Source: Limisphaerales bacterium | GTDB taxonomy: Bacteria > Verrucomicrobiota > Verrucomicrobiia > Limisphaerales > JADJPG01 | Length of the DNA stretch: 64,000 nucleotides | Assembly (NCBI GenBank): GCA_044230345.1 | Contig: JBGARF010000035.1 | Span: 60,403 to 124,402 of the forward strand | Reading direction: 5' to 3' | Shown here: positions 1-64,000 of the stretch, piece by piece | Layout: each line of letters starts with the position of its first letter | How positions within the stretch are numbered: the stretch's first letter is position 1 | The notes under the pieces: model-generated | What the model saw: only the letters and a program-made list of their open reading frames with translations | Told to the model about the DNA's origin: nothing | The model's database searches: none | Position numbers and translations under genes: made by a program

Positions 1-1
1 A

Positions 2-526
2 GGCACGGCTGTCGCGGAGATCCTGGCCCTTACAGGCGGCGAAGGCGCCGACCGCGGATGCGAATGCGTCGGCTATCAATGCCACGATCCCGCCGGACGC
101 GAAGTGCCCAATGCAACCATGAATGACCTGGTCAAATCCGTGCGTCCCACGGGCGGCATCGGCGTGGTCGGCGTCTTCGTCCCCGAGGATCCAGGGAGCA
201 GCGACGACTTGGCCAAGGAAGGCAAGATCGCGTTCGACTTTGGGCTCTTCTGGTCCAAGGGACACCACGTCGGCACGGGACAGGCCAACGTCAAAGCCTA
301 CAATCGCAACTTGCGAAACCTGATTCACAAGGATCGCGCCCAGCCGTCTTGGATTGTCTCGCACGAACTGGCCCTGGACGAAGCGCCGCAGGCCTACCAA
401 CATTTCGATGATCGAGACAACGGTTGGACCAAGGTCATCCTGCATCCCGACAAGGCGTCGCGGATCCCCAAACGGCAGACCACCGCAAAAAAAGGTGGCC
501 GCAAGGAAGCGCTACACGCGCACTGA
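2..526 (+). CDS. Zn-dependent MDR dehydrogenase, glutathione-independent formaldehyde dehydrogenase-like (C-terminal part; 5' end outside window)
   Basis: Frame 2 is open from the window edge to TGA 524-526. Translation GTAVAEILALTGGEGADRGCECVGYQCH...GGIGVVGVFVPEDPG...GTGQANVKAYNRNLRNLIHKDRAQPSWIVSHELALDEAPQAYQHFDDRDNGWTKVILHP fits my memory of the C-terminal third of FdhA-type enzymes. The listed ORF 104..526 starts at an internal Met. Confidence 0.7.
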   Translation, partial: GTAVAEILALTGGEGADRGCECVGYQCHDPAGREVPNATMNDLVKSVRPTGGIGVVGVFVPEDPGSSDDLAKEGKIAFDFGLFWSKGHHVGTGQANVKAYNRNLRNLIHKDRAQPSWIVSHELALDEAPQAYQHFDDRDNGWTKVILHPDKASRIPKRQTTAKKGGRKEALHAH

Positions 527-581
527 AGGAGGCGCACCTCCGCGTCCGACCACGACCACCATTGTCACGGAGCAGGCGAGC

Positions 582-1286
582 ATGAGCACCCGCAAGCACC
601 ACCGCGTTTCGTCATTCAACTCCACGACTAGCCAGCCAAAAAAAGGAGGACCGGGATGGAAGCGCCTGCCCATTAAATGGGGCCCATCCCCGGCGTTTAA
701 GATTCCGATTCCCAGGGATGAGCGGCAGCGCCTCGCGGCGCTGCGTCGTTACGACATCGTGGATACGCCGCCGGAAAAAAACTTCGACCGCATCACCGTC
801 CTGGCTACTCACATCTGCCAGACCCCAATCGCGCTGCTGGTCCTGATCGACGAAGGCCGGCAGTGGTTCAAGGCAAAGGTGGGCGTTCGATTCCGGGAAA
901 CCCCGCGTGAACTGGCCTTCTGCGCCCACGCCATCATGCAGCGCCACATATTCATCATTCCAGACGCCAGCCGCGACGAGCGCTTTGCGCAGAATCCGCT
1001 GGTGACGTCCGGGCCGAAGTATCGCTTCTATGCGGCGTCACCGCTGGTCACCCCGGACCGTCGTGTCCTGGGTACACTCTGTGTCATCGATCGGGTGCGC
1101 CGAACCCTGAACGCCGCTCAGAAGGCGGACCTGATCGCCTTGAGCCGGCTGGTCATGACGGAACTGGAACTGCGCCGGAGGCTGCGCGAGGAGCGTTCAA
1201 GAAACGAGGTTTCTCCCCGCCCGGCCAAGGCACCCCAACCCAACTCAGCGCAGCGCAAATCGACGACGAAAGGCAAAAATTCATGA
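582..1286 (+). CDS. stand-alone GAF domain protein
   Basis: GAF_2-like core LAALRRYDIVDTPPEKNFDRITVLATHICQTPIALLVLIDEGRQWFKAKVG...FCAHAI...IPDASRDERFAQNPLVTSGPKYRFYAASPLVTPDRRVLGTLCVIDRVRRTL. ATG at 582 is preceded by GGAG (568-571) and lies after the upstream stop; the 354 start would overlap the dehydrogenase. No output domain. Stop overlaps the katE ATG. Confidence 0.7.
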   Translation: MSTRKHHRVSSFNSTTSQPKKGGPGWKRLPIKWGPSPAFKIPIPRDERQRLAALRRYDIVDTPPEKNFDRITVLATHICQTPIALLVLIDEGRQWFKAKVGVRFRETPRELAFCAHAIMQRHIFIIPDASRDERFAQNPLVTSGPKYRFYAASPLVTPDRRVLGTLCVIDRVRRTLNAAQKADLIALSRLVMTELELRRRLREERSRNEVSPRPAKAPQPNSAQRKSTTKGKNS

Positions 1287-3397
1287 GCAAAAAGACCAGG
1301 CCCACGACCGCCCGCAAGCCCAAACCCGAAAAGCCGACGCCGCCCAGCGAGGAGGCAACGATCGGCGCTGGCGGCGAGCTGCACCAAATCGCTGACGGGC
1401 GCCATCCGGCGCTGACCACCAACCAAGGCGTCCCCCTCTCGGACAACCAAAACACGCTCAAGGCCAGCCCGCGTGGTCCCGCCCTGCTGGAGGACTTCAT
1501 CCTCCGTGAAAAGATTACCCACTTCGATCACGAAAGAATTCCCGAGCGCATCGTCCACGCGCGGGCGACCGGTGTGCATGGGTTTTTCGAGCTGACGGCC
1601 TCGTTGAAGCAATACACCACCGCGCGGATCCTGACCGAGGTAGGCACGAGGACGCCCGTGTTCACGCGCATCTCCACCGTCGCCGGTGGCGCCGGTTCAA
1701 TCGACACCCCGCGCGATGTGCGCGGCTTCGCCGTCAAGTTCTACACTCAGGAGGGCAATTGGGATCTGGTGGGCAACAATATTCCCGTCTTCTTCATCCA
1801 GGATGCCATCAAGTTTCCCGACCTCATCCACGCCGTGAAAATGGAGCCGGATCGCGGGTTCCCCCAATCGGCCACCGCGCACGACACCTTTTGGGATTTC
1901 ATCTCCCTCACGCCCGAAGCCATGCACATGGTCATGTGGATTATGTCGGATCGGACACTGCCGCGTTCGTTGCGGATGATTGAAGGATTCGGAGTCCACA
2001 GTTTCCGCCTCATCAACGCGGCGGGCGAAGCCACCTTCGTGAAATTTCACTGGCGTCCCAAACTCGGCCTGCAGTCCACGCTCTGGGACGAGACAGTGAA
2101 GATCTCCGGGGCCGATCAGGACTTCCACCGACGCGATATGTTCGAGGCCATCACGTCAGGCAATTTCCCGGAGTGGGAATTTGCGGTTCAGCTCTTCACG
2201 GAGGCCGAGGCGGCTCGATTCCCGTTCGACCACCTTGACGCGACCAAGCTCATTCCCGAAGAGCTTGTGCCATTGAAAGTCATCGGCCGCATGGTCCTGG
2301 ATCGGTGGCCAAATAATTTCTTCGCAGACACGGAACAGGTGGCCTATTGCCCCTCGCATCTGGTCCCGGGTCTGGACTTCTCGAACGACCCTCTGCTGCA
2401 AGGCCGATTGTTCTCCTATCTGGACACCCAGCTTTCGCGCCTGGGCAGCCCCAATTTCCACCAACTCCCCATCAACGCTCCCAAGTGCCCGTTCTCGAAT
2501 CACCAACGCGACGCGAAAATGCAAACCGCGCAGCCGGTGGGCCGCGTGGCCTATGAACCCAACTCGCTCTCGGGAGATTCACCCCGCGAAACTCCCGCCG
2601 CAGGCTTCCGCAGCGCCGCCGTTTCCGAATCGGGCGAGAAAGGCCGGATCCGTCCCGAAAGCTTCGCCGATCACTACAGCCAAGCGCGTCAGTTTTACAT
2701 CAGCCAGACTGGGCACGAGCAGGCCCACATCGCATCGGCTCTGGTCTTCGAACTTTCCAAGGTCGAGCACCCCCACATCCGGGACGCCATGGTCGGACAT
2801 CTGCGTCACATCGACGACGACCTGGCCCAGCGCGTCGCCGCGGGCCTCGGGCTCGCCAAACTTCCCCATCCCCCCAAACCGGCCGCGCCCGTGCAATCAA
2901 GGCCGCCCTCCCCCGCGTTGCGAACCATCGGAAAAATGAAACCCACGCTCCAGGGCCGCGCGATCGGCATTTTGATCGCCGATGGCTCCGACGGGGCAAC
3001 GATCAAGAAAATCAAAAAGGCGGCGACCGCCGCCGGCGCCATGGTGAAGATCATCGCGCCGAAAATTGGCGGCGCGACGCTGCTTGATGGCTCCGTGCTG
3101 GCCGCCGACGGACAGCTGGCCGGAACGCCGTCGGTGCTGTTCGACGCCGTTGCGGTGGTTCTCTCCGCCGAGGGAGCCGCCAAACTGGAGACGGAAAGCG
3201 CGGCTCTTGATTTCGTCCGTGACGCTTTCAGCCATCTCAAGGCCATCGCCGTCGATCGGGGCGGAGGCTCGCTCCTGCAAAAGGCCCAGGTCGGGCAGGA
3301 TGCCGGAGTGTTGAGTGCCAACGAGCCGGCCGCTTTTGTGGCCGCCGCGATGACCCGCCAGTGGGATCGAGAGAAAGCCGTGCGGACCCTGGCCTAG
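1283..3397 (+). CDS. katE: large-subunit catalase (HPII type) with C-terminal DJ-1/PfpI-like domain
   Basis: 704 aa. Catalase core motifs [69 protein letters not shown]. The ~75-aa N-terminal extension and ~150-aa C-terminal flavodoxin-like domain ([14 protein letters not shown]...) are typical of HPII. Confidence 0.95.
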
Positions 3398-3691
3398 CCT
3401 GGCAGCAAGTCAGATCGCGCAGGTCACATCATTGGGGAAACCGGTTCACCGTACCGTTACCTGCGACAGATCCGGGATGGGCGCGTCATCGTCGGCGGCG
3501 AAGACGAAAACTTCGCCGGTGCCGCCCGGCGCGAGGCGCTGATCTCACAAAAGACGCGGACGTTGCTGAAGAGGTTCGCACGCCTCTTTCCGGACCATCC
3601 TCGGGCGGTGACCTTTGCCTGACCCGGCACGTTGGCCACGACCAAGGGCCATTCTCCGATTGGACAAAGCGATTTTCACCCGCAATCATAG
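3398..3691 (+). pseudogene. relic of the C-terminal end of an FAD-dependent (DAO-family-like) oxidoreductase, with an in-frame stop
   Basis: Frame 2 reads ...GSPYRYLRQIRDGRVIVGGEDENFAGAARREALISQKTRTLLKRFARLFPDHPRAVTFA*PGTLATTKGHSPIGQ. This resembles the ...GG(E/D)D...L...FP...W.G....T.DGLP.IG tail of FAD oxidoreductases. A TGA (3620-3622) sits where a Trp is expected. There is no N-terminal part, because katE ends immediately upstream. Confidence 0.4.
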
Positions 3692-3714
3692 TGGCACCAT
3701 TGCCGGACCCCAAA

Positions 3715-4860
3715 ATGGATCTGATCGTCGCCCGACCTGAAGGCCTCTACTGCCCGCCCGGAGATTTTTACATCGATCCGTGGCGGGCGGTGGAGTGTGC
3801 CGTCATCACTCACGGGCACAGTGACCACGCCCGCAGCGGGAGCCGCCATTATTTGGCGGCGGCTCCGGGCGCGGACATCTTGCGGCGACGCCTTGGCGCG
3901 GACCTCCGGCTGGAAACACTCGCCTACGGCGAGGTCATCAACCATCGCGGGGTCAACCTGAGCCTGCATCCGGCTGGTCATGTGTTGGGTTCTGCGCAGG
4001 TGCGTTTGGAATACGGAGGCGAGGTGTGGGTGGCGTCCGGCGACTACAAACTGGAAGGGGACCCCACCTGCGCGGCGTTTGAGCCTGTGCGCTGTCATTG
4101 CTTCATCACCGAATCCACCTTTGGCCTCCCGATCTACACGTGGCCGCAGGCAACCCAGCTTGTGGCCGACATCAACTCATGGTGGCGGAACAACGCCGCC
4201 CAGCAACGGACCAGCGTCCTGTTCTGCTACGCCTTCGGCAAGGCCCAGCGCTTACTCTCCGGCCTCGAACCTGACATCGGGCCCATCCTGACCCACGGCG
4301 CCGTTGAACCGATCAACCAGATTTACCGCCAGGCCCGTGTTAAACTTCCGCCGACCCAACTTGCGGCACACCTGATCGACCGTTCCCAGCTTGGCCGGAG
4401 CATCGTGCTGGCGCCGCCCTCCGCGCAGGGCAGCAGCTGGATGAAACGCTTCGGCGACTATGCGGACGGTTTTGCCAGCGGGTGGATGCAGCTCCGCGGC
4501 ACCCGCCGACGGCGGGGCGTGGACCGCGGGTTTGTGGTGTCCGACCACGCAGACTGGCCGGGACTGCAGCAGGCCATTGCCGCCACGCGGGCGGAACGCG
4601 TGTTTGTTACCCATGGCCAGATCAATGTCATGGTGCGCTGGCTGCGGGAGCAGGGCCTGGACGCGCAAGCTTTCGCCACCGAATACGGCGAGGAGGAAGG
4701 CGAAAGCCCGGCGCTCTCGGAGGACCACGATACTTTTCACGAAACTTCCCTCCCCGGGGTGGCCCGCGAAGCGGGATCGGCTGAGGTGGAGCCGTCGCTG
4801 GTTCATGGCTTCGATTCGGAAGGCAGGAGCTCTTCCCCGGATGCACCGAAGCCACCATGA
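3715..4860 (+). CDS. ligase-associated DNA damage response exonuclease (metallo-beta-lactamase fold)
   Basis: MDLIVARPEGLYCPPGDFYIDPW...VITHGHSDHARSG (HxHxDH motif)...ITESTFGLP...VSDHADW. Start moved to the ATG at 3715, because the upstream 118 codons of ORF 3361..4860 are Arg-rich and overlap the oxidoreductase relic. First gene of the Exo-Lig-Lhr-PdeM cluster. Acidic/Pro-rich C-terminal tail of about 50 aa. Confidence 0.85.
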   Translation: MDLIVARPEGLYCPPGDFYIDPWRAVECAVITHGHSDHARSGSRHYLAAAPGADILRRRLGADLRLETLAYGEVINHRGVNLSLHPAGHVLGSAQVRLEYGGEVWVASGDYKLEGDPTCAAFEPVRCHCFITESTFGLPIYTWPQATQLVADINSWWRNNAAQQRTSVLFCYAFGKAQRLLSGLEPDIGPILTHGAVEPINQIYRQARVKLPPTQLAAHLIDRSQLGRSIVLAPPSAQGSSWMKRFGDYADGFASGWMQLRGTRRRRGVDRGFVVSDHADWPGLQQAIAATRAERVFVTHGQINVMVRWLREQGLDAQAFATEYGEEEGESPALSEDHDTFHETSLPGVAREAGSAEVEPSLVHGFDSEGRSSSPDAPKPP

Positions 4861-6548
4861 AAGCCTTCGCCGATCTCTATGCCGCCCTCGATGCGCACAC
4901 GAGCAACAACGCCAAGCTGGCGGCACTGGAGGCCTATTTCCGCGACGCTCATCCGGCCGACGCGGCTTGGGCCGTCTACTTTCTGTGCGGCGGACGCCCA
5001 CGCCAGCTGGTGCCCACGAAACTCCTGCGGGAGTTGCCCGTCCAGTCGCCCGGGTTGCCGCCGTGGCTGTTCGAAGAATGCTACCAGGCTGTCGGCGATC
5101 TGGCCGAGACGATTTCCCTTCTGTTGCCGGCGTCGGCCCATACCTCGACGGAGGGTCTGGCCGAGTGGGTTGAAGGCAAGCTGCTGCCGTTGCGGGGCAT
5201 GGCTTCCGCGGAACTCATTCCCCACTTGGGACCGTTGCTTCAACAGCTGGATCGCGGGTGTCAGTTGGTGTGCCTCAAACTGATCACCGGCAGTTTCCGG
5301 GTGGGCGTTTCCCGCCTGCTCGTCACCCGAGCGCTCGCCAGTCTCGCAGGACTCGACGCCAAACGCATCGCCCAACGGCTCGTCGGCTACACCGATCTTT
5401 CGGCCCGGCCGACTGCGGCAAGTTTCCAGCGGCTGATCTCGTCGGTCTCCGCCGACGGCCAGGACCAACACGACCCGGGCCAGCCCTATCCATTTTTTCT
5501 CGCGCATTCATTGCAGGTTCCCATCGCTGAGCTCACTGCACAAATCGGCCCGCCTCGCGAGTGGCAGATCGAATGGAAGTGGGATGGCATCCGCGCCCAG
5601 CTGGTCAAACGCCAGGGTCAGGTGTGGATCTGGTCGCGTGGCGAGGAACTGGTCACGGATCGCTTTCCGGAACTGGCCGCGCTGGCCGCTCACCTGCCGA
5701 ACGGCACCGTGTTCGATGGTGAGATCGTGGTCTGGAAGGAGGGCCAGGCGCAGCCGTTCGCGCTCCTGCAACAGCGCCTCGGACGCAAGACCGTCAACGC
5801 CCGGCTCCAGGCGAATGTCCCCGTCGCGTTGCTGGCCTACGATCTCTTGGAATGGCAAGGCGAGGACTGGCGTCAGCGTCCACTGTGCGAGCGGCGCGCC
5901 CAGCTCGAGCAGGCTGTCGCCGCCTGCGCCCGGCCGGAGCTGCAACTTTCGCCTTTGTTAGGCGGCGCGGACTGGCCGGACCTCGACCGCCAGCGGGCCA
6001 CGTCGCGCCGCCTTGGGGTGGAAGGCATGATGCTGAAAGACAAAAAGGCGCAGTATGGCGTGGGCCGCACCAAGGATGTTGGCGTGTGGTGGAAGTGGAA
6101 GATCGATCCTTATGTCGTGGACGCCGTCCTCATCTATGCGCAACGCGGACACGGACGGCGAGCAAGCTTGTATACCGATTTCACGTTCGCCGTCTGGGAT
6201 GGCCCCGCCGAAAGAAACGGGCGCAAACTCGTACCCTTCGCCAAGGCTTACTCCGGCTTGACCGACGCCGAGATGCGCCAAGTGGATGCGATTGTCCGTC
6301 GAACCACGCTGGAGAAATTTGGCCCCATGCGGACGGTGACTCCGACCCTTGTCTTTGCAATCGGCTTTGAAGGCATCGCCCGGAGTTCGCGCCACAAGAG
6401 CGGGCTCGCCGTGCGTTTTCCCCGCATGCTGCGCTGGCGACAGGACAAGCCGCCCGCCGAGGCGGATACGCTGGACACCCTGCGCGCGTTGCTGCCCCCG
6501 GTAGAGCCCAGTTCAGCCCCAAACCACGAAACAGCCGAGTTGTTTTGA
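4857..6548 (+). CDS. ATP-dependent DNA ligase (ligase-associated damage response type)
   Basis: 563 aa. Adenylation motif [12 protein letters not shown] (KxDG); later motifs [30 protein letters not shown] overlap with the exonuclease stop (4857-4860). Confidence 0.9.
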
Positions 6549-9241
6549 ATCCGCCGACGGCCACTGCAACCGCGCTCCAGCCGCCTAAATCTCCGGCGGG
6601 GGATGCAACCCTTGCCGATCGCTGGTTCAAGCGCCGGGGCTGGACGCCATTCGCCTTTCAACGTGAAGTTTGGCAGGCCGTGGCGCAGGGCAGCTCCGGC
6701 TTGCTCCATGCGACGACCGGCGCGGGCAAGACCTACGCCGTCTGGCTTGCAGCCTTGAACCAATTCGTCGACCCAGCCAAGGCGCGGCGAGCGGCGCCGC
6801 CCCGGCGCATTCGCCCGCGCTCCGCGGCCGCGCCTGGGCTCACCGTGCTGTGGATTACCCCCATGCGCGCCCTCGCCGCCGACACGGAGCGCGCCCTCCT
6901 CGAGCCGCTGGACGAACTGCAAATTCAGTGGACCGTGGGCCTGCGCACCGGCGACACCACCGCCGCCCAACGATCGAAACAAGCGCGACGCCTGCCCTCG
7001 GCGTTGATTACCACCCCCGAAAGCCTGAGCTTGCTCCTGTCCCGCGCCGATGCTCGCGACGCGTTGGCCGGAGTGCGCATGGTGGTGGTGGACGAGTGGC
7101 ACGAGTTGATCGGCAACAAGCGCGGCGTGCAGCTGCAGCTGGCGTTGGCCCGGCTGCGCCGCTGGCAGCCGGCACTGATTTGCTGGGGCTTGTCTGCCAC
7201 CCTCGGCAATTTGCCGCATGCTTTGGAAGTGCTTCTCGGCCGAGACGGCGGAGCGTTGGTGGAGGGCAAGCAAGCCAAGGAAATCTTCATCGACACGATC
7301 CTCCCAACCGCCATCGAGCGTTTCCCCTGGGCAGGCCATCTCGGCCTGACCCTCCTGCCCCAGGTCGTGGCGGAATTGGAATGCAGCCGCACGTCCCTCG
7401 TCTTCACCAACACCCGCTCCCAAGCCGAGCTTTGGTATCGGGCGATCCTGGAAAAACGTCCCGACTGGGCAGGCTTGATCTCGTTGCATCACGGCTCGCT
7501 GGACCGGAAGGTGCGCACCTGGGTGGAAGTGGCGTTGAAAAGCGGGCGCCTCAAGGCGGTCATTTGCACGTCGAGCCTCGACCTCGGAGTGGACTTTCTA
7601 CCGGTGGAACGTGTGCTGCAGATCGGCTCGCCCAAAGGGGTCGCGCGGCTGATGCAGCGCGCAGGCCGATCCGGTCACGCGCCGGGACGGAAGTCGCGGC
7701 TGACCATGGTGCCGACCCACAGTCTCGAGCTGGTGGAATCCGTCGCCGCCCAGGATGCGATCGCAGCGCTGCAGGTCGAGCCGCGCCTGTCTCCCCTCAA
7801 GCCTCTGGACGTGCTGGTGCAGCACCTGGTCACCGTGGCATTGGGAGGAGGTTTCACCCCGGATGATCTGCGCGCCGAAATCGCCACCGCGTGGGCCTAT
7901 CGCGATCTCACCCAGGAAGAGTGGGAATGGGCCCTCGGCTTCGTCCGCCACGGCGGCAGCTCCTTGCGGGCCTACCCCGACTATCACCGCGTGCTCCCGG
8001 ACGAGCAGGGCGTCTGGCGCGTGCCCAACCCGCAGCTGGCCCGGCGCCATCGCATGAGCATCGGCACCATCGTCAGCGATTCCAGCATGGCCGTGAAACT
8101 CTGGAGCAGGCGGGGCGGAGGCAAGGTGCTCGGCCTGGTTGAGGAAGGATTCATCGCGCGGCTCAAGCCGGGCGATCACCTCCTGTTCGCAGGGCGTTTG
8201 TTGGAACTGGTGCGCATTCGCGAAATGACGGCTCTGGTCCGGCCCGCCGCCGGCCGGAAACCCGCCGTGCCGATCTGGAACGGTGGGCGCATGCCGCTCT
8301 CGTCGGAACTTTCCAACGCGATCGTGGCCCGCATGGACGCCGCGGCTCACGGGCATTTCCACGGCCCCGAAATGCAGCTGGTCAAGCCGTTGCTGGAACT
8401 GCAGATGAAATGGTCCGCCCTGCCCTCGCCGCACACACTGCTGGCCGAGACGTTGAAAACCCGCGACGGCTGGCACCTTTTTCTTTATCCCTACGCGGGG
8501 CGAAATGTGCACCTCGGGCTGGCCAGCCTGCTGGCTTGGCGCATCGGCCAACGCCAAGCCGGCACGTTTTCCATCGCGGTGAATGACTACGGGTTTGAGC
8601 TGCTGGCCGCGACCGAGATGAACTGGGAACACCTGCTCACCGCTGAAATGTTCAGCACCGATCAGTTGCTCGAGGATGTGCTCGGCAGTCTGAATGCGGG
8701 CGAACTGGCCCAGCGACGCTTTCGCGAGATCGCCCGAATCTCCGGCCTCGTTTTCTCTGGATACCCCGGCGCACCGAAAAGCACGCGCCAGGTTCAGGCG
8801 TCTTCCAGCCTGTTCTACGACGTGTTTCGGAAATACGATCCCTCGAACCTGCTCCTCACCCAATCGCAGCAAGAAGTGTTGCGCCAGGAACTCGACGTGG
8901 CGAGGCTCAGCGACACTCTCGCTCAGATGAAGAACAAAAGCTTGCACTGGCAGCGCCTCGCGCGGCCCACGCCCTTCGCGTTCCCCCTGCTGGTGGAACA
9001 TTTCCGCGAAAGTTCGAGCTCGGAAAAACTCAGCGACCGGATCGCGCGCATGGTGATCGATTTGGAACGAGCCGCCGGCGCGGGCCGCGACGAGCCCCGC
9101 GCTTTCGACCAAAATCACGGCACGGGCGACCTCTCCCCGCCATCGCCACCGCTTCCCGCCGCCCGCGATGACAAGGGTAAAGCCAAAGTCACACCCCGGC
9201 CCACGCGCATCCGTCCACCCCGACCAAGGCACGGTTTGTGA
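6545..9241 (+). CDS. ligase-associated DNA damage response DEXH-box helicase (Lhr-core-like)
   Basis: 898 aa. [17 protein letters not shown], Walker [14 protein letters not shown] box VVVDEWHEL, helicase C motifs [10 protein letters not shown] and [11 protein letters not shown] start overlaps the ligase stop (TTGA 6545-6548); the exact start is uncertain. Confidence 0.9.
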
Positions 9242-9966
9242 GGCGAGAGATCATCCTGGAGATTGCCAGCCAGCAATTGCTGCTGCTGGCCGGCAAGGCC
9301 GCCTATTGGCCGCAGCAACAGCTGTTGCTCGTCGCCGACCCCCACTTCGGCAAGGCCGCCGCATATCGGGCGCTGGGACAACCCGTGCCGCACGGAACCA
9401 CCGCCTCCAACCTGTCCCGGCTCGTGCAGCTTCTGTCGAACTATCCCACCCGCCAGTTAGTTTTCCTGGGCGATTTCCTGCACGCGCCACAATCCCATGC
9501 CCCTTCCGTGCTGGCCGCCCTGCACGAATGGCGGCTGCGCCACGTTGATCTCCCCTGCACGCTGATTCGCGGCAATCACGATCTCCGCGCCGGCGACCCG
9601 CCCGCCACCCTGGGAATCGACGTCGTCCGCGAGCCGTTCGTGCTCGGCCCCTTTGCCCTGCGCCACACTCCGGCCGCACTGCCCGGCCATCACGTCATCG
9701 CCGGCCACCTCCATCCCGTGTTTCAACTGCGCGGCAAGGGCCGCCAGCGGCTGCGCCTGCCTTGTTTTCACCACAGCGCCGAGGTCACCGTGCTTCCCTC
9801 GTTCGGCGATTTCACCGGCGGCCACCCCATAGCGGGAAGCCCGGATCACCGCATTTTCATCACCGATGAAAACAACGTCTGGCCGGTGGCATCGCCGGCC
9901 AGGCGCCTCGCCCGGGGACGACGTTCCCGCCGGCCGCGTTCAACGCTTTTGCCGTTGGCCGACTAG
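9238..9966 (+). CDS. pdeM: ligase-associated DNA damage response endonuclease PdeM (metallophosphoesterase)
   Basis: [22 protein letters not shown]...[10 protein letters not shown]...LIRGNHD...GHLHP metallophosphoesterase motifs. GTG start overlaps the helicase stop (GTGA 9238-9241). Arg-rich tail overlaps the convergent response regulator 3' end. Confidence 0.85.
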
Positions 9967-10587
9967 AGCCTCGACGGCCACCAGCGAAGCCGCGTTGCGG
10001 CTTTCCACCCCGAGTTTTTCGAAGATATGTTCGAGGTGCTTTTTCACCGTGCCCTCCGCCGCGCCCAGGATGACTGCGATCTCAGGGTTGCTCTTGCCCT
10101 GCGCGAGCCAGAGCAACACCTCCGCTTCACGCGGCGTCAGCCCGAGCGCTGCGAGCGGCTGGGCGGAACTGAAATCAGGCGCGAACTCGACCTGCGACTG
10201 GGCGGCCTCCGCCTTCTCCGCGTGGCGTTCGAGCCGGGCGCGGACGGCCGCCAGCAATTCGTCGGCATCGACGGGCTTGGTGAGATAGTCGTCCGCCCCC
10301 AGATTCATCCCAGTGCGCACGTCGCTGCGCTCGCCCCGCGCCGTGAGAAAGATAAACGGTGTCGCCACGGTTGACGGATCCCCGCGCAACGCCGCGAGCA
10401 CGCCGTGGCCGTCCAGCTCCGGCATCATGACGTCGCACAGCACAAGGTCAGGCCGCTCGCGCCGCGCGAGCTCCACCCCAAGCCGGCCATTGACCGCCTG
10501 CAGCGTGACGAATCCCTCCATGGCAAGGATGGTGGTCATGTTGCGGAGCATTTCCGGCTCGTCTTCAATCACGAGAATTCGATTCAT
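9940..10587 (-). CDS. response regulator, REC + LuxR/NarL-type HTH
   Basis: MNRILVIEDEP...DLVLCDVMMPELDG...FIFLTA...GADDYLTKP receiver, then LTPREAEVLLWLAQGKSNPEIAVILGAAEGTVKKHLEHIFEKLGV HTH. First 23 nt overlap the upstream kinase gene. Confidence 0.9.
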   Translation of the reverse strand: MNRILVIEDEPEMLRNMTTILAMEGFVTLQAVNGRLGVELARRERPDLVLCDVMMPELDGHGVLAALRGDPSTVATPFIFLTARGERSDVRTGMNLGADDYLTKPVDADELLAAVRARLERHAEKAEAAQSQVEFAPDFSSAQPLAALGLTPREAEVLLWLAQGKSNPEIAVILGAAEGTVKKHLEHIFEKLGVESRNAASLVAVEALVGQRQKR

Positions 10588-13500
10588 GGGATGAGGGTGG
10601 GGTTGAATTGAGGGTTGGTGGCGGTTCCGCGAACACGGGAAGCGTCACGGTAAAGGTCGTACCGCGACCCTCGGTGCTGTCGAATCGCACGTCGCCGCCA
10701 TGCAAATCCACGCACCGTTTCACGATGGTGAGGCCCAATCCAGTGCCGGACACCGTCCCAACGTTGGCGCCGCGATGAAAGGCGGTGAAAAGCTTCGCGC
10801 GATCGGCCACAGGAATACCCAGGCCTTCGTCGCGAATCGTAAAGACGGCGTGATCGCCTTGTCGCGTGACGCTGAACCAGACCGGCCGGCCCGCGGGCGA
10901 ATATTTAACGCCGTTCGAGAGCAAATTGGTCAGCATGTGCCGAAGCAACGCCTCGTCCACGCGCGCCAAAGGAAGCGGCAGCAGGGCAAGTTCCAGACGG
11001 ATGGGACAGCGGCCGCTCGTGGCGGAATGCATTTCGTCCGCCAGCTTCCGGCAGAAGACGGCGAGATCCAACGGTGCTGGCGTGCAGCGGAGTTGCCCGC
11101 CTTCGACCTTGCCGAGCAACAGCACTTCATCGATCAACCCGGCCATTCGCCGGACATTCTTGGTGATCGAGGCAAGCTGTTCGCGGCGCTGCTCGGGCGG
11201 CAGGCGCTCAAGGTATCGATCGAGAATTTGAGCCGACGATTGGATGATCCCCAGCGGGGTGCGGAATTCGTGGCTAACCATCGAGACGAACGTGTCCTTG
11301 ATCTGACGTATCTCCCGTTCACCGGCCAGTTCCTGCTCCCGCTGCGCGGCCAACGCCTCCGTCTTGGCGAACCGCTCCAGGAGCCAATGGTGCCGCCTCA
11401 AGGCCAGCAGCGCGATGATCGCCACCAAACCGGCCACCGCGAAAATACCGAGTGCCACCGCGACGGCCCGCCCCTGGTCGAGGACGGGCACGCTTCGGAC
11501 CGGGTCCGGCGAAGGCGCAGCCCAATCCAGGCCGAGCGCGGCAAGTTCGCGGCGCAGCACCGCGGGCTCCCAAATTTCAACGTGATTCTCGCGCGTGGCA
11601 CAGACCAGGCGTCGTCCGTCGTCCGACCAGCGCATCGTCATCACCGGCGCGGGATCGGGCGATTGCAATTCCACGAGTTCCCGTCCCGTGGCGGCGTCCA
11701 TCAACGCGGTGGAATGAGGTGTCTTCGTCACCGCCAGCCAAACGCCGTCCGGAGAAAATGCTCCGGCGGGCTGCTGCACGCGGGGTTGGGCACGCGCCCA
11801 AACCTGACTCCAGTCGGAGACGCGAAACAGGTGGTGCTGGGATTTTCCGATGGCAGCCAGCCAGCGTCCGTCGCGGCTGAACTGAACGCTCGCTTCGCCC
11901 TCCACCAACCGCCGGACCAACGCGCCACTGCGCGCGTCGAAGACAACCACGCCGTTCTCGCTCACCCCGCAAGCCAGCCAGCGTCCGTCCCGACTCAGGC
12001 TGATGGTGCCGCCGCCGCGCACGCTGCTCGAATGGCTGGCCGTGGTGTTGTGACGAAGTCCCGACAGCGCCACCACCGGCGCGTTGGAATCCAGGCTCTG
12101 AACCCAGGCGCGGCCCACCGCCAAATCCACCCACGCCAGCGACCGGCCATCCGCGGACGAGGTGACCAGGTCGACGCGCCGATCGCCGATCGCAGACAGC
12201 GGGCTCGGGGCACCCAGGCGAACGGTCGCCCGCGCCTGGTTCGTCACGACCACGCACGGGAAGGCGTTCGGTCCACCGCTGCGGGTGAGGATCAACGCCG
12301 GTTCAGTCGGGCGGAAGGTCAGCGAGCGCAGACGTTCCACCGGCAAGGTCGACGGCCCCGCATCGCTCTCCAGATCCCAAATTTGCAGGTGCTGCCGGCC
12401 CGCCGCGGAAACCACCCAGCGACCGTCCGGGCTGAGATCCATCGTCCGGCCGTTCGAAACATTCTCGGGACCGGAAAGCTCGCGATGAACCGGGCTGGGA
12501 ATGAGCCGGCGCAATTCGAGGCCGCCGCCGGGTTTCTCCAGCACCAAACGATCCTCGGGGCCCCATTGCGTAATCCACGCATCACTCACCACCCCGATAA
12601 GCCGCCCGTCGCGCAAATCCCAGAGCCTGGATGTGCCGTCGAAGGACGCCGTGACCAGCCGGTCACCGCTCGGATCAAAGGCCACGTTGAAAATATCGTT
12701 TTTGTGTCCGATCAACGCGCGTCGCTGCCGCCGCTCGAAGTCCCAAACGTGCGTTTCCAGAAGGTTGCCCACAAGGGCGAGCTGGCGACCGTCCTCACTC
12801 CACGCCAGCAACCGGACTCCCGCGCCGAACTCGAACGACGCGACCCGCTGTTTGGTCACCCAATCCATGACGACGACGTTCGAGCCGGTGTGCGCTGCGA
12901 AGAGCGTGCCGCCCGGCCGCACAGCGACGTGATGGTACGAACCGATTTCCGGGAAGTGCGCCAGCATCCGGCCGGACTCCAGATCGAACGCGGCCATTCC
13001 ATCCTTGGGCCCAAAGACCGGGCCGACCAGAACGCGTCCATCCCCACTGAATCGTCCACGAGCCGCGATGTGGCCGGAGGCCTCCATGTCATGACGAAAA
13101 ACGGTCCGCCCCTTTTGCCAATCCCAAACCGCGAGCCCCCCGCGCCCATAGCGCACGGACAGGCGGGTCCCGTCCGGACTAAACTCCATCAAGTCCGGGC
13201 CAATCTGGCGGGCGGGAATCCCGCCCTCGGCCATGCGCAGCCGCGCGATCTCGCGCTGCTCCCGCGTCTCGCGCACGACGACATCGCCGTTGGTGAGCCC
13301 CCAGGCGACCCAACGCAACCCGCGGTCGAAGGCATAGCGAACCGCCGCCGGCTCCGCCGGCATTTTGTCGTGCTCAGAATCAGGCTGGAAATCGGGTAGC
13401 GCCAGGGAGGCCGCCGCCTCATCGCGCAACTCCGGCGACGGTGCGATGGCCGCCGCCCGGCGAATCGAGGCCATCGCTGCGGGCCGACGACCCAGCGTTT

Positions 13501-13756
13501 TGTCCTGGCGCAGGGCGCGGATGTCGGCCAAGAGCGCCCGCCCCAGTTCCACGCGGGCTGCCTCCTGCGCCTCTTCCGCCCGCTGTTGGCTCTGGCGAGC
13601 CCGAAGGCTGCCAACGGTCGCGAGCGTCGCCAGCGTCATGACGGCAAGCAGCGCGCACGCGACCGCGAGATTCGCCCGGCGCAATCCACGACGCACCGCG
13701 GCACGTTCGCGCTGCAGCGGAGGAGACTGGTCGGGCTGAGGTTGCTGGTCAGGCAC
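10565..13756 (-). CDS. sensor histidine kinase with ~700-aa extracytoplasmic WD40 beta-propeller sensor between two TM helices
   Basis: 1063 aa. TM1 LAVACALLAVMTLATLATVG. About a dozen WD40-like blades (FSPDGTRLSV, WSEDGRQLAL, FDPSGDRLVT...SRLWDL, LSPDGRWVVS, LSRDGRWLAC, FSRDGRWLAA, FSPDGVWLAV, WSDDGRRLVC). TM2 AVALGIFAVAGLVAIIALLAL. HisKA FVSMVSHEFRTPL and HATPase NLLSNGVKYS...DEGLGIP...GTGLGLTIV. GTG start. Confidence 0.85.
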   Translation of the reverse strand: MPDQQPQPDQSPPLQRERAAVRRGLRRANLAVACALLAVMTLATLATVGSLRARQSQQRAEEAQEAARVELGRALLADIRALRQDKTLGRRPAAMASIRRAAAIAPSPELRDEAAASLALPDFQPDSEHDKMPAEPAAVRYAFDRGLRWVAWGLTNGDVVVRETREQREIARLRMAEGGIPARQIGPDLMEFSPDGTRLSVRYGRGGLAVWDWQKGRTVFRHDMEASGHIAARGRFSGDGRVLVGPVFGPKDGMAAFDLESGRMLAHFPEIGSYHHVAVRPGGTLFAAHTGSNVVVMDWVTKQRVASFEFGAGVRLLAWSEDGRQLALVGNLLETHVWDFERRQRRALIGHKNDIFNVAFDPSGDRLVTASFDGTSRLWDLRDGRLIGVVSDAWITQWGPEDRLVLEKPGGGLELRRLIPSPVHRELSGPENVSNGRTMDLSPDGRWVVSAAGRQHLQIWDLESDAGPSTLPVERLRSLTFRPTEPALILTRSGGPNAFPCVVVTNQARATVRLGAPSPLSAIGDRRVDLVTSSADGRSLAWVDLAVGRAWVQSLDSNAPVVALSGLRHNTTASHSSSVRGGGTISLSRDGRWLACGVSENGVVVFDARSGALVRRLVEGEASVQFSRDGRWLAAIGKSQHHLFRVSDWSQVWARAQPRVQQPAGAFSPDGVWLAVTKTPHSTALMDAATGRELVELQSPDPAPVMTMRWSDDGRRLVCATRENHVEIWEPAVLRRELAALGLDWAAPSPDPVRSVPVLDQGRAVAVALGIFAVAGLVAIIALLALRRHHWLLERFAKTEALAAQREQELAGEREIRQIKDTFVSMVSHEFRTPLGIIQSSAQILDRYLERLPPEQRREQLASITKNVRRMAGLIDEVLLLGKVEGGQLRCTPAPLDLAVFCRKLADEMHSATSGRCPIRLELALLPLPLARVDEALLRHMLTNLLSNGVKYSPAGRPVWFSVTRQGDHAVFTIRDEGLGIPVADRAKLFTAFHRGANVGTVSGTGLGLTIVKRCVDLHGGDVRFDSTEGRGTTFTVTLPVFAEPPPTLNSTPPSSHESNSRD

Positions 13757-13856
13757 GGGAAAATCCTAGATCAAGACCGACGCGGCGGGCACGGGAAACT
13801 TCGTCCGGCCACGCCGGCCGCTCCGGGGGTATCGACCACAGTTCATCTGCCCGAAA

Positions 13857-14219
13857 GTGTCCCCCCGATCGCGCTCGGCAGCCATACGTCAACCGGCGTA
13901 TGCGCCCGTCGCCACATTTCCAACCAACGGCCTTTACACCGTCACGGTGAACGTGAGCGACGACGACAACGGCCCCGCATCGACGACACTCGATGTGTTG
14001 GTCGGCCTCGAACTCACCATCACGAAGCGCAACCTGACTCACAGCCTTGTGCGGTGGCCGGGCGCATTCACCGGCTTTGCGCCGCAGCGCGCGAGCGCGC
14101 TTCCCGGCGGCCCAAACTGGGCCACCATCGCGGAGCCCCCGGAGCTGGTGGGCGGCCAATGGCAGGTACTGGTGCCCCACCCGAACGGCCATGCCTTCTT
14201 CCGGTTGGTCAAGCCGTGA
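13857..14219 (+). pseudogene. gene fragment: second half of a PKD-like domain plus a C-terminal ...FFRLVKP module; no signal peptide or N-terminal part
   Basis: YAPVATFPTNGLYTVTVNVSDDDNGPASTTLDVLV resembles the distal half of a PKD domain. The last ~70 aa align with the C-terminal module of the large secreted proteins in this window. The upstream in-frame sequence back to the stop at 13767-13769 is not protein-like. Confidence 0.3.
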
Positions 14220-14243
14220 GCGGCCGCCAAAATTGACGACGGC

Positions 14244-16574
14244 TCAATCCGAAGAAGGCAACGCGGCCGGAGCAGAGTGGGCGAAAAGTGGCAGCTCGAC
14301 GGTGAAGGTCGTTCCCTTCCCTTCGCAGCTCTCGAAAGAGATCCGGCCTCCGTGCAGGCGCACGCAATGATTCACGATGACCAGGCCCAGGCCAGTCCCG
14401 GGCGTGGCGCCCACATTGCGCCCGCGATGAAAGGCTTGAAACAGCTCGCGCTGGTCCGCTTCGGGTATGCCGATGCCGCGGTCCTTCACGGCGAGAAGGG
14501 CGAGATGACCCCGGGCTTCAACGACGAGTTCAACGGTCGCGCCGAGCGGTGAGTACTTCACCGCGTTGCCGAGGAGATTGGTGAGGATGTGACGAAGCAG
14601 ATTTTCATCCGCCTGAGCGTCGCCAGGAAGCGGGGACAACTTGAGCTCGAGGCGACAGCGCGCCGACGTGGCCGAAGTGACTTCATCCACCAGCTTGGCG
14701 CAGAGCACGCCGAGATCGAGGGGCGCGGTTTGACAGGTCAGCTTGCCCGCCTCCACCCGTCCGAGCAGCAGCACTTCCTCCATCAGGCCGGCCATGTGAC
14801 GGCTGGATCGGGTGATGTCACGCAGGTTCGCCCGGCGTTCTTCGGGAGGAAGGCGATCGAGGTAGGCGTCGAGTATTTCCGCCGAGCTCATGATGATGCC
14901 CAGCGGCGTCCGAAATTCGTGCGACACCATGGCGACGAATCGGCTCCGCAGTTCGCCCAGCTCCCGTTCCTGGGCGAGGGCGCGCTGGACCTCGGCTTCA
15001 GCCCGCTGCCGCGCGGCGACTTCCTCGTGCAAGTGGGCGTTGGCTCCGCTGAGGTCGGCGGTCCGCTCCGCCACCCTCTGCTCCAGCCGGCGCACCTGCC
15101 GACGCTGGTACAGAATCCACACCGCAGCCAGCAGGCCGACTCCACCCGCAGCTCCGCTGATGCGCCGGGCCTCGCGGCGGGTCCAAAAGCGGGGGGCAGG
15201 AACGGGCACGACATCAGCCGGTGAGCGGAGGAGAAGTTTAAAGGTGCTGCGCTTCCGTTTCGGGCTGCCTTCGGCGTCGTTTACGCCCGTAATCCGCACA
15301 TAGCCGTCGGCCGGCAAATTCCATTTGACCGGCGTCTCGCCCTCCCATTGCGCCTGAAAGATGTCATCCTCCTCACGCAACACGAGCTCCAGGTGTTGCC
15401 GCAAATTGGCGCTGCCCCACTGTCGCTCGTCGATCAGCCGGGCGGTGAGCGTCACGAGTTTGCCTGGGTGCCGCCCTTCCATCAGCTCCGGCAGCGTCAC
15501 CTTGATGGGCGGGGGCACCTCGGCGCGGCCCACCCGACGAAACTCGGTGGCCATGAGCGAGGGCGCAATCGTGAACCAATTGTGGCGCGCGCCGATGACT
15601 TCGACCCTCTCGCCGGGCTGCAGCCAGGTCTGTGGCTCACGTTCCAAGCGCTCGGCCTCCTTCGGTGGGTTCAAATGGCGAAAGGTATTGTCCACAAGCA
15701 TCACGCCGGTACCGTCATCGATGTAAAAGGCGATGCCCGGGCGGTGAACCGTGACGGTGCCCGCCACCCGATAGCGCGCCTTGAGGCTGTTGGTCAGCTG
15801 AGCCGCCTCCGCAATGGTCATCAGTGGACGCCCGTCGAAGCGGTCCGCGATGCCGGGCCTCAGCACACGAAACTCGTTGGTGCTTCCAACCCAGAATCGA
15901 AAACCCGTCGGGGGGCGAGCCGGATTGTTGTAGTTGGGAAAAGCAAAACCCGAGACCTCCATCTCGGCATCCGTCCAGTCGCGCGGCAGCGGATTGACCG
16001 GCGCCTGCATCGCCACCTCAAACGGGTAGCCGTCGTGGGTCGCCAGCAGCACCAGCCCGTTGCGCGTGGAATACATGTCCCGCACCATGCAGCGCAAACG
16101 GACATACCGAAACGCCTCCTCGCCGCGCACCAGCCGGTGGGGCGAGACCAGCGGCGCCGCGGGCAGCGAGCCTTCGCCGACAATCCGCGCCGTGGCCTCG
16201 ACCACGCGCAGGCAGGGATCGACGCCCCGGACTTGCCCGCGCACCGCGACCAGACTGCCCGGACGGAAGCCGGTGGTTTCCACCGCGAGATTCACCTGCA
16301 CCCCCAGATCGCCATTCTGGACATAGAGCCTGCGTCCGCCGACGGACACAAAGATTACGGTGGCCTGAAACCTTGCCTCGTAACGGCCTTCGGGAATGTT
16401 GTTGCTCAATGCCACCATCTGCACGGCGTTGGTCAACACGACCGGCGGATCACTTATCGCCGCCGGTTGCGCACCGGCTCCCCCGATCAGGAGCAACTCC
16501 GCACCGACAACCACGCTGGCGCGTCGCCAGGTCATGACCGCAACGCGAAGTGCGCGGACAATTCGGTGGTTCAT
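14244..16574 (-). CDS. sensor histidine kinase with ~430-aa periplasmic domain of unknown type
   Basis: 776 aa. N-terminal signal/TM, long beta-rich periplasmic part, TM ISGAAGGVGLLAAVWILY, coiled coil, HisKA FVAMVSHEFRTPLGII, HATPase NLLGNAVKYS...DRGIGIP...GTGLGLVIV. The kinase core is a close paralog of the 10565..13756 kinase. Confidence 0.85.
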   Translation of the reverse strand: MNHRIVRALRVAVMTWRRASVVVGAELLLIGGAGAQPAAISDPPVVLTNAVQMVALSNNIPEGRYEARFQATVIFVSVGGRRLYVQNGDLGVQVNLAVETTGFRPGSLVAVRGQVRGVDPCLRVVEATARIVGEGSLPAAPLVSPHRLVRGEEAFRYVRLRCMVRDMYSTRNGLVLLATHDGYPFEVAMQAPVNPLPRDWTDAEMEVSGFAFPNYNNPARPPTGFRFWVGSTNEFRVLRPGIADRFDGRPLMTIAEAAQLTNSLKARYRVAGTVTVHRPGIAFYIDDGTGVMLVDNTFRHLNPPKEAERLEREPQTWLQPGERVEVIGARHNWFTIAPSLMATEFRRVGRAEVPPPIKVTLPELMEGRHPGKLVTLTARLIDERQWGSANLRQHLELVLREEDDIFQAQWEGETPVKWNLPADGYVRITGVNDAEGSPKRKRSTFKLLLRSPADVVPVPAPRFWTRREARRISGAAGGVGLLAAVWILYQRRQVRRLEQRVAERTADLSGANAHLHEEVAARQRAEAEVQRALAQERELGELRSRFVAMVSHEFRTPLGIIMSSAEILDAYLDRLPPEERRANLRDITRSSRHMAGLMEEVLLLGRVEAGKLTCQTAPLDLGVLCAKLVDEVTSATSARCRLELKLSPLPGDAQADENLLRHILTNLLGNAVKYSPLGATVELVVEARGHLALLAVKDRGIGIPEADQRELFQAFHRGRNVGATPGTGLGLVIVNHCVRLHGGRISFESCEGKGTTFTVELPLFAHSAPAALPSSD

Positions 16575-16578
16575 CGCA

Positions 16579-17238
16579 TCATTTCTGGAAAGTCGGAGCG
16601 CTCAGGATTTCGATGGCCCGCAGCGCCGCGGCGGTCCGGCTTTCCAAGCCGAGCTTCTCGAAAATGTTGCCCATGATCTTTTTCACGGTCTTCTCGCTGT
16701 TGCCCAGGATGGTGGCGATGTCGGCGTTGGATTTACCCTGGGCAACCCACAACAATGTCTCGGCTTCGCGGTCGGTCAGTCCCAGCTTGTCCACCAGCGG
16801 CAAGGGGGAGGTGAAGTCCGGCTGAAAGCTGACCTTGGCCAGTTCCTGCTTGAGTTTCTCCTCGTTCAGCCGCTGGCGATCGAAACGCGCATGGATGGCC
16901 TCAAGCAGTTCCACGCGCGGGGTGGGCTTCACCAGATAATCGTCCGCCCCCAGGTTCATCCCGGCGCGCACATCGAATTTTTCGCCTTTGGCCGTAAGGA
17001 AGATGAACGGGGTGGTCGCGGTGGCTCGATGGGCGCGGACAGCCTGCAATACGCCGTAGCCATCACACTCAGGCATCATGATGTCGCACAGGATGAGGTC
17101 GGGCAGTTCCTCGTGGGCCAGACCGATCCCCGTGCGGCCGTCAGGCGCCTCCAGGACTTCATAGCCTTCCATCTTCAAAATGGTGGCGGTTTTGTGCCGC
17201 ATCACAGGCTGGTCTTCGATCACGAGAATGGTGTTCAT
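16579..17238 (-). CDS. response regulator, REC + LuxR/NarL-type HTH (paralog of 9940..10587)
   Basis: MNTILVIEDQP...DLILCDIMMPECDG...FIFLTA...GADDYLVKP and LTDREAETLLWVAQGKSNADIATILGNSEKTVKKIMGNIFEKLGL. Stops 4 nt before the kinase start. Confidence 0.9.
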   Translation of the reverse strand: MNTILVIEDQPVMRHKTATILKMEGYEVLEAPDGRTGIGLAHEELPDLILCDIMMPECDGYGVLQAVRAHRATATTPFIFLTAKGEKFDVRAGMNLGADDYLVKPTPRVELLEAIHARFDRQRLNEEKLKQELAKVSFQPDFTSPLPLVDKLGLTDREAETLLWVAQGKSNADIATILGNSEKTVKKIMGNIFEKLGLESRTAAALRAIEILSAPTFQK

Positions 17239-17719
17239 GAAATCTCAATTTTTCAGGCTGCTGACCCGGTCACGCGATCGACGGTTTGCTCAACAGCTGG
17301 CCCCATCGCCGCGTCGCGCGCCTCGTCATCGCTCCTCCGGCCCAAAGGGGGAACTCCGCGCAAATCGAAATTGGGCCGGTTCACGGGAAGGCCTCGCCGC
17401 GGACCCTGTCCCTCGCCTCGACGACATCCGGTGCTGCCAGGAAAGCCGCGGCTGGATTCGTCGATTCATCGCATTAGCGTATCGGGAATGGTCACCCTGA
17501 CAATACTACTATAGTCCCCCACCTCCGCCCGTCCGAGGGCGACTAAAGTTCCCTTCACGGAGACCATGGTCCCATGGCGGATGAGTTGGGTCCGCGCCTA
17601 GGCTGCATCCATGAAGAACCATTCCGATGAATCGCGACAGGCACCGGCGAGACCTGAAGCGACCGTCCGGATCGATTCGGTCGCGGCCGCCCGCTAAAGA
17701 CTCTTCATTCCGTGTGTTT

Positions 17720-17977
17720 ATGAAATGGTCGCTTACCGCCGCCTGGGCGCTCTTCGCGCTGGAGGCCACGATCGTCTTTGCCTGGGTAACCTCCGCCTGG
17801 CGAGAGGTGGGGCGAGATCCGGGCGAGCGTGTTTGGACCACTGTGTTCACCACGGTTCCGACCTTGGTCCTGTCGATCAGATCGAGACGACGGCTCGCGC
17901 CAGGGGCAGCAAGCCTGACTCCGGATACGACCAGCTCCGCCAGCGCATCGGCTGAACCTTTGCATTTCGGTTTTTGA
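17720..17977 (+). CDS. possible small two-TM membrane protein (85 aa)
   Basis: MKWSLTAAWALFALEATIVFAWVTSAW...VWTTVFTTVPTLVLSI has two hydrophobic helices, and third-codon positions are mostly G/C in the first ~55 codons. No clear RBS and no recognisable family. Confidence 0.25.
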   Translation: MKWSLTAAWALFALEATIVFAWVTSAWREVGRDPGERVWTTVFTTVPTLVLSIRSRRRLAPGAASLTPDTTSSASASAEPLHFGF

Positions 17978-18019
17978 TTTTCGATTTGCGATTTGGGAGC
18001 TATCCGATGAACTCAACGA

Positions 18020-18640
18020 CGACCCGCAGCCCGCGACGCGGAGATCCGAAAACCTATTAATCGAACCGGGCCGGCGCGTAACCCTCTCCGCCGCGCCGCG
18101 GGGGAGAGGGCAGGTTCCGAACTCGCCCGCGCGAGATCGGAACCGGGTGAGGTGGAGCAGTCCGCTGGTTCATGTCTGGTGAGCAGGTCCGCAAGGAACG
18201 GGCGCCTTCCCATGAATCTCAAACATGTCGCAGCAACGGACGAACGCGAACCGCCGTCGCGGTCCTCCCTCACCCCAACCCTCTCCCCAAGGAGAGGGGA
18301 AACTTCAGCGGTCGCGCGGTGATAGGATCGGCCGTCGGCAACGTCGTGTGAGCAGGTCCAAAAGGAACGGGCGCCTTCCCATGAACCGCGAGGTAGGGCG
18401 CGCGCTCCGCAGCGCGCCGGCCATGCGGTCAACTGCACCGCTCTCCGAGCACGACCGCGTGAACAGTTCGCAACCCGTGTGTCGGCGGGCGGCGGAGCGC
18501 CCGCCCTACCTGACGTGCCTGGTTCAAGACCAGAGTTGCCATACGCCCAAAGTCCCTCCGGCGGAGACCTTGGTCTCATTGTGAGCGAAACCAACCAGGA
18601 GGTATGAGCATCGCCTGCAGCGCACACACTGCACGCAAGA
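18020..18640. repeat. mosaic of REP-like intergenic repeats
   Basis: 38-nt direct repeat gtgagcaggtcc(gc/aa)aaggaacgggcgccttcccatgaa at 18179-18216 and 18348-18385. Palindromes ccctctcc...ggagaggg at 18082-18110 and 18279-18298. GC hairpin gggcgg...ccgccc near 18487-18506. The ORFs called across it (18013..18663 minus, 18225..18584 plus) are low-complexity. Confidence 0.6.
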
Positions 18641-18657
18641 ACCAAACACCATGAAAA
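18542..18657 (+). promoter_or_regulatory. conserved 5' leader of PATR gene 1, with 14-bp palindrome GAGACCTTGGTCTC
   Basis: Block tacgcccaaagtccctccggcggagaccttggtctcattgt (18542-18582) and block gcagcgcacacactgcacgcaagaaccaaacaccatgaaaa (18617-18657) recur upstream of the paralog at 22076-22116 and 22151-22191. Perfect palindrome at 18564-18577. Confidence 0.4.
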
Positions 18658-21600
18658 AACCATTCCACTTCCTGCTGGTGGCGCTCTCGATGGCGCTTTC
18701 GACCCTTCACCTCCGAGCCGCCACCTACACCTGGACGGGCGCGGGCTTCTTCGGCAACAAGGACTACCTCTGGAGCAATCCTAACAACTGGGCCGAACTG
18801 GCCGCACCGGAACCCGGCGAGCAGGGCGTGCAACTGGTCTTTCCCAATTCCAACGCGCCGCGCAACACGACGAATGACGTCATCAATCTGGTGATCAAAT
18901 CCGCGGTGTTCCAGGGCGCCAACTATGCCATTCACGGCGCCGGAGCGAACGGGATCACCATGAATTTGCGCGGCGACAACGGCGGCGCCTTCGCCATCGT
19001 CGCTGGCTTCAACGGTTGCCAGTTCGGCCCGAGCACACGGCTGCATCTGGCGAGCGACGGCACCATCGCCGTCGCCAGCGGAGCGACGCTGACCATCCAC
19101 TCCCGCCTGAGCGGCACGTTCGGATTTGCCAAGGCGAGCCCCGGCACGCTGAGCCTGCAGGGCACGGTCGCGAACACCTTCACCGGAACCACGACCGTCC
19201 TGGATGGGGCGCTGGTCTTGCGCAAGTCCGGTCTCGCGTTGCCAGGTGCGCTGGTCATCGGCGACGGCCAAGCGGGCTTCTCCCCGTCGGTCCTCAACTT
19301 CCTCGGCGACCAAATCGGGGACGCCTCACCCGTGACCGTTCATTCGAACGGCGAGCTGCTGTTCGCGGATGTGAGCGACACGCTCGGCAACCTTACGTTG
19401 GTCGGCGGCTTCGTCGACACGGCCAACGGCACGCTTCACCTCAACGGCAACGTGCTCGTTCAGCCAGCGAACAATGGCCATCCCTCCGACGTCCGGGGCC
19501 GCCTGGATCTCGGCCCGATCGGACGCTTCTTTACGGTCGAGGCCAATGCCGTGCTCGACCTCACCGCAACCATTCAAGGTGGCAACTTTGGCAACGCCGC
19601 GGCCGGCGTGCACAAAAACGGGGCCGGACTGATGATGCTGGGAGGGTTGGGCAACACTTTTGGCGGCAGTTTGTTTGTGGGTGAAGGCACCGTCTCCGTT
19701 GGTAACGGCGCACAACTCGGCGCGATAACCAACGTCACGGGCGTCGCCTCCAACGCCACCCTCGCGCTTGGCCAGGTCGGTTTTGGTCCGGTCATCAACG
19801 GCCGCAAACTTAGCCTCGCCGGCGGCGCGCGCGTGCGGACCGCCTTCGACAGCGAATGGAACGGCCCGATCGAGTTCGTCTTCGGCCAGGCCATCTTCGA
19901 CCTTACGCAAACCAACGCGACGCTGACCCTGGGCGGCGCGCTCACCGGAGCCGGCGGTTTTGAGAAAATTGGCCCCGGCGAACTGATCTTCGGCGGCGCC
20001 GTCGACAACTCCTACACGGGCGCGTCCCGCGTCCTCGCCGGACGCCTCTCGCTCCGGAAGGTGGGCATCAACACGAACAAACTCGCTCTGACCGGGCCGC
20101 TGGTCATCGGGGAGCAAGGCACCTCCACCAATTCGCCCAAGGTGGTGGTCGAACGGTCCGAAGTCATCGCGGCATCCGTCGTCGTGAATTTCACCGGCTC
20201 CCTGCTCCTCAGCAACGCCATCGAATCCATCCCGGGCCTCGCCGTGAACAGCGGCTACGTGAGCATGGATGCCGCCAGCTTGCTCGCCTTGGACGGGCCA
20301 CTTTCCTCCACCAACCACCCGATCCGGGAGGGCTTGATCCAGGGGCGGCTCAAGCTCGATCCGCAGGAGCGCCCGCTTCGGGTGCAGAGTTTCTCGCTGA
20401 ACATCGCCGCCGCGATCTCCGGCGACCTCGGAGACGGCCTGCACAAGGTCGGCCCCGGCTGGCTTCGCCTCACGGCGGCCAATTCGTATCCCGGCGAAAC
20501 CCACGCCTTCGATGGACACCTGTCCGTCGAACACAGCCAGGCCTTGTCGTCGTCCACCTCCGTTTCGAACGGCGCCACGCTGGTCCTGGCCGGAGGCATC
20601 GAATTGCCCGCCACCCACTACCTCTACCTCCGCGGCAACGGCTTCAATGGCACCGACGGCGCCCTGCGCTCCTTGGGCACGAACACGGTCGACGGCCATG
20701 TCTTCATCCTGTCCGATTCCCGGATCGAAGTCGTCAATTCCGACGGGTTGTTGCGGTTCAAAGGCCATCTCCTGGACAGCGATGTCCTGCGCAAAGGCGG
20801 CTCGGGGGTGCTCTGGTTCAAGCCGGGTGCGGCCAACGCTTCGACCGGTGTTTACCACTCCATGGTCGTTGCCGAAGGCGAGCTCTGGCTGGAGAGCACG
20901 TTCAACAACACGGTCCATTCCGTCATCCATGGCAACCTGGCGATTGGCGGTGGCGTTGGCAGCCCCACGGCCACCGTTCGCGTGCTGGCCCGATCCCAAA
21001 TCACCGATGGCGCCAATGTGCTCGTGAACAAAACCGGCCGCCTCTATTTCGCGTCGAGCACGACGAATAGCTTCAACGGACTGGACGGGAACGGGCTGGT
21101 TGATCTTGGCGCCCAGGCGCAAGTCTTGTGCGGGGGCGACCTGGGCGAGAGCCATGAGTTCTCCGGCACGCTCCAGGGGGGCGGCGTCAGCGAGACGAAT
21201 CTTCGCAAACTCGGTCTCGGGCATTTGACCTTGTCCGGCGCCAACACCCTCCTGGGCCAGACGGAGGTTTATGGCGGCAGCCTCTGGGTCAACAGCCCGC
21301 AGCCGGCGGCGCGTTTCAAGGTCACCTCCGGCACCATCGGTGGCTCGGGTTCGACCCGCACAATCGAGCTCCACCCGGGGAGCGAGGTTGCACCCGGATC
21401 GCCCTTCGGCCAACTCCGCACCACTTCATGCACCGTCCTCGGAAGCAATAAGCACACCTTTGAGTTTCACGGCGCGGGAGGCGCAGCCACCGGGGACCAG
21501 TTCGAAACAGACTCTCAGCCCGATCTCGGGAAGTGCACGCTCAAACTCAGCTTCGCCGCCGGATTCAATCCGGCCGTCGGCCAGCAGTTTGTCCTCGTGG

Positions 21601-21980
21601 ACAACAACCACGCCGGCCCGACCCTCGGCACGTATGCCGGGCTGCCCGACGGCACCGAATGGCGCCCCGCGCCCACGCTGCGTTTCCGCATCAACTACAA
21701 CGCCGGCGACGGCAATGATGTTGTCCTCACGACGTTGACGCCACCCGCGCCCGCCCAGCTGAACCGCGTCATCTTCAATCCCGGCCTCCCGGCCATCGTG
21801 ACCGGGACCGGGCTGCCCGGGGACACTTACGACGTCGAGGCAACGTCCGATCTCGGCGACCCAGCGGGCTGGCAGATCATTGGCACTGCCACCGCGCAAG
21901 CCCCAAACGGCGCGATGAACTTTGTCGACGTTGACGCGCCGAACTTCCCGCATCGCTTCTACCGTTTTGTTCTGCGGTGA
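18651..21980 (+). CDS. autotransporter-associated beta-strand repeat (PATR) protein, secreted, no beta-barrel; C-terminal ...RFYRFVLR module
   Basis: Signal peptide MKKPFHFLLVALSMALSTLHLRA, then ATYTWTGAG...WSNPNNW. Many G-rich repeats of the form ...G.LTL.G.N.(Y/F)(T/G)G.T.V..G.L.... Also INYNAGDGNDVVLT near the end. Confidence 0.85.
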   Translation: MKKPFHFLLVALSMALSTLHLRAATYTWTGAGFFGNKDYLWSNPNNWAELAAPEPGEQGVQLVFPNSNAPRNTTNDVINLVIKSAVFQGANYAIHGAGANGITMNLRGDNGGAFAIVAGFNGCQFGPSTRLHLASDGTIAVASGATLTIHSRLSGTFGFAKASPGTLSLQGTVANTFTGTTTVLDGALVLRKSGLALPGALVIGDGQAGFSPSVLNFLGDQIGDASPVTVHSNGELLFADVSDTLGNLTLVGGFVDTANGTLHLNGNVLVQPANNGHPSDVRGRLDLGPIGRFFTVEANAVLDLTATIQGGNFGNAAAGVHKNGAGLMMLGGLGNTFGGSLFVGEGTVSVGNGAQLGAITNVTGVASNATLALGQVGFGPVINGRKLSLAGGARVRTAFDSEWNGPIEFVFGQAIFDLTQTNATLTLGGALTGAGGFEKIGPGELIFGGAVDNSYTGASRVLAGRLSLRKVGINTNKLALTGPLVIGEQGTSTNSPKVVVERSEVIAASVVVNFTGSLLLSNAIESIPGLAVNSGYVSMDAASLLALDGPLSSTNHPIREGLIQGRLKLDPQERPLRVQSFSLNIAAAISGDLGDGLHKVGPGWLRLTAANSYPGETHAFDGHLSVEHSQALSSSTSVSNGATLVLAGGIELPATHYLYLRGNGFNGTDGALRSLGTNTVDGHVFILSDSRIEVVNSDGLLRFKGHLLDSDVLRKGGSGVLWFKPGAANASTGVYHSMVVAEGELWLESTFNNTVHSVIHGNLAIGGGVGSPTATVRVLARSQITDGANVLVNKTGRLYFASSTTNSFNGLDGNGLVDLGAQAQVLCGGDLGESHEFSGTLQGGGVSETNLRKLGLGHLTLSGANTLLGQTEVYGGSLWVNSPQPAARFKVTSGTIGGSGSTRTIELHPGSEVAPGSPFGQLRTTSCTVLGSNKHTFEFHGAGGAATGDQFETDSQPDLGKCTLKLSFAAGFNPAVGQQFVLVDNNHAGPTLGTYAGLPDGTEWRPAPTLRFRINYNAGDGNDVVLTTLTPPAPAQLNRVIFNPGLPAIVTGTGLPGDTYDVEATSDLGDPAGWQIIGTATAQAPNGAMNFVDVDAPNFPHRFYRFVLR

Positions 21981-22011
21981 ACCTGACTGCCGGCGCCACG
22001 ATCGAACCGTG

Positions 22012-22052
22012 CGGGGCGGCGGGAGCAATCCGGCCGCCCCGTTTGCTTTTGT
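22012..22052 (+). terminator. rho-independent terminator candidate after PATR gene 1
   Basis: Stem cggggcggc (22012-22020) / gccgccccg (22033-22041), 12-nt loop, followed by tttgcttttgtt. Confidence 0.6.
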
Positions 22053-22075
22053 TCGCGCGCGCTTCTTGTCTTCTC

Positions 22076-22191
22076 TACGCCTAAAGTCCCCCGCGAAGGG
22101 ACCTTGGTCTCATTGTTCGGGGAGTGCGCCAGGGATTAAGACCAACCCATGCAACGCACACACTGCATGAAGAAAGCAAATACCATGAAAA
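22076..22191 (+). promoter_or_regulatory. conserved 5' leader of PATR gene 2 (paralogous to 18542-18657)
   Basis: tacgcctaaagtcccccgcgaagggaccttggtctcattgt and gcaacgcacacactgcatgaagaaagcaaataccatgaaaa. Near-palindrome GGGACCTTGGTCTC at 22098-22111. Small hairpin gtccc/gggac at 22086-22102. Confidence 0.4.
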
Positions 22192-25100
22192 GATCACTCC
22201 AACTCCTGCGGTTTCTCCTCGTGGCGCTCGCGATGGCGCTCTCATCAGCCCATCTCCAGTCCGCCACCTACACCTGGACCGGCGCGGGATTCTTCGGCAG
22301 CCTCGACTATCTCTGGAGCAATCCTAACAACTGGGCCGAACTCTCCGCGCCCCAGCCCGGCGAGCAAGACGTTCAGCTCGTGTTTCCCAATACCAACGCG
22401 CCCCGCAGCACGACCAACGACGTGCTGAACCTGGTGATTCGGTCCGTGATCTTTCAAGGCCCCAACTATTCCGTGCACGGGCCGGGCGCCAACGGCATCA
22501 CGATGACCCTGCGCGGGCCGGCGGCCGGCGGCGCCTTCGCGGTGGCCGCGACGGCCAACGGCTGCCAGTTCGGCTCCAGCACGCGCCTGCATCTCGGCAG
22601 CACGGGCACCGTGGCGGTGGCCGGCGGCACGCTCACGGTCAAGTCGCGCATCAGCGGCATCCACGGCTTGGTCAAAAACGGCCCGGGCACGATGAGCTTC
22701 CAGGGCCTGCTAGCCAACACGTTCACCGGGCCCGTCACGATTCTAAATGGCGTGCTCGACTTTCGCGGCGTCGGCACCGCGTTGCCCGGAGCTCTTTTCA
22801 TCGGAGATGGCACCGTCGGCTCCACCCCCGTCGCCCGCCTCTATCTCAACGACCAGATCAGCGACGCGTCGGCGGTCACCGTCAACGCCAACGGCACGCT
22901 CGAACTCGACGGCCACGATGACCTGATCGGATCGCTCACGCTGGCGGGCGGCGCAACCGTCACGACGATCAAGGGCGGCATCACCGGCACCCTTGCGCTC
23001 AACGGAAACGTCACCAACCACGTCGGTGTTCTGGGCACGGCCGCCACCATCGCCGGCCGCCTTTCCCTCGGGTCCACTCCACGCGGATTTTTCGTGGATG
23101 CGAACAGCGAGCTGGTCATCGCCGCGAACATCAGCGGGTTGACGGCGGGCGTGGTGAAGGTGGGCGCCGGCCAGTTGACGCTGACCGGTTCCGGCAACAC
23201 CTATTTCGGGGCGACCACGGTGCAGGCCGGAACGCTGGCGCTGCGAGGCGCGGCCAAGCCGGGTTCGGTCGACAACGGCACGTCGGTGGCCCAGGGCGCA
23301 CGCCTGCTTCTCGACCACGCTGCCATCGGCAGCGAGGAACTTTCCCTCGCCGGCACAACCAACGCACCGGCGTTGGAGTTCCACGGGACCAACTCCTGGG
23401 CAGGCGCCGTCACGCTTTCCGGCGCATGCCAGATCAAGCCGGCCCACCAGCTTGACGGTGATGATCGGATGACCTTCAGCGGTAACATCAGCGGCACGGG
23501 TTCCCTGCGAGTGGTTGACTGGGGCGACGTCTATTTCACCGGCTTTGGCAACAACACCTTCAGCGGCGGGTATTACGGTGAGTCGGGTCTCACGCACTTT
23601 GCCAAGTCCGCGTCCGCCGCCGCGCTGGGCGGGCCGCTCTACGTCGGGCGGGCGGAAGATGCGTTCCCGGCCGCCCATGTCATTGTCGAGACACTAAACC
23701 AAATTCCGAACGATACCCCCATCACCTTGCGCAACTCCGGCGCGCTCACCGCGGACGCCGATGACACGATCGGCCCGGTGGTATTCGAAGGCGGCTGGCT
23801 CATGGCCATGAACGGAAAGCTCACGCTGAACGGCGACGTGACCATCCGGACGGCGCCGGAAAACACCGCCGCGATCTACGGCAAGGTGGTCCTGCCGGCG
23901 GGCACACGATTGTTTCAGTTTGCGGAGTGGGGCATCCTGGATGTCTACGCCGTGCTGGAGGGGGCCGGCGGGGTGACGATTCGCGGCGAGGCCGGCGCGC
24001 TGCAATTCTATGCGGCCAATACCTACTCAGGACCAACCCGTGTCGAATCCGCCGCGCTTTATTTGCGGGAAGACGGGCGGCCGGGCTCCAGCGCCAGCGG
24101 AACGCTCATCCAGGGGTTGGGCCGCCTGAGCCTGCACAACGCCCATGTCACCAACGAAACGCTGACGGTCAACGCGGCTGGCGGCTACACGCCCTGGATC
24201 GCGTCGTTTGGCGACAACCGATGGAAGGGATCGATCACGCTGAACGCCAACGCGGACATCCAAGGTTTCTCCGGATCGGAACTCACCCTGGACGGAGCGA
24301 TCTCGGGCCTCGGCGGCATCACCTATCACGGCGAGGATTATCTTTCGTCGGACGGCACCCTGATCTTTGCCGGCGCCAACGACAACACCTACCAGGGCGC
24401 AACGACCATCCTCGAAGGCACGCTCCGGCTGAACAAGATCGGCCGCGCCATCCCCAACAGCCTGACCATCGGCTACGCCACCAACGGCGCGGACGCCGCG
24501 AGCGTGTATTGCCTCCGCCCCGGCCAGTTCACGCCCGCAACGGACGCGGCGCAGATGAACATGTGGCGTCTCACGGTGAATGCGTCGGGCGGTTTCCACT
24601 GCAATGGCTTCGATCAAACCGTGCCGGGCATCACTACGCGCGGCGGTGGCGTGTTCACGGAAGGCGCAACGCTGAGCCTGCAACAAGGCTGGCGCGTCGA
24701 GCCGGACAGCGGCACCAGCCATTTCTTCGGCCAACTCCAGCTCAACAGCCTTTTCGATAACTTCACTCACATCGTCAACGTTGAGACCAACAGCACGCTG
24801 TTCGCTTGGGGCGACATCAGCCAGGCAAGCTTCACAGCAAATGTCGAGAAGCAGGGCAAAGGCACGCTCTCCATGATCAGCAGCAATTCGTTCAATGGGA
24901 ACCTTACCCTGCGCGAAGGTGTCACCTACGCCACGGGCTTGCAGCCCTACGGCACGGTCAGCGGCCCCACCTACGTCACCTACGACGCGACGCTCGTCAC
25001 GTTCAGCGATACCAACGCCGAGCCATTCGGTCTGGCCGGGTCGGGCTTTCAGAACCAGGGTGCCCTCATTGTGCTCGGAAGCAGCCATTTCAAGGGCCCA

Positions 25101-26330
25101 ATCGCGCTGGGCTACAACACGGACATCGTGACGCCTGCCGTAACGAACCTGGCCGTGTTCAGCGGCGCCATCTCCGGTGCCGGCGGCATCACCAAGCTGG
25201 GCGAGGGCAGCGTCCGTCTCGAGGGCAGCGGCGACAACACCTTCACCGGCGCGACGAAGGTGAAGGCCGGCTCACTCGAGTTGGCCAAGACCAATGCCAC
25301 GGCCATTCGTGGCGCGCTGGACATCGCGGTTGGCGGCGGAGACGCCCTCGTGCGCTACCTGCGCGATGACCAACTCAGCGACCTCACTCCCGTCAACATT
25401 GGCGCCAACGGCCAGCTACGGGTGCTTGGCCACAGCGACACCATCGGCTCCCTGAGCGGCCGCGGGATCGTCGAGATGCTCGCCGGGTCCCTCATCACCG
25501 GTCATGACAATACCGAGACGACGTACGCGGGCGCCATCAGCGGCGTCGGCGGCAACCTCACCAAGACCGGCACCAACACCTTCACCCTCACCGGCAACAA
25601 CGCCTACACCGGGACAACGTTCGTCAAAGGCGGCACCCTGCTCGTGCGCGGCCAGCAACCGCAGAGCGATGTCGTCATTCAGACTGGGGGCACCCTGGGC
25701 GGCATCGGCACAGTAGGCTCAATCAGTGACCTCAGCGGCCACGTGAAGCCTGGCCTCGGCAGTTACGGCACCCTGAAATGCAGAGGCTACATCACCCATG
25801 CGCCAGCCAACGTCTTCCAAATCGAAATCAACGGCACGACTCCCGGCGTGAACTGCGATCAACTCGATGTGAACGGAGCGGTTTCCCTCCTCGGCGGCAC
25901 CCTCCAGCTGGCGATGAAATTCTCCGGCGCGATCAGCAACGAGTATGTCATCATCAAAAACGACGGCTCCGATCCCGTCGCCGGCACCTTCGCGGCGCTG
26001 CCGCCGGACTCGACCATCACGAACAATGGCGTGACCTTCCAAATCAGCTACACCGGCGGCGACGGCAACGACGTGGCGCTGATTCAGAAGAGCATCGTGG
26101 CCGGCCCCCAACTCGGCAGCGTGCAGCGGCTGGCGGATGCCACGATTCAGATCAGCGGCAGCGGGTTCCCCCACGCCATCTACTCCGTCGAAGCCACCGA
26201 CCATCTCACCGCGCCCGCTCCATGGACGGCCATCGGCCAAACCACGGCGGACGCCACCGGGCAATTCGCCTTCACCGACCCCGACGCGCCCAACCACCCC
26301 ATCCGCTTCTACCGGTTCGTCGCACCATAA
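22185..26330 (+). CDS. autotransporter-associated beta-strand repeat (PATR) protein, tandem paralog; C-terminal ...RFYRFVAP module
   Basis: Start placed at MKRSLQLLRFLLVALAMALSSAHLQS, because this ATG aligns with the paralog start (accATGaaaa). ORF 22149 adds 12 codons that lie inside the conserved leader. The N-terminal ~180 aa are highly similar to gene 1 (ATYTWTGAGFFG..DYLWSNPNNWAEL.AP.PGEQ.VQLVFPN.NAPR.TTNDV.NLVI). ISYTGGDGNDVAL near the end. Confidence 0.85.
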   Translation: MKRSLQLLRFLLVALAMALSSAHLQSATYTWTGAGFFGSLDYLWSNPNNWAELSAPQPGEQDVQLVFPNTNAPRSTTNDVLNLVIRSVIFQGPNYSVHGPGANGITMTLRGPAAGGAFAVAATANGCQFGSSTRLHLGSTGTVAVAGGTLTVKSRISGIHGLVKNGPGTMSFQGLLANTFTGPVTILNGVLDFRGVGTALPGALFIGDGTVGSTPVARLYLNDQISDASAVTVNANGTLELDGHDDLIGSLTLAGGATVTTIKGGITGTLALNGNVTNHVGVLGTAATIAGRLSLGSTPRGFFVDANSELVIAANISGLTAGVVKVGAGQLTLTGSGNTYFGATTVQAGTLALRGAAKPGSVDNGTSVAQGARLLLDHAAIGSEELSLAGTTNAPALEFHGTNSWAGAVTLSGACQIKPAHQLDGDDRMTFSGNISGTGSLRVVDWGDVYFTGFGNNTFSGGYYGESGLTHFAKSASAAALGGPLYVGRAEDAFPAAHVIVETLNQIPNDTPITLRNSGALTADADDTIGPVVFEGGWLMAMNGKLTLNGDVTIRTAPENTAAIYGKVVLPAGTRLFQFAEWGILDVYAVLEGAGGVTIRGEAGALQFYAANTYSGPTRVESAALYLREDGRPGSSASGTLIQGLGRLSLHNAHVTNETLTVNAAGGYTPWIASFGDNRWKGSITLNANADIQGFSGSELTLDGAISGLGGITYHGEDYLSSDGTLIFAGANDNTYQGATTILEGTLRLNKIGRAIPNSLTIGYATNGADAASVYCLRPGQFTPATDAAQMNMWRLTVNASGGFHCNGFDQTVPGITTRGGGVFTEGATLSLQQGWRVEPDSGTSHFFGQLQLNSLFDNFTHIVNVETNSTLFAWGDISQASFTANVEKQGKGTLSMISSNSFNGNLTLREGVTYATGLQPYGTVSGPTYVTYDATLVTFSDTNAEPFGLAGSGFQNQGALIVLGSSHFKGPIALGYNTDIVTPAVTNLAVFSGAISGAGGITKLGEGSVRLEGSGDNTFTGATKVKAGSLELAKTNATAIRGALDIAVGGGDALVRYLRDDQLSDLTPVNIGANGQLRVLGHSDTIGSLSGRGIVEMLAGSLITGHDNTETTYAGAISGVGGNLTKTGTNTFTLTGNNAYTGTTFVKGGTLLVRGQQPQSDVVIQTGGTLGGIGTVGSISDLSGHVKPGLGSYGTLKCRGYITHAPANVFQIEINGTTPGVNCDQLDVNGAVSLLGGTLQLAMKFSGAISNEYVIIKNDGSDPVAGTFAALPPDSTITNNGVTFQISYTGGDGNDVALIQKSIVAGPQLGSVQRLADATIQISGSGFPHAIYSVEATDHLTAPAPWTAIGQTTADATGQFAFTDPDAPNHPIRFYRFVAP

Positions 26331-26344
26331 ACAGCGGACCCAGC

Positions 26345-26382
26345 CGGAACGATTCAGATCATCCGCGGACGGAATCGTTCCG
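26345..26382. terminator. hairpin between convergent genes (possible bidirectional terminator)
   Basis: 11-bp stem cggaacgattc (26345-26355) / gaatcgttccg (26372-26382), 16-nt loop containing palindrome tccgcgga. No T-tract, so function is uncertain. Confidence 0.45.
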
Positions 26383-26383
26383 A

Positions 26384-29300
26384 CTAAGGCAACGGCCGGT
26401 GACGAAACCATTGTTGCAAAGCGAACTTCGAGTCCTCTCCTTGATCGGTCGGTACGCTCGGTCTGGAGTTTTGCCGGGTCTCTGCCGGAAGTGGATCGTA
26501 GCGGTCCGGTGGGATGAACCGTTGTTGAGCGACATGTTCCGCAAGGTCAGCCATCCAAGCGACATCGCCCCCCTCCCAGGTGGGCACCGGGCGAACGAGC
26601 ACGACGCCGGTCTTCGCACTCGCCGCCACGCGCTGTCCATCCGGACTGAAGCACGCGAAGGTGACGCCCGGGTGACGGATGGGATCGGCGACGAGATGTC
26701 CGCTGGCCGTGTCCCACAGCAGGACCGTGCCGTCGGAAGAAAGGGTCAGGATCATCCGGCCATCGGGGCTGAACTCTGCGCGGTTGACGCGGGAGCGGTG
26801 GGGAAAGGTTTGCAACAATGCTTCGGGGGTGCCGGGTGCCCATACCTTGGCAGTTTGATCTTCGGAGGCGGTCACGATGCGGGTGCCGTCCCGATTGAAC
26901 GCGGCATGCGACACGCCGCCGCGATGGCGCATCGGCGCGCCGATCATCTGTCGGGTGGCAAGTGAGATAAGGACCGCCTCATGGCCGCGCCTGGCCACGA
27001 GAATTCGTTCCCCATCGGGACTGAATTCCGCGTAGGTCGCCAGAGCGCCGTCCAAAACCGGCGGGCCAATGGGCTCACCCGTCGCCGCCGACCAAAGCCG
27101 GACGGTGCGATCGCTCGAGGTCGTGATCACGCGCTGACCATCGGGACTCAATCGGGCACTTTCGATTCTGTCACGATGCGAAAGCGGGGCACCGACCGGT
27201 TGCCCGCTCGTCATGTCCCATACCTGCGCCTGCAGTTCGTCCGTCGCGAGAAGGCGAGTCCCGGAGCGATCGAACTCAAGGCGTTCGACGGTTAAGCCAT
27301 GACGCAGCGGGGGCAGAACCGTCCTGCCATTGGTGACGTCGAAAACTTGCACCGCCCGGCCGGTGCCGCCGGCGGCAAGCCATCGCCCATCCGGACTGAA
27401 GGCCGTCGGATTGATCGGGCCGTTTCCCTGGAACCGGCGCAGTGTCTGGCCCGACTTTGCGTCCACAACACGAATCTCACCATCCACGGATCCGGCGGCC
27501 AGCCGGGTTCCATCCGGGCTGAATTGAACCCGGGTGACGGCGTTCGAATACGTGACCGTCGGGGTCGGCACGACGGGTTCCCGCAGTTCCCAGAGCGCAC
27601 AAGTGCCGTCGAAGGTGATGGTCAGGACCCGCCGTCCGTCCGCCGTGAACGAGGCGAGTTTCAAGCCGTTCTCATGGGGCAATTCCTCGGTCAACTGCAG
27701 CCCGGTCGCGGGGTCCCAGAGGCGCGCGGAATTGTCGTTGGAAGCCGTCACCACTTGCCGTTCGTCTGGACTGAATCGCGCCGTGTTGACGATGTTGCCG
27801 TGACGCAAAGGCGGCCCGTGGGGCGCCCCGGTCGTAAGATTCCAGACCTGGGCAGTGTCGTCGGAGGAGGCTGAGAGCAGCAGCGACGCATCGGCATTGA
27901 AACTCAAATCATTGATGCGCCGGGCGTGTTGGAAGGTCCGTTTCGGACGCGAGAGATCCTGGGTATCCCAGACTCGGATGCCACCGCCGTATTCTCCCAC
28001 CGCCATCCAGCGACCCGACAGGTCGAAGCGCAGGATCAGGCACGAAGCTTGGGTCAGGACCAGCGACGGCGCGTCGCCGGCGGCCGACACGGGCCAGAAA
28101 CGAACGCGGCTGTCGGCGCAAACCGAGACGAGGTGTCGCTCGTCGCGCGTGAACTGAAGATCCGACACCGCGAGGCGGTGTGGGCGCGGAGGGGTCAAGG
28201 CCAGGCCGGTGGCGGTATCCCAAAGGCCCACGTCGAGCAGAAGGGAAGGCGCCAACCGCGCGGAGGCCGTGGCCGCCAGCCGGCCGGAAGGACTCAGCGC
28301 CACCGCCACCACCCCATCGGGAAGGACGGGCAGCTCGTGCACGGTATCCAACGCGGGACCGCGCCGGAGCTGGGCGGGGCCATCGCGCAGGCCGATGATC
28401 ATCGTTTGCAGATCGTCGCTGACGGCGGCGATCCGAATGGGAAGCTGCAGATCGAACAGGGCGCCAACCGGCTCACCGGAGTCCAGGTTCCATCGTTTTG
28501 CAGCGCCCGTCTGGGTCAGGGTGAAGAGCTCGCGCTTTCCGCCGGGCAAAGCCGACGCCACGACAGTGGTGCGATGAACCATCGGAGGGCAAACCGGGAG
28601 CGCATAGCGGCGGTGCTGCAGGGCGGACAGGAGGCGCAGGGTGGCCGGAGAGTTGGTCGGATCCCGCCGGAGAACGTGAGCCAGAGTGGCCAACGCCTTC
28701 GAGGATTCGCCGTCCGAAAACAGGCTCTCAGCCTTTTGAATCTGCATGCGGGTCACGAGGACCTCGGTGCGCTGATTGGCGGAGCGAATGCGCCAGGCGG
28801 CCACCGTGGCGCCCGCTGCCAGCGCGATCAGAGAAAGGAGCAGCGTGGAGCCAAAGAGCACGAGACCGGGATGCCGGCGGCACCAGCGCCATCCCGAGGT
28901 CAGCGGCCCCAATGGGCGCGCCAGAATCGGGAGCCCCCCGAGCCAGCGCTCGAGATCCAGGGCGAGCTCCTCAGCGGTGCCATAGCGCGCGGAGGGTTCC
29001 TTGCGCAGACATTTCAGGGCAATGGTTTCAAGATCGCGATCGACCATCGGATCGATCTGGCGGGGCGGCACGGGATCGCGATCCACCACCTGGCGGAGCG
29101 TGTCGATCGGCGTGGGGGCCTGAAACGGAGGTCGGCCGGCGAGCAGATGGTAGAGGATCGCGCCGAGTCCATAGATATCCACGGCGGTGGTCAGCTGGCG
29201 CGCTTTTCCCGCCGCTTGTTCGGGGGCCATGTAGTTCGGCGAGCCAAGCACCGAAAACGTGAAGGTAAAGCCCGTGTCGTGATCGAGCGACTTGGCCAAG

Positions 29301-29899
29301 CCAAAGTCGGCGACGTGCGGTTCGCCCTGCGCATCCACGAGAACATTCGACGGCTTCAAATCGCGATGCAGGATGCCGCGCTGATGGGCGTAGTGAATGG
29401 CGCGGCACACCTTGACCAGCTGTCGGATGCGCTCGCGCACGGGACGAACTCGTCCCAGGTCGGCCGCCAAATCCCCGCCTTCGACCAATCGCATGGTGAA
29501 GTAGTGCGCGCCGTCATGCTCGCCGCTGTCGTAGAGCGATACGATGTTGGGATGGTCCAATTGAACCACTGCCTCAATCTCGACGCGGAAGCGCAGGCGG
29601 GCCTCGTCGGACAAAAGGTGGCCCGATTGAATCATCTTCAGCGCCACCATCCGGTTCAGGCCAAGCTGACGGGCTCGATAGATCACGCCCATGCCACCCC
29701 GCCCGATCTCGTTGAGGATCTCGTAGTCGCCAAAGAACCGGGACTTCAGGCCCGGCGGCGTTGCCGTGGAAGGAGACAACTCCGCCGCGTCCGGGGAGAG
29801 CGCCAGGCGAAAGGCGCAGGCGGGGCAAACCGATCCTCGCGAACCGCCGGGGAGGCTCAGTCCGCATTCCTCGCACACTCTGGAAGCCGATTCATTCAC
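26384..29899 (-). CDS. Ser/Thr protein kinase with N-terminal Cys4 zinc-ribbon-like motif, one TM helix and ~800-aa extracytoplasmic WD40 domain
   Basis: CEECGLSLPGGSRGSVCPAC. Hanks kinase motifs GRGGMGVIYRA, VALKMI, HRDLKPSNVLV, DFGLAK, APE. TM LVLFGSTLLLSLIALAAGATVAAW. About 14 blades (FSPDGTRLAA, FSPDGRWLAA, LSPDGQRVIT...VRLW, FSPDGERILV, FNRDGTRIVT...AKVW, FSPDGRMILT...VLLWD, FSPDGQRVAA). GTG start. Confidence 0.9.
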   Translation of the reverse strand: MNESASRVCEECGLSLPGGSRGSVCPACAFRLALSPDAAELSPSTATPPGLKSRFFGDYEILNEIGRGGMGVIYRARQLGLNRMVALKMIQSGHLLSDEARLRFRVEIEAVVQLDHPNIVSLYDSGEHDGAHYFTMRLVEGGDLAADLGRVRPVRERIRQLVKVCRAIHYAHQRGILHRDLKPSNVLVDAQGEPHVADFGLAKSLDHDTGFTFTFSVLGSPNYMAPEQAAGKARQLTTAVDIYGLGAILYHLLAGRPPFQAPTPIDTLRQVVDRDPVPPRQIDPMVDRDLETIALKCLRKEPSARYGTAEELALDLERWLGGLPILARPLGPLTSGWRWCRRHPGLVLFGSTLLLSLIALAAGATVAAWRIRSANQRTEVLVTRMQIQKAESLFSDGESSKALATLAHVLRRDPTNSPATLRLLSALQHRRYALPVCPPMVHRTTVVASALPGGKRELFTLTQTGAAKRWNLDSGEPVGALFDLQLPIRIAAVSDDLQTMIIGLRDGPAQLRRGPALDTVHELPVLPDGVVAVALSPSGRLAATASARLAPSLLLDVGLWDTATGLALTPPRPHRLAVSDLQFTRDERHLVSVCADSRVRFWPVSAAGDAPSLVLTQASCLILRFDLSGRWMAVGEYGGGIRVWDTQDLSRPKRTFQHARRINDLSFNADASLLLSASSDDTAQVWNLTTGAPHGPPLRHGNIVNTARFSPDERQVVTASNDNSARLWDPATGLQLTEELPHENGLKLASFTADGRRVLTITFDGTCALWELREPVVPTPTVTYSNAVTRVQFSPDGTRLAAGSVDGEIRVVDAKSGQTLRRFQGNGPINPTAFSPDGRWLAAGGTGRAVQVFDVTNGRTVLPPLRHGLTVERLEFDRSGTRLLATDELQAQVWDMTSGQPVGAPLSHRDRIESARLSPDGQRVITTSSDRTVRLWSAATGEPIGPPVLDGALATYAEFSPDGERILVARRGHEAVLISLATRQMIGAPMRHRGGVSHAAFNRDGTRIVTASEDQTAKVWAPGTPEALLQTFPHRSRVNRAEFSPDGRMILTLSSDGTVLLWDTASGHLVADPIRHPGVTFACFSPDGQRVAASAKTGVVLVRPVPTWEGGDVAWMADLAEHVAQQRFIPPDRYDPLPAETRQNSRPSVPTDQGEDSKFALQQWFRHRPLP

Positions 29900-30054
29900 G
29901 GGCCTGCTCGCGGCATCGGGTGTTCGCTGGCCAGTCTCAGCGAGAATTCGGACTCATCGGCATGCACCGGAGGACACCAGAGAACCGGGAGCGCCGGCAA
30001 GGAGGAAAAGGCGCGTGGCAATTTGCTCGACCGTGCGCCTGTCCTTGAACCGCC

Positions 30055-30162
30055 CGGAGCGCGGACTTGCAGTCCGCAGCGGCTCGCGGTGGGGACGCCG
30101 CGGAAAGGTTCCAGCGCGCGCGGCCGATTCCACCCGCTGCGGACTTGGAAGTCCGCGCTCCG
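30055..30162. repeat. inverted pair of REP-like hairpins (family CCGCTGCGG-hairpin-CCGCGCTCCG)
   Basis: cggagcgcggacttgcagtccgcagcgg (30055-30082) and ccgctgcggacttggaagtccgcgctccg (30134-30162) are reverse complements of each other apart from the loop. They lie in the 350-nt gap between the 1217-aa gene and the kinase gene. Confidence 0.6.
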
Positions 30163-30251
30163 TCGGGGCATGGCGGAAGAAGTGTCCAATCCTCAAGAGA
30201 TTTGCTGCTGCCACGCCCGGGCTCCGCGGCGGCGGGGCACCACGCCCCACC

Positions 30252-33200
30252 TCAGAGCTTCAGCTGCAGCGCAATTCTGAAGAACTGCGCCTCGCCGGAA
30301 TTGGGCAGGACGACCCGATAGAGCCCGCCGCCGAGATGAACCGGCGTAATCGGGATCGTCGTCGGCTTCTGCCTCAAGTCCGCCGTCGCCTGAAGGGAAA
30401 ACTGCAGGCGATCAGCATAAAGGGGAGAGGCGAGCCACGTCGCCGCCATGGTCTTGCCCGTGCCGGGCGCGCCAGCACCGCCCGCGCCGCCGGCGCCATC
30501 GATGGGAACTTCCTCCACGTGCAACGTCGGCAGAGTCAACGCCGCGATCGGAACCGCAGGAGCACCGCGCCGATCGGTTGGATCGCTCCCTTCCCACATC
30601 TCCTGCAGGTTGGAATAACCGTCGCCATCGGCGTCATCGAAGGGATCAGCACCCAGCCCCCCGAGTAGCGCCATTTCCCAAGTGTCGATAAGGAGATTGC
30701 CGTCCGCATCGCCATCGGACCGGACCGGAACCGCTTCGAGCGAGACGGCGAGCACTTCGACGTTAAGTCCGGCGCAGGTGGTACTGATAACATCGGGCCG
30801 GCCGACGACCTCGACGAGCGCCCCCGGTTGGAGTTGGAAGGTGTCGGGGAAATCGAACGCGCCGCCGCCGAGGGCGAACAGGTTGACCGGGGTGGACGCC
30901 AGGTCCGCGGTCTCCAGCGTGGTGCAGGCACTTCCGATGGAATCCGGCCGCACTCGCAACGTGAGGTTGGTCACGGGCCGGCTGCCGAGTTGCTGCATCA
31001 CGGAGTGGACACCCGCGGCGGCATTGGCCAGCAAGGCAGGTGGAAAGCTGCCCGCTGCGATGTAGTTGGAGTGCACGATGCCGTCGCGGATGAAGTCACG
31101 CAGCACGTCGAGCGGCGGCCGGTAGAGGCCCGGAGCGGCGTTGTTCGAGACGCTGGAGACGCGATAGATTTCGCGAGCCACCGTAAGCAAGGCCTGCACT
31201 TGCGGGCTCGGGGCTTGGAGGACGAGCGTTTCCAGCGAATGATACATCTGGCGCAGATCGTAGGCGGGCCGCTGGACATCGCCGTGGGCCAGCAGTCCCC
31301 GCGCGTCGTCATCCAAAATCTGCCGTCCGGCATCGGCGGGGCGAAAGGGAAACAGGGTGAGATTGCTCCGGCTTGGGGATGCGGCGGCAAGGGCAGCACG
31401 CAAACGAGCCTCGAGCAGCGCAGCCGCGGCGGTTTGCGTCACCGTGATGTTCTGGGCACGAACCTCGTTGGTCGCATTGCCGTAGGCGAGCTTGGCAGCG
31501 GTCACCCAGTTCAACGCCTCGGCGTTGAGCACGCCCACTGCCCCGCCATAGAGGTACGGCACGGTGATGGGAGGAAGGATTGGCGATGGCAGGAGGGCGA
31601 CGAGTTCGCGCCCGATCCGGGTGTCGGCGGACGGAGTGAAGACGTCGAAGTGCGGATCAGTGGCGGCGACGAGGAGAGGCTGTGCCGGATGAATGAACAC
31701 ATTCGAGGCCGCCGCGGAAACGCCGATCGGATGTCCGACGCTGGCTGCGGCGAGCAGAGCCCCCGACCCGTCAAAGACGCGGACGCGCGACCCGCCCCGG
31801 GCGAAGGTTTCCGTGCCGGTCGTGCCGTCGAACGGTCGTGGTGTGAGGATCCAGTCCACGGCCGTGTGTTGCTCGTAGCCGGCGGTCGGTGGTTTGCTGG
31901 CCGCGTTGGCGGGGGAAGTGTTCTTCAGCAGTTCCTCCAGATCCGAAGCGCCATCACCGTCGGCATCGCTGCCGCTGCGGAGCGGGTCGAGGCCGTTGGC
32001 AATTTCGACGTAGTCAGGCACGCCATCGGAATCGGAGTCCAGCGTGCCAGGCCCGTCACGGAACGTGTAGATCTCCGTTTTGATCGACGTTTGGGCTGAA
32101 CCGAGCAATGCCCGCGCGCGGTGTTGGAGCGTGCTGTTCGTGAAGATTTGGACCGCTTGTCCCGCGTAGGCCAGCCAGGGGCCTTGGGCGTTCCGGCGAT
32201 ACAGCACCTGATAGCCGGGGGCGTCGACCTGAAACTGAACCGCGACGCTGCGGGCGTGAAAGCCGCCGGCGGGCTGGGCGCTGACTTGAACCACCGAAGG
32301 GCCGGAAGCGGCGCCGAGGCTGAAAATCGAAACTGCCTCGGTGTATTGGTTGGCGAGGCCGAACTGAGCTTGCGGATGACCCGCGCCAAGGTTGGCCGGC
32401 GTCGGATCATCGAGCCCGCGGGCGGCATCAGCGTATGTCTCGCTCGTCACTCCGACCTGCGGCGGGCCGCCCACGAGGGAGAAGAGCGAGGACCAATCGC
32501 CCGCATTGGCGCTGTGGAGCAGGCGCGGGTGCGGGGCGACAAAGGGCTCGAATTGAAACTGAAACACGTTCGCGCGCGCGCTCAGATCGGTCACGCTCGG
32601 CAACACGTTGTCGTGGCTGAGAACGAACGTTCCCGTGCCGGCATCGAACGCATAGCGCAACGAACGCGACGTGCGGGTGCCATTGGCGTGGCTGACGCCG
32701 AAGGTGACCGCGCCGTTGCCCGACGGTGTGGCCCCGAGAATTCGCTGTCCGTCCGGCGGGAGAAACTCTTGGCTCACCGTCGGCAGGTTGTTCCCGTCGA
32801 AGTCAAAGGCCGCCGCGCGAGCACCGTCATCAAACACGGCCACGAATCGGGCCGGCACACCGGCGGCCGCCGGCAGGGTGACGAGGGAGCGGATGGCGTG
32901 GCCGAGCGCAAACTGGTTGGTGGGACCGGCCTGAAACGTGCCCGGGATCGGCTCGGCCACCGCGTAAGTGGTGAAGTTGCTCTGCCCCGGCCGATAAACC
33001 AGGAACCTTGCGAGATTGCTGCCGCCGAAACGGCCGGCGGCGTACTCGACCCCAGCCGGCAGCGGGCCGAATTCGAGAAACGTCTCCTGCGGCCCAAGCG
33101 CGTGGCTGATCAGGCGAAGAACGTCCGTGTTGCCACGCGCCAGGACGGCGAGGACGGGCGCGGTGCCGTCGCGGAAGATGACGCGGTTGCCGCGTTCCCA

Positions 33201-33905
33201 GCGCTGCGCGATCACGTCTTCCTGCAATGAGACGAACGTCGCCCCGTTGCTGTTGCGAATGGTGGTCGCGCGATAGGAGGGCGTATTCCAGACGCTGGCC
33301 ACGACGAGGTCGTGCAGCGGGGAGTTGCCCGCGCCGCCCACCTCCATCGCGACGACCTGGTTGGGACCGACGGCGTTGATGAAGAACGTGACCGGCAAGC
33401 CGGGCTGGGCGGGATCATTGGCCGGCACGACATTGATTCGGTTGGCGGCTTCAGCCGTGAACACCAACCCGTGTGACGCCACACTGAACAGATTGCCGAC
33501 CGAGAACCCGGTGACATCCGCAATACCGCTCGCGCGAGGTTGGGTCCACCCGGGCTCGCCGTCCGGAGTTTGATACGCCACCCGATAGGCGCCGGTGACG
33601 CGATCGACGATGACGGAATCGATGAGACCATCACCGTTGAAGTCGCCGGCGGCCGCCCATTCCGCCGGGCCGTGTGGCCGGACGAACGTGTAGTCGTCGA
33701 GCGGGGCGGCAGCGAGAGGGAGGGCGGTGAGGACGAGGAGAACGAGCATGGCCAAGACATTGCGGAACGTGCTTCCGGGCTCGCCCTCACCCGCGAGGAT
33801 CGCGGGAGAGGGAGGAACTTCAGCGGCGGCGTGGTGGATTGAATCGGCGGGGAACATTGCGGTGCCCTTTTGTGAACAAGTGAAAGAATATAAAAGTGCG
33901 TTCAT
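30252..33905 (-). CDS. large exported hypothetical protein (1217 aa) with an FG-GAP/VCBS-like segment and thrombospondin-type-3-like Asp-rich Ca-binding repeats
   Basis: Hydrophobic leader MLVLLVLTALPLAAAP. AAAGDFNGDGLIDSVIVDRVTGAY (FG-GAP-like). DSDSDGVPDYVEIANGLDPLRSGSDADGDGASDLEEL and DGDADGNLLIDTWE...DPFDDADGDGYSNLQEMWEGSDPTD (TSP3-like). Alternative start ATG 33857 (MFPADS...) has AAGGG 9 nt upstream. Function unknown. Confidence 0.75.
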   Translation of the reverse strand: MNALLYSFTCSQKGTAMFPADSIHHAAAEVPPSPAILAGEGEPGSTFRNVLAMLVLLVLTALPLAAAPLDDYTFVRPHGPAEWAAAGDFNGDGLIDSVIVDRVTGAYRVAYQTPDGEPGWTQPRASGIADVTGFSVGNLFSVASHGLVFTAEAANRINVVPANDPAQPGLPVTFFINAVGPNQVVAMEVGGAGNSPLHDLVVASVWNTPSYRATTIRNSNGATFVSLQEDVIAQRWERGNRVIFRDGTAPVLAVLARGNTDVLRLISHALGPQETFLEFGPLPAGVEYAAGRFGGSNLARFLVYRPGQSNFTTYAVAEPIPGTFQAGPTNQFALGHAIRSLVTLPAAAGVPARFVAVFDDGARAAAFDFDGNNLPTVSQEFLPPDGQRILGATPSGNGAVTFGVSHANGTRTSRSLRYAFDAGTGTFVLSHDNVLPSVTDLSARANVFQFQFEPFVAPHPRLLHSANAGDWSSLFSLVGGPPQVGVTSETYADAARGLDDPTPANLGAGHPQAQFGLANQYTEAVSIFSLGAASGPSVVQVSAQPAGGFHARSVAVQFQVDAPGYQVLYRRNAQGPWLAYAGQAVQIFTNSTLQHRARALLGSAQTSIKTEIYTFRDGPGTLDSDSDGVPDYVEIANGLDPLRSGSDADGDGASDLEELLKNTSPANAASKPPTAGYEQHTAVDWILTPRPFDGTTGTETFARGGSRVRVFDGSGALLAAASVGHPIGVSAAASNVFIHPAQPLLVAATDPHFDVFTPSADTRIGRELVALLPSPILPPITVPYLYGGAVGVLNAEALNWVTAAKLAYGNATNEVRAQNITVTQTAAAALLEARLRAALAAASPSRSNLTLFPFRPADAGRQILDDDARGLLAHGDVQRPAYDLRQMYHSLETLVLQAPSPQVQALLTVAREIYRVSSVSNNAAPGLYRPPLDVLRDFIRDGIVHSNYIAAGSFPPALLANAAAGVHSVMQQLGSRPVTNLTLRVRPDSIGSACTTLETADLASTPVNLFALGGGAFDFPDTFQLQPGALVEVVGRPDVISTTCAGLNVEVLAVSLEAVPVRSDGDADGNLLIDTWEMALLGGLGADPFDDADGDGYSNLQEMWEGSDPTDRRGAPAVPIAALTLPTLHVEEVPIDGAGGAGGAGAPGTGKTMAATWLASPLYADRLQFSLQATADLRQKPTTIPITPVHLGGGLYRVVLPNSGEAQFFRIALQLKL

Positions 33906-33926
33906 GGGAAGTGGCGCGTTGTCGCG

Positions 33927-36900
33927 TTACTGGATTTGGACCGGGTTGGTGGGCATGACCTCGGCAATCTCGCGCGTGTCGGGATTGAGCCGGACGAGGA
34001 AGTATTGGTAGGTGGCATCATCGACCACCGGCTGCGTGTCGAGCAGATACAACTCCCAATCGGGAGCAGACGGCGTGGCCGTGGTGGGAATCAGTCGGAT
34101 GAACGGGTCGTGGACAAACACGGCATTGGCGCCGTTGGGGGTCAGAGCGCGGTCGAACGCGATCTCTTCCATGAGCGGCGTGACCTGAATGACGTCCCGG
34201 GAAACCTCAGGGAAGGCCGCGTTCGGGATCTGTGCGCGGTAAACGACGAGCGGGAAGAGCCGGCCCTGATCGCGGGCGCTGCGATAGACATGCTCCAGGG
34301 GATCCGTGCCGCCCGCGATGGCGTTGGTCATGTTCGGCGGAAAGAGCGGCATCGTCAGGGCGCCGACCCGGATTCCGACGCCTTCAAAGCGTTGTTGGGG
34401 AAACGGCAGGAAGGCCGGGTCTGAATTGTTAAACATCCTGGCGTGAACGCGCGGGAAGTTCGTGGACGTCACGGTCGGAAGAGAACGGGCTGGCCAGGGC
34501 ACGTTGGTCAACGGCCCATTCGTCGACACCTGCCAGATGAACTGTTCCGTGTTGCTCTTCGGCCCGATGGAGCCGTCCTTGCCCACCGCGCGGATGAACA
34601 CGGCGTAGTGATTGCCCACGGTGACGTCGGCGTCGGTGGTGAAGACCGATCCGTTCCCGAAGCTGGGTCCGATGCGCCGAGAGAGGAACGTGAGCAGTTT
34701 GGGCTGGACCATCGGAACCCCGGGCAACGGCAGGCCCAACTCGACTGCATTGGTCAACGTGAGATCAGGAGACAGGCTCTTCCCGGGAGGCAGCGGGGCA
34801 CCTGCGACCCAGACTTCGAAACGCTCGATTCCGTAAGGCGGACAGAACCATTGCAGACGCATCCGGGCATTGGTGGAGGTGCCGACGGCGGTCAAGGGCG
34901 ACAGAATCGGAGTGGGGAGCGGCGCGTTGGGGCCAGTCTTGACGCAACCGATCCGGACCATGGGGCTGGCGTTCCCATGTTCGTCGAACTGTTGGATGAA
35001 GTAACAAATGTCCGAAGGTTGGGCGGGCATCGAACCATCGCAGCACATGGCCGGGGCCGCCACGGTGGCGTCAGCCTCACGCTGGCAGACCAGCGTGAGC
35101 GGGCCGTTCTCGACCCGACGATAGAACTTCACCTCCTTGGTGCCCGGCGAAAGATTGGCCGCAACACAGATCTCGTCGATGGTTCCGTCGCCATCGCCAT
35201 CGCCTTGCGGGTCATGCACCGTGCAATCGCCTCCGGGACGGACGCGACGCGATTCGATGGTGCCGGAGAACAGCACCGGACGGGTCGATCCGTCGGGCGC
35301 GGGGATGATGGTCGAACTGACGGCGAACTCCGAGACCTTGCCGTTGACGGCACCGACCCGGCAGTAAAACCGCGGGGCGAGGGCGGGAAACTGCGGGTTC
35401 TTGGGCAGAGCGAATTCGACGGTCGCGGCGTTCAGGCCGGGGACGAAGAACTGTCGGGCGATCTGGACGCGTTGGGTATTGAGGCCGGACAGATCGTAGT
35501 AAAACTCGGCCCATTCGATGGCGGGACGCAGGCGTTCCGTCGTCAGCCGAAAATGAAGCGCGTTCGTGGGCAGGCCCGGGACCGGCACGGGAGCACTGTC
35601 CCGAACGAAGCGGACGGTCGGTTCGGTGCAGGTGATCTCGAGCTCGCCGTCGCCGCCAGCCGGCCCCACCCGATCGCGGAGCACGCCGAACGCGGGCGCG
35701 CTGTGCGGGCTGCGGTTGCCGCCAGGCGCGCACGCGCCGTGATCGAGCGCGACGACCGTGTACCAGAACGTCACGCCGGCCTGGGTGGCGGCGAGGGGCG
35801 AACCGGGGCCGTTGTCGAGGTAGCTGTTGGTCGGAGATCCGGCCAGATGCGGGATCGGCCCGGCCACAAGGTTGAAGGCCGGGTCGCCCGCATGGGCGTG
35901 CATGTCGGGCAGGCTGGCCCAGCGATAGATGTAGTAGGCAGTGGTGATGTCGTTCGTGTTCGCGTTCTGATTCCAGACCACCTGGAGATGTTGCTGGGGC
36001 GCCCCGTTGTAAACATAGTGATTCAAAACGCGGACCCGACTGGGCGCCTGGGGCGGCATCCGATCGCAAATCGTGATCAACGTCCCACGGGACACGAGGC
36101 CGTCGCGTCCCAGCAGGTCTCGCGCGGTCAGGAAATAGTAAAACTGCGCGCCGTTGACGAAGTCGTTCTGGGGCTGCTGGGTGTTCGGATTGAAGCGGTC
36201 GTTCCAGTCGGAATAAAAAAACGTGCTGGCGTCCGCCGCCAGATTGAGCGCTTCCGCTTCGGTGTAGTCACGCGGCTGCAAGACCGGCAACCGATTGAGT
36301 CGATGGACGAGCGGATTGGATTGAACAGCCGCCAGCAGGGCCCCTGGGGAGGGCGGCGCAAGATGCCAGTTGTTCTGTTGGGCCAGGACGGCCGGAACGC
36401 GATAGACATTGAATCCATGCTGGAGCATGGAAAGACGCCGCAAAGCGTCCGGGGTCGACCAGCGCAGCTTGGCATTGAGGTCCCCCTTCGGCGTGACGTC
36501 CGGGACTTCAACGGGGCGGCCGGGCGCCGGCAGCACAACCGGTTGCCGGGCGCGGACCGTCGAACGACCCACCACTCCGAGATCGCGATCGTTGCCGACG
36601 TCAAAGACTCGAACCTCGAAGGTCGTGCGGGTGCCCGCCGGGCCCGGGATCAGCGCGGCGTGCGCCCAGCCAAGGCAGAGCGCCACTCCCGGATGAGTGC
36701 GCGCCATCAGCACCAGGTTCTTAAACTGATCCGGATCATCGATGGAACCGCGGATGACGGCCGACAACTTCTGGGCCAGCGGCAGCTTTGCATCGGGCAT
36801 CAACCTTTCGAACAAGCTGTTGATGGTTTCCTCGAGGTAGTTGAGATCTTGGCCGAGATGAATCGATCTTTGGAGGAGCGGCTGGATCACCGTCGGATCC

Positions 36901-37412
36901 GTTTGCACCCGCAGAATCGCCTGCCGCTCGTAGTTCGCAGTCGAGTTGGCCTCACCGGGCTTGGCGTAAACGGCAAACACGCGCGAGCGCAGCGTCGCGG
37001 GATCGCTCGTGATCCAGCAGAGGTAGGCCCAATCCCGGCTTTGGGAATCATAGGTCGTGGTGCCGGCAACGAGGATGTCGTCGCCACCAGATGCGGCCTG
37101 AATTGTCGAGGAAAGGAAAAAGAACAGGAGCGAGAGCAGAGCGGCGAAGGGGAGCAATACGATCGAGGAACCCGGCCGGAGCGCGGGTTTCCAAACCCGC
37201 AGCGCCTCGTGGCGGCGACCGGGCTGGAAGGTTCCAAGGTTGGCGGACGGTCCGACCCGCAGCGGACGGTAAGGCCGCGCTCCAAACGCGGGCGCGCCAA
37301 GCTCATTCTCTCCCCCGGGGAGAGGGAGAAAATCAGCGGCGGCGTGGTGGGGCGGACGAGCGTAGAACGCTGCGGTGCGCTTCGGCGAGAAGGTGATTGT
37401 CTGCGTATGCAT
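33927..37412 (-). CDS. large exported/anchored hypothetical protein (up to 1161 aa), possibly with FN3-like segments; 5' end doubtful
   Basis: Long ORF with coding-like composition. Hydrophobic segment IVLLPFAALLSLLFFFLSSTIQAASG at residues ~85-110. The first ~80 codons run through two REP-type palindromes (37308-37324, 37183-37200), so the real start is probably near 37205. No named family recognised. Confidence 0.7.
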   Translation of the reverse strand: MHTQTITFSPKRTAAFYARPPHHAAADFLPLPGGENELGAPAFGARPYRPLRVGPSANLGTFQPGRRHEALRVWKPALRPGSSIVLLPFAALLSLLFFFLSSTIQAASGGDDILVAGTTTYDSQSRDWAYLCWITSDPATLRSRVFAVYAKPGEANSTANYERQAILRVQTDPTVIQPLLQRSIHLGQDLNYLEETINSLFERLMPDAKLPLAQKLSAVIRGSIDDPDQFKNLVLMARTHPGVALCLGWAHAALIPGPAGTRTTFEVRVFDVGNDRDLGVVGRSTVRARQPVVLPAPGRPVEVPDVTPKGDLNAKLRWSTPDALRRLSMLQHGFNVYRVPAVLAQQNNWHLAPPSPGALLAAVQSNPLVHRLNRLPVLQPRDYTEAEALNLAADASTFFYSDWNDRFNPNTQQPQNDFVNGAQFYYFLTARDLLGRDGLVSRGTLITICDRMPPQAPSRVRVLNHYVYNGAPQQHLQVVWNQNANTNDITTAYYIYRWASLPDMHAHAGDPAFNLVAGPIPHLAGSPTNSYLDNGPGSPLAATQAGVTFWYTVVALDHGACAPGGNRSPHSAPAFGVLRDRVGPAGGDGELEITCTEPTVRFVRDSAPVPVPGLPTNALHFRLTTERLRPAIEWAEFYYDLSGLNTQRVQIARQFFVPGLNAATVEFALPKNPQFPALAPRFYCRVGAVNGKVSEFAVSSTIIPAPDGSTRPVLFSGTIESRRVRPGGDCTVHDPQGDGDGDGTIDEICVAANLSPGTKEVKFYRRVENGPLTLVCQREADATVAAPAMCCDGSMPAQPSDICYFIQQFDEHGNASPMVRIGCVKTGPNAPLPTPILSPLTAVGTSTNARMRLQWFCPPYGIERFEVWVAGAPLPPGKSLSPDLTLTNAVELGLPLPGVPMVQPKLLTFLSRRIGPSFGNGSVFTTDADVTVGNHYAVFIRAVGKDGSIGPKSNTEQFIWQVSTNGPLTNVPWPARSLPTVTSTNFPRVHARMFNNSDPAFLPFPQQRFEGVGIRVGALTMPLFPPNMTNAIAGGTDPLEHVYRSARDQGRLFPLVVYRAQIPNAAFPEVSRDVIQVTPLMEEIAFDRALTPNGANAVFVHDPFIRLIPTTATPSAPDWELYLLDTQPVVDDATYQYFLVRLNPDTREIAEVMPTNPVQIQ
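37177..37324. repeat. REP-like hairpins inside the nominal 5' end of ORF 33927..37412
   Basis: cggagcgcgggtttccaaacccgcagcg (37177-37204), same family as 30055/30134. ctctcccc-c-ggggagag palindrome (37308-37324), same family as 18082 and 18279. Confidence 0.55.
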
Positions 37413-37472
37413 GGCTATCGTTGGGTAAAGTTTCTGTCTTGGTTTTGGCGAGGGCGTGGAGTGGCGGCGCGC

Positions 37473-40400
37473 TTAGAAATCGAGCTTCCACTTGCCTTGC
37501 TTGAAGGTGAGCGCGACGGACTGTTCGAGCTCGAGGCAGAAGGGACAGGGGCCGACCGATCCGCCGACGGTGCCCTTGGCCTTGACCGTGAGACCATCGA
37601 GGACGTTGGGATCGAGGCCTTCGAGCACGGCGGTGCCGGTGAGGTCGCCTTTGACGCCGATGAGGCAGAGGGCCTCGCCGCTGACGCCAGCATTCATCTT
37701 GGCCACAAACGTGGGGCCTTCGAGGAACACGCCGGCGCCCAGGCCGAGCCCGGCCGAGATGTTGAACAGGCAGGAGGCGGGGATGCCGATCAACTCGTTG
37801 ACGGGGATCCAGGCCTCGCCGTAGGCATAAATGCCCGTGAACGGTGGTGTGCCGAGCAGGCTGGCAACTTCGGGATCCCAAAGCCGGATGGGATCCAGCG
37901 AGCAGGTGCGACCGAAGTAAATGCCGCCGAACACATCGTATTTGTTGACCCGCATGCCGGCGGCCGCGCTGAGGTAGTTCTCGTCGGCACCGAGCGCCAC
38001 CGAAGCGCCGAGAAAGTTGATGGCGAACGCCTCGTACTCCAGCTTGCCAGTCAGTTCGAAACTGCCGCCCAAACCGCGCAGCGGAAAGCCAACGCCATCG
38101 TCATCGAAGGTGAACTTCGTTCCCACACTGGCGCGGAGCTCCGGACTGATCCAGCCGACTTGAACGTCTTCGGCTCCGAGCGTCACTTCGGTGATGGAGC
38201 CCGAGGCACCGTAGTTGCAACCGGCGGTGCCTTGCGAATCGAGTTCCTTGACCTGCAGGTAGCCGTTGAACTCAAGCGCGCTGCCGAAATCGAGTCGGGC
38301 TCGCAGATCGACACGCGCCTCCTTCAGTGAGTCGCCGTTGATGTGCGCGTAACCGTTCAGCTTGGCCGTGGCGGCCATTTGGTCGAGGGGCGCCAGCAGG
38401 CTGGTAAAGGCGTTGTTCAATTCCTCGGCCGTCTCGCCGACGACCAGACGGATGACGTTGTTCAACTCCTGGAACACCGTGTCGGTGGCCTGCCGAATCG
38501 CCGCATCGACGTCGTAGAGGCGGTGTTTATGCACGGCCTGGATTCCGGCCGTGAGCGGCAGTCCGTGGAACCGATCCTCAATCTCGCGCCGGATCAGCTG
38601 TTTGATCTCCTCCGGAGAATAGTCGTCCACCGGTGAGTCGAGGGCCAAGTCGATGCCCTGAATGAAACTGCCAAGGTCAGAGATCATCTCCGGCACGGCG
38701 GCCGTGATCTCCGGGGCGTGCGAGGTAAAGAGATCCTGCAGTTCAGCGCCCAACCCGCCGACCGGATTCGCGATGGTGGCGCGGACCTCGCTGACCGCGG
38801 TTCGCAGGTTGTTCAGAACGAGATGAATCTGGTCGAGCGTCGGGTCGGCCTCCTGGAGGATGGGCTGAACGATCTGGTCGACGAATCCGCCGGCAAACTC
38901 GAGGGCCTCGCGGTTGACCAGCAAACGCATCAACTCCGATGCGATGTGCCGGTTGCCGGCCGGGTCCTCGGCCAGAATGGATTCAATTTGCAGCACCGCC
39001 TGTTCAGCCTGAGCGAGGTAATTGGTCAGGCGCCGCATCATGCCGGGCTGGTTCAAGGCCGCGCTGGCCATTCCTTGCAGGCGATTCCTGATGTTTACCG
39101 GATCGGTCAGGAAGGCGGCGTCCACCTCAAGGCCCACGGCGTCTGGCCAACTTCCCGGGTCCAAAGGATTGTAAGCGGCAACCATGGCGTCGTAGAGCTC
39201 GTCCACCTTCGGCTGGATCGATTCGTCAAAGATCCCGCCGAAGAACGGATGCAGATCGGCCGCGAGGATCTCGTCAAGGCGTCCGAAGCCGGTCAGAAGA
39301 TCGCCGGTGAAATTCGCGCCAGCATCGGTGGCCAGGTCAATGGCCTGGTAGGCAAGGTTCGCGAGGTTGAACTGGGGCAGGCCGTCGAACTGCGCTCCGA
39401 AGGTGATCTCGGCGTTCTTGGCGCTCAGGTATTTGAGCTCGTTCTCCGTGCTCAACACCATCAGGTCCCTCACGATGGGCGCGCGGGAACGGAAGTCGCG
39501 GGTAATGGACGACCAGGTGAGCGGATAGTCGAAATCGATGATCTTGAGCCAGGTCCGTCGGGCGCGGGGATGATAGGCGTCCGTGCCGCTGTCGCGATAT
39601 TCGTTCGGCGTCCGGCCTTGGGCGTAACCTCGGTTGAGATCGTCGAAGTACGCCGCCGTGAAGAAGTTCATCCCGGCCGGCGACTCCCAACCGTGCGTGG
39701 GCCAGCCTCCGAGCAGATGGATGGGCGCGTTCGAATTACCCGTCGCGGCACTGGTCTGGAGATGAACCCGCAAATCCTCGAAGAAGGGAAGGTCCATCGA
39801 CGCGGCGATGTTCACCCAGCCGACGGCGGGGGCGTTGGTGCCCGCGTTGGCTGGAATTTGATCGTGGCCGTTGAAGTAGACGTCCGCGACCGGATTGAGC
39901 GTGTAGAACTCGTCGCGCGGACCGGCCACGCGGATGACGTTCGGGAGTTTCAGACGGGAGTCGACATCCGCGGGACCGACGGCGCGAGGGAGCAGGTTGC
40001 CGTTAGGCAGGAAGCCCAGCGTGCCAAAGAGCGTTTCCTGGACGTGAGCGATTTGCGTTCGGGCGCCAAGAGTGAGGTAGGCATTGGTGACGTTGCAAAT
40101 CTCCGCCGGATCGCGCCGGAACTGAAGCGCAAGCGCGTCGAAGCGGCCGTTCCAATAGGCGAGCGGAAGATTCGTGGCCGGATGGGCCATCGGAGCGCTC
40201 TCGATTCCGCCGAGGCAATTGAGGCGCAAGCCGGCAAACTCCAAGGTGAAATCCGATGGAAACGGCAGGTCGATCAATCCATCGATGCGCGATTGACCCA
40301 TTTGATTGTCGAGACAGTTCAGGCCGAAGTTCGCGAAGTCGAAGTGGTAACCATAAAGGCTCAGCGTGGCGGGGAAAGTGCCGGGGACAGCGTCATGAAT

Positions 40401-42815
40401 CCCGCTGACGCCTCCGCGCCGGGCGTAGTATTTCGAAATGCCTTTGAGCTGGTAGGTGCCCGTCGGCCGGCCCGCCAATGTGCTTTGGCCCTGGCGGAAT
40501 CCGTCGCTGCCGACGGCAAGGTTCATGCCGGCGTAGTCGGCAAAGCCAAGTTCGTAAGCGATCTGGTTCGGCGTGCCGGGGGCGTCGGGACGTTCCAGGT
40601 AGAGAGCGTTGGTGGCGGCCACACCAGTGTAGAGGAGCGTAGCCGGGCGATGCACGAGGGACGCGTCCGACTGGTCGCCCCGGAGGGAGTGGCCGGGCAT
40701 GTGAAAGCTGGCCTGGGTGAAAGTGGCTGCCTCGTGCGCAAAGGCGCCGAGGGAATCGATGTAGCCCCAGCGCAGTCGATGTGGCGCGTCCAGATTGCCC
40801 GCGCCCACCAATCCGCCGTCGCGCGTGAAGCGGAGCACGCCGTTCGTCGGCAGGAGGCGCATCAGCCGAGTCGTGTCGTCCGGCTGACAATCAACACCCG
40901 TGCAGCCCGTGCCGTAGTTCAGCGCCACCGGGTTCACGCCCGTCAACTCGCTGGCGCCTGACTCGATCAAATCGCCGGCAATGGCGATCGTGCCACCGAC
41001 CAGCCACTCAACGTGGGCATCGTAGGGAAAGTGCGCCCGGAAAACGCCCGGCCCGACCGACAAACCGGCGGTCAGGCGCCCGACACATTGCGGGTCAGCC
41101 AGCACGTTGACGGGCGAGGTCACCGTCAGGCCGGCGTGATAGACGCGATCATTCGATCGCTTCAGCGAACGCTGGGCGTTTTCAAGCACGCCATGCACGG
41201 CTTCGAGCCGGTTGTAGTCGTCCGACCGAACGTGAGTCGCACCGCCGGGAGGAACCGCCAGGTCGAAGCGACCTTCGGCCACCCGCCAGGTGATGGCGGC
41301 CGTTTGCCACCAGATCGGTTTGGATTCTTCCGCCACATAGATCGCGGCCGGCGGGGTGAAAACGACATCGTTGATCGGCCGAAGATTCGTGCCCAACGGC
41401 ACGGCGGTGGCCGTAAAGCTGTGGCGCAAACGGTGCCCAACCGTGTCGGAACGGTACCCAAGTCCCGTCGGCAGGTGGACGCGCAAGCCGCTGACGAGGC
41501 CTTGTGGCGTGAGCGCGGTCGGCGACACCAGTTCCATGCGGACGTTGACCACCTTGGTTGAGCCTCCCGGCGGAAGGTTGAGCGGGAGAGCACCCGCGTC
41601 CGCCTCCGCATCGCCGTTGACGAGCAGCCGGACGTTCAAATCTGTCCCGTCGCCATAGGTCACCCCCGGAAGCCCGGGGATCATTCCACTTTGCGCATCG
41701 ACGCTGAGGACGGAGTTGACGTGCGATCCGGGCGAGGTCCCAAGCCGGGGCGGATCGTTGTCGATGCTGCTGAACGTGGTCTGAAGCGCGCCGAAACGAA
41801 GATTGCCGTTGAAATGGAGAAGCTGCGCGGCGGACGACGAGGCGCTGCTGTCGGTCCGCACGCTGGCCGGGACGCCGGACTGTTCAAGGTGCGACAAGGT
41901 CGCCACCAGTCGATACCGATGATCCACGGAGTCGAGCTGAACGCCGTTGGCCGGCCGCACCCGGACGGTTCGCGTGGCGGTCTGGGCCCAGGGCGCATGC
42001 GGATTGTCAGGCGGCGGGGGCGTGTATTTGAACAGGGAGCGGTTGAAGTTCGTGGCATTGGTCGCGAGCGGAATGATTTGCCCCGTGGATTGGTCGACGA
42101 GTTGATACGAAAGCGTGATCGGCACGAGTTCAGCCGGGCCGGAACCGCCCTGGAAATTGTCGTGACGATGCAGCGTGTATTCCACCTCGGCCTCGAATGA
42201 GTTTCGATCGGGATCGGTCCGGACGGCCGTGGATTGGGTGAAGGCCACCTGATCCACCGTGCCGACGACATTGAAGCCGGGATCAGCGCTGACCAGATTG
42301 GTGAAGTGGATGAATTGCTGGGGTGAGTTCGTTTGACGATCGATTTCGCGAAGCCCGCCCGGCACAAACAGCCGCAGCTCGACCGTATATCGATCGTCCG
42401 GGTCCAGGCGCGTGCTGGGGCGGAGCGCAGCAACATTGGTCCGGGAGACGCTTGCGCCGGCGGCGACACCGAAGGTGTTGGTCAGGTTGTAGGTGGCATC
42501 CGGATTGGACGTGCCCGTGGAATCGAGGATCGGGTGAGGGACTCCCTGGGAGTTGAGCAATCGGAAGCGAAGGTGATAGGTGGTGGCCAGGACCGCGCCG
42601 TCCGGATTCGTGGTGCGGACGCGACTCTGCACCAGCAGATGCTCGCGGTTGTGGGCCGGGTCAAGCGTGTTGGCGTCGGCGTCGATGACGTACCCGGTGT
42701 AATTGGTGTTTTGCAGGCCCTGGATGCCGTGCGTAAGCGCGCCTTGGACCGGGCGCGCGGTGGCGACGATTCCCGTGAGGAGCGCCGTCGACAGTAAAAC
42801 TCGCATTGCCTTCAT
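37473..42815 (-). CDS. giant secreted hypothetical protein (1780 aa): signal peptide, long beta-rich N-terminal part, ~300-aa helical region, beta-rich C-terminal domain ending ...KWKLDF
   Basis: MKAMRVLLSTALLTGIVATARPVQG signal peptide. Helical stretch around ...LDEILAADLHPFFGGIFDESIQPKVDELYDAMV...LNNLRTAVSEVRATI...IRQATDTVFQELNNVIRLVVGETAEELNNAF. The last ~300 aa have an alternating-hydrophobic beta pattern and a terminal Phe. No family recognised. Confidence 0.8.
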   Translation of the reverse strand: MKAMRVLLSTALLTGIVATARPVQGALTHGIQGLQNTNYTGYVIDADANTLDPAHNREHLLVQSRVRTTNPDGAVLATTYHLRFRLLNSQGVPHPILDSTGTSNPDATYNLTNTFGVAAGASVSRTNVAALRPSTRLDPDDRYTVELRLFVPGGLREIDRQTNSPQQFIHFTNLVSADPGFNVVGTVDQVAFTQSTAVRTDPDRNSFEAEVEYTLHRHDNFQGGSGPAELVPITLSYQLVDQSTGQIIPLATNATNFNRSLFKYTPPPPDNPHAPWAQTATRTVRVRPANGVQLDSVDHRYRLVATLSHLEQSGVPASVRTDSSASSSAAQLLHFNGNLRFGALQTTFSSIDNDPPRLGTSPGSHVNSVLSVDAQSGMIPGLPGVTYGDGTDLNVRLLVNGDAEADAGALPLNLPPGGSTKVVNVRMELVSPTALTPQGLVSGLRVHLPTGLGYRSDTVGHRLRHSFTATAVPLGTNLRPINDVVFTPPAAIYVAEESKPIWWQTAAITWRVAEGRFDLAVPPGGATHVRSDDYNRLEAVHGVLENAQRSLKRSNDRVYHAGLTVTSPVNVLADPQCVGRLTAGLSVGPGVFRAHFPYDAHVEWLVGGTIAIAGDLIESGASELTGVNPVALNYGTGCTGVDCQPDDTTRLMRLLPTNGVLRFTRDGGLVGAGNLDAPHRLRWGYIDSLGAFAHEAATFTQASFHMPGHSLRGDQSDASLVHRPATLLYTGVAATNALYLERPDAPGTPNQIAYELGFADYAGMNLAVGSDGFRQGQSTLAGRPTGTYQLKGISKYYARRGGVSGIHDAVPGTFPATLSLYGYHFDFANFGLNCLDNQMGQSRIDGLIDLPFPSDFTLEFAGLRLNCLGGIESAPMAHPATNLPLAYWNGRFDALALQFRRDPAEICNVTNAYLTLGARTQIAHVQETLFGTLGFLPNGNLLPRAVGPADVDSRLKLPNVIRVAGPRDEFYTLNPVADVYFNGHDQIPANAGTNAPAVGWVNIAASMDLPFFEDLRVHLQTSAATGNSNAPIHLLGGWPTHGWESPAGMNFFTAAYFDDLNRGYAQGRTPNEYRDSGTDAYHPRARRTWLKIIDFDYPLTWSSITRDFRSRAPIVRDLMVLSTENELKYLSAKNAEITFGAQFDGLPQFNLANLAYQAIDLATDAGANFTGDLLTGFGRLDEILAADLHPFFGGIFDESIQPKVDELYDAMVAAYNPLDPGSWPDAVGLEVDAAFLTDPVNIRNRLQGMASAALNQPGMMRRLTNYLAQAEQAVLQIESILAEDPAGNRHIASELMRLLVNREALEFAGGFVDQIVQPILQEADPTLDQIHLVLNNLRTAVSEVRATIANPVGGLGAELQDLFTSHAPEITAAVPEMISDLGSFIQGIDLALDSPVDDYSPEEIKQLIRREIEDRFHGLPLTAGIQAVHKHRLYDVDAAIRQATDTVFQELNNVIRLVVGETAEELNNAFTSLLAPLDQMAATAKLNGYAHINGDSLKEARVDLRARLDFGSALEFNGYLQVKELDSQGTAGCNYGASGSITEVTLGAEDVQVGWISPELRASVGTKFTFDDDGVGFPLRGLGGSFELTGKLEYEAFAINFLGASVALGADENYLSAAAGMRVNKYDVFGGIYFGRTCSLDPIRLWDPEVASLLGTPPFTGIYAYGEAWIPVNELIGIPASCLFNISAGLGLGAGVFLEGPTFVAKMNAGVSGEALCLIGVKGDLTGTAVLEGLDPNVLDGLTVKAKGTVGGSVGPCPFCLELEQSVALTFKQGKWKLDF

Positions 42816-42895
42816 TTGGTGTTCGATCGTTTTCGTGGAGCCGGGTTGGGCTCACGGGAGGTTTAAGAAGAAGTTTTGAAAGGTAACAAAAAGGG
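42705..42895 (-). repeat. copy A of ~190-nt duplicated segment (promoter/5' UTR plus first ~38 codons of the giant gene)
   Basis: Aligns base-for-base with 43770-43963. By hand count the non-coding ~100 nt are about 88% identical. The coding-derived 78 nt are 57/78 identical. Shared AT-rich block gttttgaaaggtaacaaa. Confidence 0.8.
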
Positions 42896-42906
42896 AAGTC
42901 AGAGAG

Positions 42907-43749
42907 TCACTGAATCAGTGAGTGAGGACCCTGGCCCGAGTCGCAAAGGAGTGGCTTTTTCTGGTATTGAGCGGGGATGGACACGATCGGCTCCGGCAGT
43001 TGCGCTTCGACCCTGCGACGGCCCACGACGCGGACGTAACCGAGATGGTTACCGGAGTCGGCTTCCAGCGCTCTAATCCCTGTTGCGTTGTCGGGCGCAA
43101 CCAAGCGGAGCCAATCCAGCCAACGCTGAAACCCATCGGGAAGCGCGTCGGCCACTTCGATGTCCATGATGCCCGTCCGCCCCCAGTGCCGCCGCCACCA
43201 GTTCGCGGAATGCAGGCTCCACGGCTGCTCCTCGGACCACCACTCCCGCAGATGCGCGGGCACCGGGCCCTCCATCTCCCGCATAAGACCCGCCTGAGCG
43301 ATTCCGATCCGGCCTTCTGGTTTGATGAACCGGGCGAGGTAATTGAGGTAGGTGTCGTCCGTTCCGTAGTAGACAAAAGAGTCAATGGACACGATGGCGT
43401 CGAAGAAACCCGCGGCAAACGGCAGGGCCCGCGCGTCCGCGCGGATCGGAAAAACATCATCCCCGACTCCCGCATCCCGGACGCGTTGAAGATTCTCCGA
43501 GGGGTCGAACCACAGATCGGTGGCCCAGACGCGAACGCCGAATTCGCGGCACAGAAAGATCGAGGACATCGCCCGGCCGCAGCCGAGATCCAGGACCCTC
43601 ATGCCAGGCTGCAAATGCATCGCTTCCGTGAGCCACTCCGCCAGCCAAAGCGGATTTGCTCCTCCACTGGCGCCCGCCCGGATCCAATCGGGGTGATATC
43701 GCAACGAGCGAGGGAATCGCTCCGAAGTGAGTTGATGGTCGTGGCTCAT
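42907..43749 (-). CDS. class I SAM-dependent methyltransferase
   Basis: 280 aa. Motif I VLDLGCGRAMSSIFL, acidic loop VWATD, motif post-I/II FDAIVSIDSFVYYG, IKPEGRIGI. No signal peptide. Confidence 0.85.
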   Translation of the reverse strand: MSHDHQLTSERFPRSLRYHPDWIRAGASGGANPLWLAEWLTEAMHLQPGMRVLDLGCGRAMSSIFLCREFGVRVWATDLWFDPSENLQRVRDAGVGDDVFPIRADARALPFAAGFFDAIVSIDSFVYYGTDDTYLNYLARFIKPEGRIGIAQAGLMREMEGPVPAHLREWWSEEQPWSLHSANWWRRHWGRTGIMDIEVADALPDGFQRWLDWLRLVAPDNATGIRALEADSGNHLGYVRVVGRRRVEAQLPEPIVSIPAQYQKKPLLCDSGQGPHSLIQ

Positions 43750-43880
43750 GGCGTGGCCGCTTTGCAGGTGGTGTTTTGCAGACCTCGGCCGCCGTGAGTA
43801 AGCTTGCCTCGGACGGGGCGAGTGGTGCCGATGCTCCGTGCGAGGGGAGCCGTCGACAGAAAAATTCGCATTGCCTTCAT
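43746..43880 (-). CDS. 44-codon leader ORF derived from the 5' end of the giant gene; translationally coupled to the methyltransferase
   Basis: MKAMRIFLSTAPLARSIGTTRPVRGKLTHGGRGLQNTTCKAATP versus giant-gene N-terminus MKAMRVLLSTALLTGIVATARPVQGALTHGIQGLQNT. Its TGA (43746-43748) overlaps the methyltransferase ATG (43747-43749). Too short to be in the supplied ORF track; translation is unproven. Confidence 0.4.
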   Translation of the reverse strand: MKAMRIFLSTAPLARSIGTTRPVRGKLTHGGRGLQNTTCKAATP

Positions 43881-43963
43881 TTGGTGTTCGATGGTGTTCA
43901 CGAAGCCGGTTTTGGCTTCACTGGAGGTTTAAGCAGAAGTTTTGAAAGGTAACAAAGAGAGGG
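43770..43963 (-). repeat. copy B of the ~190-nt duplicated leader segment
   Basis: See copy A. Contains the same cattgccttcatttggtgttcgat start region and aggtttaag.agaagttttgaaaggtaacaaa block. Confidence 0.8.
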
Positions 43964-44158
43964 CCGAAGGCTCGCGCGCGGTAAACCTCAAGCCCTGGTC
44001 CGGGTCCCGTCATCACTCGCTTACTCACTAACTCACCCGCTCACTCAATTCCCCAATGCCCGGTTGCGGACGGTCGCAAGTGCTGGTTTCCCCGCTTTTT
44101 CCCTCTTCCATCGAATGCTCCCGTCTGGTCTTCTGGAGTCCTGTCGGACCGATGCCCC

Positions 44159-44896
44159 ATGAGTGACGAAGCGAAACCGATTTTTGCCAGCACGCACTGG
44201 AGCGCGGTGCTGCGGGCGGGGAGTTCAAGCTCGCCGGAGGCGCGAGAGTCGCTGGCGGAATTATGTCGCACCTACTGGTATCCGCTCTACGGCTACGCAC
44301 GCAGTGCCGGCTTGGATGTGCCGGAAGCGGAAGATTTAACCCAAGGATTCTTCGGCAAATTGCTGGAAAAGAACTATCTGGGGGTCGCCGATCGGCGGCG
44401 CGGACGGTTCCGATGGTTCCTGCTCACCGCGTTCAAGTGTTACCTCGCGAATGAATGGGATCGGTCCCAGGCCCAGAAACGGGGCGGCGGCCAGGAGATC
44501 GTGTCTTTCGATGGCGTATCCGCCCAGGAACGCTACCGGTTGGAACCGGAAACATCGGCTAGCCCGGACCAACTCTATGACCTGCGCTGGGCCGAGGATC
44601 TCCTGGCGCGAGCGAAGGAACAGGTGCGAGACGAATATGAAGGGCCAGCCGACGACAGTCGGAAGCGGAAGTTCATCCAGTTGGCGCAGTATCTCCCCGG
44701 CGGAGACGCGGTGATGAGCCATGCCGAACTCGGGGCGTCTCTCGGGATCAGCGAGGCGGCGGCCAAACAGGAGGTTTACCGATTGCGCAAGCGGTTTGGC
44801 GAGCGCTTGCGCGAAGCCGTGGCTGAAACCGTGGCGCACCCTGATGACGTAGACGACGAGATTCGATACCTGATCGACATCGTCTGCCGGCGGTAG
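44159..44896 (+). CDS. ECF-type sigma-70 family RNA polymerase sigma factor; no adjacent anti-sigma gene
   Basis: 245 aa. THWSAVLRAG...LAELCRTYWYPLYGYARSAGLDVPEAEDLTQGFFGKLLEK (region 2) ...RFRWFLLTAFKCYLANEW...; C-terminal region 4 HAELGASLGISEAAAKQEVYRLRKRFGERL. Confidence 0.85.
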   Translation: MSDEAKPIFASTHWSAVLRAGSSSSPEARESLAELCRTYWYPLYGYARSAGLDVPEAEDLTQGFFGKLLEKNYLGVADRRRGRFRWFLLTAFKCYLANEWDRSQAQKRGGGQEIVSFDGVSAQERYRLEPETSASPDQLYDLRWAEDLLARAKEQVRDEYEGPADDSRKRKFIQLAQYLPGGDAVMSHAELGASLGISEAAAKQEVYRLRKRFGERLREAVAETVAHPDDVDDEIRYLIDIVCRR

Positions 44897-44989
44897 GCCG
44901 TCGGTGTCCTTTCGGACCTGCTTCCCGGCCTTGAACTTTCATCTCCCGCGCTCCTACTCCTGCTGCTCTAGCTCAAACCGGAGACTTGG

Positions 44990-47353
44990 CTAACGGATCG
45001 ATTGCACGTAGCGGATGACATCAGTCACTTGCTGATCGGTGAGCAGGTCCAGCATTCCCTCGGGCATCACGGACGAGCCCTCGATATAGCCGGCGACTTT
45101 GATGTTCTTCACGGGGACAACCTGCTGCAGGCCGCCTGGAAATCGAACGGTGAGCGCATTGGCCGACTCGTCGCCGAAAAAGCCGTCATAGAATTCGCCG
45201 TCCTTGGTCTCGATGTGGTAGGTGCGGAACACATTCTCGACCGCCTGGCTCGGATCGAGCACCGCAGTCAGAACGGCTTCTGTGCTGCGGTTCTTCGACC
45301 CTGCCAGGGAAGGTCCGAAGCCGCTGCCCTCCTTCGTGCTCGCATGGCAGACGGCACAAGTGGTCTTGAAGAATGCTTCCCCCGCCGCGAGGTCGGCTTT
45401 CGGCGCAGCCTCAATCAACGCCGTCAATCGGGCGATGCGCTCCTGCAGGCGCTGCTTTTCGGCGGCGGACTTCGGCGGATTCTTCCGCACGATCTTCATC
45501 CACTCGCCGGAAACGGGTGCAGGAGGTTTCGGACGCCCCTTCTCCTCGACCATCTGGAGCAAAAGATTCTGGAACGCGCTTTCATACACGCCGCCCGGGG
45601 CGAGATACTCTCGGTCCCAGCCCTTCACCTTCTTCGTGAGCTCCGGCGTCGTCCGCCAGCGTTGGAGCCAGGCAAGGTGTTCGCCGGTCAATGGCTCCGG
45701 GCAGTCGCGAAAATAGCGGAGCACTTCGTTGCGGACGCGGAAGGTCGGTTCGGCGCCGAGCAACTTCAGCAGGGCGAAGGTCCGCGCGAGGGGCGGACGC
45801 AGCGTCGACAATGCGCGCACCGCTTCATAACGCACATCGACATTCGGGCTCTCCAACCATTCAGCCCACAGCCCAGGGTCGAAGTGCCCAAGACCCTCCA
45901 GCGCCCAGAGCGCGGCAATTCGCACATCGTCGCCCAGCTTCGCCTCGCGCGTCAGGTTCGCTTCGCGCGTCAGGGAAACCAGCCCGGGCACCAGCTCGCG
46001 CGCGTTTCGTTCGACGATTTGATGCCAGGCCGCGCGCATCTCCCAGGTGCTGGCCGCCCGGAGATGATTCAGCAAGTTTGCCGTGGACGCAGCGGCGACG
46101 TTGGGCGGAGTCCGACGGGCCTGGCTTTCGTGGCGGACGCGCCAGATGCGGCCGCGCGTCTTGTCGCGCGCCGGATGATTTCGGTCCACCTCATTGTGCG
46201 AAATGATCCGGTTGTACCAATCGACGATGTAGAGACTGCCATCAGGTCCGAAGCGCAGCGCAATGGGACGAAAAAACTCGTCGTCGGTGGACAGCAGGTC
46301 CGGCAACTGATCGAAGCGATAAACACCATTGTCACCACGCGTGAAGGAGACCGTGTTGATCCGGCGCGTGATGGGGTTCGCCACGAAGAGCACATCGTGG
46401 AACGGGTGAGGAAACGAACCGGCGCGATCGTCCGATAGCGCCAGCCCCGAGAAGCCGGTGCCACCGAGATTCAGGTTGGGGGTGGTCGGCGGATGATAGG
46501 GCGAGTTCGGATGCACCAGCCGTTTGATGAAGCTGGGATAGCTCGTGTCCTGCTCGAACGGAACCACCGCATAGCCGAAGTCATTCGCCTCGTGGATGAA
46601 CACGCGGCCGTCCCGCCCGTGTGCCCAGGACCAGATGTTGTTCAGGCCAGTGCCGATGACTTCGAGATCAGAACCGTCCGGGCGCATCCGCGCGATTACG
46701 GTCTTGTCGAAGTTCACGCGCTTGCCCGTCGTGGTCACGGCCGTGCCGTTGTTCAGCACGCCCTGCGAGAAGACAATCCAGTTGCCCGGCGCGAATTCGA
46801 GCTGGTGCGGCAGCGTGTGCGTGTCCTGCACTCCAAAGCCGTGGAGGAGAACGGTGCGTTTGTCCGCCCGCCCGTCGCCATTCGTATCTTCGAGGAACAG
46901 CATCTCCGGCCCCTGCGCCACGACGGCGCCCTGGCGGTACGGCAGCACGCTCAACGGCATCACCATCCCGTCCGCCCACACGCGAGCCTGATGCGGCCCT
47001 GGCTTGTGCGGTTGGTCGATGATGACGATGCGATCCCGGCCCGGGTTCTTCCAAATGTTCGGATCCTGATCGCGCGGATACTCTGTCGCCGTCATCGACC
47101 ACATCCGCCCCGCGTCATCGAAGGCGACGGAGACCGGCTTGGGCAGACCGGTTTCCTCGCTGGCCACCAGCTCGACGACAAAGCCGGGCGGAAGCTTGAA
47201 CGACTTCAACTGCTCCGCTGCCAGGCGCGGTTGGGCGGCTTCGTTGTTACCCTGCTTGAGATTCTGCCCGCCGACATCCAGCGCCGCGAAACGCATGACG
47301 ATGCAGGCGAACAAAGCGCGTCGCACCCACGGGACGCGCGGATCACGCTTCAT
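44990..47353 (-). CDS. PVC-type heme-binding CxxCH protein (membrane-bound-dehydrogenase-like beta-propeller + HEAT-like repeats + cytochrome c domain)
   Basis: 787 aa. LKSFKLPPGFVVELVASEETGLPKPVSVAFDDAGRMW, TNGDGRADK, FRPIALRFGPDGSLYIVDWYN, HEAT-like middle, CAVCHAS heme motif followed by GFGPSLAG. Confidence 0.85.
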   Translation of the reverse strand: MKRDPRVPWVRRALFACIVMRFAALDVGGQNLKQGNNEAAQPRLAAEQLKSFKLPPGFVVELVASEETGLPKPVSVAFDDAGRMWSMTATEYPRDQDPNIWKNPGRDRIVIIDQPHKPGPHQARVWADGMVMPLSVLPYRQGAVVAQGPEMLFLEDTNGDGRADKRTVLLHGFGVQDTHTLPHQLEFAPGNWIVFSQGVLNNGTAVTTTGKRVNFDKTVIARMRPDGSDLEVIGTGLNNIWSWAHGRDGRVFIHEANDFGYAVVPFEQDTSYPSFIKRLVHPNSPYHPPTTPNLNLGGTGFSGLALSDDRAGSFPHPFHDVLFVANPITRRINTVSFTRGDNGVYRFDQLPDLLSTDDEFFRPIALRFGPDGSLYIVDWYNRIISHNEVDRNHPARDKTRGRIWRVRHESQARRTPPNVAAASTANLLNHLRAASTWEMRAAWHQIVERNARELVPGLVSLTREANLTREAKLGDDVRIAALWALEGLGHFDPGLWAEWLESPNVDVRYEAVRALSTLRPPLARTFALLKLLGAEPTFRVRNEVLRYFRDCPEPLTGEHLAWLQRWRTTPELTKKVKGWDREYLAPGGVYESAFQNLLLQMVEEKGRPKPPAPVSGEWMKIVRKNPPKSAAEKQRLQERIARLTALIEAAPKADLAAGEAFFKTTCAVCHASTKEGSGFGPSLAGSKNRSTEAVLTAVLDPSQAVENVFRTYHIETKDGEFYDGFFGDESANALTVRFPGGLQQVVPVKNIKVAGYIEGSSVMPEGMLDLLTDQQVTDVIRYVQSIR

Positions 47354-47648
47354 GATCGCAAACGATGACCGACTCCAATTGCGGCACGACCAGCTTCACT
47401 GCGGCCTGATGCACCGGATGCGGCAGGTAATGGTCCCGCGCCGCAGCGTCCTTGAACGTCATGATGAAGCTGTGGGTAAAGCCTTGGTCGAGTCCTTCGG
47501 GGCTGGTGTTCGGTCCCCAGGTCAAGCCCAGGATGCCGGGGATTTTCTTCGGCAAATCCTCGATGAGGCGGAAGACCTCCGCGATGTCGGCCGGCGTGCG
47601 GTCGGCCTTGAACTTGAAGAACGCGATGTGTTTGACGGTTTTGCTCAT
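47343..47648 (-). CDS. Dabb (stress-responsive dimeric alpha/beta barrel) family protein
   Basis: MSKTVKHIAFFKFKADRTPADIAEVFRLIEDLPKKIPGILGLTWGPN...GFTHSFIMTFKDAAARDHYLPHPVHQA. Start set at ATG 47648; the upstream 53 codons of ORF 47343..47807 are not protein-like. 11-nt overlap with the downstream PVC heme gene. Confidence 0.8.
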   Translation of the reverse strand: MSKTVKHIAFFKFKADRTPADIAEVFRLIEDLPKKIPGILGLTWGPNTSPEGLDQGFTHSFIMTFKDAAARDHYLPHPVHQAAVKLVVPQLESVIVCDHEA

Positions 47649-47685
47649 GGTGTCTGCAGCAGATTTTTGCCAGACTCGGCGCCCT

Positions 47686-48537
47686 GTGGCTACGACCGAA
47701 ATCCAACCGCATCTGACGGAAACCACGATCGATGGCCTTCGCACCAAGCGCTGGGAGTTGAACGCCGCCGACTGCCCGGCGCTGGCTGCGCATCGCATCG
47801 CGCGCATTGGCCTTCATGACGTGGCCGCGCCGTATCGCCGCGTGCGCGTGCATCCCACGGGCAGCTTCCTCATGGCATGCTTCGCCGGGCAGGGACGGGT
47901 GTTGCTCGACGGACGCTGGCAAATCATTCGGGCCGGCACCGCCTGCATGGCGCCGCCCCGCGTGCTCAACGCCTTTGCCGCCGTTTCCACCCATCGATGG
48001 GCGTTCGCCTGGGTGCGCTACGACGAGCCGTCCCCGGTGGTGCCCATCGTCGGGGCCGACTCGCCGGTGCGCGTGCGGACGGACGCCGAAGTCTTACGCC
48101 GCATCGTCGAAGGATTGCGGGCGGAGTGGGAAGCCGCGCGTGATCCTCGGGCGTTGCATCACTGGATCGAATTGGCTCACGGTTGCGTCCGGCGACTGGC
48201 CCAACCGTGGCACGGCCGGACCAACGCGAAGTTGCAGCAGCTCTGGGAGGGCGTTGGCGCGGCGCTGGCGGACAACTGGACGCTCGAACAACTGGCCGTG
48301 CGCAGCCACATGAGCAAAGAGAAGCTCCGCCGCGCCTGCCTGCGGGAACTGGGCCGCAGTCCCATGCAGCACCTCACCTACATGCGGATGCAACGGGCGC
48401 AGGAGTTGCTGGAAGCCAGCAACGACAAACTCGAAGTGGTCGGGGCCCAGGTCGGTTATGACAGCGCCGTTGTCTTCTCCCGCGCCTTCAAGCGGTGGAT
48501 CGGCCGCAGCCCGTCGGAATACCGCCAAGGGTCCTGA
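47686..48537 (+). CDS. AraC/XylS family transcriptional regulator (start uncertain, 47647-47760)
   Basis: C-terminal double HTH WTLEQLAVRSHMSKEKLRRACLRELGRSPMQHLTYMRMQRAQELLEASNDKLEVVGAQVGYDSAVVFSRAFKRWIGRSPSEYR; cupin-like N-terminal half. The first in-frame ATG (47647) overlaps the divergent Dabb start codon, so GTG 47686 is proposed. Confidence 0.75.
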   Translation: MATTEIQPHLTETTIDGLRTKRWELNAADCPALAAHRIARIGLHDVAAPYRRVRVHPTGSFLMACFAGQGRVLLDGRWQIIRAGTACMAPPRVLNAFAAVSTHRWAFAWVRYDEPSPVVPIVGADSPVRVRTDAEVLRRIVEGLRAEWEAARDPRALHHWIELAHGCVRRLAQPWHGRTNAKLQQLWEGVGAALADNWTLEQLAVRSHMSKEKLRRACLRELGRSPMQHLTYMRMQRAQELLEASNDKLEVVGAQVGYDSAVVFSRAFKRWIGRSPSEYRQGS

Positions 48538-48690
48538 GGCCGCAGGTGGAAATTCGTCGCATCCAATTGGATTCCGGTCATTCCCGTCCGGGGCGCACGG
48601 GATTCTACTCACGATGCGCTCCTGCCAAGTACGCATTGGCAACGTGATGTTCGCCCGGGGCGCGATACGTAAAACCTAAGCAACCCCACA

Positions 48691-51600
48691 ATGAAAACCA
48701 CGGCAGTAAAGTCTTTCATTATCGCCTGCGGCTTGGCTGCAGCCGTTGTCACCGCGCCAGTGGCCCAAGCCCAGCAGGCCATCGCCCGCTGGAACCTCGG
48801 TGAAAACGATGTCAACGCGACCGCCGGCGGCGCGGGCGCGGCCGCCACGGTGGATTCCGTCGGCACCCGCTCACTTTCGAAATACGGCGCGCCCACCTAC
48901 GACGCCAACGTGCCTTCGGGCGGCAGCACGCTCGCGATGAGCTTCAACGGCACCGACGCTTTTTATCAGACGAACGTCGCGGGACTCTGGACCGGCGTTC
49001 CCCTGACGAATTTCCTGCTGTCTTGCGACGTGTATATCACTTCGCTCCCAGGCTTCAGCTTCCCGGTTTCGCTGGGCCGAAACGGCGGCGGCATCGCCCT
49101 GCTCCAAGAGGGCGGGAACTGGAAAATCATTCACCAGGGTGTCGCGGTCAGTGCGCCCGGCGCGGCGGTGCAGCTCAACACCTGGACGCACCTCGATCTC
49201 GTGCGGTCGAGCGGCGTGAGCTACCTATACGTTAACGGCGCGCTGGACATCACGTTCAACTCGACCCCGGCCCCGATCGCGGACTTCTTCACCATCGGCG
49301 CGAACGAACGCGCCAGCGGTACGCCGGGCGACGTCGAGGGCCGCTTCCCCGGCCTCATCGACAACGTGGTCATCACCGACCCGAGCCGGCCGCCCCTGCC
49401 GGCGGTGGTGGCGGACCTTGGCGCGGACTACCGGGCCAACTTGCCCAAAGCCGGCTGGCAATATCTGAAGTCCACAGCGGCCAGCGGCGGCACTGAATCC
49501 GCGCTCATCTACGGCAGCGGCGTGGGCAGCGTTGGCAACATCGGCTACGGCGGCGGCGGCAACGGCTTCAATCTCCCTTGCGTCCTCGGCACAGCCAGCT
49601 CCGGCAACTTCCGCGTCTTCGGTGATGGCGGCAACGCCGGCGTGCTCGGCACCGACCTGCTGCTTCATCCCGGCGATGACGCCAACAATCTGCCCCCGAA
49701 CAGCCCACAGTTCGTCATCATGAGATATACCATCAGCGCGGCGGACGTGACCTCCGGCACGCAGGCGGCCATCGCGGGAAGTTTTCGCCGCTCGAATGGC
49801 GGTGGCGACGGTGTGATCGGCTATGTGTTCAAGAACTCGACCCAGCTTTTCTCGGCCACCAGTCCGAACCAGTTGTCGCAAGCCGCCGGCACCTTCAACC
49901 TGAACACGACCGTCGCGGCCGGCGACACCATCAGCTTTGTGCTGGGGAAGAATGGAAACCTCTTCGCCGATGAAAGCGCCGTGCGCGGCACGGTCACGTT
50001 GTCCGTCGCGCCCCAGCCACCGAAGGTTACGGCCGGGCCGACGATCACACCCGGCTCGACGATCTTCGCCGGAGGATCGTTCGTCCTTTCCGCCAACGCC
50101 GCTGGCGCGCAACCCCTGTCCTACCAGTGGCGACACGCGGGCACGAACATTACAGGCGCGACCTCGAATGTCGTTTCCTTCACCGGAGCCACGACCAATG
50201 ACTCCGGTGCCTACGACGTGGTGATCTCGAACCTGGGCGGTTCCATTACCAGCTCCGTGGTCACTCTCACGGTCGATGCCGCGGTGCTGCGCGCGGACAT
50301 CGGGGCTGATTTCCAGGAAGGAGGGCCCAAAACGGGCTGGCAGTATCTGGACTCCACGGCGCCCACGGACGGCACCGAGACGGCGCTGACCTGGGGTGGC
50401 AATATCGGCAACGCCGGCAACGTCGGCTACGGCGGCGGCGCGAACAGTTTCAATCTCTCGGCGGTGCTGGGCTCGGTCTCGGGCCCGAACGGCTTCAAGA
50501 TCTTCAATGATGGCAATGCCAACAGCCCCCTGCTGGGCACAGACGTCCTGGTGCATCCAGGCGACCCGGTCCTGATCGGCGGCGGCGGCAAGCCCTTCGT
50601 CATCCTGCGCTACACCATTGATCCGATCGATGTGGAGGACTTCGGCGCGCAAGCCAAGATTGTCGGCAGTTTCCGTGACCTCGTTCCCGTCGGCGACAGC
50701 GTGCAGGTGTATGTGTTCCAGAACACCAACCAGTTGTTCAGCGCGACCGGCACGGGATCGACGCTCCTCCAAAGCGACGGCACGTTCAACATCATCACCA
50801 CGGTCGCGGGATTGGACACCATCAGCTTCGTGGTCGGCATCCGCAATGACCTGGGTGGCGACGAAACCGCCGTTCGCGCGAGCATCGCGCTCAGTACCGC
50901 CACCGTGCCGCCCAGCATCACCAGCGGCCCGACGGTCACCCCCGGCAACATTGTGTTCGCCGGCGGCTCGTTCACGCTGAACGTCTCAGCGTCCGGCACC
51001 GGCCCACTCGACTACGCCTGGCGGCGGAACGGCTCCACGGTGACCAATACACCGGGCGGGAGCGTCACCTTCAGCGACATCGCCATCGGCCAGTCCGGCG
51101 ACTACGACGTCGTGGTCAGCAGCCCGTTCGGTTCGGTGACGAGTTCCATCGTGTCGGTCACGGTGCTTCAGCCTCGGAACGTTGTCGCGGAGGATCTCGC
51201 GGTCTATCGCTTGGGCGAATCGGATGCCGGAGCGCTTGCGGAAAATGAAGGCAACGCGCTCACGGAAGATTCCTACGGCGTAAACGATCTCTCCAAATTT
51301 GGCACCCCCGCCTACAGCGCCAACGTGCCGCCCGGCGGCAGCGCGCTCTCCATGTCGTTCGACGGAACGAGCAGCTATTACCAGGGCGGCGGCGTGAGCT
51401 TCGCCACGCTGGTCACCAATCTCGATCTCTCGAACTTCAGCCTGTCCTGCGATGTTTACATGACCGCGCCAGGCGCAGCGGGGTTCAGTTTCCCGGTGGC
51501 GCTGGGCGCGAACATCGCTGGTGGTGGCGGCTTGTCGATCGTGGAGATTGGCGGCAAGTGGCACATCCTCCACCAGTCGCAGGTCGCCAGCGCACCGGGC

Positions 51601-52053
51601 CCGGACGTAAAGCTGAACACGTGGACGCACCTCGAACTGCGCCGCACGACTTACACCAACGGCCTGCAATCCCGGCTTTTCATCGACGGCACAGACGCCG
51701 GCATCCCCATCACTGCAGTGCCAACCGCCGTGCAGCCATTCTTCTCCATCGGCGGCAACCGCACCGGCAACGGCGGCATCGAAGGGCTGTTCAATGGACA
51801 GATCGACAACGTAAAACTGACGGCCCTGGATGCGCCCGCGGCGACTCTGCGCATCCGTCGGAACGGCGGCCAAGCCATCGTCGAAGGACAGGGCCGACCG
51901 GGCTCGAGCTACCGCTTGCAGCGTGCCACCTCGCTGCCGGCAGATCCTTGGACCGACGTGGCCACGGGCACCGCTGACCTCGGAGGCCGGATCCAGCTCA
52001 TCGACCCGGCGTCACCCGCGGACGGAGCCTTCTACCGCGCCGTAACCCCGTGA
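48691..52053 (+). CDS. secreted multi-domain protein: LamG-like, two copies of [unnamed ~200-aa module followed by an Ig-like domain], a second LamG-like domain, and a C-terminal ...FYRAVTP module
   Basis: Signal peptide MKTTAVKSFIIACGLAAAVVTAPVAQA. LamG_3-like ARWNLGEND...LAMSFNGTDAFYQT...LSCDVYI...LNTWTHLDLVRSSGVSYLYVNGAL...GLIDNVVI. Ig-like ...FVLSANAAGAQPLSYQWRHAGTNI...NDSGAYDVVISN. Confidence 0.85.
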   Translation: MKTTAVKSFIIACGLAAAVVTAPVAQAQQAIARWNLGENDVNATAGGAGAAATVDSVGTRSLSKYGAPTYDANVPSGGSTLAMSFNGTDAFYQTNVAGLWTGVPLTNFLLSCDVYITSLPGFSFPVSLGRNGGGIALLQEGGNWKIIHQGVAVSAPGAAVQLNTWTHLDLVRSSGVSYLYVNGALDITFNSTPAPIADFFTIGANERASGTPGDVEGRFPGLIDNVVITDPSRPPLPAVVADLGADYRANLPKAGWQYLKSTAASGGTESALIYGSGVGSVGNIGYGGGGNGFNLPCVLGTASSGNFRVFGDGGNAGVLGTDLLLHPGDDANNLPPNSPQFVIMRYTISAADVTSGTQAAIAGSFRRSNGGGDGVIGYVFKNSTQLFSATSPNQLSQAAGTFNLNTTVAAGDTISFVLGKNGNLFADESAVRGTVTLSVAPQPPKVTAGPTITPGSTIFAGGSFVLSANAAGAQPLSYQWRHAGTNITGATSNVVSFTGATTNDSGAYDVVISNLGGSITSSVVTLTVDAAVLRADIGADFQEGGPKTGWQYLDSTAPTDGTETALTWGGNIGNAGNVGYGGGANSFNLSAVLGSVSGPNGFKIFNDGNANSPLLGTDVLVHPGDPVLIGGGGKPFVILRYTIDPIDVEDFGAQAKIVGSFRDLVPVGDSVQVYVFQNTNQLFSATGTGSTLLQSDGTFNIITTVAGLDTISFVVGIRNDLGGDETAVRASIALSTATVPPSITSGPTVTPGNIVFAGGSFTLNVSASGTGPLDYAWRRNGSTVTNTPGGSVTFSDIAIGQSGDYDVVVSSPFGSVTSSIVSVTVLQPRNVVAEDLAVYRLGESDAGALAENEGNALTEDSYGVNDLSKFGTPAYSANVPPGGSALSMSFDGTSSYYQGGGVSFATLVTNLDLSNFSLSCDVYMTAPGAAGFSFPVALGANIAGGGGLSIVEIGGKWHILHQSQVASAPGPDVKLNTWTHLELRRTTYTNGLQSRLFIDGTDAGIPITAVPTAVQPFFSIGGNRTGNGGIEGLFNGQIDNVKLTALDAPAATLRIRRNGGQAIVEGQGRPGSSYRLQRATSLPADPWTDVATGTADLGGRIQLIDPASPADGAFYRAVTP

Positions 52054-52077
52054 GGAATCGGCTAGCCTGACCTCGCA

Positions 52078-52114
52078 GGGCCGGAGCGGCTCGCTGCTCC
52101 GGCCCTGTTCTTTA
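52078..52114 (+). terminator. rho-independent terminator candidate
   Basis: Stem gggccggagc (52078-52087) / gctccggccc (52096-52105), 8-nt loop, then tgttcttta. Confidence 0.6.
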
Positions 52115-52175
52115 CCGACCAGCCAACATTCCGTTAGAATCCAATCGCCCAATCCGACAACCGCCCTTTCTGAAT

Positions 52176-55100
52176 ATGAAGACGTTCTCGCCTCTTTTGC
52201 TGATCGCGTTCGCGATGGCATTGCTCTCAGGGCCGGCCCAAGCCCAGCGCGTCATCGCCCGGTGGAACTTGGGCGAGAACGATCCCGGCGCAGCGGCGGG
52301 CGTGCGCGGGGCGGATGTGACCCGTGACCGCGTGGGCCCGCGCCATCTCACGCGCTTCGGCAATCCCACCAACAGCGGTGCAGTCCCGGCCGGTTCCAGC
52401 ACGCTGTCGATGCGCTTCAACGGTTCGGACGCCTTCTATCAAACGAACTTCGCCGGGCTCTGGACGGATGTGCCGCTGGAGAATTTCATTCTCTCGTGTG
52501 ATGTGAACATCGCGTCGCAGCCCGCGTTCAGTTTCCCGGTTGCCATCGGACGCAACGGCGGCGGCCTGGCACTGCTTCAGGAAGGTGGGAACTGGAAGAT
52601 TATCCACCAAGGCGTCGCCGCAAGCCCGCCCGGCGCGCCCATCCAGTTGAATACCTGGACGCACCTCGACCTCGTACGCTCGAACGGCGTCAGCTATCTC
52701 CATGTCAATGGAGCACTAAACCTCACTTTCAATTCTACGCCGAACACGCCCGCGAATTTCCTCACCATCGGCGCAAACCAGCGGGCCAGCGACACCGCCG
52801 GCGATGTCGAGGGCCGGTTCCCGGGACTGATCGACAACGTGGTAATCATCGATCCGAGCCTACCTCCCCTGCCAACCGTGGTGGCGGATGTCGGCGCGGA
52901 CTTCCGACCCACCACGCCGAAGGCTGGCTGGGCGTACCTCGGCTCGACGGCCCCGAGCGGTGGCAGCGAATCCGCGCTGACCTACGGCGGAGCGGTCGGC
53001 AACAACGGAAACATCGGCTACGGCGGAGGAGCCAACACCTTCAATCTCGGCGCCGTGCTCGGCACCAACACGGGCGCCAATGCATTCAAGATCTTCGTCG
53101 ATGGCCAGTTCAATGCGGGCGTCCCCGGCACCGACCTGCTGGTGCATCCGGGAGATCCTGTCCAGCTCAACGGCGGGGGCAAACCCTTCACCATCCTTCG
53201 TTACACGCTCAGCGCGGAAGATCTGGCCAGCGGCAACCTCGCCCTCATCACCGGCAGCTTTCGTGAACTGATTCCCGGCGGCGACGGCATCGAAGGCTAT
53301 GTTTTCCGCAATGCAACCGAGTTGTTCCACGTCGTCGCCAGCTCGGACACTCTTTCCCAGACCGCGGGCACGTTCAACGTGCGAGCATTGGTCAGCGCCG
53401 GGGACACCATCAGCTTCGTGGTCGGCATCAAGGGCAACCTGTTCGCCGACGAGAGCGCGGTGCGCGGCACGATCACGATGACGATGGATTCGACCCCGCC
53501 CGCGCTGATCGGACCTCCGATGCAGGTCGACACCACGCGCCTGGCGATAACCTTCGACGAACCGGTCGAAGCGACACTCGGCAACTTCGCGTTGAACAAC
53601 GGCGCGTCCGTGACCAGCGTCACGCCCGGCGCGGCGGCAAATTCATTCGACCTTGTCACCACTGCGTTGACCGCCGGACAAACCTACTCGCTGACCATCA
53701 GCGGCGTGACCGACCTGAGCGCGAACGCGCTGAACACGAACGTGTCCTTCACCGCGACGGATTTCTCACCGAACCTGCTGGCCTACCTGCGTCCGCCGAC
53801 CGAACCGATCGGCCCGGCCACGCGACGCGGCGGGTTCGTAATTTCAGAGATCATGTTCCATCCCACCAACAACCCGGCGTTCACCAATCTCGAGTTCGTG
53901 GAGATATACAACTCGCAGCCGTGGGCCGAGGAAATTGGCGGCTACCGGCTGACCGGCGAATATGACTTCACGTTTCCAGCGGCCATGACCGTCCCCGCCG
54001 GCGGCTTCATCATCGTTGCCGCGGTGCCCGCACAGGTCACGGCAGCCTATGGCGTCGGGAATGTGCTGGGCGGGTTCACCAACCGGTTGAACAACGCCGG
54101 TGGCACGCTGCGGCTGCGCAACGATGCCAACGCCGTGGTCTTTGAGGTGGACTACGACTCGCAACCGCCCTGGCCGGCGGCGGCGGACGGCGCGGGCCAT
54201 TCGCTCGTGCTGGCGCGCCCGAGCTACGGGATGAACGATCCGCGCTCATGGGCCGCCAGCGCGAACCTCGGCGGGTCGCCCGGCGCCGCGGAACCAGCGG
54301 CCGTCACCAACCTGCCGGTGGTCATCAACGAGTTCCTCGCCAACGGCGACACCGACCCGGACTTCATCGAGTTGTTCAATCTCTCGTCGCAGGCCGTCAC
54401 GCTCGACGGCTGCCTCCTCAGCGACGACGCCGGCACGAACAAATTCGTCATCCCGCCAGGCACAACCATCGCGCCACGGGGTTATCTGGTCTTCGCCGAA
54501 GCGCAGTTGGGCTTCTCGCTCAGCGCCGGCGGCGAGACCGTCTGGTTCCGCGACGCCACCGGTCGCGTTCTGGACGCCGCGCGCTTCGATGGCCAGCAAC
54601 GCGGCGTTTCCACCGGCCGCACTCCGGACGGCGCGTCATTGTTCTCACGCCTGAGCACGCGAACCCCGGGCACGACCAATTCCCCTGCCCTTCATCCGGA
54701 TGTCGTGATCAACGAACTCTTCTACGCACCTCCCAGCGGCAACGGCGACGACGAGTTCATCGAGTTGAAGAACCGCACTACCAACGCGGTGGATCTAAGC
54801 GGCTGGCGATTGCGCGGCGGCGTGAGCTTCAATCTGCCCAGCGGCACGACGATTCCGGCGGACGGCTATCTGGTCATTGCGAAGGACGCGAATCGACTCC
54901 GCACGAATCATCCCGGCCTGAGCGCCGCCAGCGTGGTCGGAAATTTCAGTGGCAACCTCGCCAACGACGGCGAACGCGTCTCGTTGTTGGCGCCCGAACT
55001 GAACGGCACAAACACGATTCACTACGTCATCGCCGAGACGACCTATGCCATCGGCGGGCGTTGGGGTCGCTGGAGCGATGCCGGCGGCAGCAGCCTCGAA

Positions 55101-58100
55101 CTGATCGACGCGGACGCCGATCCGCGTTTCGCGTCGAACTGGGCGGACAGCGACAGCTGTACCAACAGCGCCTGGAAAACGATCGAGTTCACCGGCACGG
55201 TCGATAACGGCCAGGGCACACCCGACCGACTGCAAGTGTTCCTCCAGGGCGCAGGCGAATGTCTCGTGGACGACATCGAGGTGCTGCTGGCAGGCAACGC
55301 CGTCAATCGCATCGCCAACGGCAGCTTCGAGAGCGGGACGAATGGCTGGACCTTCCAGGGCACGCACCGGCTTTCCACCGTGGACAACGCCGGCGGCTTC
55401 AGCGGCCCGAGGGCGTTGCACCTGCGCGCCACGGGACGCGGTGACACCGGGCCGAACAAGGCGCAAACCGCGCTCACCACCGTGTTCAACGCCAACCAGA
55501 CCGCGACCATCCGGGCCAAGGTGCGCTGGCTCGCCGGGCATCCGGAAATTCTCTTCCGGTTGCGCGGAAGCTGGCTCGAAGCGTATGGCAACACGCGCAC
55601 GACGAGTTCATTCGGCACGCCGGGACGCGCCAACTCTCGCGCGGTCGGGAACGCCGGGCCAGCCATCGCCGACGTGACCCATCTGCCGGTCTTGCCGGCG
55701 GCCTTTGCGCCCGTCACGGTTTACGCCCGCGTCACGGATCCTCATGGCGTCGGCAGTGTGCAACTGCGGTACCGCCTCGATCCATCCGCTTCGGTCAACA
55801 CCGTGGAAATGGAGTCGATCGGCGCGGGTGTTTACGCCGGTCGCATCCCGGGCCAGGGCTCAGGTACACTGGCGGCGTTTTCGATCGCAGCAACGGACGC
55901 TCTTGGCACGCAAAGCATCTTCCCCAAAGACGCGCCGGCGCAAGAATGCCTCGTGCGCTGGGGCGAAAGTCTACCGGGCGGGGCCATCGGAACGTATCGT
56001 TTCTGGTTCACGCGCACGAACCGCACGATTTGGGAAACGCGCGAGCCGCAAAGCAACGAAACCCTCGACACGACGTTCGTCTACGGCGACTGGCGCGTCA
56101 TTTACAACGCGGGCGTGATGTACAGCGGCAGCCCATTTCACACGCCGCTCAACACGGGCCCGATGGGCGTGCCGTGCGATTACCAGCTGGCCATGCCGGC
56201 GGACGACGCGTTTCTCGGCGAGACGGACATCATTCTCTCGCCGCCCGGCAGCCCGTGGGGCACGGATTTGTCGATCCTGGATTACACGATGGTCCGCGAG
56301 CAGATGATCTGGTGGATCGCCCGCCAGATCGGCGTGCCATCCCTGCACCGCCGCTTCGTGCGCGTGTTCGTCAACGGCCAGCCGCGCACCACCATATTCG
56401 AGGACACGCAACAACCGGCCGGCGAGTTCATCCGCGAATGGTTCCCCGGCGAAACCGGCGGCGACCTGTTCAAGGCGCAGGACTGGCTGGAATTCCCCGA
56501 TACGGGCAACAGCTTCCTGAGCGACATTCGCGCCACGCTGGAGAAGTTCGTCACCACCGGCGGCGCACTGCCCCCGAAGCGGTATCGTTGGATCTGGGCA
56601 CCGCGCGCGGTGAACGGTTCGGTGCATGACTTCACCAACCTCTTCACGCTCGTCGAGACCATGGCGCTGGCCGACACGAACTTGTTCACGACGCAGGTCG
56701 AGGCGCTCATCGACATCGAAAGCTGGTTCCGCGCGATGGCCGTGCAGCGCATCGCCGGCAACTGGGACACCTGGGGCTGGACGTTCGGCAAGAACATGTA
56801 CGCCTACAAGCCGCCCGGGGAACGCTGGGCGATGATGCCGTGGGACATCGACTTCAGTTTTGGATTGAACAGTTCCGCGACCGACGCGGATGTGATGATC
56901 AACGGGAACGGCGGCAGCCAGCCCGGCGATCCGATCGCCACCAAACTTCGCAACCAACCCCAGCTGCAACGCGCCTACTGGCGCGCGTTCGAAGACGCCG
57001 TGAACGGCGCGATGGAAGACAGCCGCGTCTCGGCGCGCATCGATCTTCTGCAGGCCGCGCTCACCGCCAATGGCTTCGCGCCCGCCGCGCCCGCGCCCGT
57101 GAAAAGCTGGATCAGCGCACGCCGGACGTATCTGCGCAGCCAGCTCACCACGCGGACAAACGCGGCGTTCGCCATCACCTCAAACGCGGGCAATGACTTC
57201 ACCATCAACCAAAGCGCCGTCCGGATCTCCGGCACCGCGCCCGTCGCGGCCCGGACGATCCTGTTCAACGGAGCGGCCTACCCCGTATCGTGGACCGGAG
57301 TCACCACCTGGACGGCGCTCGTACCGCTGGTGCCTGGCGCGAATCCGATTGTCGTTACCGCGCTCGACGTTCGGGGCAACGCACTCACCAACTTCAACGA
57401 CACGATCACCATCACTTCATCCGCAACGCCCCAGACACCGGAAGGCAGCGTGGTGATTAACGAGATTCACTACAACCCGGCCGTGCCCGACACGGCGTTC
57501 GTGGAGCTGTTCAACTCGAGCACGAACACATTCGACTTGTCCGGCTGGCGGCTCGATGGCGTGGATTTCACCTTCCCGCCCGGCAGCATCCTGACGAACC
57601 GGCAGCTGCTCGTCATCGCCGCGGATCGCTATGCCCTCGGCCATACCTTCGGCGCCGGCACGGTGGTCGCTGGTGATTTCAACGCGCGCCTCGACAATGA
57701 CGGCGAGGTGTTGAGCCTGCTCAAACCCACCGGCACCAACACGCCGCCCATCGTGGTGGACCGCGTCCGCTACGAGTCCGTCGCACCCTGGAGCACCAAC
57801 GCCAACGGGACCGGCCCTTCCCTGCAACTCACCGACGCCAGCCAGGACAACGCCCGCGTGAGCAACTGGACCGACGGCAGTGGCTGGCGGTTCTTTAGCC
57901 TGACGACCAATATCGGCGGGTCGCGGCTGTCGATTTTCTTCTCGGACGCCATCGGAGGCGACGTTTACCTCGACGATCTTTCGCTGGTGCCCGGCAGTGT
58001 GCCTGGTGCCGGTGTCAACGCCATCGCCAACGGAGATTTTGAGTCGCCACTTGCACCGACGTGGCTCGCCACTGGCATCGCGACCAATTCCCACCTCACC

Positions 58101-59516
58101 AACGGGCTGGCACGTTCAGGCGCTCGCAGTCTGCACTACGTGCAGGGAACGGGCGGGGCGGGCTTGACCCTGTTCTATCAAGAGTTGAGTCCCGCCGTGG
58201 TGACGAACACTCCGTATACCCTCAGCGGCTGGTATCTGCCCGGCACCGGCAGCACGAACTTGAACCTGCGTGCCGTGTCCACCGCGTTCCAAGCCCGTCC
58301 CAGCCTGCGGGCTTCCGCGCCCACGCCCGGCGCCGTTAATCTCACGGTCGCGCCCATTCCCGTTTATCCAACGCTGTGGTTGAACGAAGTGCTGCCGTTA
58401 AACACCGGCGGCCCAGCGGACGCCGCAGGCGATCGCGATCCGTGGGTTGAACTCCACAATGCCGGCCCCACGCCCGTCAGCCTCGACGGAATGTTTCTCT
58501 CCGACCGCTATCTCAGCCTCGGGCACTGGGCTTTCCCGTCGAACCTGACCATCGCCCCCGGCGGCTTCGTGGTCGTGTGGTGCGACGATGAATCGAGCGA
58601 AACGACGCCAACCGAACTCCACGCAAACTTCCGTCTCGCGGCGGATGCCGGCAGCATCGTGCTGTCGCGCACCGTGGACGGAGCGCCGCAGATTCTTGAC
58701 TACTTCAACTACACCGCCGTCCCCGCCAACCAATCCTACGGCAGCGTGCCGGAAGGGCAGCCGTTTTATCGCGGTGTGATGTTCTCCCCAACGCCCGGCG
58801 CCACGAATGACAACCGCTCCGCGCCCATCGTGGTGTTCATCAACGAATGGATGGCCGCCAACACCAGCGCGAGTGGCATCGCCGATCCAGCGGACGGGAA
58901 CTATCAGGATTGGTTCGAGCTGTTCAACCCGGGCCCGAACGCCGTCGATCTCGGCGGCCATTTCCTCACCGACAATCTCTCGAACCGATTTCAGTTCGAA
59001 ATCCCCAGAAACGGCCGCTACGTCCTTCCGCCCAGTGGCCATCTTCTGGTCTGGGCCGACAATGAACCTGGCCAGAACTCCACAAATCGCGCTGACCTGC
59101 ACGTCAACTTCAGCCTGCGCGCCGCCGGCGAAGCGATCGGGCTATTCGCCGCCGACGGCACTCAGATTGATGCCGTGACCTTCACCAACCAACTCGACAA
59201 CGTCAGCGCAGGACGCAGCCCTGACGGCAGCGGCACCATTCTCGCCTTGCCGACACCCAGTCCGCGCGCGAGCAACGGCGACAACTCCGCGCCCGCACCA
59301 CAGCTGGGCCAATTGCAGTTCGTCGGTAGTAGCCAGGTGCAATTCACCATCCGCACCGTGGCGGGCCGCCGTTATCAGGTCGTCTACAAGGACGACCTCA
59401 GCGCGGCAAGCTGGCAACTCCTTGGCGGCCCTCGCACCGCCGCCGGCCCAACCCTGCTCGTCACCGACACCCCGCCCCGACTCCAACGCTTTTATCAGGC
59501 GACGTTATTGCCGTGA
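52176..59516 (+). CDS. giant secreted protein (2446 aa): LamG-like + unnamed module + Ig-like + six lamin-tail (LTD) domains + CotH kinase-like domain + C-terminal ...RFYQATLLP module
   Basis: Signal peptide MKTFSPLLLIAFAMALLSGPAQA. The N-terminal ~430 aa are paralogous to 48691..52053. LTD signatures VISEIMFHP...EFVEIYN, VVINEFLANGD..DFIELFN, VVINELFYAP...EFIELKN, VVINEIHYNP...FVELFN, LWLNEVLP...WVELHN, VFINEWMAAN...WFELFN. CotH-like MVREQMIWWIARQIGVPSLHRRFVRVFVNGQ... Confidence 0.85.
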   Translation: MKTFSPLLLIAFAMALLSGPAQAQRVIARWNLGENDPGAAAGVRGADVTRDRVGPRHLTRFGNPTNSGAVPAGSSTLSMRFNGSDAFYQTNFAGLWTDVPLENFILSCDVNIASQPAFSFPVAIGRNGGGLALLQEGGNWKIIHQGVAASPPGAPIQLNTWTHLDLVRSNGVSYLHVNGALNLTFNSTPNTPANFLTIGANQRASDTAGDVEGRFPGLIDNVVIIDPSLPPLPTVVADVGADFRPTTPKAGWAYLGSTAPSGGSESALTYGGAVGNNGNIGYGGGANTFNLGAVLGTNTGANAFKIFVDGQFNAGVPGTDLLVHPGDPVQLNGGGKPFTILRYTLSAEDLASGNLALITGSFRELIPGGDGIEGYVFRNATELFHVVASSDTLSQTAGTFNVRALVSAGDTISFVVGIKGNLFADESAVRGTITMTMDSTPPALIGPPMQVDTTRLAITFDEPVEATLGNFALNNGASVTSVTPGAAANSFDLVTTALTAGQTYSLTISGVTDLSANALNTNVSFTATDFSPNLLAYLRPPTEPIGPATRRGGFVISEIMFHPTNNPAFTNLEFVEIYNSQPWAEEIGGYRLTGEYDFTFPAAMTVPAGGFIIVAAVPAQVTAAYGVGNVLGGFTNRLNNAGGTLRLRNDANAVVFEVDYDSQPPWPAAADGAGHSLVLARPSYGMNDPRSWAASANLGGSPGAAEPAAVTNLPVVINEFLANGDTDPDFIELFNLSSQAVTLDGCLLSDDAGTNKFVIPPGTTIAPRGYLVFAEAQLGFSLSAGGETVWFRDATGRVLDAARFDGQQRGVSTGRTPDGASLFSRLSTRTPGTTNSPALHPDVVINELFYAPPSGNGDDEFIELKNRTTNAVDLSGWRLRGGVSFNLPSGTTIPADGYLVIAKDANRLRTNHPGLSAASVVGNFSGNLANDGERVSLLAPELNGTNTIHYVIAETTYAIGGRWGRWSDAGGSSLELIDADADPRFASNWADSDSCTNSAWKTIEFTGTVDNGQGTPDRLQVFLQGAGECLVDDIEVLLAGNAVNRIANGSFESGTNGWTFQGTHRLSTVDNAGGFSGPRALHLRATGRGDTGPNKAQTALTTVFNANQTATIRAKVRWLAGHPEILFRLRGSWLEAYGNTRTTSSFGTPGRANSRAVGNAGPAIADVTHLPVLPAAFAPVTVYARVTDPHGVGSVQLRYRLDPSASVNTVEMESIGAGVYAGRIPGQGSGTLAAFSIAATDALGTQSIFPKDAPAQECLVRWGESLPGGAIGTYRFWFTRTNRTIWETREPQSNETLDTTFVYGDWRVIYNAGVMYSGSPFHTPLNTGPMGVPCDYQLAMPADDAFLGETDIILSPPGSPWGTDLSILDYTMVREQMIWWIARQIGVPSLHRRFVRVFVNGQPRTTIFEDTQQPAGEFIREWFPGETGGDLFKAQDWLEFPDTGNSFLSDIRATLEKFVTTGGALPPKRYRWIWAPRAVNGSVHDFTNLFTLVETMALADTNLFTTQVEALIDIESWFRAMAVQRIAGNWDTWGWTFGKNMYAYKPPGERWAMMPWDIDFSFGLNSSATDADVMINGNGGSQPGDPIATKLRNQPQLQRAYWRAFEDAVNGAMEDSRVSARIDLLQAALTANGFAPAAPAPVKSWISARRTYLRSQLTTRTNAAFAITSNAGNDFTINQSAVRISGTAPVAARTILFNGAAYPVSWTGVTTWTALVPLVPGANPIVVTALDVRGNALTNFNDTITITSSATPQTPEGSVVINEIHYNPAVPDTAFVELFNSSTNTFDLSGWRLDGVDFTFPPGSILTNRQLLVIAADRYALGHTFGAGTVVAGDFNARLDNDGEVLSLLKPTGTNTPPIVVDRVRYESVAPWSTNANGTGPSLQLTDASQDNARVSNWTDGSGWRFFSLTTNIGGSRLSIFFSDAIGGDVYLDDLSLVPGSVPGAGVNAIANGDFESPLAPTWLATGIATNSHLTNGLARSGARSLHYVQGTGGAGLTLFYQELSPAVVTNTPYTLSGWYLPGTGSTNLNLRAVSTAFQARPSLRASAPTPGAVNLTVAPIPVYPTLWLNEVLPLNTGGPADAAGDRDPWVELHNAGPTPVSLDGMFLSDRYLSLGHWAFPSNLTIAPGGFVVVWCDDESSETTPTELHANFRLAADAGSIVLSRTVDGAPQILDYFNYTAVPANQSYGSVPEGQPFYRGVMFSPTPGATNDNRSAPIVVFINEWMAANTSASGIADPADGNYQDWFELFNPGPNAVDLGGHFLTDNLSNRFQFEIPRNGRYVLPPSGHLLVWADNEPGQNSTNRADLHVNFSLRAAGEAIGLFAADGTQIDAVTFTNQLDNVSAGRSPDGSGTILALPTPSPRASNGDNSAPAPQLGQLQFVGSSQVQFTIRTVAGRRYQVVYKDDLSAASWQLLGGPRTAAGPTLLVTDTPPRLQRFYQATLLP

Positions 59517-59559
59517 TCTCCTCCTATCAATGCGCCACCGAGGATGCCGCCATATGGTT

Positions 59560-59940
59560 CCCACCCTTATCCGAGCCGCCCGCAATGCTCAGTGCAGGAT
59601 TGTAGGAGTGACAAAACTTGTGGGACTTCGCCCGAGAGAACGGTGAGGCGTTCTTCCCATGCACCTCCCCGGGTTCTTGCTCTTGCTCTTAATCCTCCCG
59701 AAGAGAGCAAGAGCAGCTTCCCATGAACCGGACGATCGACCAGAAGGCACGCGACGCGGAGATTCGGCAACCCCTTAATCCAACGGCCCAGCGCGTACGG
59801 TGCATCTCGAAGTTGTTGGATCGGAGCGCGGGCCTATGGCCTGCAGCGGGTGGAATCGGCGGCGCACGAACGAACCCTCAGGCATCGTCCCGGGCCCGCG
59901 CCGCTGCGGGCTGCAAGCGCTGCAAGCCCGCGGTCCGTCC
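59560..59940. repeat. REP-like repeat mosaic between convergent genes
   Basis: Hairpin gctcttgctctt / aagagagcaagagc (59679-59713). cttcccatg motif at 59654-59662 and 59717-59727 (also at 18207 and 18377). Hairpin ccgctgcgggct...agcccgcggtccg (59901-59937), same family as 30134. Confidence 0.55.
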
Positions 59941-59979
59941 GACACTCTCCTCTGCCCAGTTGGCACCAAACCTCAAGTC

Positions 59980-62900
59980 TCATCGGTCGCCGCCTCGCAG
60001 GAAGTCTCGATACGCCGAGTTTGGAACAAAGCTTGGACCGGAGTGAATCGCCGCGCCGAAACGGAGCCGTAGATTCTCCCCGCGTCTGACAACCACGGCG
60101 CTTTTGTCCCCCTGCTTCATCGCAGCACGGCCAAACGGATTGGCGACGAACACGCCGTAGTCGCGGTTGTGCCACCAACTCGGGCGGAAGTTCGTTGCAT
60201 CCGAAAGGAGCGTGATCCCGCAAGCTCCACCCTCCGCGTTCCCTGAATAGTCGCACCATTCGGCCGGCTGACCCCAGGTGTTCTTCGCGGTCTTCAGCGC
60301 TGAACTGCTCGTGATGACGCCGCCGTTCTTTTCGGTAATGGCGGTCGCAACCCTTGCACCGAAACCCATCTCTTCCTGATCTCCAAAGACGAAGTCCCGC
60401 TCGTCGGAGCGAAACGTCGCGTCCCAGGCGATCAGCCAGGCATTGGTTTGCGCCCCGAGCGCGAAGCGGTTGGTCAATGAGCAGACGGTCAGGCCGTCGG
60501 CCGTCCGGAGGCGGCACTCGGTGGCGAATTCCAGACGACCATTCCGGATCGATGGTGCCGCGAGGAAACGGACATGCTCAATGCGTCCCTTGTTTCGCCA
60601 AAAGTCCGTCCCGCTGATGTCGCCGAACGCAAGCCAGATGCCCGGATGCATGGTGTCGTGGTCGGTGGCATCCACGCCGGCGACGGGCGGATGGTTTCGC
60701 GTGACCTTCAATCCGCCCGGAGCATGGGCGTTCGCGAAGTAAGGCCGCAGAATCGTTTCATCACGAAAAACGAACTCCGCGACAGGTTGGCCGCTGTATG
60801 CAATGACGAGCCGGTCCGGATGCTCAGTAAAGCGGAAGCCATCGCCCTTTGGCCACTGAGTCGACGCCGGTGCGGACGCTGGTGCAGGTGGCTTGACCGC
60901 AGTGCGCCCGGCATCGCTGGTCACGGGTGGCAACGACGCGCGTGCGGGTTCGGCTTTTTGCGCCAGCAAATACGCCGTCAGGTCCGCGACGTTCTGCGGC
61001 GAGAGCAAGGCGTCGTAGCCGGGCATCGCCGAGGTTGCCGCCGTCTTTCGCGACGTGATGCCCGACTTGGGAATGACCTGCCGCTGGCCGGTTGCCAGGC
61101 CGAGCGTGAGACTGAGGCCGCTCTCTTCGATCAGGATCCCGGCATACTCGGCGTCGCGGGTTTCCACGGATTGCAGATTGAAACCTTCGGTGATGACGGC
61201 GTTCGGCTCCAGCACGGACTGGACAATATGCCGGGCCGTGGCGCGATCGCCCAGCGCGGCGAGGTCAGGTCCGAAGCGGTTGCCATGTTCGCCCAGGCGA
61301 TGGCAATTGAAACAGCCGGCGCCGCCGCGAGCATGAAAAAGCCATTCGCCCCGCTCGCGGTCGCCCTGACTCACGAGCACCAAGGAAGCATCCATGGACG
61401 TCGCGCGGGCTGGCGCCGGCAGAGGAAGCGGCTCAAGGACGACGATGTAATTGCCCTTGCCGCCCGCCTTGCCGTCGTCGGTGTTGCCACCAAGTTCGAT
61501 GCGGCCCGCCGGAAACTCGCGCGTGTAGAGTTGGAAGGTCCAGTGATCCGCACGAATCCGCTGCTCGGTGCGTTGGAATTGATCGCGCAACCACCCCGGA
61601 GCGTTTGCGCGGGTGTCGAAGGCAACGTGAACCCGCACCGGCATCAATGCTTCGAATCCAAGCCAGCCGTCGCCCTGCGAACCGTCATCGTTGTTGGCCG
61701 TCTGGATGAAGTCCAGGCCGGCGAGCGCACTGGGAACCTGTTTCAGGTCGTAGGCCCGATCGGTATAAGGCCTGGCCCCGACGCGCAACCCGGCAGGCGC
61801 GAGGGAGTAGCGCGCTCCGGAGCGAGCGTTGAGATTTCGCGCCAGACCGAGGCGGGGAACGGCCGGCGCAGCTTCCGGCGCAATGGCGTTGAGCGGACGT
61901 CCACGGACCACGACAGCTTCGCCGCCGCCGGTGGCTTTGCGAAGCCAGAGCGCTGCGACTTCGCGCACGCCGGTGGCACGGTCATTCGCGAAGGGGCCAA
62001 CTTCCGATTGGGTCAGCGCGTGGTCTTCGAGCAGGGCGAGCAACGCCGCCTTGCGCACGCCGTCGCGCGCGTCGGCGAGCAGCGGCTTGAGCGCGACCGC
62101 ATCCGTCCACCCGCGAAGAGTTTGCCACGCCGCATAGAACGTGACGGCATCCTGCTCTGCTGCGAGCAACTCCAGCACTGCCGGCACGGCCGAGCGCTGC
62201 CGCGCCTGTCCGAGTGCTTGCACCGCTTCGAAGCGGAGCCGCGGTTCTGCGCTGCGCAGGACGTCGAGAATTTCACCCGGCAATTCGCGTCCGCCGCCGG
62301 CTTCCCGGACGCGATGCGCCAGAATACGCAGCGACTGCACGCGGAGATTCAGAGTGGCGCCTGAGTCCACGACGCGCGCGGTGAACCACTTGTCCATCGC
62401 CTCGTCCTGCAGCATCGATCGGCCCAACGCCCAGGCGGCCCACGTTTCGCGTGCTTCGCCAATGGCTCGATCTTCCAAGATCGCGAGAAGTCCCGGTTTG
62501 ATGCCGGGGCCACGACGGACAAGTTCGTCCTGCGCGTCGATGCGCCAGACTGGCAACGGGCCGTCGAAGTCTTCCACCAACTCAGCCGCGGTCCATTGCG
62601 AAAGAGGCTTGCTCCGTTTTGGGTTCTGCCATCGCGCGGGCGGCGAGTCCTTCGCCTGGACGCGGAAAACCCGACCTTCACTCGTCATCTGGCCGTCCTT
62701 GTATTCCGCGCCATAACCACTGCTCCAACCGAGGATCCACAGGGCGCCATCGGGGCCGACCTCAAGATCAGTGGGACGAAACAGTGCGGAGCCGCCACGC
62801 GCGAAGGGTTCCCAGTCGCCGCCGTCAGGTCGCAACAACGCGCCGTCCCAGCGCGGCCGCCACACAAACGTCGTCTTGCGCAGCCAATCATTGATGAAAA

Positions 62901-63924
62901 ACACGCCGCGATGCGAAGCGGGGAACTGCGGCGAGTCGCCGAAGACGACACCGGTGCCGGAGCCCTCGAAGAGCGGCCCGCTCACGGGAGCCGACGGCGG
63001 ATGCGCATCGGAACCCCAATGCGCGCTCCAAGGATGGTTCCAGCCGAAGTGCGCGCCGAAGAACGGCATGAACACGCGATCGCCAGTCGTTTGATCGTTG
63101 TCCGTGCCGAGCCAGTTGAATCCCCGGTCGAAGGCGATGTCCCAGGGATTCCGCATCCCGCGCGAAACAATTTCAAGGTTGTGCCCGCCGTCGTCGCACC
63201 GCAGCACCCCACCTTCGCGGCCCCAGTCGTCGTCCGGATCGTGATACGCTTTTTGATACTCGCCCTTCTTGAACACGCGCGGGCCCGGGAAGTCGGGCGT
63301 GCCGGCGGGCGCGCTCACGCCCCACAAGTCGCGGAATGGCTTCGGAGCGACGCGGCCCGGCTGTGTCAGTCCCTTGGAGTTGCCCTTGCTCAGGTAGAGC
63401 TTGCCGTCGGGTGCCCAGTTCAACCCGTGCAGGCCGTGCTCAAGATTGCCGAGATCGGTGTAAACGCGGACATATTCGTCCGCCTCGTCGTCCCCATCGA
63501 GATCGCGCACCACCGTGAGATCCGGCGCATTGGCCACCCAGAGGTCGCGTCCGTGCCAGGCCAGGCCCTGAATCGCATTGAAGCCCGTGGCAAAGATCTT
63601 CGTGCGATCGGCTTTGCCATCGCCGTCGGTGTCGAGCACCAGCGCAACGCTGTCGCCCGGCGTGTCGGGCTTGGGATTCCGGTACTGCGGCCCGAGGCCG
63701 ACGCACAATCGGCCCTTCGCATCGAACGCCATCGAACAAGGCTGGCGCACGAGCGGTTCGCGCGCGAAGAAGGAAACCTCGAAGCCCGGCGGCACACTGG
63801 GCAACGCGTCACGGTCCGCATTCGGATCATCGAACCCCGCGGCGCTGAGTCCAAGCCGCAACCCGCAGCCAAAAAGCATCGCGACGGTCGAACCAATAAA
63901 ACCGGCACGCGGGCATATTTTCAT
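59980..63924 (-). CDS. PVC-type heme-binding CxxCH protein fused to a C-terminal PmoA-like (DUF6807) domain
   Basis: 1314 aa. PPGFEVSFFAREPLVRQPCSMAFDAKGRLCV, DTDGDGKADR, DGDDEADE, beta-propeller part, HEAT-like repeats, an unassigned ~170-aa beta-rich middle segment, cytochrome c motif CFNCHRLGEHGNRFGPDLAA. The C-terminal ~300 aa read HPGIWLAFGDISGTDFW...FGDQEEMGFGARV...WCDYSG...WHNRDYGVFVANPFG, typical of DUF6807/PmoA-family proteins. Confidence 0.85.
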   Translation of the reverse strand: MKICPRAGFIGSTVAMLFGCGLRLGLSAAGFDDPNADRDALPSVPPGFEVSFFAREPLVRQPCSMAFDAKGRLCVGLGPQYRNPKPDTPGDSVALVLDTDGDGKADRTKIFATGFNAIQGLAWHGRDLWVANAPDLTVVRDLDGDDEADEYVRVYTDLGNLEHGLHGLNWAPDGKLYLSKGNSKGLTQPGRVAPKPFRDLWGVSAPAGTPDFPGPRVFKKGEYQKAYHDPDDDWGREGGVLRCDDGGHNLEIVSRGMRNPWDIAFDRGFNWLGTDNDQTTGDRVFMPFFGAHFGWNHPWSAHWGSDAHPPSAPVSGPLFEGSGTGVVFGDSPQFPASHRGVFFINDWLRKTTFVWRPRWDGALLRPDGGDWEPFARGGSALFRPTDLEVGPDGALWILGWSSGYGAEYKDGQMTSEGRVFRVQAKDSPPARWQNPKRSKPLSQWTAAELVEDFDGPLPVWRIDAQDELVRRGPGIKPGLLAILEDRAIGEARETWAAWALGRSMLQDEAMDKWFTARVVDSGATLNLRVQSLRILAHRVREAGGGRELPGEILDVLRSAEPRLRFEAVQALGQARQRSAVPAVLELLAAEQDAVTFYAAWQTLRGWTDAVALKPLLADARDGVRKAALLALLEDHALTQSEVGPFANDRATGVREVAALWLRKATGGGEAVVVRGRPLNAIAPEAAPAVPRLGLARNLNARSGARYSLAPAGLRVGARPYTDRAYDLKQVPSALAGLDFIQTANNDDGSQGDGWLGFEALMPVRVHVAFDTRANAPGWLRDQFQRTEQRIRADHWTFQLYTREFPAGRIELGGNTDDGKAGGKGNYIVVLEPLPLPAPARATSMDASLVLVSQGDRERGEWLFHARGGAGCFNCHRLGEHGNRFGPDLAALGDRATARHIVQSVLEPNAVITEGFNLQSVETRDAEYAGILIEESGLSLTLGLATGQRQVIPKSGITSRKTAATSAMPGYDALLSPQNVADLTAYLLAQKAEPARASLPPVTSDAGRTAVKPPAPASAPASTQWPKGDGFRFTEHPDRLVIAYSGQPVAEFVFRDETILRPYFANAHAPGGLKVTRNHPPVAGVDATDHDTMHPGIWLAFGDISGTDFWRNKGRIEHVRFLAAPSIRNGRLEFATECRLRTADGLTVCSLTNRFALGAQTNAWLIAWDATFRSDERDFVFGDQEEMGFGARVATAITEKNGGVITSSSALKTAKNTWGQPAEWCDYSGNAEGGACGITLLSDATNFRPSWWHNRDYGVFVANPFGRAAMKQGDKSAVVVRRGENLRLRFGAAIHSGPSFVPNSAYRDFLRGGDR

Positions 63925-64000
63925 AAATGGAAAAGCGATTGCGAAACAAACAATTGGATCAACCTGATCTCCGCTCGCGGTGACACTCGGCGAATGCCAG

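Follow-up and report, generated by a model that had tools for sequence, protein, structure and literature searches.

Three giant exported proteins encoded as a conserved gene triad in Verrucomicrobiota and Kiritimatiellota: a candidate envelope-associated complex

Three very large genes follow one another on the minus strand of a 64,000-nt stretch of Limisphaerales DNA (the whole of which is hereafter called the window), raising the question of whether they specify a single cell-surface assembly or unrelated adhesins, and whether the methyltransferase, sigma factor and kinase genes around them belong to the same system. The first-pass annotation had placed these six ORFs correctly, both in coordinates and in strand (Table 1), and the three giants, here designated A, B and C, together encode about 4,000 residues. 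The gaps of 60 and 21 nt reported between them are present as nominal values, the true spacing being probably larger given the start sites. In B, similarity to homologues begins only at about residue 80–110, and the sole internal start, a TTG at 37157, is probably the true one; the product would then be about 1076 aa long and, consequently, the A–B spacer would measure 315 nt. For C, the gene caller's product has 1201 aa and starts at 33857, and the true start is probably this position or 33755/33749.

Table 1. Features of the triad locus, in window coordinates; residue numbers of B and C follow the nominal ORFs
Feature	Window position	Strand	Residues	Remarks
Gene A (giant, exported)	37473..42815	-	1780 aa	ORF list
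A: Sec leader			1-25	seen in sequence
A: N-terminal head				varies between homologues; precedes conserved core
A: conserved beta-rich core	41048-39486		about 590-1110
A: helical bundle	39365-38406		1151-1470	320 residues
A: 16-strand amphipathic beta domain	38375-37476		1481-1780	Phe at end
Gene B (giant, exported)	33927..37412	-	nominally 1161 aa	ORF list
B: hydrophobic leader			80-108
B: alpha/beta domain			about 114-400	followed by a run of FN3/Ig-like beta-sandwich domains
Gene C (giant, exported)	30252..33905	-	nominally 1217 aa	ORF list
C: FG-GAP-like repeat region				N-terminal
C: TSP3 Asp-rich Ca-binding cluster 1	32045-31926		about 621-660
C: TSP3 Asp-rich Ca-binding cluster 2	30710-30567		about 1066-1113
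Class I SAM-dependent methyltransferase	42907..43749	-	280 aa	Methyltransf_25/11 matches
Divergent ECF-like sigma factor	44159..44896	+	245 aa	weak ECF matches
Membrane Ser/Thr kinase with WD40	26384..29899	-	1171 aa	Pkinase and WD40 matches
Duplicated block, proximal copy	42704..42893 (approximate)	-		A upstream region, 5' UTR and first 37 codons
Duplicated block, distal decaying copy	43769..43959 (approximate)	-		just upstream of methyltransferase
Relic leader ORF	43746..43901	-	51 aa	mostly within distal copy of duplicated block
AAC-N16-CGT motif, candidate ECF-type promoter	42875-42854	-		proximal copy; read from sequence
Palindromic element pair, mutually inverted, about 28 nt each	30055-30082 and 30134-30162			C–kinase spacer

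The comparative evidence on the first part of the question is direct. In tblastn searches, the A-B-C order and orientation were kept in 67 of the 68 loci in which all three genes were found, with C downstream of B in related loci, and the per-residue scores of A, B and C were correlated across loci (r = 0.82–0.87). The flanks of the triad, on the other hand, were unrelated between loci, and the triad was found with differing flanks both in six loci reached via individual homologues and in the 80 loci of a genome scan. With synteny this strict and divergence correlated, a chance adjacency of the three genes is ruled out, and the earlier suggestion that they form one unit rather than three unrelated adhesins was thus borne out: A, B and C are inherited, duplicated and diverging together. 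At least 11 assemblies carry two to four copies of the triad, and single assemblies hold both paralogous and variant triads. The carriers belong to several orders of Verrucomicrobiota and include a Kiritimatiellota isolate, and some of them are in culture, for example Pontiellaceae B1224 and Oceanipulchritudo coccoides CK1056, which makes the question raised by the triad directly testable. Clustering of the neighbouring genes revealed no recurrent fourth member.

It had also been stated that none of the three proteins could be assigned to a family, and the searches agree with this. Neither A nor B is covered by a Pfam or NCBIfam model, relatives by sequence were missing from the PDB, and every named triad homologue is called "hypothetical protein"; the triad was found under no name and in no publication, structure or domain model. 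Export of all three proteins is nevertheless well supported by features of their sequences, namely N-terminal hydrophobic leaders (in C, with a hydrophobic core at residues 51–68) and Cys columns that are conserved in the alignments of A, B and C, to which the TSP3_bac matches of C can be added.

Protein A had been sketched as a signal peptide, a helical region and a beta-rich C-terminus ending in Phe, a description that matches both the sequence and the structural model (residues 581–1780, pLDDT 77). A itself has no match in Pfam or NCBIfam, and the part shared by its 38 full-length homologues (28–84% identity) contains no Pfam domain, while in some relatives lectin-like N-terminal modules (Laminin_G, MAM-like) are found in place of the head. 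The modelled C-terminal domain comprises 16 strands of 11–15 residues and a short terminal one, connected by mostly short turns. All 16 strands are amphipathic, and across homologues aliphatic or aromatic residues make up 72% of their hydrophobic face and charged ones 6%, against 30% charged residues on the opposite face. When the model was compared with the PDB by Foldseek, the local matches of highest probability (0.85–0.97) were the outer-membrane barrels OmpT, ScrY, BtuB, MtrB and FhaC; LamB, a sugar porin like ScrY, was also among the barrel matches, and porin-like proteins were found in BFVD, although statistically all of these are weak (E 0.07–0.5, TM 0.2–0.34). In 49 of 73 loci A ends in an aromatic or aliphatic residue; that one third of the homologues lack an aromatic end counts against a barrel, as do conserved Cys residues in or beside the strands of the putative barrel, an unusual place for them in barrels of the outer membrane. 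From the model, we infer that the C-terminal 300 residues would form an outer-membrane beta-barrel of porin size, or at least a sheet in contact with membrane or lipid.

Among known systems, type V autotransporter-like adhesins share several traits with A: the Sec leader, an extensive N-terminal part that is rich in beta structure and has a variable tip, a long helix (of 50 residues in A) directly before amphipathic antiparallel strands, and a terminal residue that is usually aromatic. However, 16 strands are predicted in A versus 12, a 320-residue helical bundle stands in place of a single linker helix, and A has two obligate partner genes. Additionally, neither the autotransporter beta-domain (PF03797) nor a passenger family was detected by Pfam in A and 22 homologues, even at E<=5, and A was rejected as a classical type Va autotransporter on the missing PF03797 match and the modelled strand number.

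For B, the earlier sketch of a hydrophobic leader followed by FN3-like segments is upheld by the model (pLDDT 86) and by Foldseek, in which strings of FN3/Ig domains and chains of macroglobulin domains were matched with E-values of 1e-14 to 1e-7, at TM-scores of 0.08–0.16 and identities of 6–14%. B is accordingly modelled as a probable rod of FN3/Ig-like sandwiches, although no Pfam or NCBIfam match was obtained, FN3 and A2M included, and a profile search of the PDB came back empty. As a string of beta-sandwich domains, the model resembles fibronectin, cytokine receptors and the alpha-2-macroglobulin/complement family; the likeness is a generic one that concerns individual domains, and B differs from the alpha-2-macroglobulin family in having no thioester or bait region. 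An identity as an alpha-2-macroglobulin or thioester protein was therefore rejected, the fold matches being generic and of low TM, with no Pfam match and no sequence relative in the PDB. The family is large, with at least 183 homologues and 1380, 865 and 536 clusters at 50% identity for E<=1e-3, 1e-10 and 1e-30, respectively, and it is strongly constrained in places: 32 columns are invariant in an alignment of 75 sequences, and the motif TARDLLGRDG is near-invariant.

The description of C as an FG-GAP-like segment with two TSP3 clusters also holds, with a weak FG-GAP signal. Pfam and NCBIfam returned only TSP3_bac at residues 1091–1111 and sub-threshold TSP3-type matches at about 617–694, and FG-GAP_3/FG-GAP is weakly present in 4 of 18 homologues. 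In its TSP3 and FG-GAP-like repeats, C recalls bacterial adhesion proteins of the envelope that are termed "integrin-like", namely Myxococcus CglD/MtsD and the Akkermansia Amuc_1099-type pilus-like protein, but the gene contexts differ and the scores against the NCBIfam equivalogs fall far below the cut-offs (Amuc_1099 family, 31.7 vs 50 bits; MtsD, 27.5 vs 800; CglD, 14.3 vs 400), with matches confined to the TSP3 repeats at about 617–694, so that C was not accepted as an equivalog of any of them.

Taken together, the leading interpretation, to which we give a little less than an even chance, is that one conserved operon encodes A, B and C, and that they work as a single extracytoplasmic, envelope-anchored complex. 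A would be the anchoring subunit, held in the outer membrane by its C-terminal 16-strand domain, which is preceded by a helical stalk, the conserved beta core and the variable head. The head would be a distal ligand-binding tip, as which its replacement by lectin-like modules in some relatives would be expected. B, as an FN3/Ig rod, and C, with its FG-GAP propeller-like part and two TSP3 clusters, would bind A, giving a surface structure that is stabilised by calcium and serves in adhesion or ligand capture, and whose divergent copies within a genome would confer differing specificities. The complex would lie at the cell surface; all three proteins could also be periplasmic, no route by which B and C would cross the outer membrane having been identified. 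It is more doubtful, though a serious prospect, that the triad represents an undescribed envelope machine of Verrucomicrobiota and Kiritimatiellota, either a new class of surface apparatus anchored in the outer membrane, built on a 16-strand barrel subunit with a helical stalk and two obligate partner proteins, or, more radically, a bacterial counterpart of large lipid-transfer proteins. If true, it would combine folds and function in a way that has no characterised equivalent. Both phyla are abundant in soil, water and guts, where they degrade polysaccharides, and their envelopes are poorly understood. Learning what the triad does, whether in adhesion, substrate capture, secretion or lipid handling, would close a considerable gap in the cell biology of PVC bacteria, and new protein families or folds could emerge from it.

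An unlikely alternative is that the triad serves polysaccharide export or glycan capture, A being a porin of the outer membrane whose helical part serves as a scaffold in the periplasm, or a glycan-binding platform at the surface, and B and C handling the polymer. Exporters of the BcsC/PgaA/PelB type combine a porin with such a scaffold, and in A the helical block directly precedes the 16-strand domain. The sugar porins ScrY and LamB among the barrel matches, the Laminin_G or MAM modules of some A relatives and a CHB_HEX_C_1-like domain in two C homologues point in the same direction, and paralogues in two to four copies per assembly would fit the polysaccharide-centred lifestyle of both phyla. 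However, no TPR or exporter family was detected by Pfam in the helical block, the large N-terminal beta region of A has no known counterpart in such exporters, and neighbour clustering showed no glycosyltransferase, synthase, hydrolase or TonB/Sus-type gene to be recurrent beside the triad.

Also improbable is a lipid- or hydrophobic-cargo complex of the periplasm or outer membrane, in which A would be a bacterial analogue of vitellogenin, MTP or ApoB, its amphipathic sheets lining a cavity for lipid, and B and C would be accessory. Its main attraction lies in the fold matches of A, since only eukaryotic large lipid-transfer proteins reached E<1e-3 in Foldseek and the six best PDB matches all belonged to this class (E 3.4e-5 to 6.7e-3), namely ApoB100 (3.4e-5 and 1.2e-4), MTP (5.1e-5, 4.6e-4 and 6.7e-3) and lipovitellin (1.1e-3). 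Like vitellogenin, MTP and ApoB100, A has a beta domain, a helical domain and then large amphipathic sheets, the strands having a strongly hydrophobic face, and its helical block gives weak apolipoprotein-type matches. However, such matches are typical of any Ala/Leu/Glu-rich helices, and the fold alignments, although about 1000–1700 columns long, have TM-scores of only 0.04–0.09 and probabilities of 0.11–0.75, so that the similarity may reflect only the order of secondary-structure blocks, in a model covering residues 581–1780. The known lipid-transfer proteins of this class are moreover eukaryotic and share no sequence-family signal with A, neither Vitellogenin_N nor a related Pfam family being found in 23 homologues even at E<=5, and this explanation leaves no obvious role for lectin-like heads, an FN3 rod and a TSP3 propeller.

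The second part of the question concerns the neighbours, of which the methyltransferase had been proposed as a component of the system carrying a copy of the leader of A. The protein scores above threshold against Methyltransf_25 and Methyltransf_11 in Pfam (44.9 vs 27 and 40.5 vs 21.2 bits) and far below the cut-off against every NCBIfam equivalog. The copy does exist, but it lies outside the protein, upstream of its ATG: a block of about 190 nt is present twice, the copies being 81–86% identical, and the stop codon of the relic ORF in the distal copy overlaps the methyltransferase ATG as ATGA. An equivalent duplication of 55 nt flanks the gene in L007, the closest relative of the window locus, and these two loci are the only ones in which this methyltransferase lies beside the triad. 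Because it is flanked by a duplication, the gene is read as a recent insertion between the upstream region and gene A, outside the conserved module, and it would have taken a copy of the upstream region of A along; its proposed membership of the system was thus abandoned.

The sigma factor, transcribed away from the operon, is ECF-like but divergent: it falls short of the curated cut-off of both ECF models, with 18.0 bits against 21.1 in PF07638 and 27.1 bits against 42.9 in TIGR02937. The first-pass annotation had called it an orphan ECF sigma factor; no anti-sigma gene adjoins it in the window, in agreement with this, whereas the ECF assignment itself can be retained only as ECF-like. The kinase, described earlier as a transmembrane protein with an extracytoplasmic WD40 sensor, fits that description, with Pkinase and WD40 matches and, in the hydropathy profile, a single hydrophobic helix (residues 343–371) between them, for which reason the kinase domain is placed in the cytoplasm and the WD40 propellers in the periplasm. 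As general partners of the triad, both can be set aside. Relatives of the sigma factor lie beside it only in L007 and in L084, a related Limisphaerales MAG, and are absent from 84 of 86 loci, while a kinase with WD40 occurs in three loci (L007, L026 and L084), with one further kinase-only case, and is absent from more than 80 of the 86.

A lineage-specific link remains plausible, since in L084 a paralogous triad follows paralogues of the sigma factor and the kinase, the layout being sigma-kinase-A-B-C and the gaps measuring 93 and 30 nt. ECF groups that are associated with kinases and have no anti-sigma factors are on record (PMC7826278). The window sigma factor recalls such groups (ECF43, ECF59-62 and ECF217/267/283) in that no anti-sigma gene adjoins it and a transmembrane Ser/Thr kinase is encoded in the vicinity; the two genes are directly adjacent in L084 but about 14 kb apart in the window, with the operon between them, and the window sigma factor differs from these groups in scoring below the ECF model thresholds. 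In the window lineage only, the operon is probably controlled by an ECF-like sigma factor coupled to the kinase, which would sense an envelope signal through its periplasmic WD40 part and activate the sigma factor; the latter would read the candidate AAC-N16-CGT promoter in front of A. This motif is kept in the A-proximal copy of the duplicated block both in the window and in L007, and its -10-like CGT has become AGT in the distal copy; upstream of A in other loci it is not enriched (9/54 vs 30/270 control windows). Sigma factor and kinase are plausible as local, lineage-specific regulators of the triad.

That all six genes constitute one dedicated system is quite improbable. They occur in identical layout in L007, the regulator paralogues precede the L084 triad, and the methyltransferase, having the upstream sequence of A in common, may be co-expressed with it. 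However, L007 synteny carries little weight at identities of 84% for A and 86% for B, the sigma factor and kinase are missing from most loci as detailed above, and the place of the methyltransferase in such a unit is largely refuted by the comparative context. Least credible of all are a mere adjacency of three unrelated adhesins, already dismissed by the synteny described above, and a Tc-like ABC toxin that is secreted. Three giant genes in one orientation do bear a superficial likeness to TcA-TcB-TcC, and in P0180, a distant relative of C, a TcdB_toxin_midN annotation stands beside FG-GAP and VCBS repeats, but the defining domains (VRP1/TcA in TcA, SpvB and TcdB mid in TcB, RHS repeats with a toxin tip in TcC) were missing from A, B and C in Pfam and NCBIfam, and all three have Sec leaders. 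To our knowledge, Tc subunits have none.

The spacer between C and the kinase gene measures 352 nt, and no canonical terminator was detected in it. Two REP hairpins had been noted here; two inverted palindromes are indeed present, but no further copy was found in the window that would speak for dispersed repeats. The pair may be a transcript-end or stability structure.

Three giant exported-protein genes of the window (A, B and C, together the triad) were found to recur as a set in other genomes. A word-indexed search retrieved 38 homologues of A, all full length and 28–84% identical, with no domain annotation in their shared part. On the contigs of three A and three B homologues (6/6), the same A-B-C order was observed between unrelated housekeeping flanks, the carriers including the cultured Oceanipulchritudo coccoides CK1056, a Prosthecobacter MAG and the Kiritimatiellota isolate Pontiellaceae B1224. 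Additionally, 165 loci were confirmed by a B-alignment scan of species-representative genomes, and 80 of these were fetched for tblastn with the window proteins. By tblastn, the order A-B-C was kept in 67 of the 68 loci holding all three genes, the single exception (locus L036) appearing as B-C-A through either a rearrangement or an assembly effect, and the per-residue scores of A, B and C were correlated (r=0.82–0.87). Such conserved order and correlated scores indicate that triads are inherited, duplicated and diverging as matched sets, and it is very probable that the three genes function jointly. Scans of A and of B against Pfam and NCBIfam gave no match, there being no family model at all for either protein. 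Therefore, the proposal of the first-pass annotation that the three giants form one undescribed module was borne out by synteny, by score correlation and by this lack of a family model.

At least two triads were present in at least 11 assemblies, and four, one of them a divergent variant, were found in the MAG closest to the window, which belongs to Limisphaerales (Verrucomicrobiota). A full HMMER search with a B profile reached 1380 cluster representatives (50% identity) at E<=1e-3, 536 of them at E<=1e-30. The source names seen for A, B and C homologues all read 'hypothetical protein' except for labels at domain level, one example being 'Fibronectin type-III domain-containing protein', assigned automatically in UniRef. 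No exact match of A is on record in public assemblies, and no relevant literature description of such a Verrucomicrobiota system was found. Divergent triad variants were seen in loci L087 (3516-16628) and L088 (4585-18867): one comprises an A′ of 2159 aa with Laminin_G domains, a B′ of about 1200 aa and a C′ of 949 aa, and the other an A′ of 1799 aa and a C′ of 1744 aa, with a HEAT-repeat protein and another giant ORF downstream; the B′ proteins of variant triads align with only about half of B. Triad contigs also occurred in some oddly labelled MAGs (L017, L027, L030, L034, L037, L041, L045, L046, L048, L051, L056, L077 and L086), the labels being Bifidobacteriaceae, Bifidobacterium, Cyanophyceae, Rhodobacteraceae, Holophagae, Acidoferrum and Limnocylindria, with Akkermansia muciniphila listed too. 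Errors of binning or labelling are the probable cause in these MAGs, and not genuine carriage outside the PVC group.

The coordinates of all six ORFs described in the first-pass annotation were reproduced by the ORF scan, and they are collected in the table with the other features of the region.

Features of the triad region (positions in the window, except for the last line)
Feature	Position	Strand	Size	Remark
Kinase ORF	26384..29899		1171 aa	ORF scan; downstream of C, 352 nt spacer
Palindromic pair	30055-30082, 30134-30162		~28 nt each	mutually inverted; C-kinase spacer
Gene C	30252..33905	minus	1217 aa (nominal)	ORF scan
Gene B	33927..37412	minus	1161 aa (nominal)	ORF scan
Gene A	37473..42815	minus	1780 aa	ORF scan
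A-proximal block copy	42704-42893	minus	~190 nt	A upstream region, 5′ UTR and first 37 codons
AAC-N16-CGT motif	42854-42877	minus		39 nt upstream of A ATG, in A-proximal block copy
Methyltransferase ORF	42907..43749		280 aa	ORF scan; upstream of A
Methyltransferase-proximal block copy	43769-43959	minus		81-86% identity to A-proximal copy; directly upstream of methyltransferase
ECF-like sigma factor ORF	44159..44896	plus, divergent	245 aa	ORF scan
Sigma, kinase, A, B, C block of L084	807-9857	one strand		gaps 93 and 30 nt; positions in locus L084

The gaps of 60 and 21 nt reported between the three giants hold as nominal ORF spacing only, because later starts are indicated for B and C: B aligns with its homologues from about residue 80-110 onward only, and in C residues 51-68 form the hydrophobic leader, the start in the public gene call being 33857. 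In B, TTG at 37157 is the sole internal start codon, and residues 1-87 are disordered in the predicted model. Among called genes of other genomes, A and B are 4-49 nt apart, and B and C range from a 4-nt overlap to 43 nt apart. The GC content of the window is about 64%. In the spacer between C and the kinase, two palindromic elements are indeed present; however, their description as REP hairpins was not upheld, no more copies being found within the window; they may serve as a terminator or in RNA stability. Neither Rfam families nor tRNA genes were detected in the window.

With regard to protein A, 23 homologues scanned against Pfam and NCBIfam at lax thresholds gave non-specific helical matches only, and a profile search of PDB sequences gave coiled-coil noise from the helices but not a single relative. 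The model of A (residues 581-1780, 33 sequences, pLDDT 77) displays a confident beta-rich core at residues 581-1145 (pLDDT about 85-94 across residues 581-1040), then a 320-residue bundle of 14 helices, the final one being 50 residues long, and a C-terminal part of 16 successive antiparallel strands connected mostly by short turns. Fifteen of these strands have 11-15 residues and the terminal one has 5. All strands are amphipathic across homologues, the hydrophobic face being 57% aliphatic, 15% aromatic, 15% Gly and 6% charged, against 30% charged residues on the opposite face. The C-terminal consensus is ITYxNGSWDVDF, and in 49 of 73 loci the protein ends in an aromatic or aliphatic residue. 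In the Foldseek search, the matches ranking next after the lipid-transfer-protein hits discussed below were outer-membrane barrels (OmpT, BtuB, ScrY, MtrB, FhaC, FimD, LptD and OmpF), all weak (probability <=0.97, E 0.07-0.5, TM <=0.34), and in a viral fold library porin-like proteins had the top probability, none being significant. The N-terminal head of A varies among homologues: two Laminin_G_3 modules replace it in one protein (P0032), and MAM-like segments occur in two others (P0014, P0026).

Among the three proteins, conservation is strongest in B, with 32 invariant columns that include the TARDLLGRDG motif. In its model (75 sequences, pLDDT 86), a hydrophobic helix at the N terminus is followed by an alpha/beta domain (about 114-400) and a run of beta-sandwiches, for which Foldseek returned generic FN3/Ig or macroglobulin domain strings only, at low TM. 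Protein C combines a region of FG-GAP-like repeats with two TSP3 clusters; its only Pfam/NCBIfam matches were a bacterial TSP3 repeat and sub-threshold TSP3-type matches, and a lax-threshold scan of 18 C homologues yielded TSP3 and weak FG-GAP, some of the homologues having a CHB_HEX_C_1-like sandwich. For B and C, profile searches detected no relatives among PDB sequences. Conserved cysteines occur in each of the three proteins and agree with an oxidising extracytoplasmic location, and inspection of the three leaders revealed no lipobox-type cysteine.

The triad is co-inherited, and its products carry export signals and calcium-binding repeats. The reading tentatively favoured here is that of an envelope-anchored, calcium-stabilised complex for adhesion or ligand capture. 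The C-terminal amphipathic beta domain of A, as modelled, would anchor the protein in or on the outer membrane, from which A would project a helical stalk, the conserved core and the variable, sometimes lectin-like, head; B, as an FN3 rod, and C, as a propeller with TSP3 clusters, would complete the adhesive or ligand-capturing structure, and paralogous triads might confer different specificities. The building blocks are known ones (FN3/Ig sandwiches, FG-GAP, TSP3 and a porin-like or amphipathic sheet), and the overall logic resembles that of type V outer-membrane-anchored adhesins. No family membership test run on the triad placed it in a described family. The triad would therefore fall among envelope-anchored multi-domain surface proteins, a known kind; a separate machine of a type not yet described is less probable. 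Identities as Tc toxin, alpha-2-macroglobulin or Amuc_1099/MtsD/CglD were rejected on family membership tests.

Functions beyond those considered here retain a low though appreciable probability. A machine for polysaccharide export or capture is unlikely. The same can be said of a complex that handles lipids in the manner of large lipid-transfer proteins. ApoB100 and MTP were the only Foldseek matches of A at E<1e-3, and lipovitellin and another MTP chain lay just over that threshold, all with TM <0.1.

The first-pass annotation had further united the triad with the methyltransferase, the sigma factor and the kinase in one six-gene unit. The first of these neighbours is a class I SAM methyltransferase by Pfam/NCBIfam, and its pairing with a triad is confined to the window and the closest related locus, L007, where the triad is 84-86% identical to that of the window. 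A duplicated leader does exist, as part of the roughly 190-nt block; however, it lies upstream of the methyltransferase gene and not inside the protein, in which BLASTP detected no similarity to the A leader. The methyltransferase-proximal copy gives rise to a decayed leader ORF of 51 aa, whose stop overlaps the methyltransferase start (ATGA), and a 55-nt version of the same duplication is kept in L007. The duplication bracketing the gene is an insertion footprint, and the methyltransferase is an insertion incidental to the triad and no part of the system.

The case of the two regulators is divided. The sigma factor is ECF-like, scoring under curated Pfam/NCBIfam cut-offs, and the kinase protein combines a kinase domain, one hydrophobic helix (residues 343-371) and WD40 propellers, which are predicted to face the periplasm since this single helix lies between them and the kinase. 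An iterative HMM search of flanks found sigma relatives beside the triad only in L007 and L084, and kinase-WD40 proteins adjoin it in L007, L026 and L084. Locus L084 is a paralogous triad in a related Limisphaerales MAG (identity 35% for A, 39% for B and 35% for C), and its layout suggests joint duplication of the triad and the sigma/kinase pair in this lineage, as a five-gene block that was later rearranged. Sigma factor and kinase are thus plausible regulators in this lineage only; they are rare beside other triads, and ORF clustering in the flanks of 86 loci revealed no fourth recurrent gene, the top clusters being generic signalling proteins. Set against the L084 arrangement, this rarity and the inserted methyltransferase leave the full six-gene unit quite improbable. 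Chance adjacency, which the order kept across loci contradicts, or a Tc-like toxin is the most remote reading.

Groups of ECF factors that are associated with Ser/Thr kinases and lack anti-sigma factors are a described class (PMC7826278), and the ECF-like sigma factor, if coupled to the kinase, would follow this known regulatory design. Upstream of A, AAC-N16-CGT (42875-42854) is a putative ECF-type promoter motif by our own reading; in the window as in L007, the A-proximal copy retains it intact, and the methyltransferase-proximal copies have degenerate forms of it. Elsewhere, no enrichment of the motif was seen in front of A, a result that a lineage-specific regulator would predict, and scanning the operon for sigma-70 promoters and terminators gave nothing informative. 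What emerges is a large, phylum-spanning, wholly unannotated operon with cultured carriers, whose function we so far infer.

The window is rich in further giant secreted proteins. Two adjacent ORFs of 1109 and 1393 aa (18651-21980 and 22149-26330, both plus) contain PATR, the passenger-associated transport repeats characteristic of autotransporter-type passengers. A 1120-aa Laminin_G_3/Ig-domain protein (48691-52053, plus) is followed by a giant of 2446 aa (52176-59516, plus) with six lamin-tail domains, a CotH kinase-like domain and Laminin_G_3, and a comparable LTD/CotH giant lies close to the triad in the Kiritimatiellota locus L005. A 1063-aa histidine kinase (10565-13756, minus), with WD40 propellers in its N-terminal sensor part, is found near a second one of 776 aa (14244-16574, minus); together with the Ser/Thr kinase, WD40 sensors are thus present on two kinase classes in the window. 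Finally, a PVC-type heme-binding CxxCH protein (TIGR02604/TIGR02603; 44990-47353, minus) and a 1314-aa DUF7133/HEAT/cytochrome c/DUF6807 protein (59980-63924, minus) are large redox-domain proteins typical of the lineage.

What the first reader, a model, noticed from the sequence alone, without database searches (positions are those of the whole stretch)
42705..43963. The methyltransferase is bracketed by two ~190-nt copies of the giant gene's promoter, 5' UTR and first ~38 codons, creating a coupled 44-codon leader ORF
Segments 42705-42895 and 43770-43963 align without large gaps. Copy A is the true start of the 1780-aa gene (MKAMRVLLSTALLTGIVATARPVQGALTHGIQGLQNT...).

Copy B encodes MKAMRIFLSTAPLARSIGTTRPVRGKLTHGGRGLQNTTCKAATP. 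Its TGA overlaps the methyltransferase ATG (ATGA at 43746-43749).

By hand count the non-coding half is about 88% identical. That half includes the AT-rich block gttttgaaaggtaacaaa, which is unusual in this GC-rich DNA. The coding-derived half is only 57/78 identical. So the putative regulatory part is the better conserved part.

The duplication would place the methyltransferase and the giant protein under the same promoter logic. Alternatively, it marks insertion of the methyltransferase into the 5' end of the giant gene by a duplicative event. No transposase or integrase is present.
Basis: seen in the sequence. Interest (0 to 1): 0.75.

Follow-up and report, generated by a model that had tools for sequence, protein, structure and literature searches.

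The report
Duplicated promoter-leader drives a captured methyltransferase
A soil Limisphaerales bacterium carries a second, diverged copy of the promoter-like block, short leader and first 38 codons of a giant secreted-protein gene in front of an inserted methyltransferase gene; this is a small, fairly ordinary case of regulatory rewiring.

Summary
Window 42704-42893 and 43769-43959 are 191 nt at 82% identity (blastn E 2.6e-50), and they are the only two copies in the window.

Copy A is the native upstream region and start of the 1780-aa gene. Three orthologous loci with DNA keep a 29-nt AT-rich block, GTTACCTTT-N6-TTC-NN-CTTAAACCT, followed by a small hairpin. All sit next to a divergent ECF-like sigma gene.

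Relatives without the methyltransferase (MT) carry one block. The closest relative, a Limisphaerales MAG, has the MT and two blocks, so the MT is a lineage-specific insertion that received its own copy. The block is not a dispersed repeat: it occurs twice in that MAG and in no other reference genome.

The 44-codon ORF and its ATGA overlap exist. However, its signal peptide is degenerate, and the closest relative has no such ORF because its leader runs straight into the MT start. It is best read as a remnant that at most supplies translation initiation.

MT homologues float between unrelated contexts, one of them an integron-like cassette array. The window MT is closer to those than to the relative's MT, so the insertion history is unresolved.

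Interest is modest.

The parts
43925..43953 (-). Copy B of the conserved AT-rich block GTTACCTTTCAAAACTTCTGCTTAAACCT. It is a candidate promoter now upstream of the methyltransferase.
   Evidence: The block is 31-33/33 identical to copy A and to both copies in L002.
43902..43919 (-). Copy B leader hairpin, GAAGCC-AAAACC-GGCTTC.
   Evidence: Minimum free energy -10.8 kcal/mol, z -2.6.
43866..43892 (-). Copy B translation-initiation region. These 27 nt around the ATG are identical to those of the giant gene.
43746..43880 (-). 44-codon ORF (MKAMRIFLSTAPLARSIGTTRPVRGKLTHGGRGLQNTTCKAATP*). It is a remnant of the giant gene's first 38 codons plus 6 junction codons, and its TGA overlaps the MT ATG.
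   Evidence: It is absent from L002.
42907..43749 (-). Class I SAM-dependent methyltransferase, 280 aa, intact and full length. Its ancestral stop TAG has become CAG, which adds 8 codons.
42859..42887 (-). Copy A of the conserved block GTTACCTTTCAAAACTTCTTCTTAAACCT. This is the native candidate promoter of the giant-gene operon.
42835..42855 (-). Copy A leader hairpin, GTGAGCC-CAACCC-GGCTCCAC.
   Evidence: Minimum free energy -11.3 kcal/mol, z -3.5.
37473..42815 (-). Giant 1780-aa protein of unknown function with a Sec-type signal peptide. It is the first gene of a conserved three-gene set.
33927..37412 (-). Second large gene of the set (1161 aa, no family match).
30252..33905 (-). Third large gene of the set (1217 aa, bacterial thrombospondin-type-3 repeats).
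44159..44896 (+). Divergently transcribed 245-aa ECF-like sigma-70 family protein. It is conserved next to the giant gene in all five close orthologous loci examined.
26384..29899 (-). Ser/Thr kinase with a WD40 propeller. In three relatives this type of gene sits directly beside the sigma-like gene.

Best explanation
Copy A is the native cis-regulatory region of a conserved operon of three giant secreted proteins. It consists of a 29-nt AT-rich block (most likely the promoter), a roughly 40-nt leader that begins with a small hairpin, the translation-initiation region and the signal-peptide codons.

An MT gene was placed between the divergent ECF-like sigma gene and this operon, in a lineage that includes the window organism and one sequenced relative. 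The MT family is mobile, and in at least one genome it travels as a likely promoterless, integron-like cassette. The inserted MT carries a duplicated copy of the block and leader (copy B), so the MT is now read under the same control as the giant operon.

In the window, copy B also carries 38 decaying codons of the giant gene. These codons no longer encode a signal peptide. At most they let ribosomes load at the retained initiation region and re-initiate at the overlapping ATGA.

What is shown: the duplication, the insertion, constraint on the block in all copies, the absence of the ORF in the relative, and purifying selection on the MT.

What is inferred: that the block is a promoter, that the neighbouring sigma-like protein reads it, and that translation is coupled.
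For: - The repeat is real and limited to two copies.
- Orthologous loci without the MT (L004/L005, L006) have one block directly upstream of the giant gene. The MT-bearing loci (window/L001, L002/L003/L008) have two.
- The block is 31-33/33 identical in all four copies, although window and L002 differ by dS about 1.0-1.1 in the sigma gene, the MT and the giant genes.
- A hairpin sits at the same position in all six copies, with one compensatory pair.
- A degenerate block pattern hit only the L002 MAG contig, twice, among 185,579 reference genomes. It gave only one chance hit in JGI metagenomes.
- The sigma-like gene is adjacent and divergent in all five close orthologous loci. It matches TIGR02937 over its full length (E 2.6e-6).
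- The MT is intact and under purifying selection (omega 0.15).
- MT homology to family members starts exactly at the ATG, so the MT brought no upstream region of its own.
- One close homologue lies in an array of small same-strand genes separated by attC-like repeats.
Against: - No sigma-70-type promoter is predicted in either copy, and there are no transcription data.
- The sigma-like protein scores below the curated cut-offs (27 vs 42.9 bits). A single-sequence structure model was unusable (pLDDT 48).
- No second target of the block was found, so no regulon supports the sigma link.
- Hairpin support rests on six sequences and one compensatory pair.
- The MT gene tree does not fit one simple ancestral insertion. 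The window MT is closer at synonymous sites to MTs in unrelated contexts than to the L002 MT (same-amino-acid codon identity 0.59-0.71 vs 0.53).
- The within-genome contrast of 87% vs 78% identity is not strong on its own.
Confidence: 0.62

Rival explanations
1. One reading: the 44-codon ORF is a selected leader or upstream ORF. Its translation is needed for, or regulates, MT translation through the ATGA overlap.
For: - The ORF is open and ends in ATGA on the MT start.
- Its 27-nt initiation region is identical to the giant gene's.
- No Shine-Dalgarno-like sequence lies before the MT ATG (read).
- Copy B's coding-derived part has diverged less than neutral drift since the window-L002 split would predict. 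About 16 of 114 sites are specific to it, while dS is about 0.5 per lineage.
Against: - The ORF is absent from the only other MT-bearing relative.
- The signal-peptide core is broken.
- wA-wB differences are evenly spread over codon positions (7/8/10).
- ATGA is common at this family's start codon, and one of three frames would give the overlap by chance.
- Open frames are easy to keep in 64% GC DNA.
Confidence: 0.2
2. The two genomes captured an MT independently. Each capture was a single duplicative insertion into the same sigma-giant slot, which would imply recurrent selection to put this MT under this control region.
For: - The 5' junctions differ: 38 codons plus 19 nt in the window, against a leader fused to the ATG in L002.
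- The window MT is closer at synonymous sites to MTs from unrelated contexts than to the L002 MT.
- The two MTs are sisters in only 26% of NJ bootstraps.
- The slot accepts other genes: a Peptidase_M50 gene sits there in one relative.
- The window copies A and B are more alike than the L002 copies A and B outside the block.
Against: - It requires the same gene family, the same slot and the same kind of promoter duplication twice.
- The window MT is the second-best of about 6,979 hits to the L002 MT, and the L002 MT has no closer relative anywhere.
- Both MTs uniquely start MSH.
- MT dS between the two genomes (1.12) equals that of the flanking genes.
- Quartet sites in the leader are too few to decide (3 vs 2 vs 1).
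Confidence: 0.25
3. The conserved block is not a promoter. It is a protein operator or an RNA element within a longer transcript, and the giant operon is read through from upstream.
For: - There is no consensus promoter.
- There is no terminator between the MT and copy A.
- The block is conserved as one 29-nt unit that includes spacer positions.
Against: - Homology between copies, and conservation across loci, begin exactly at the block. Whatever drives transcription of both genes therefore has to lie inside the unit.
- In L004 only about 72 nt separate the block from the divergent sigma start.
- There is no Rfam match.
Confidence: 0.15
4. Copy B is a neutral scar of a duplicative insertion and has no present function.
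For: - The coding-derived part is decaying.
- The leader ORF has been lost in L002.
Against: The block in both B copies is 31-33/33 identical to the A copies across two genomes with near-saturated synonymous divergence. Meanwhile the adjacent L002 copy-B leader has drifted to about 50% identity.
Confidence: 0.08
5. The unit is a dispersed repeat or a miniature mobile element.
For: It has two copies in direct orientation and an AT-rich core.
Against: - There are only two copies in the window.
- There are only two in the closest MAG and none in other reference genomes.
- Orthologous loci have a single copy at a fixed position.
- There are no terminal inverted repeats and no transposase.
Confidence: 0.02

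Closest known systems
Regulon expansion by promoter duplication or promoter capture in bacteria (general evolutionary mechanism; from established knowledge)
   Same: A pre-existing cis-regulatory region is copied in front of a newly arrived gene, so that gene joins an existing transcriptional programme. The regulatory part stays conserved while the co-duplicated coding part decays.
   Different: Here the copy includes the leader, the initiation region and 38 codons. The recruited gene belongs to a family seen as an integron-like cassette. The event left a direct repeat of about 190 nt bracketing the gene, and no mobile-element gene is present.
Kinase-associated ECF sigma factor groups (ECF43, ECF59-62, ECF217, ECF267, ECF283; PMC7826278, PMC13147305)
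   Same: The neighbour is a small sigma-70 family protein with no co-encoded anti-sigma factor. A Hanks-type Ser/Thr kinase is conserved nearby, and divergently arranged putative target genes follow.
   Different: The window protein scores below the curated ECF cut-offs. It keeps an acidic AEDLTQ region 2.2 instead of the QTTA motif described for ECF43 (PMC13147305). Its target promoter is unknown, and the block does not match the usual AAC / CGT ECF pattern as I recall it.
Translational coupling through overlapping stop and start codons (ATGA) and termination-reinitiation
   Same: The upstream ORF stops on the start codon of the downstream gene. The upstream ORF carries a proven initiation region (that of the giant gene), and the downstream start has no obvious ribosome-binding site.
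   Different: The upstream ORF is a gene fragment and not a conserved partner gene, and it is missing in the closest relative.
Integron gene cassettes (promoterless ORF plus attC)
   Same: A close MT homologue (P0042; 80% aa, 83% nt) lies in an array of small same-strand ORFs. These are separated by repeats of about 90 nt bounded by GCCTAAC...GTTAGGC-type motifs. Homology to the window MT is limited to the ORF.
   Different: The window MT has no attC remnant, no integrase nearby and no cassette boundaries. Integrase-mediated insertion does not produce a 190-nt target duplication.

Membership tests
Dispersed repeat / MITE | Many copies scattered in the genome | tested here: not met
   There are two copies in the window, two in the closest MAG and none in other GTDB representative genomes. 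The window organism's full genome was not available.
Dispersed repeat / MITE | Terminal inverted repeats and target-site duplication | tested here: not met
   No inverted repeats bound the unit, and the flanks are unrelated.
Bacterial promoter (sigma-70 housekeeping type) | TTGACA-N16-18-TATAAT-like hexamers | tested here: not met
   The scan found no site in 42600-44300. The TTG upstream of the block is not conserved in L006.
ECF-type promoter read by the adjacent sigma | Conserved two-part motif with fixed spacing upstream of the genes next to the sigma gene | tested here: met
   GTTACCTTT and CTTAAACCT lie 11 nt apart and are invariant in six copies from four genomes.
ECF-type promoter read by the adjacent sigma | Transcription start downstream of the motif, dependent on that sigma | not testable with these tools
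   This needs 5' end mapping or in vitro transcription.
ECF sigma factor (the 245-aa neighbour) | [quoted passage not shown] | tested here: inconclusive
   TIGR02937 matches model positions 2-163 of 165, E 2.6e-6, but 27.1 bits is below the 42.9 cut-off. PF07638 scores 18 vs 21.1 bits. The structure model was too poor to use.
ECF sigma factor (the 245-aa neighbour) | Kinase-associated groups: conserved Ser/Thr kinase nearby and no anti-sigma factor | tested here: met
   A kinase-WD40 gene is adjacent in L006 and in two JGI loci, and lies nearby in the window and L002. No anti-sigma family hit was found among the neighbours.
Translationally coupled leader ORF | Stop codon overlapping the downstream start | tested here: met
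   ATGA at 43746-43749.
Translationally coupled leader ORF | Conserved in relatives that carry the downstream gene | tested here: not met
   L002/L003 have the MT and the duplicated block but no ORF.
Sec signal peptide (leader ORF product) | Uninterrupted hydrophobic core of about 10-15 residues after a basic N-terminus | tested here: not met
   The longest uncharged, proline-free run is 6 residues, against 13-15 in the giant-protein orthologues. Maximum hydropathy is 1.16, against 2.1-2.7.
Class I SAM-dependent methyltransferase | Rossmann-type SAM-binding domain with the glycine-rich motif I | tested here: met
   Methyltransf_25, Methyltransf_11 and CMAS score above cut-offs. VLDLGCG is present and all family-invariant positions are kept.
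Integron gene cassette (the window MT) | attC site downstream of the ORF, integrase or array context | tested here: not met
   Homology to cassette-borne homologues ends at the ORF. No attC-like repeat lies in the 38-nt downstream spacer, and no integrase is nearby.

The most novel reading that the evidence does not exclude
The same mobile MT family was wired to this one control region more than once (independent captures in the window lineage and in the L002 lineage). That would imply a specific functional tie between the MT and the sigma-controlled giant secreted proteins, for example methylation of those proteins or of a shared substrate during one response.
Probability: 0.2. Interest if true: 0.55.

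Novelty: new member of a known kind. Interest (0 to 1): 0.3.

Why it matters
- It gives a clean natural example of how a gene that arrives without its own upstream region gets expressed. It borrows a copy of a neighbour's control region, the control part is then kept, and the dragged-along coding part decays.
- It defines a testable cis-element, GTTACCTTT-N11-CTTAAACCT plus a leader hairpin. This element belongs to an uncharacterised module in soil Limisphaerales: a kinase-linked ECF-like sigma gene and three giant secreted proteins, for which no promoter or function is known.
- The value is mainly local. It is useful for annotation and for anyone studying this sigma family or these giant proteins, and it does not open a new class of system.

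Tried and rejected
- **Dispersed repeat:** rejected by the window, genome and metagenome scans. The one metagenome hit, L009, is a chance match in an AT-rich unrelated contig.
- **Repeat extending upstream into the MT 3' end:** the apparent GACYCGGRCCAGGG match is not significant (P = 0.10).
- **Repeat extending past codon 38 into the MT start (junction microhomology):** not significant (P = 0.42). The MAFFT impression was an alignment artefact.
- **Known RNA family or tRNA at the locus:** none.
- **Terminator between the MT and copy A:** none on the coding strand. The palindrome at the MT stop has no T-run and is not conserved.
- **MT as a fusion or truncated gene:** rejected. It is full length with the family's own start.
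- **Mosaic MT (partial gene conversion):** a sliding-window comparison shows the window MT is closer to 'core' MTs along its whole length, with no clear tract.
- **MT protein tree:** it does not resolve whether the two locus MTs are sisters (26% bootstrap).
- **Quartet analysis of the four leader copies:** too few informative sites.
- **Structure model of the sigma-like protein:** done from a single sequence and unusable (pLDDT 48).
- **Giant protein:** no Pfam, NCBIfam or PDB relative.
- **Integrase-type secondary-site insertion:** considered and set aside. It does not create a 190-nt duplication, and the GTTACC of the block is native to loci without the MT.
Full report
**1. The observation**

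All genes of interest lie on the minus strand. Reading that strand 5' to 3', the order is:
- copy B (43959-43769)
- the methyltransferase (MT, 43749-42907)
- copy A (42893-42704)
- the 1780-aa ORF (42815-37473)

A 245-aa ORF is transcribed divergently from 44159. The repeat is real. The repeat finder reports it in two ungapped pieces, and blastn gives one 191-nt alignment at 82.2% identity, E 2.6e-50. Nothing else in the window comes close. Exact cores of 22 and 23 nt each occur twice, against zero expected.

The 44-codon ORF (43880-43746) and its TGA inside the ATGA of the MT start are as described. The non-coding part is 68/78 identical (87%). The first 114 coding-derived nt are 89/114 identical (78%).

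The unit has sharp ends. Similarity stops at TTTGTTACC on the 5' side (P = 0.10 for the best upstream match) and at CAAAACACCA, codon 38, on the 3' side (P = 0.42).

**2. What the neighbours are**

The MT is a class I SAM-dependent enzyme (Methyltransf_25/11 and CMAS above cut-offs). Its closest solved relatives are small-molecule methyltransferases.

The giant protein and the 1161-aa protein after it match no family or solved structure. The third, 1217-aa protein has bacterial thrombospondin-type-3 repeats.

The divergent 245-aa protein matches the ECF sigma superfamily model over its whole length, but below the curated cut-off (TIGR02937, E 2.6e-6, 27 vs 42.9 bits; PF07638, 18 vs 21.1 bits). 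A Ser/Thr kinase with a WD40 propeller lies downstream of the three large genes. No transposase or integrase is nearby.

**3. Orthologous loci**

The giant protein has only 39 relatives in the protein collection. I examined five close loci:
- L002/L003: Limisphaerales MAG GCA_044229355.1, giant protein 84% identical
- two JGI contigs: giant proteins 68% and 65% identical, gene tables only, no DNA
- L004/L005: giant protein 68% identical
- L006: giant protein 63% identical

All five share the set sigma-like gene (divergent), giant gene, a gene of about 1100 aa and a gene of about 1200 aa. In three of them the kinase sits beside the sigma-like gene.

The slot between the sigma-like gene and the giant gene holds no called gene in L004, L006 and one JGI locus. 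It holds a Peptidase_M50 gene in the other JGI locus. It holds an MT in L002, as in the window. The MT is therefore a lineage-specific insertion into a permissive slot.

**4. The conserved element**

All loci with DNA carry GTTACCTTT-N6-TTC-NN-CTTAAACCT 38-44 nt before the giant gene's ATG. A 5-9-bp hairpin starts 6-10 nt after it. The stem changes between GAGCC/GGCTC, GAAGCC/GGCTTC, GAGGCC/GGCCTC and AGGCC/GGCCT. That gives one fully compensatory pair in the automatic count, which is suggestive but thin.

Loci without the MT have one block. The window and L002 have two, one before the MT and one before the giant gene.

Window and L002 differ by dS about 1.0-1.1 in every gene of the locus, so neutral sites are close to saturation. 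Even so, the 33-column block is 31-33/33 identical among all four copies. The L002 copy-B leader just downstream has drifted to about half identity. Both copies of the block are therefore under purifying selection, and this is the strongest argument that copy B is functional.

**5. Not a dispersed repeat**

The degenerate 21-specified-base pattern hit a single contig among 185,579 reference genomes. That contig is the L002 MAG contig, hit twice, at its two locus copies. In JGI metagenomes it hit one AT-rich unrelated contig, which on inspection is a chance match. A looser pattern finds nothing else in the window or in any fetched locus. No Rfam family or tRNA is present.

**6. The leader ORF**

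In L002 the duplicated leader runs directly into ATGATGAGCCAC, the MT start. There is no giant-gene-derived ORF. The ORF is thus not conserved in the only other genome where it could be.

Its product has lost the hydrophobic core of the signal peptide. The longest uncharged, proline-free run is 6 residues, against 13-15 in four giant-protein orthologues. Its differences from copy A fall evenly on the three codon positions (7/8/10).

MT family genes often begin ATGA, because the second codon starts with A. The overlap therefore needs only the right one of three frames.

Two points favour some use:
- The 27 nt around the ATG are identical to the giant gene's initiation region.
- The MT start has no obvious ribosome-binding sequence.

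Termination-reinitiation is a reasonable, untested way for the MT to be translated in the window organism.

**7. Where the MT came from**

The family is very large, with about 7,000 proteins found in each of two searches (E at most 1e-5, at most 1e-60). The listed top hits are about 70-81% identical and typically 270-272 aa. The window MT is full length, uses the family's own start and keeps every invariant residue. Its TAG stop has become CAG, adding eight codons.

Homologues sit in unrelated neighbourhoods. One of the closest (P0042, 83% nt identity) lies in an array of small same-strand genes. These are separated by repeats of about 90 nt bounded by GCCTAAC...GTTAGGC-type motifs, and at least one of them folds as a long imperfect hairpin (z -3.7). 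This looks like a chromosomal integron cassette array.

Homology between the window MT and these genes begins at the ATG and ends within a few bases of the ancestral stop. The MT thus brought no upstream region with it. From established knowledge, integron cassettes are usually promoterless, which fits a need to borrow one.

**8. History, unresolved**

For one ancestral insertion:
- Both genomes show the same slot and the same two-block layout.
- MT dS between the two genomes (1.12) equals that of the flanking genes.
- Both MTs begin MSH, unlike the others.
- The window MT is the second-best of about 6,979 hits to the L002 MT, which has no closer relative anywhere.

Against simple vertical descent:
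- At codons with the same amino acid, the window MT shares the codon with MTs from unrelated contexts in 59-71% of cases. With the L002 MT the figure is only 53%, and the saturation value is about 38-41%. This holds along the whole gene.
- The two MTs are sisters in only 26% of bootstraps.
- The 5' junctions differ.

The candidate histories are an ancestral insertion later remodelled (allele replacement or conversion, plus loss or gain of the 38 codons) or two independent captures. Informative sites in the leader are too few to decide. A one-step route that yields an insert bracketed by a local duplication is template switching during replication or repair. That is an inference, and no junction microhomology was found.

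**9. Mechanism proposed**

The block is most likely a promoter for an alternative sigma factor. The sigma-like protein encoded next to it is the obvious candidate, and a Ser/Thr kinase may control it. This follows the pattern of kinase-associated ECF groups that lack anti-sigma factors (PMC7826278; PMC13147305). The window protein keeps an acidic AEDLTQ segment and not the QTTA motif described for ECF43.

The hairpin would lie at the very 5' end of the transcript, where such structures commonly stabilise mRNA (established knowledge). Copy B then makes the MT a co-regulated member of this small regulon.

No sigma-70-type consensus is present, which is compatible with an alternative sigma. The promoter role, the sigma assignment and the coupling are all inferences.

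**10. Verdict**

The 'same promoter logic' and 'duplicative insertion' readings are supported by comparative evidence. The 'coupled leader ORF' is best seen as a decaying remnant with, at most, an adapter role. This is a new instance of a known evolutionary process in an uncharacterised module, and its interest is modest.

Noticed in passing
L016:300-7010 (JGI Ga0620594_0000664): An array of at least 12 small same-strand ORFs with unrelated functions, including the MT homologue P0042. They are separated by two families of repeats of about 90 nt bounded by GCCTAAC/GCCTAGC ... GTTAGG motifs. It looks like a chromosomal integron cassette array. No integrase was looked for.
   Followed up: partly
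L016:8793-9621: Three tandem copies of a 167-nt unit (99% and 76% identity), plus a 62-nt sub-repeat present four times, in an 829-nt non-coding stretch.
   Followed up: no
window 42907-42936: The MT's ancestral stop codon (TAG in relatives) reads CAG here. The protein therefore runs on for eight more codons (GPHSLIQ) into the former downstream spacer.
   Followed up: yes
window 42907-42921: A perfect 15-nt palindrome, TCACTGATTCAGTGA, covers the MT stop codon. It has no T-run and is absent from L002.
   Followed up: partly
window 43996-44040: A run of CTCAC/CTCACT-like motifs (tcatcactcgcttactcactaactcacccgctcactcaat) lies in the spacer between copy B and the sigma-like gene. A short CTCACTCAC also lies just upstream of copy A.
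   Followed up: no
window 18651-21980 and 22149-26330: Two adjacent large ORFs (1109 and 1393 aa) have near-identical N-terminal regions (LLVALSMALS...ATYTWTGAGFFG..DYLWSNPNNWAEL). They appear to be a tandem paralogue pair.
   Followed up: no
window 48691-52053 and 52176-59516: Two adjacent large ORFs (1120 and 2446 aa) both start with a signal peptide followed by (I)ARWNLGEND. They carry LamG/Ig domains and, in the longer one, CotH/LTD domains. They appear to be another paralogue pair.
   Followed up: no
JGI 3300041967 contig carrying P0003 (gene table only, no DNA): A Peptidase_M50 gene occupies the same slot between the sigma-like gene and the giant gene that the MT occupies in the window. 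The slot has therefore accepted different genes in different lineages.
   Followed up: partly
window 42703-42879 and 43776-43952 (+ strand): Each repeat copy also carries a mechanical 58-aa TTG-start ORF antisense to the leader, ending at the TAA inside the block. It is probably meaningless in GC-rich DNA.
   Followed up: no
window 44159-44896; L002, L004, L006 orthologues: The sigma-like protein is very conserved across loci; blocks such as RRRGRFRWFLLTAFKC and ISEAAAKQEVYRLRKRFGE are shared in the translations (87% identity window vs L002). It has an STHWSAV N-terminal extension and a long linker.
   Followed up: partly
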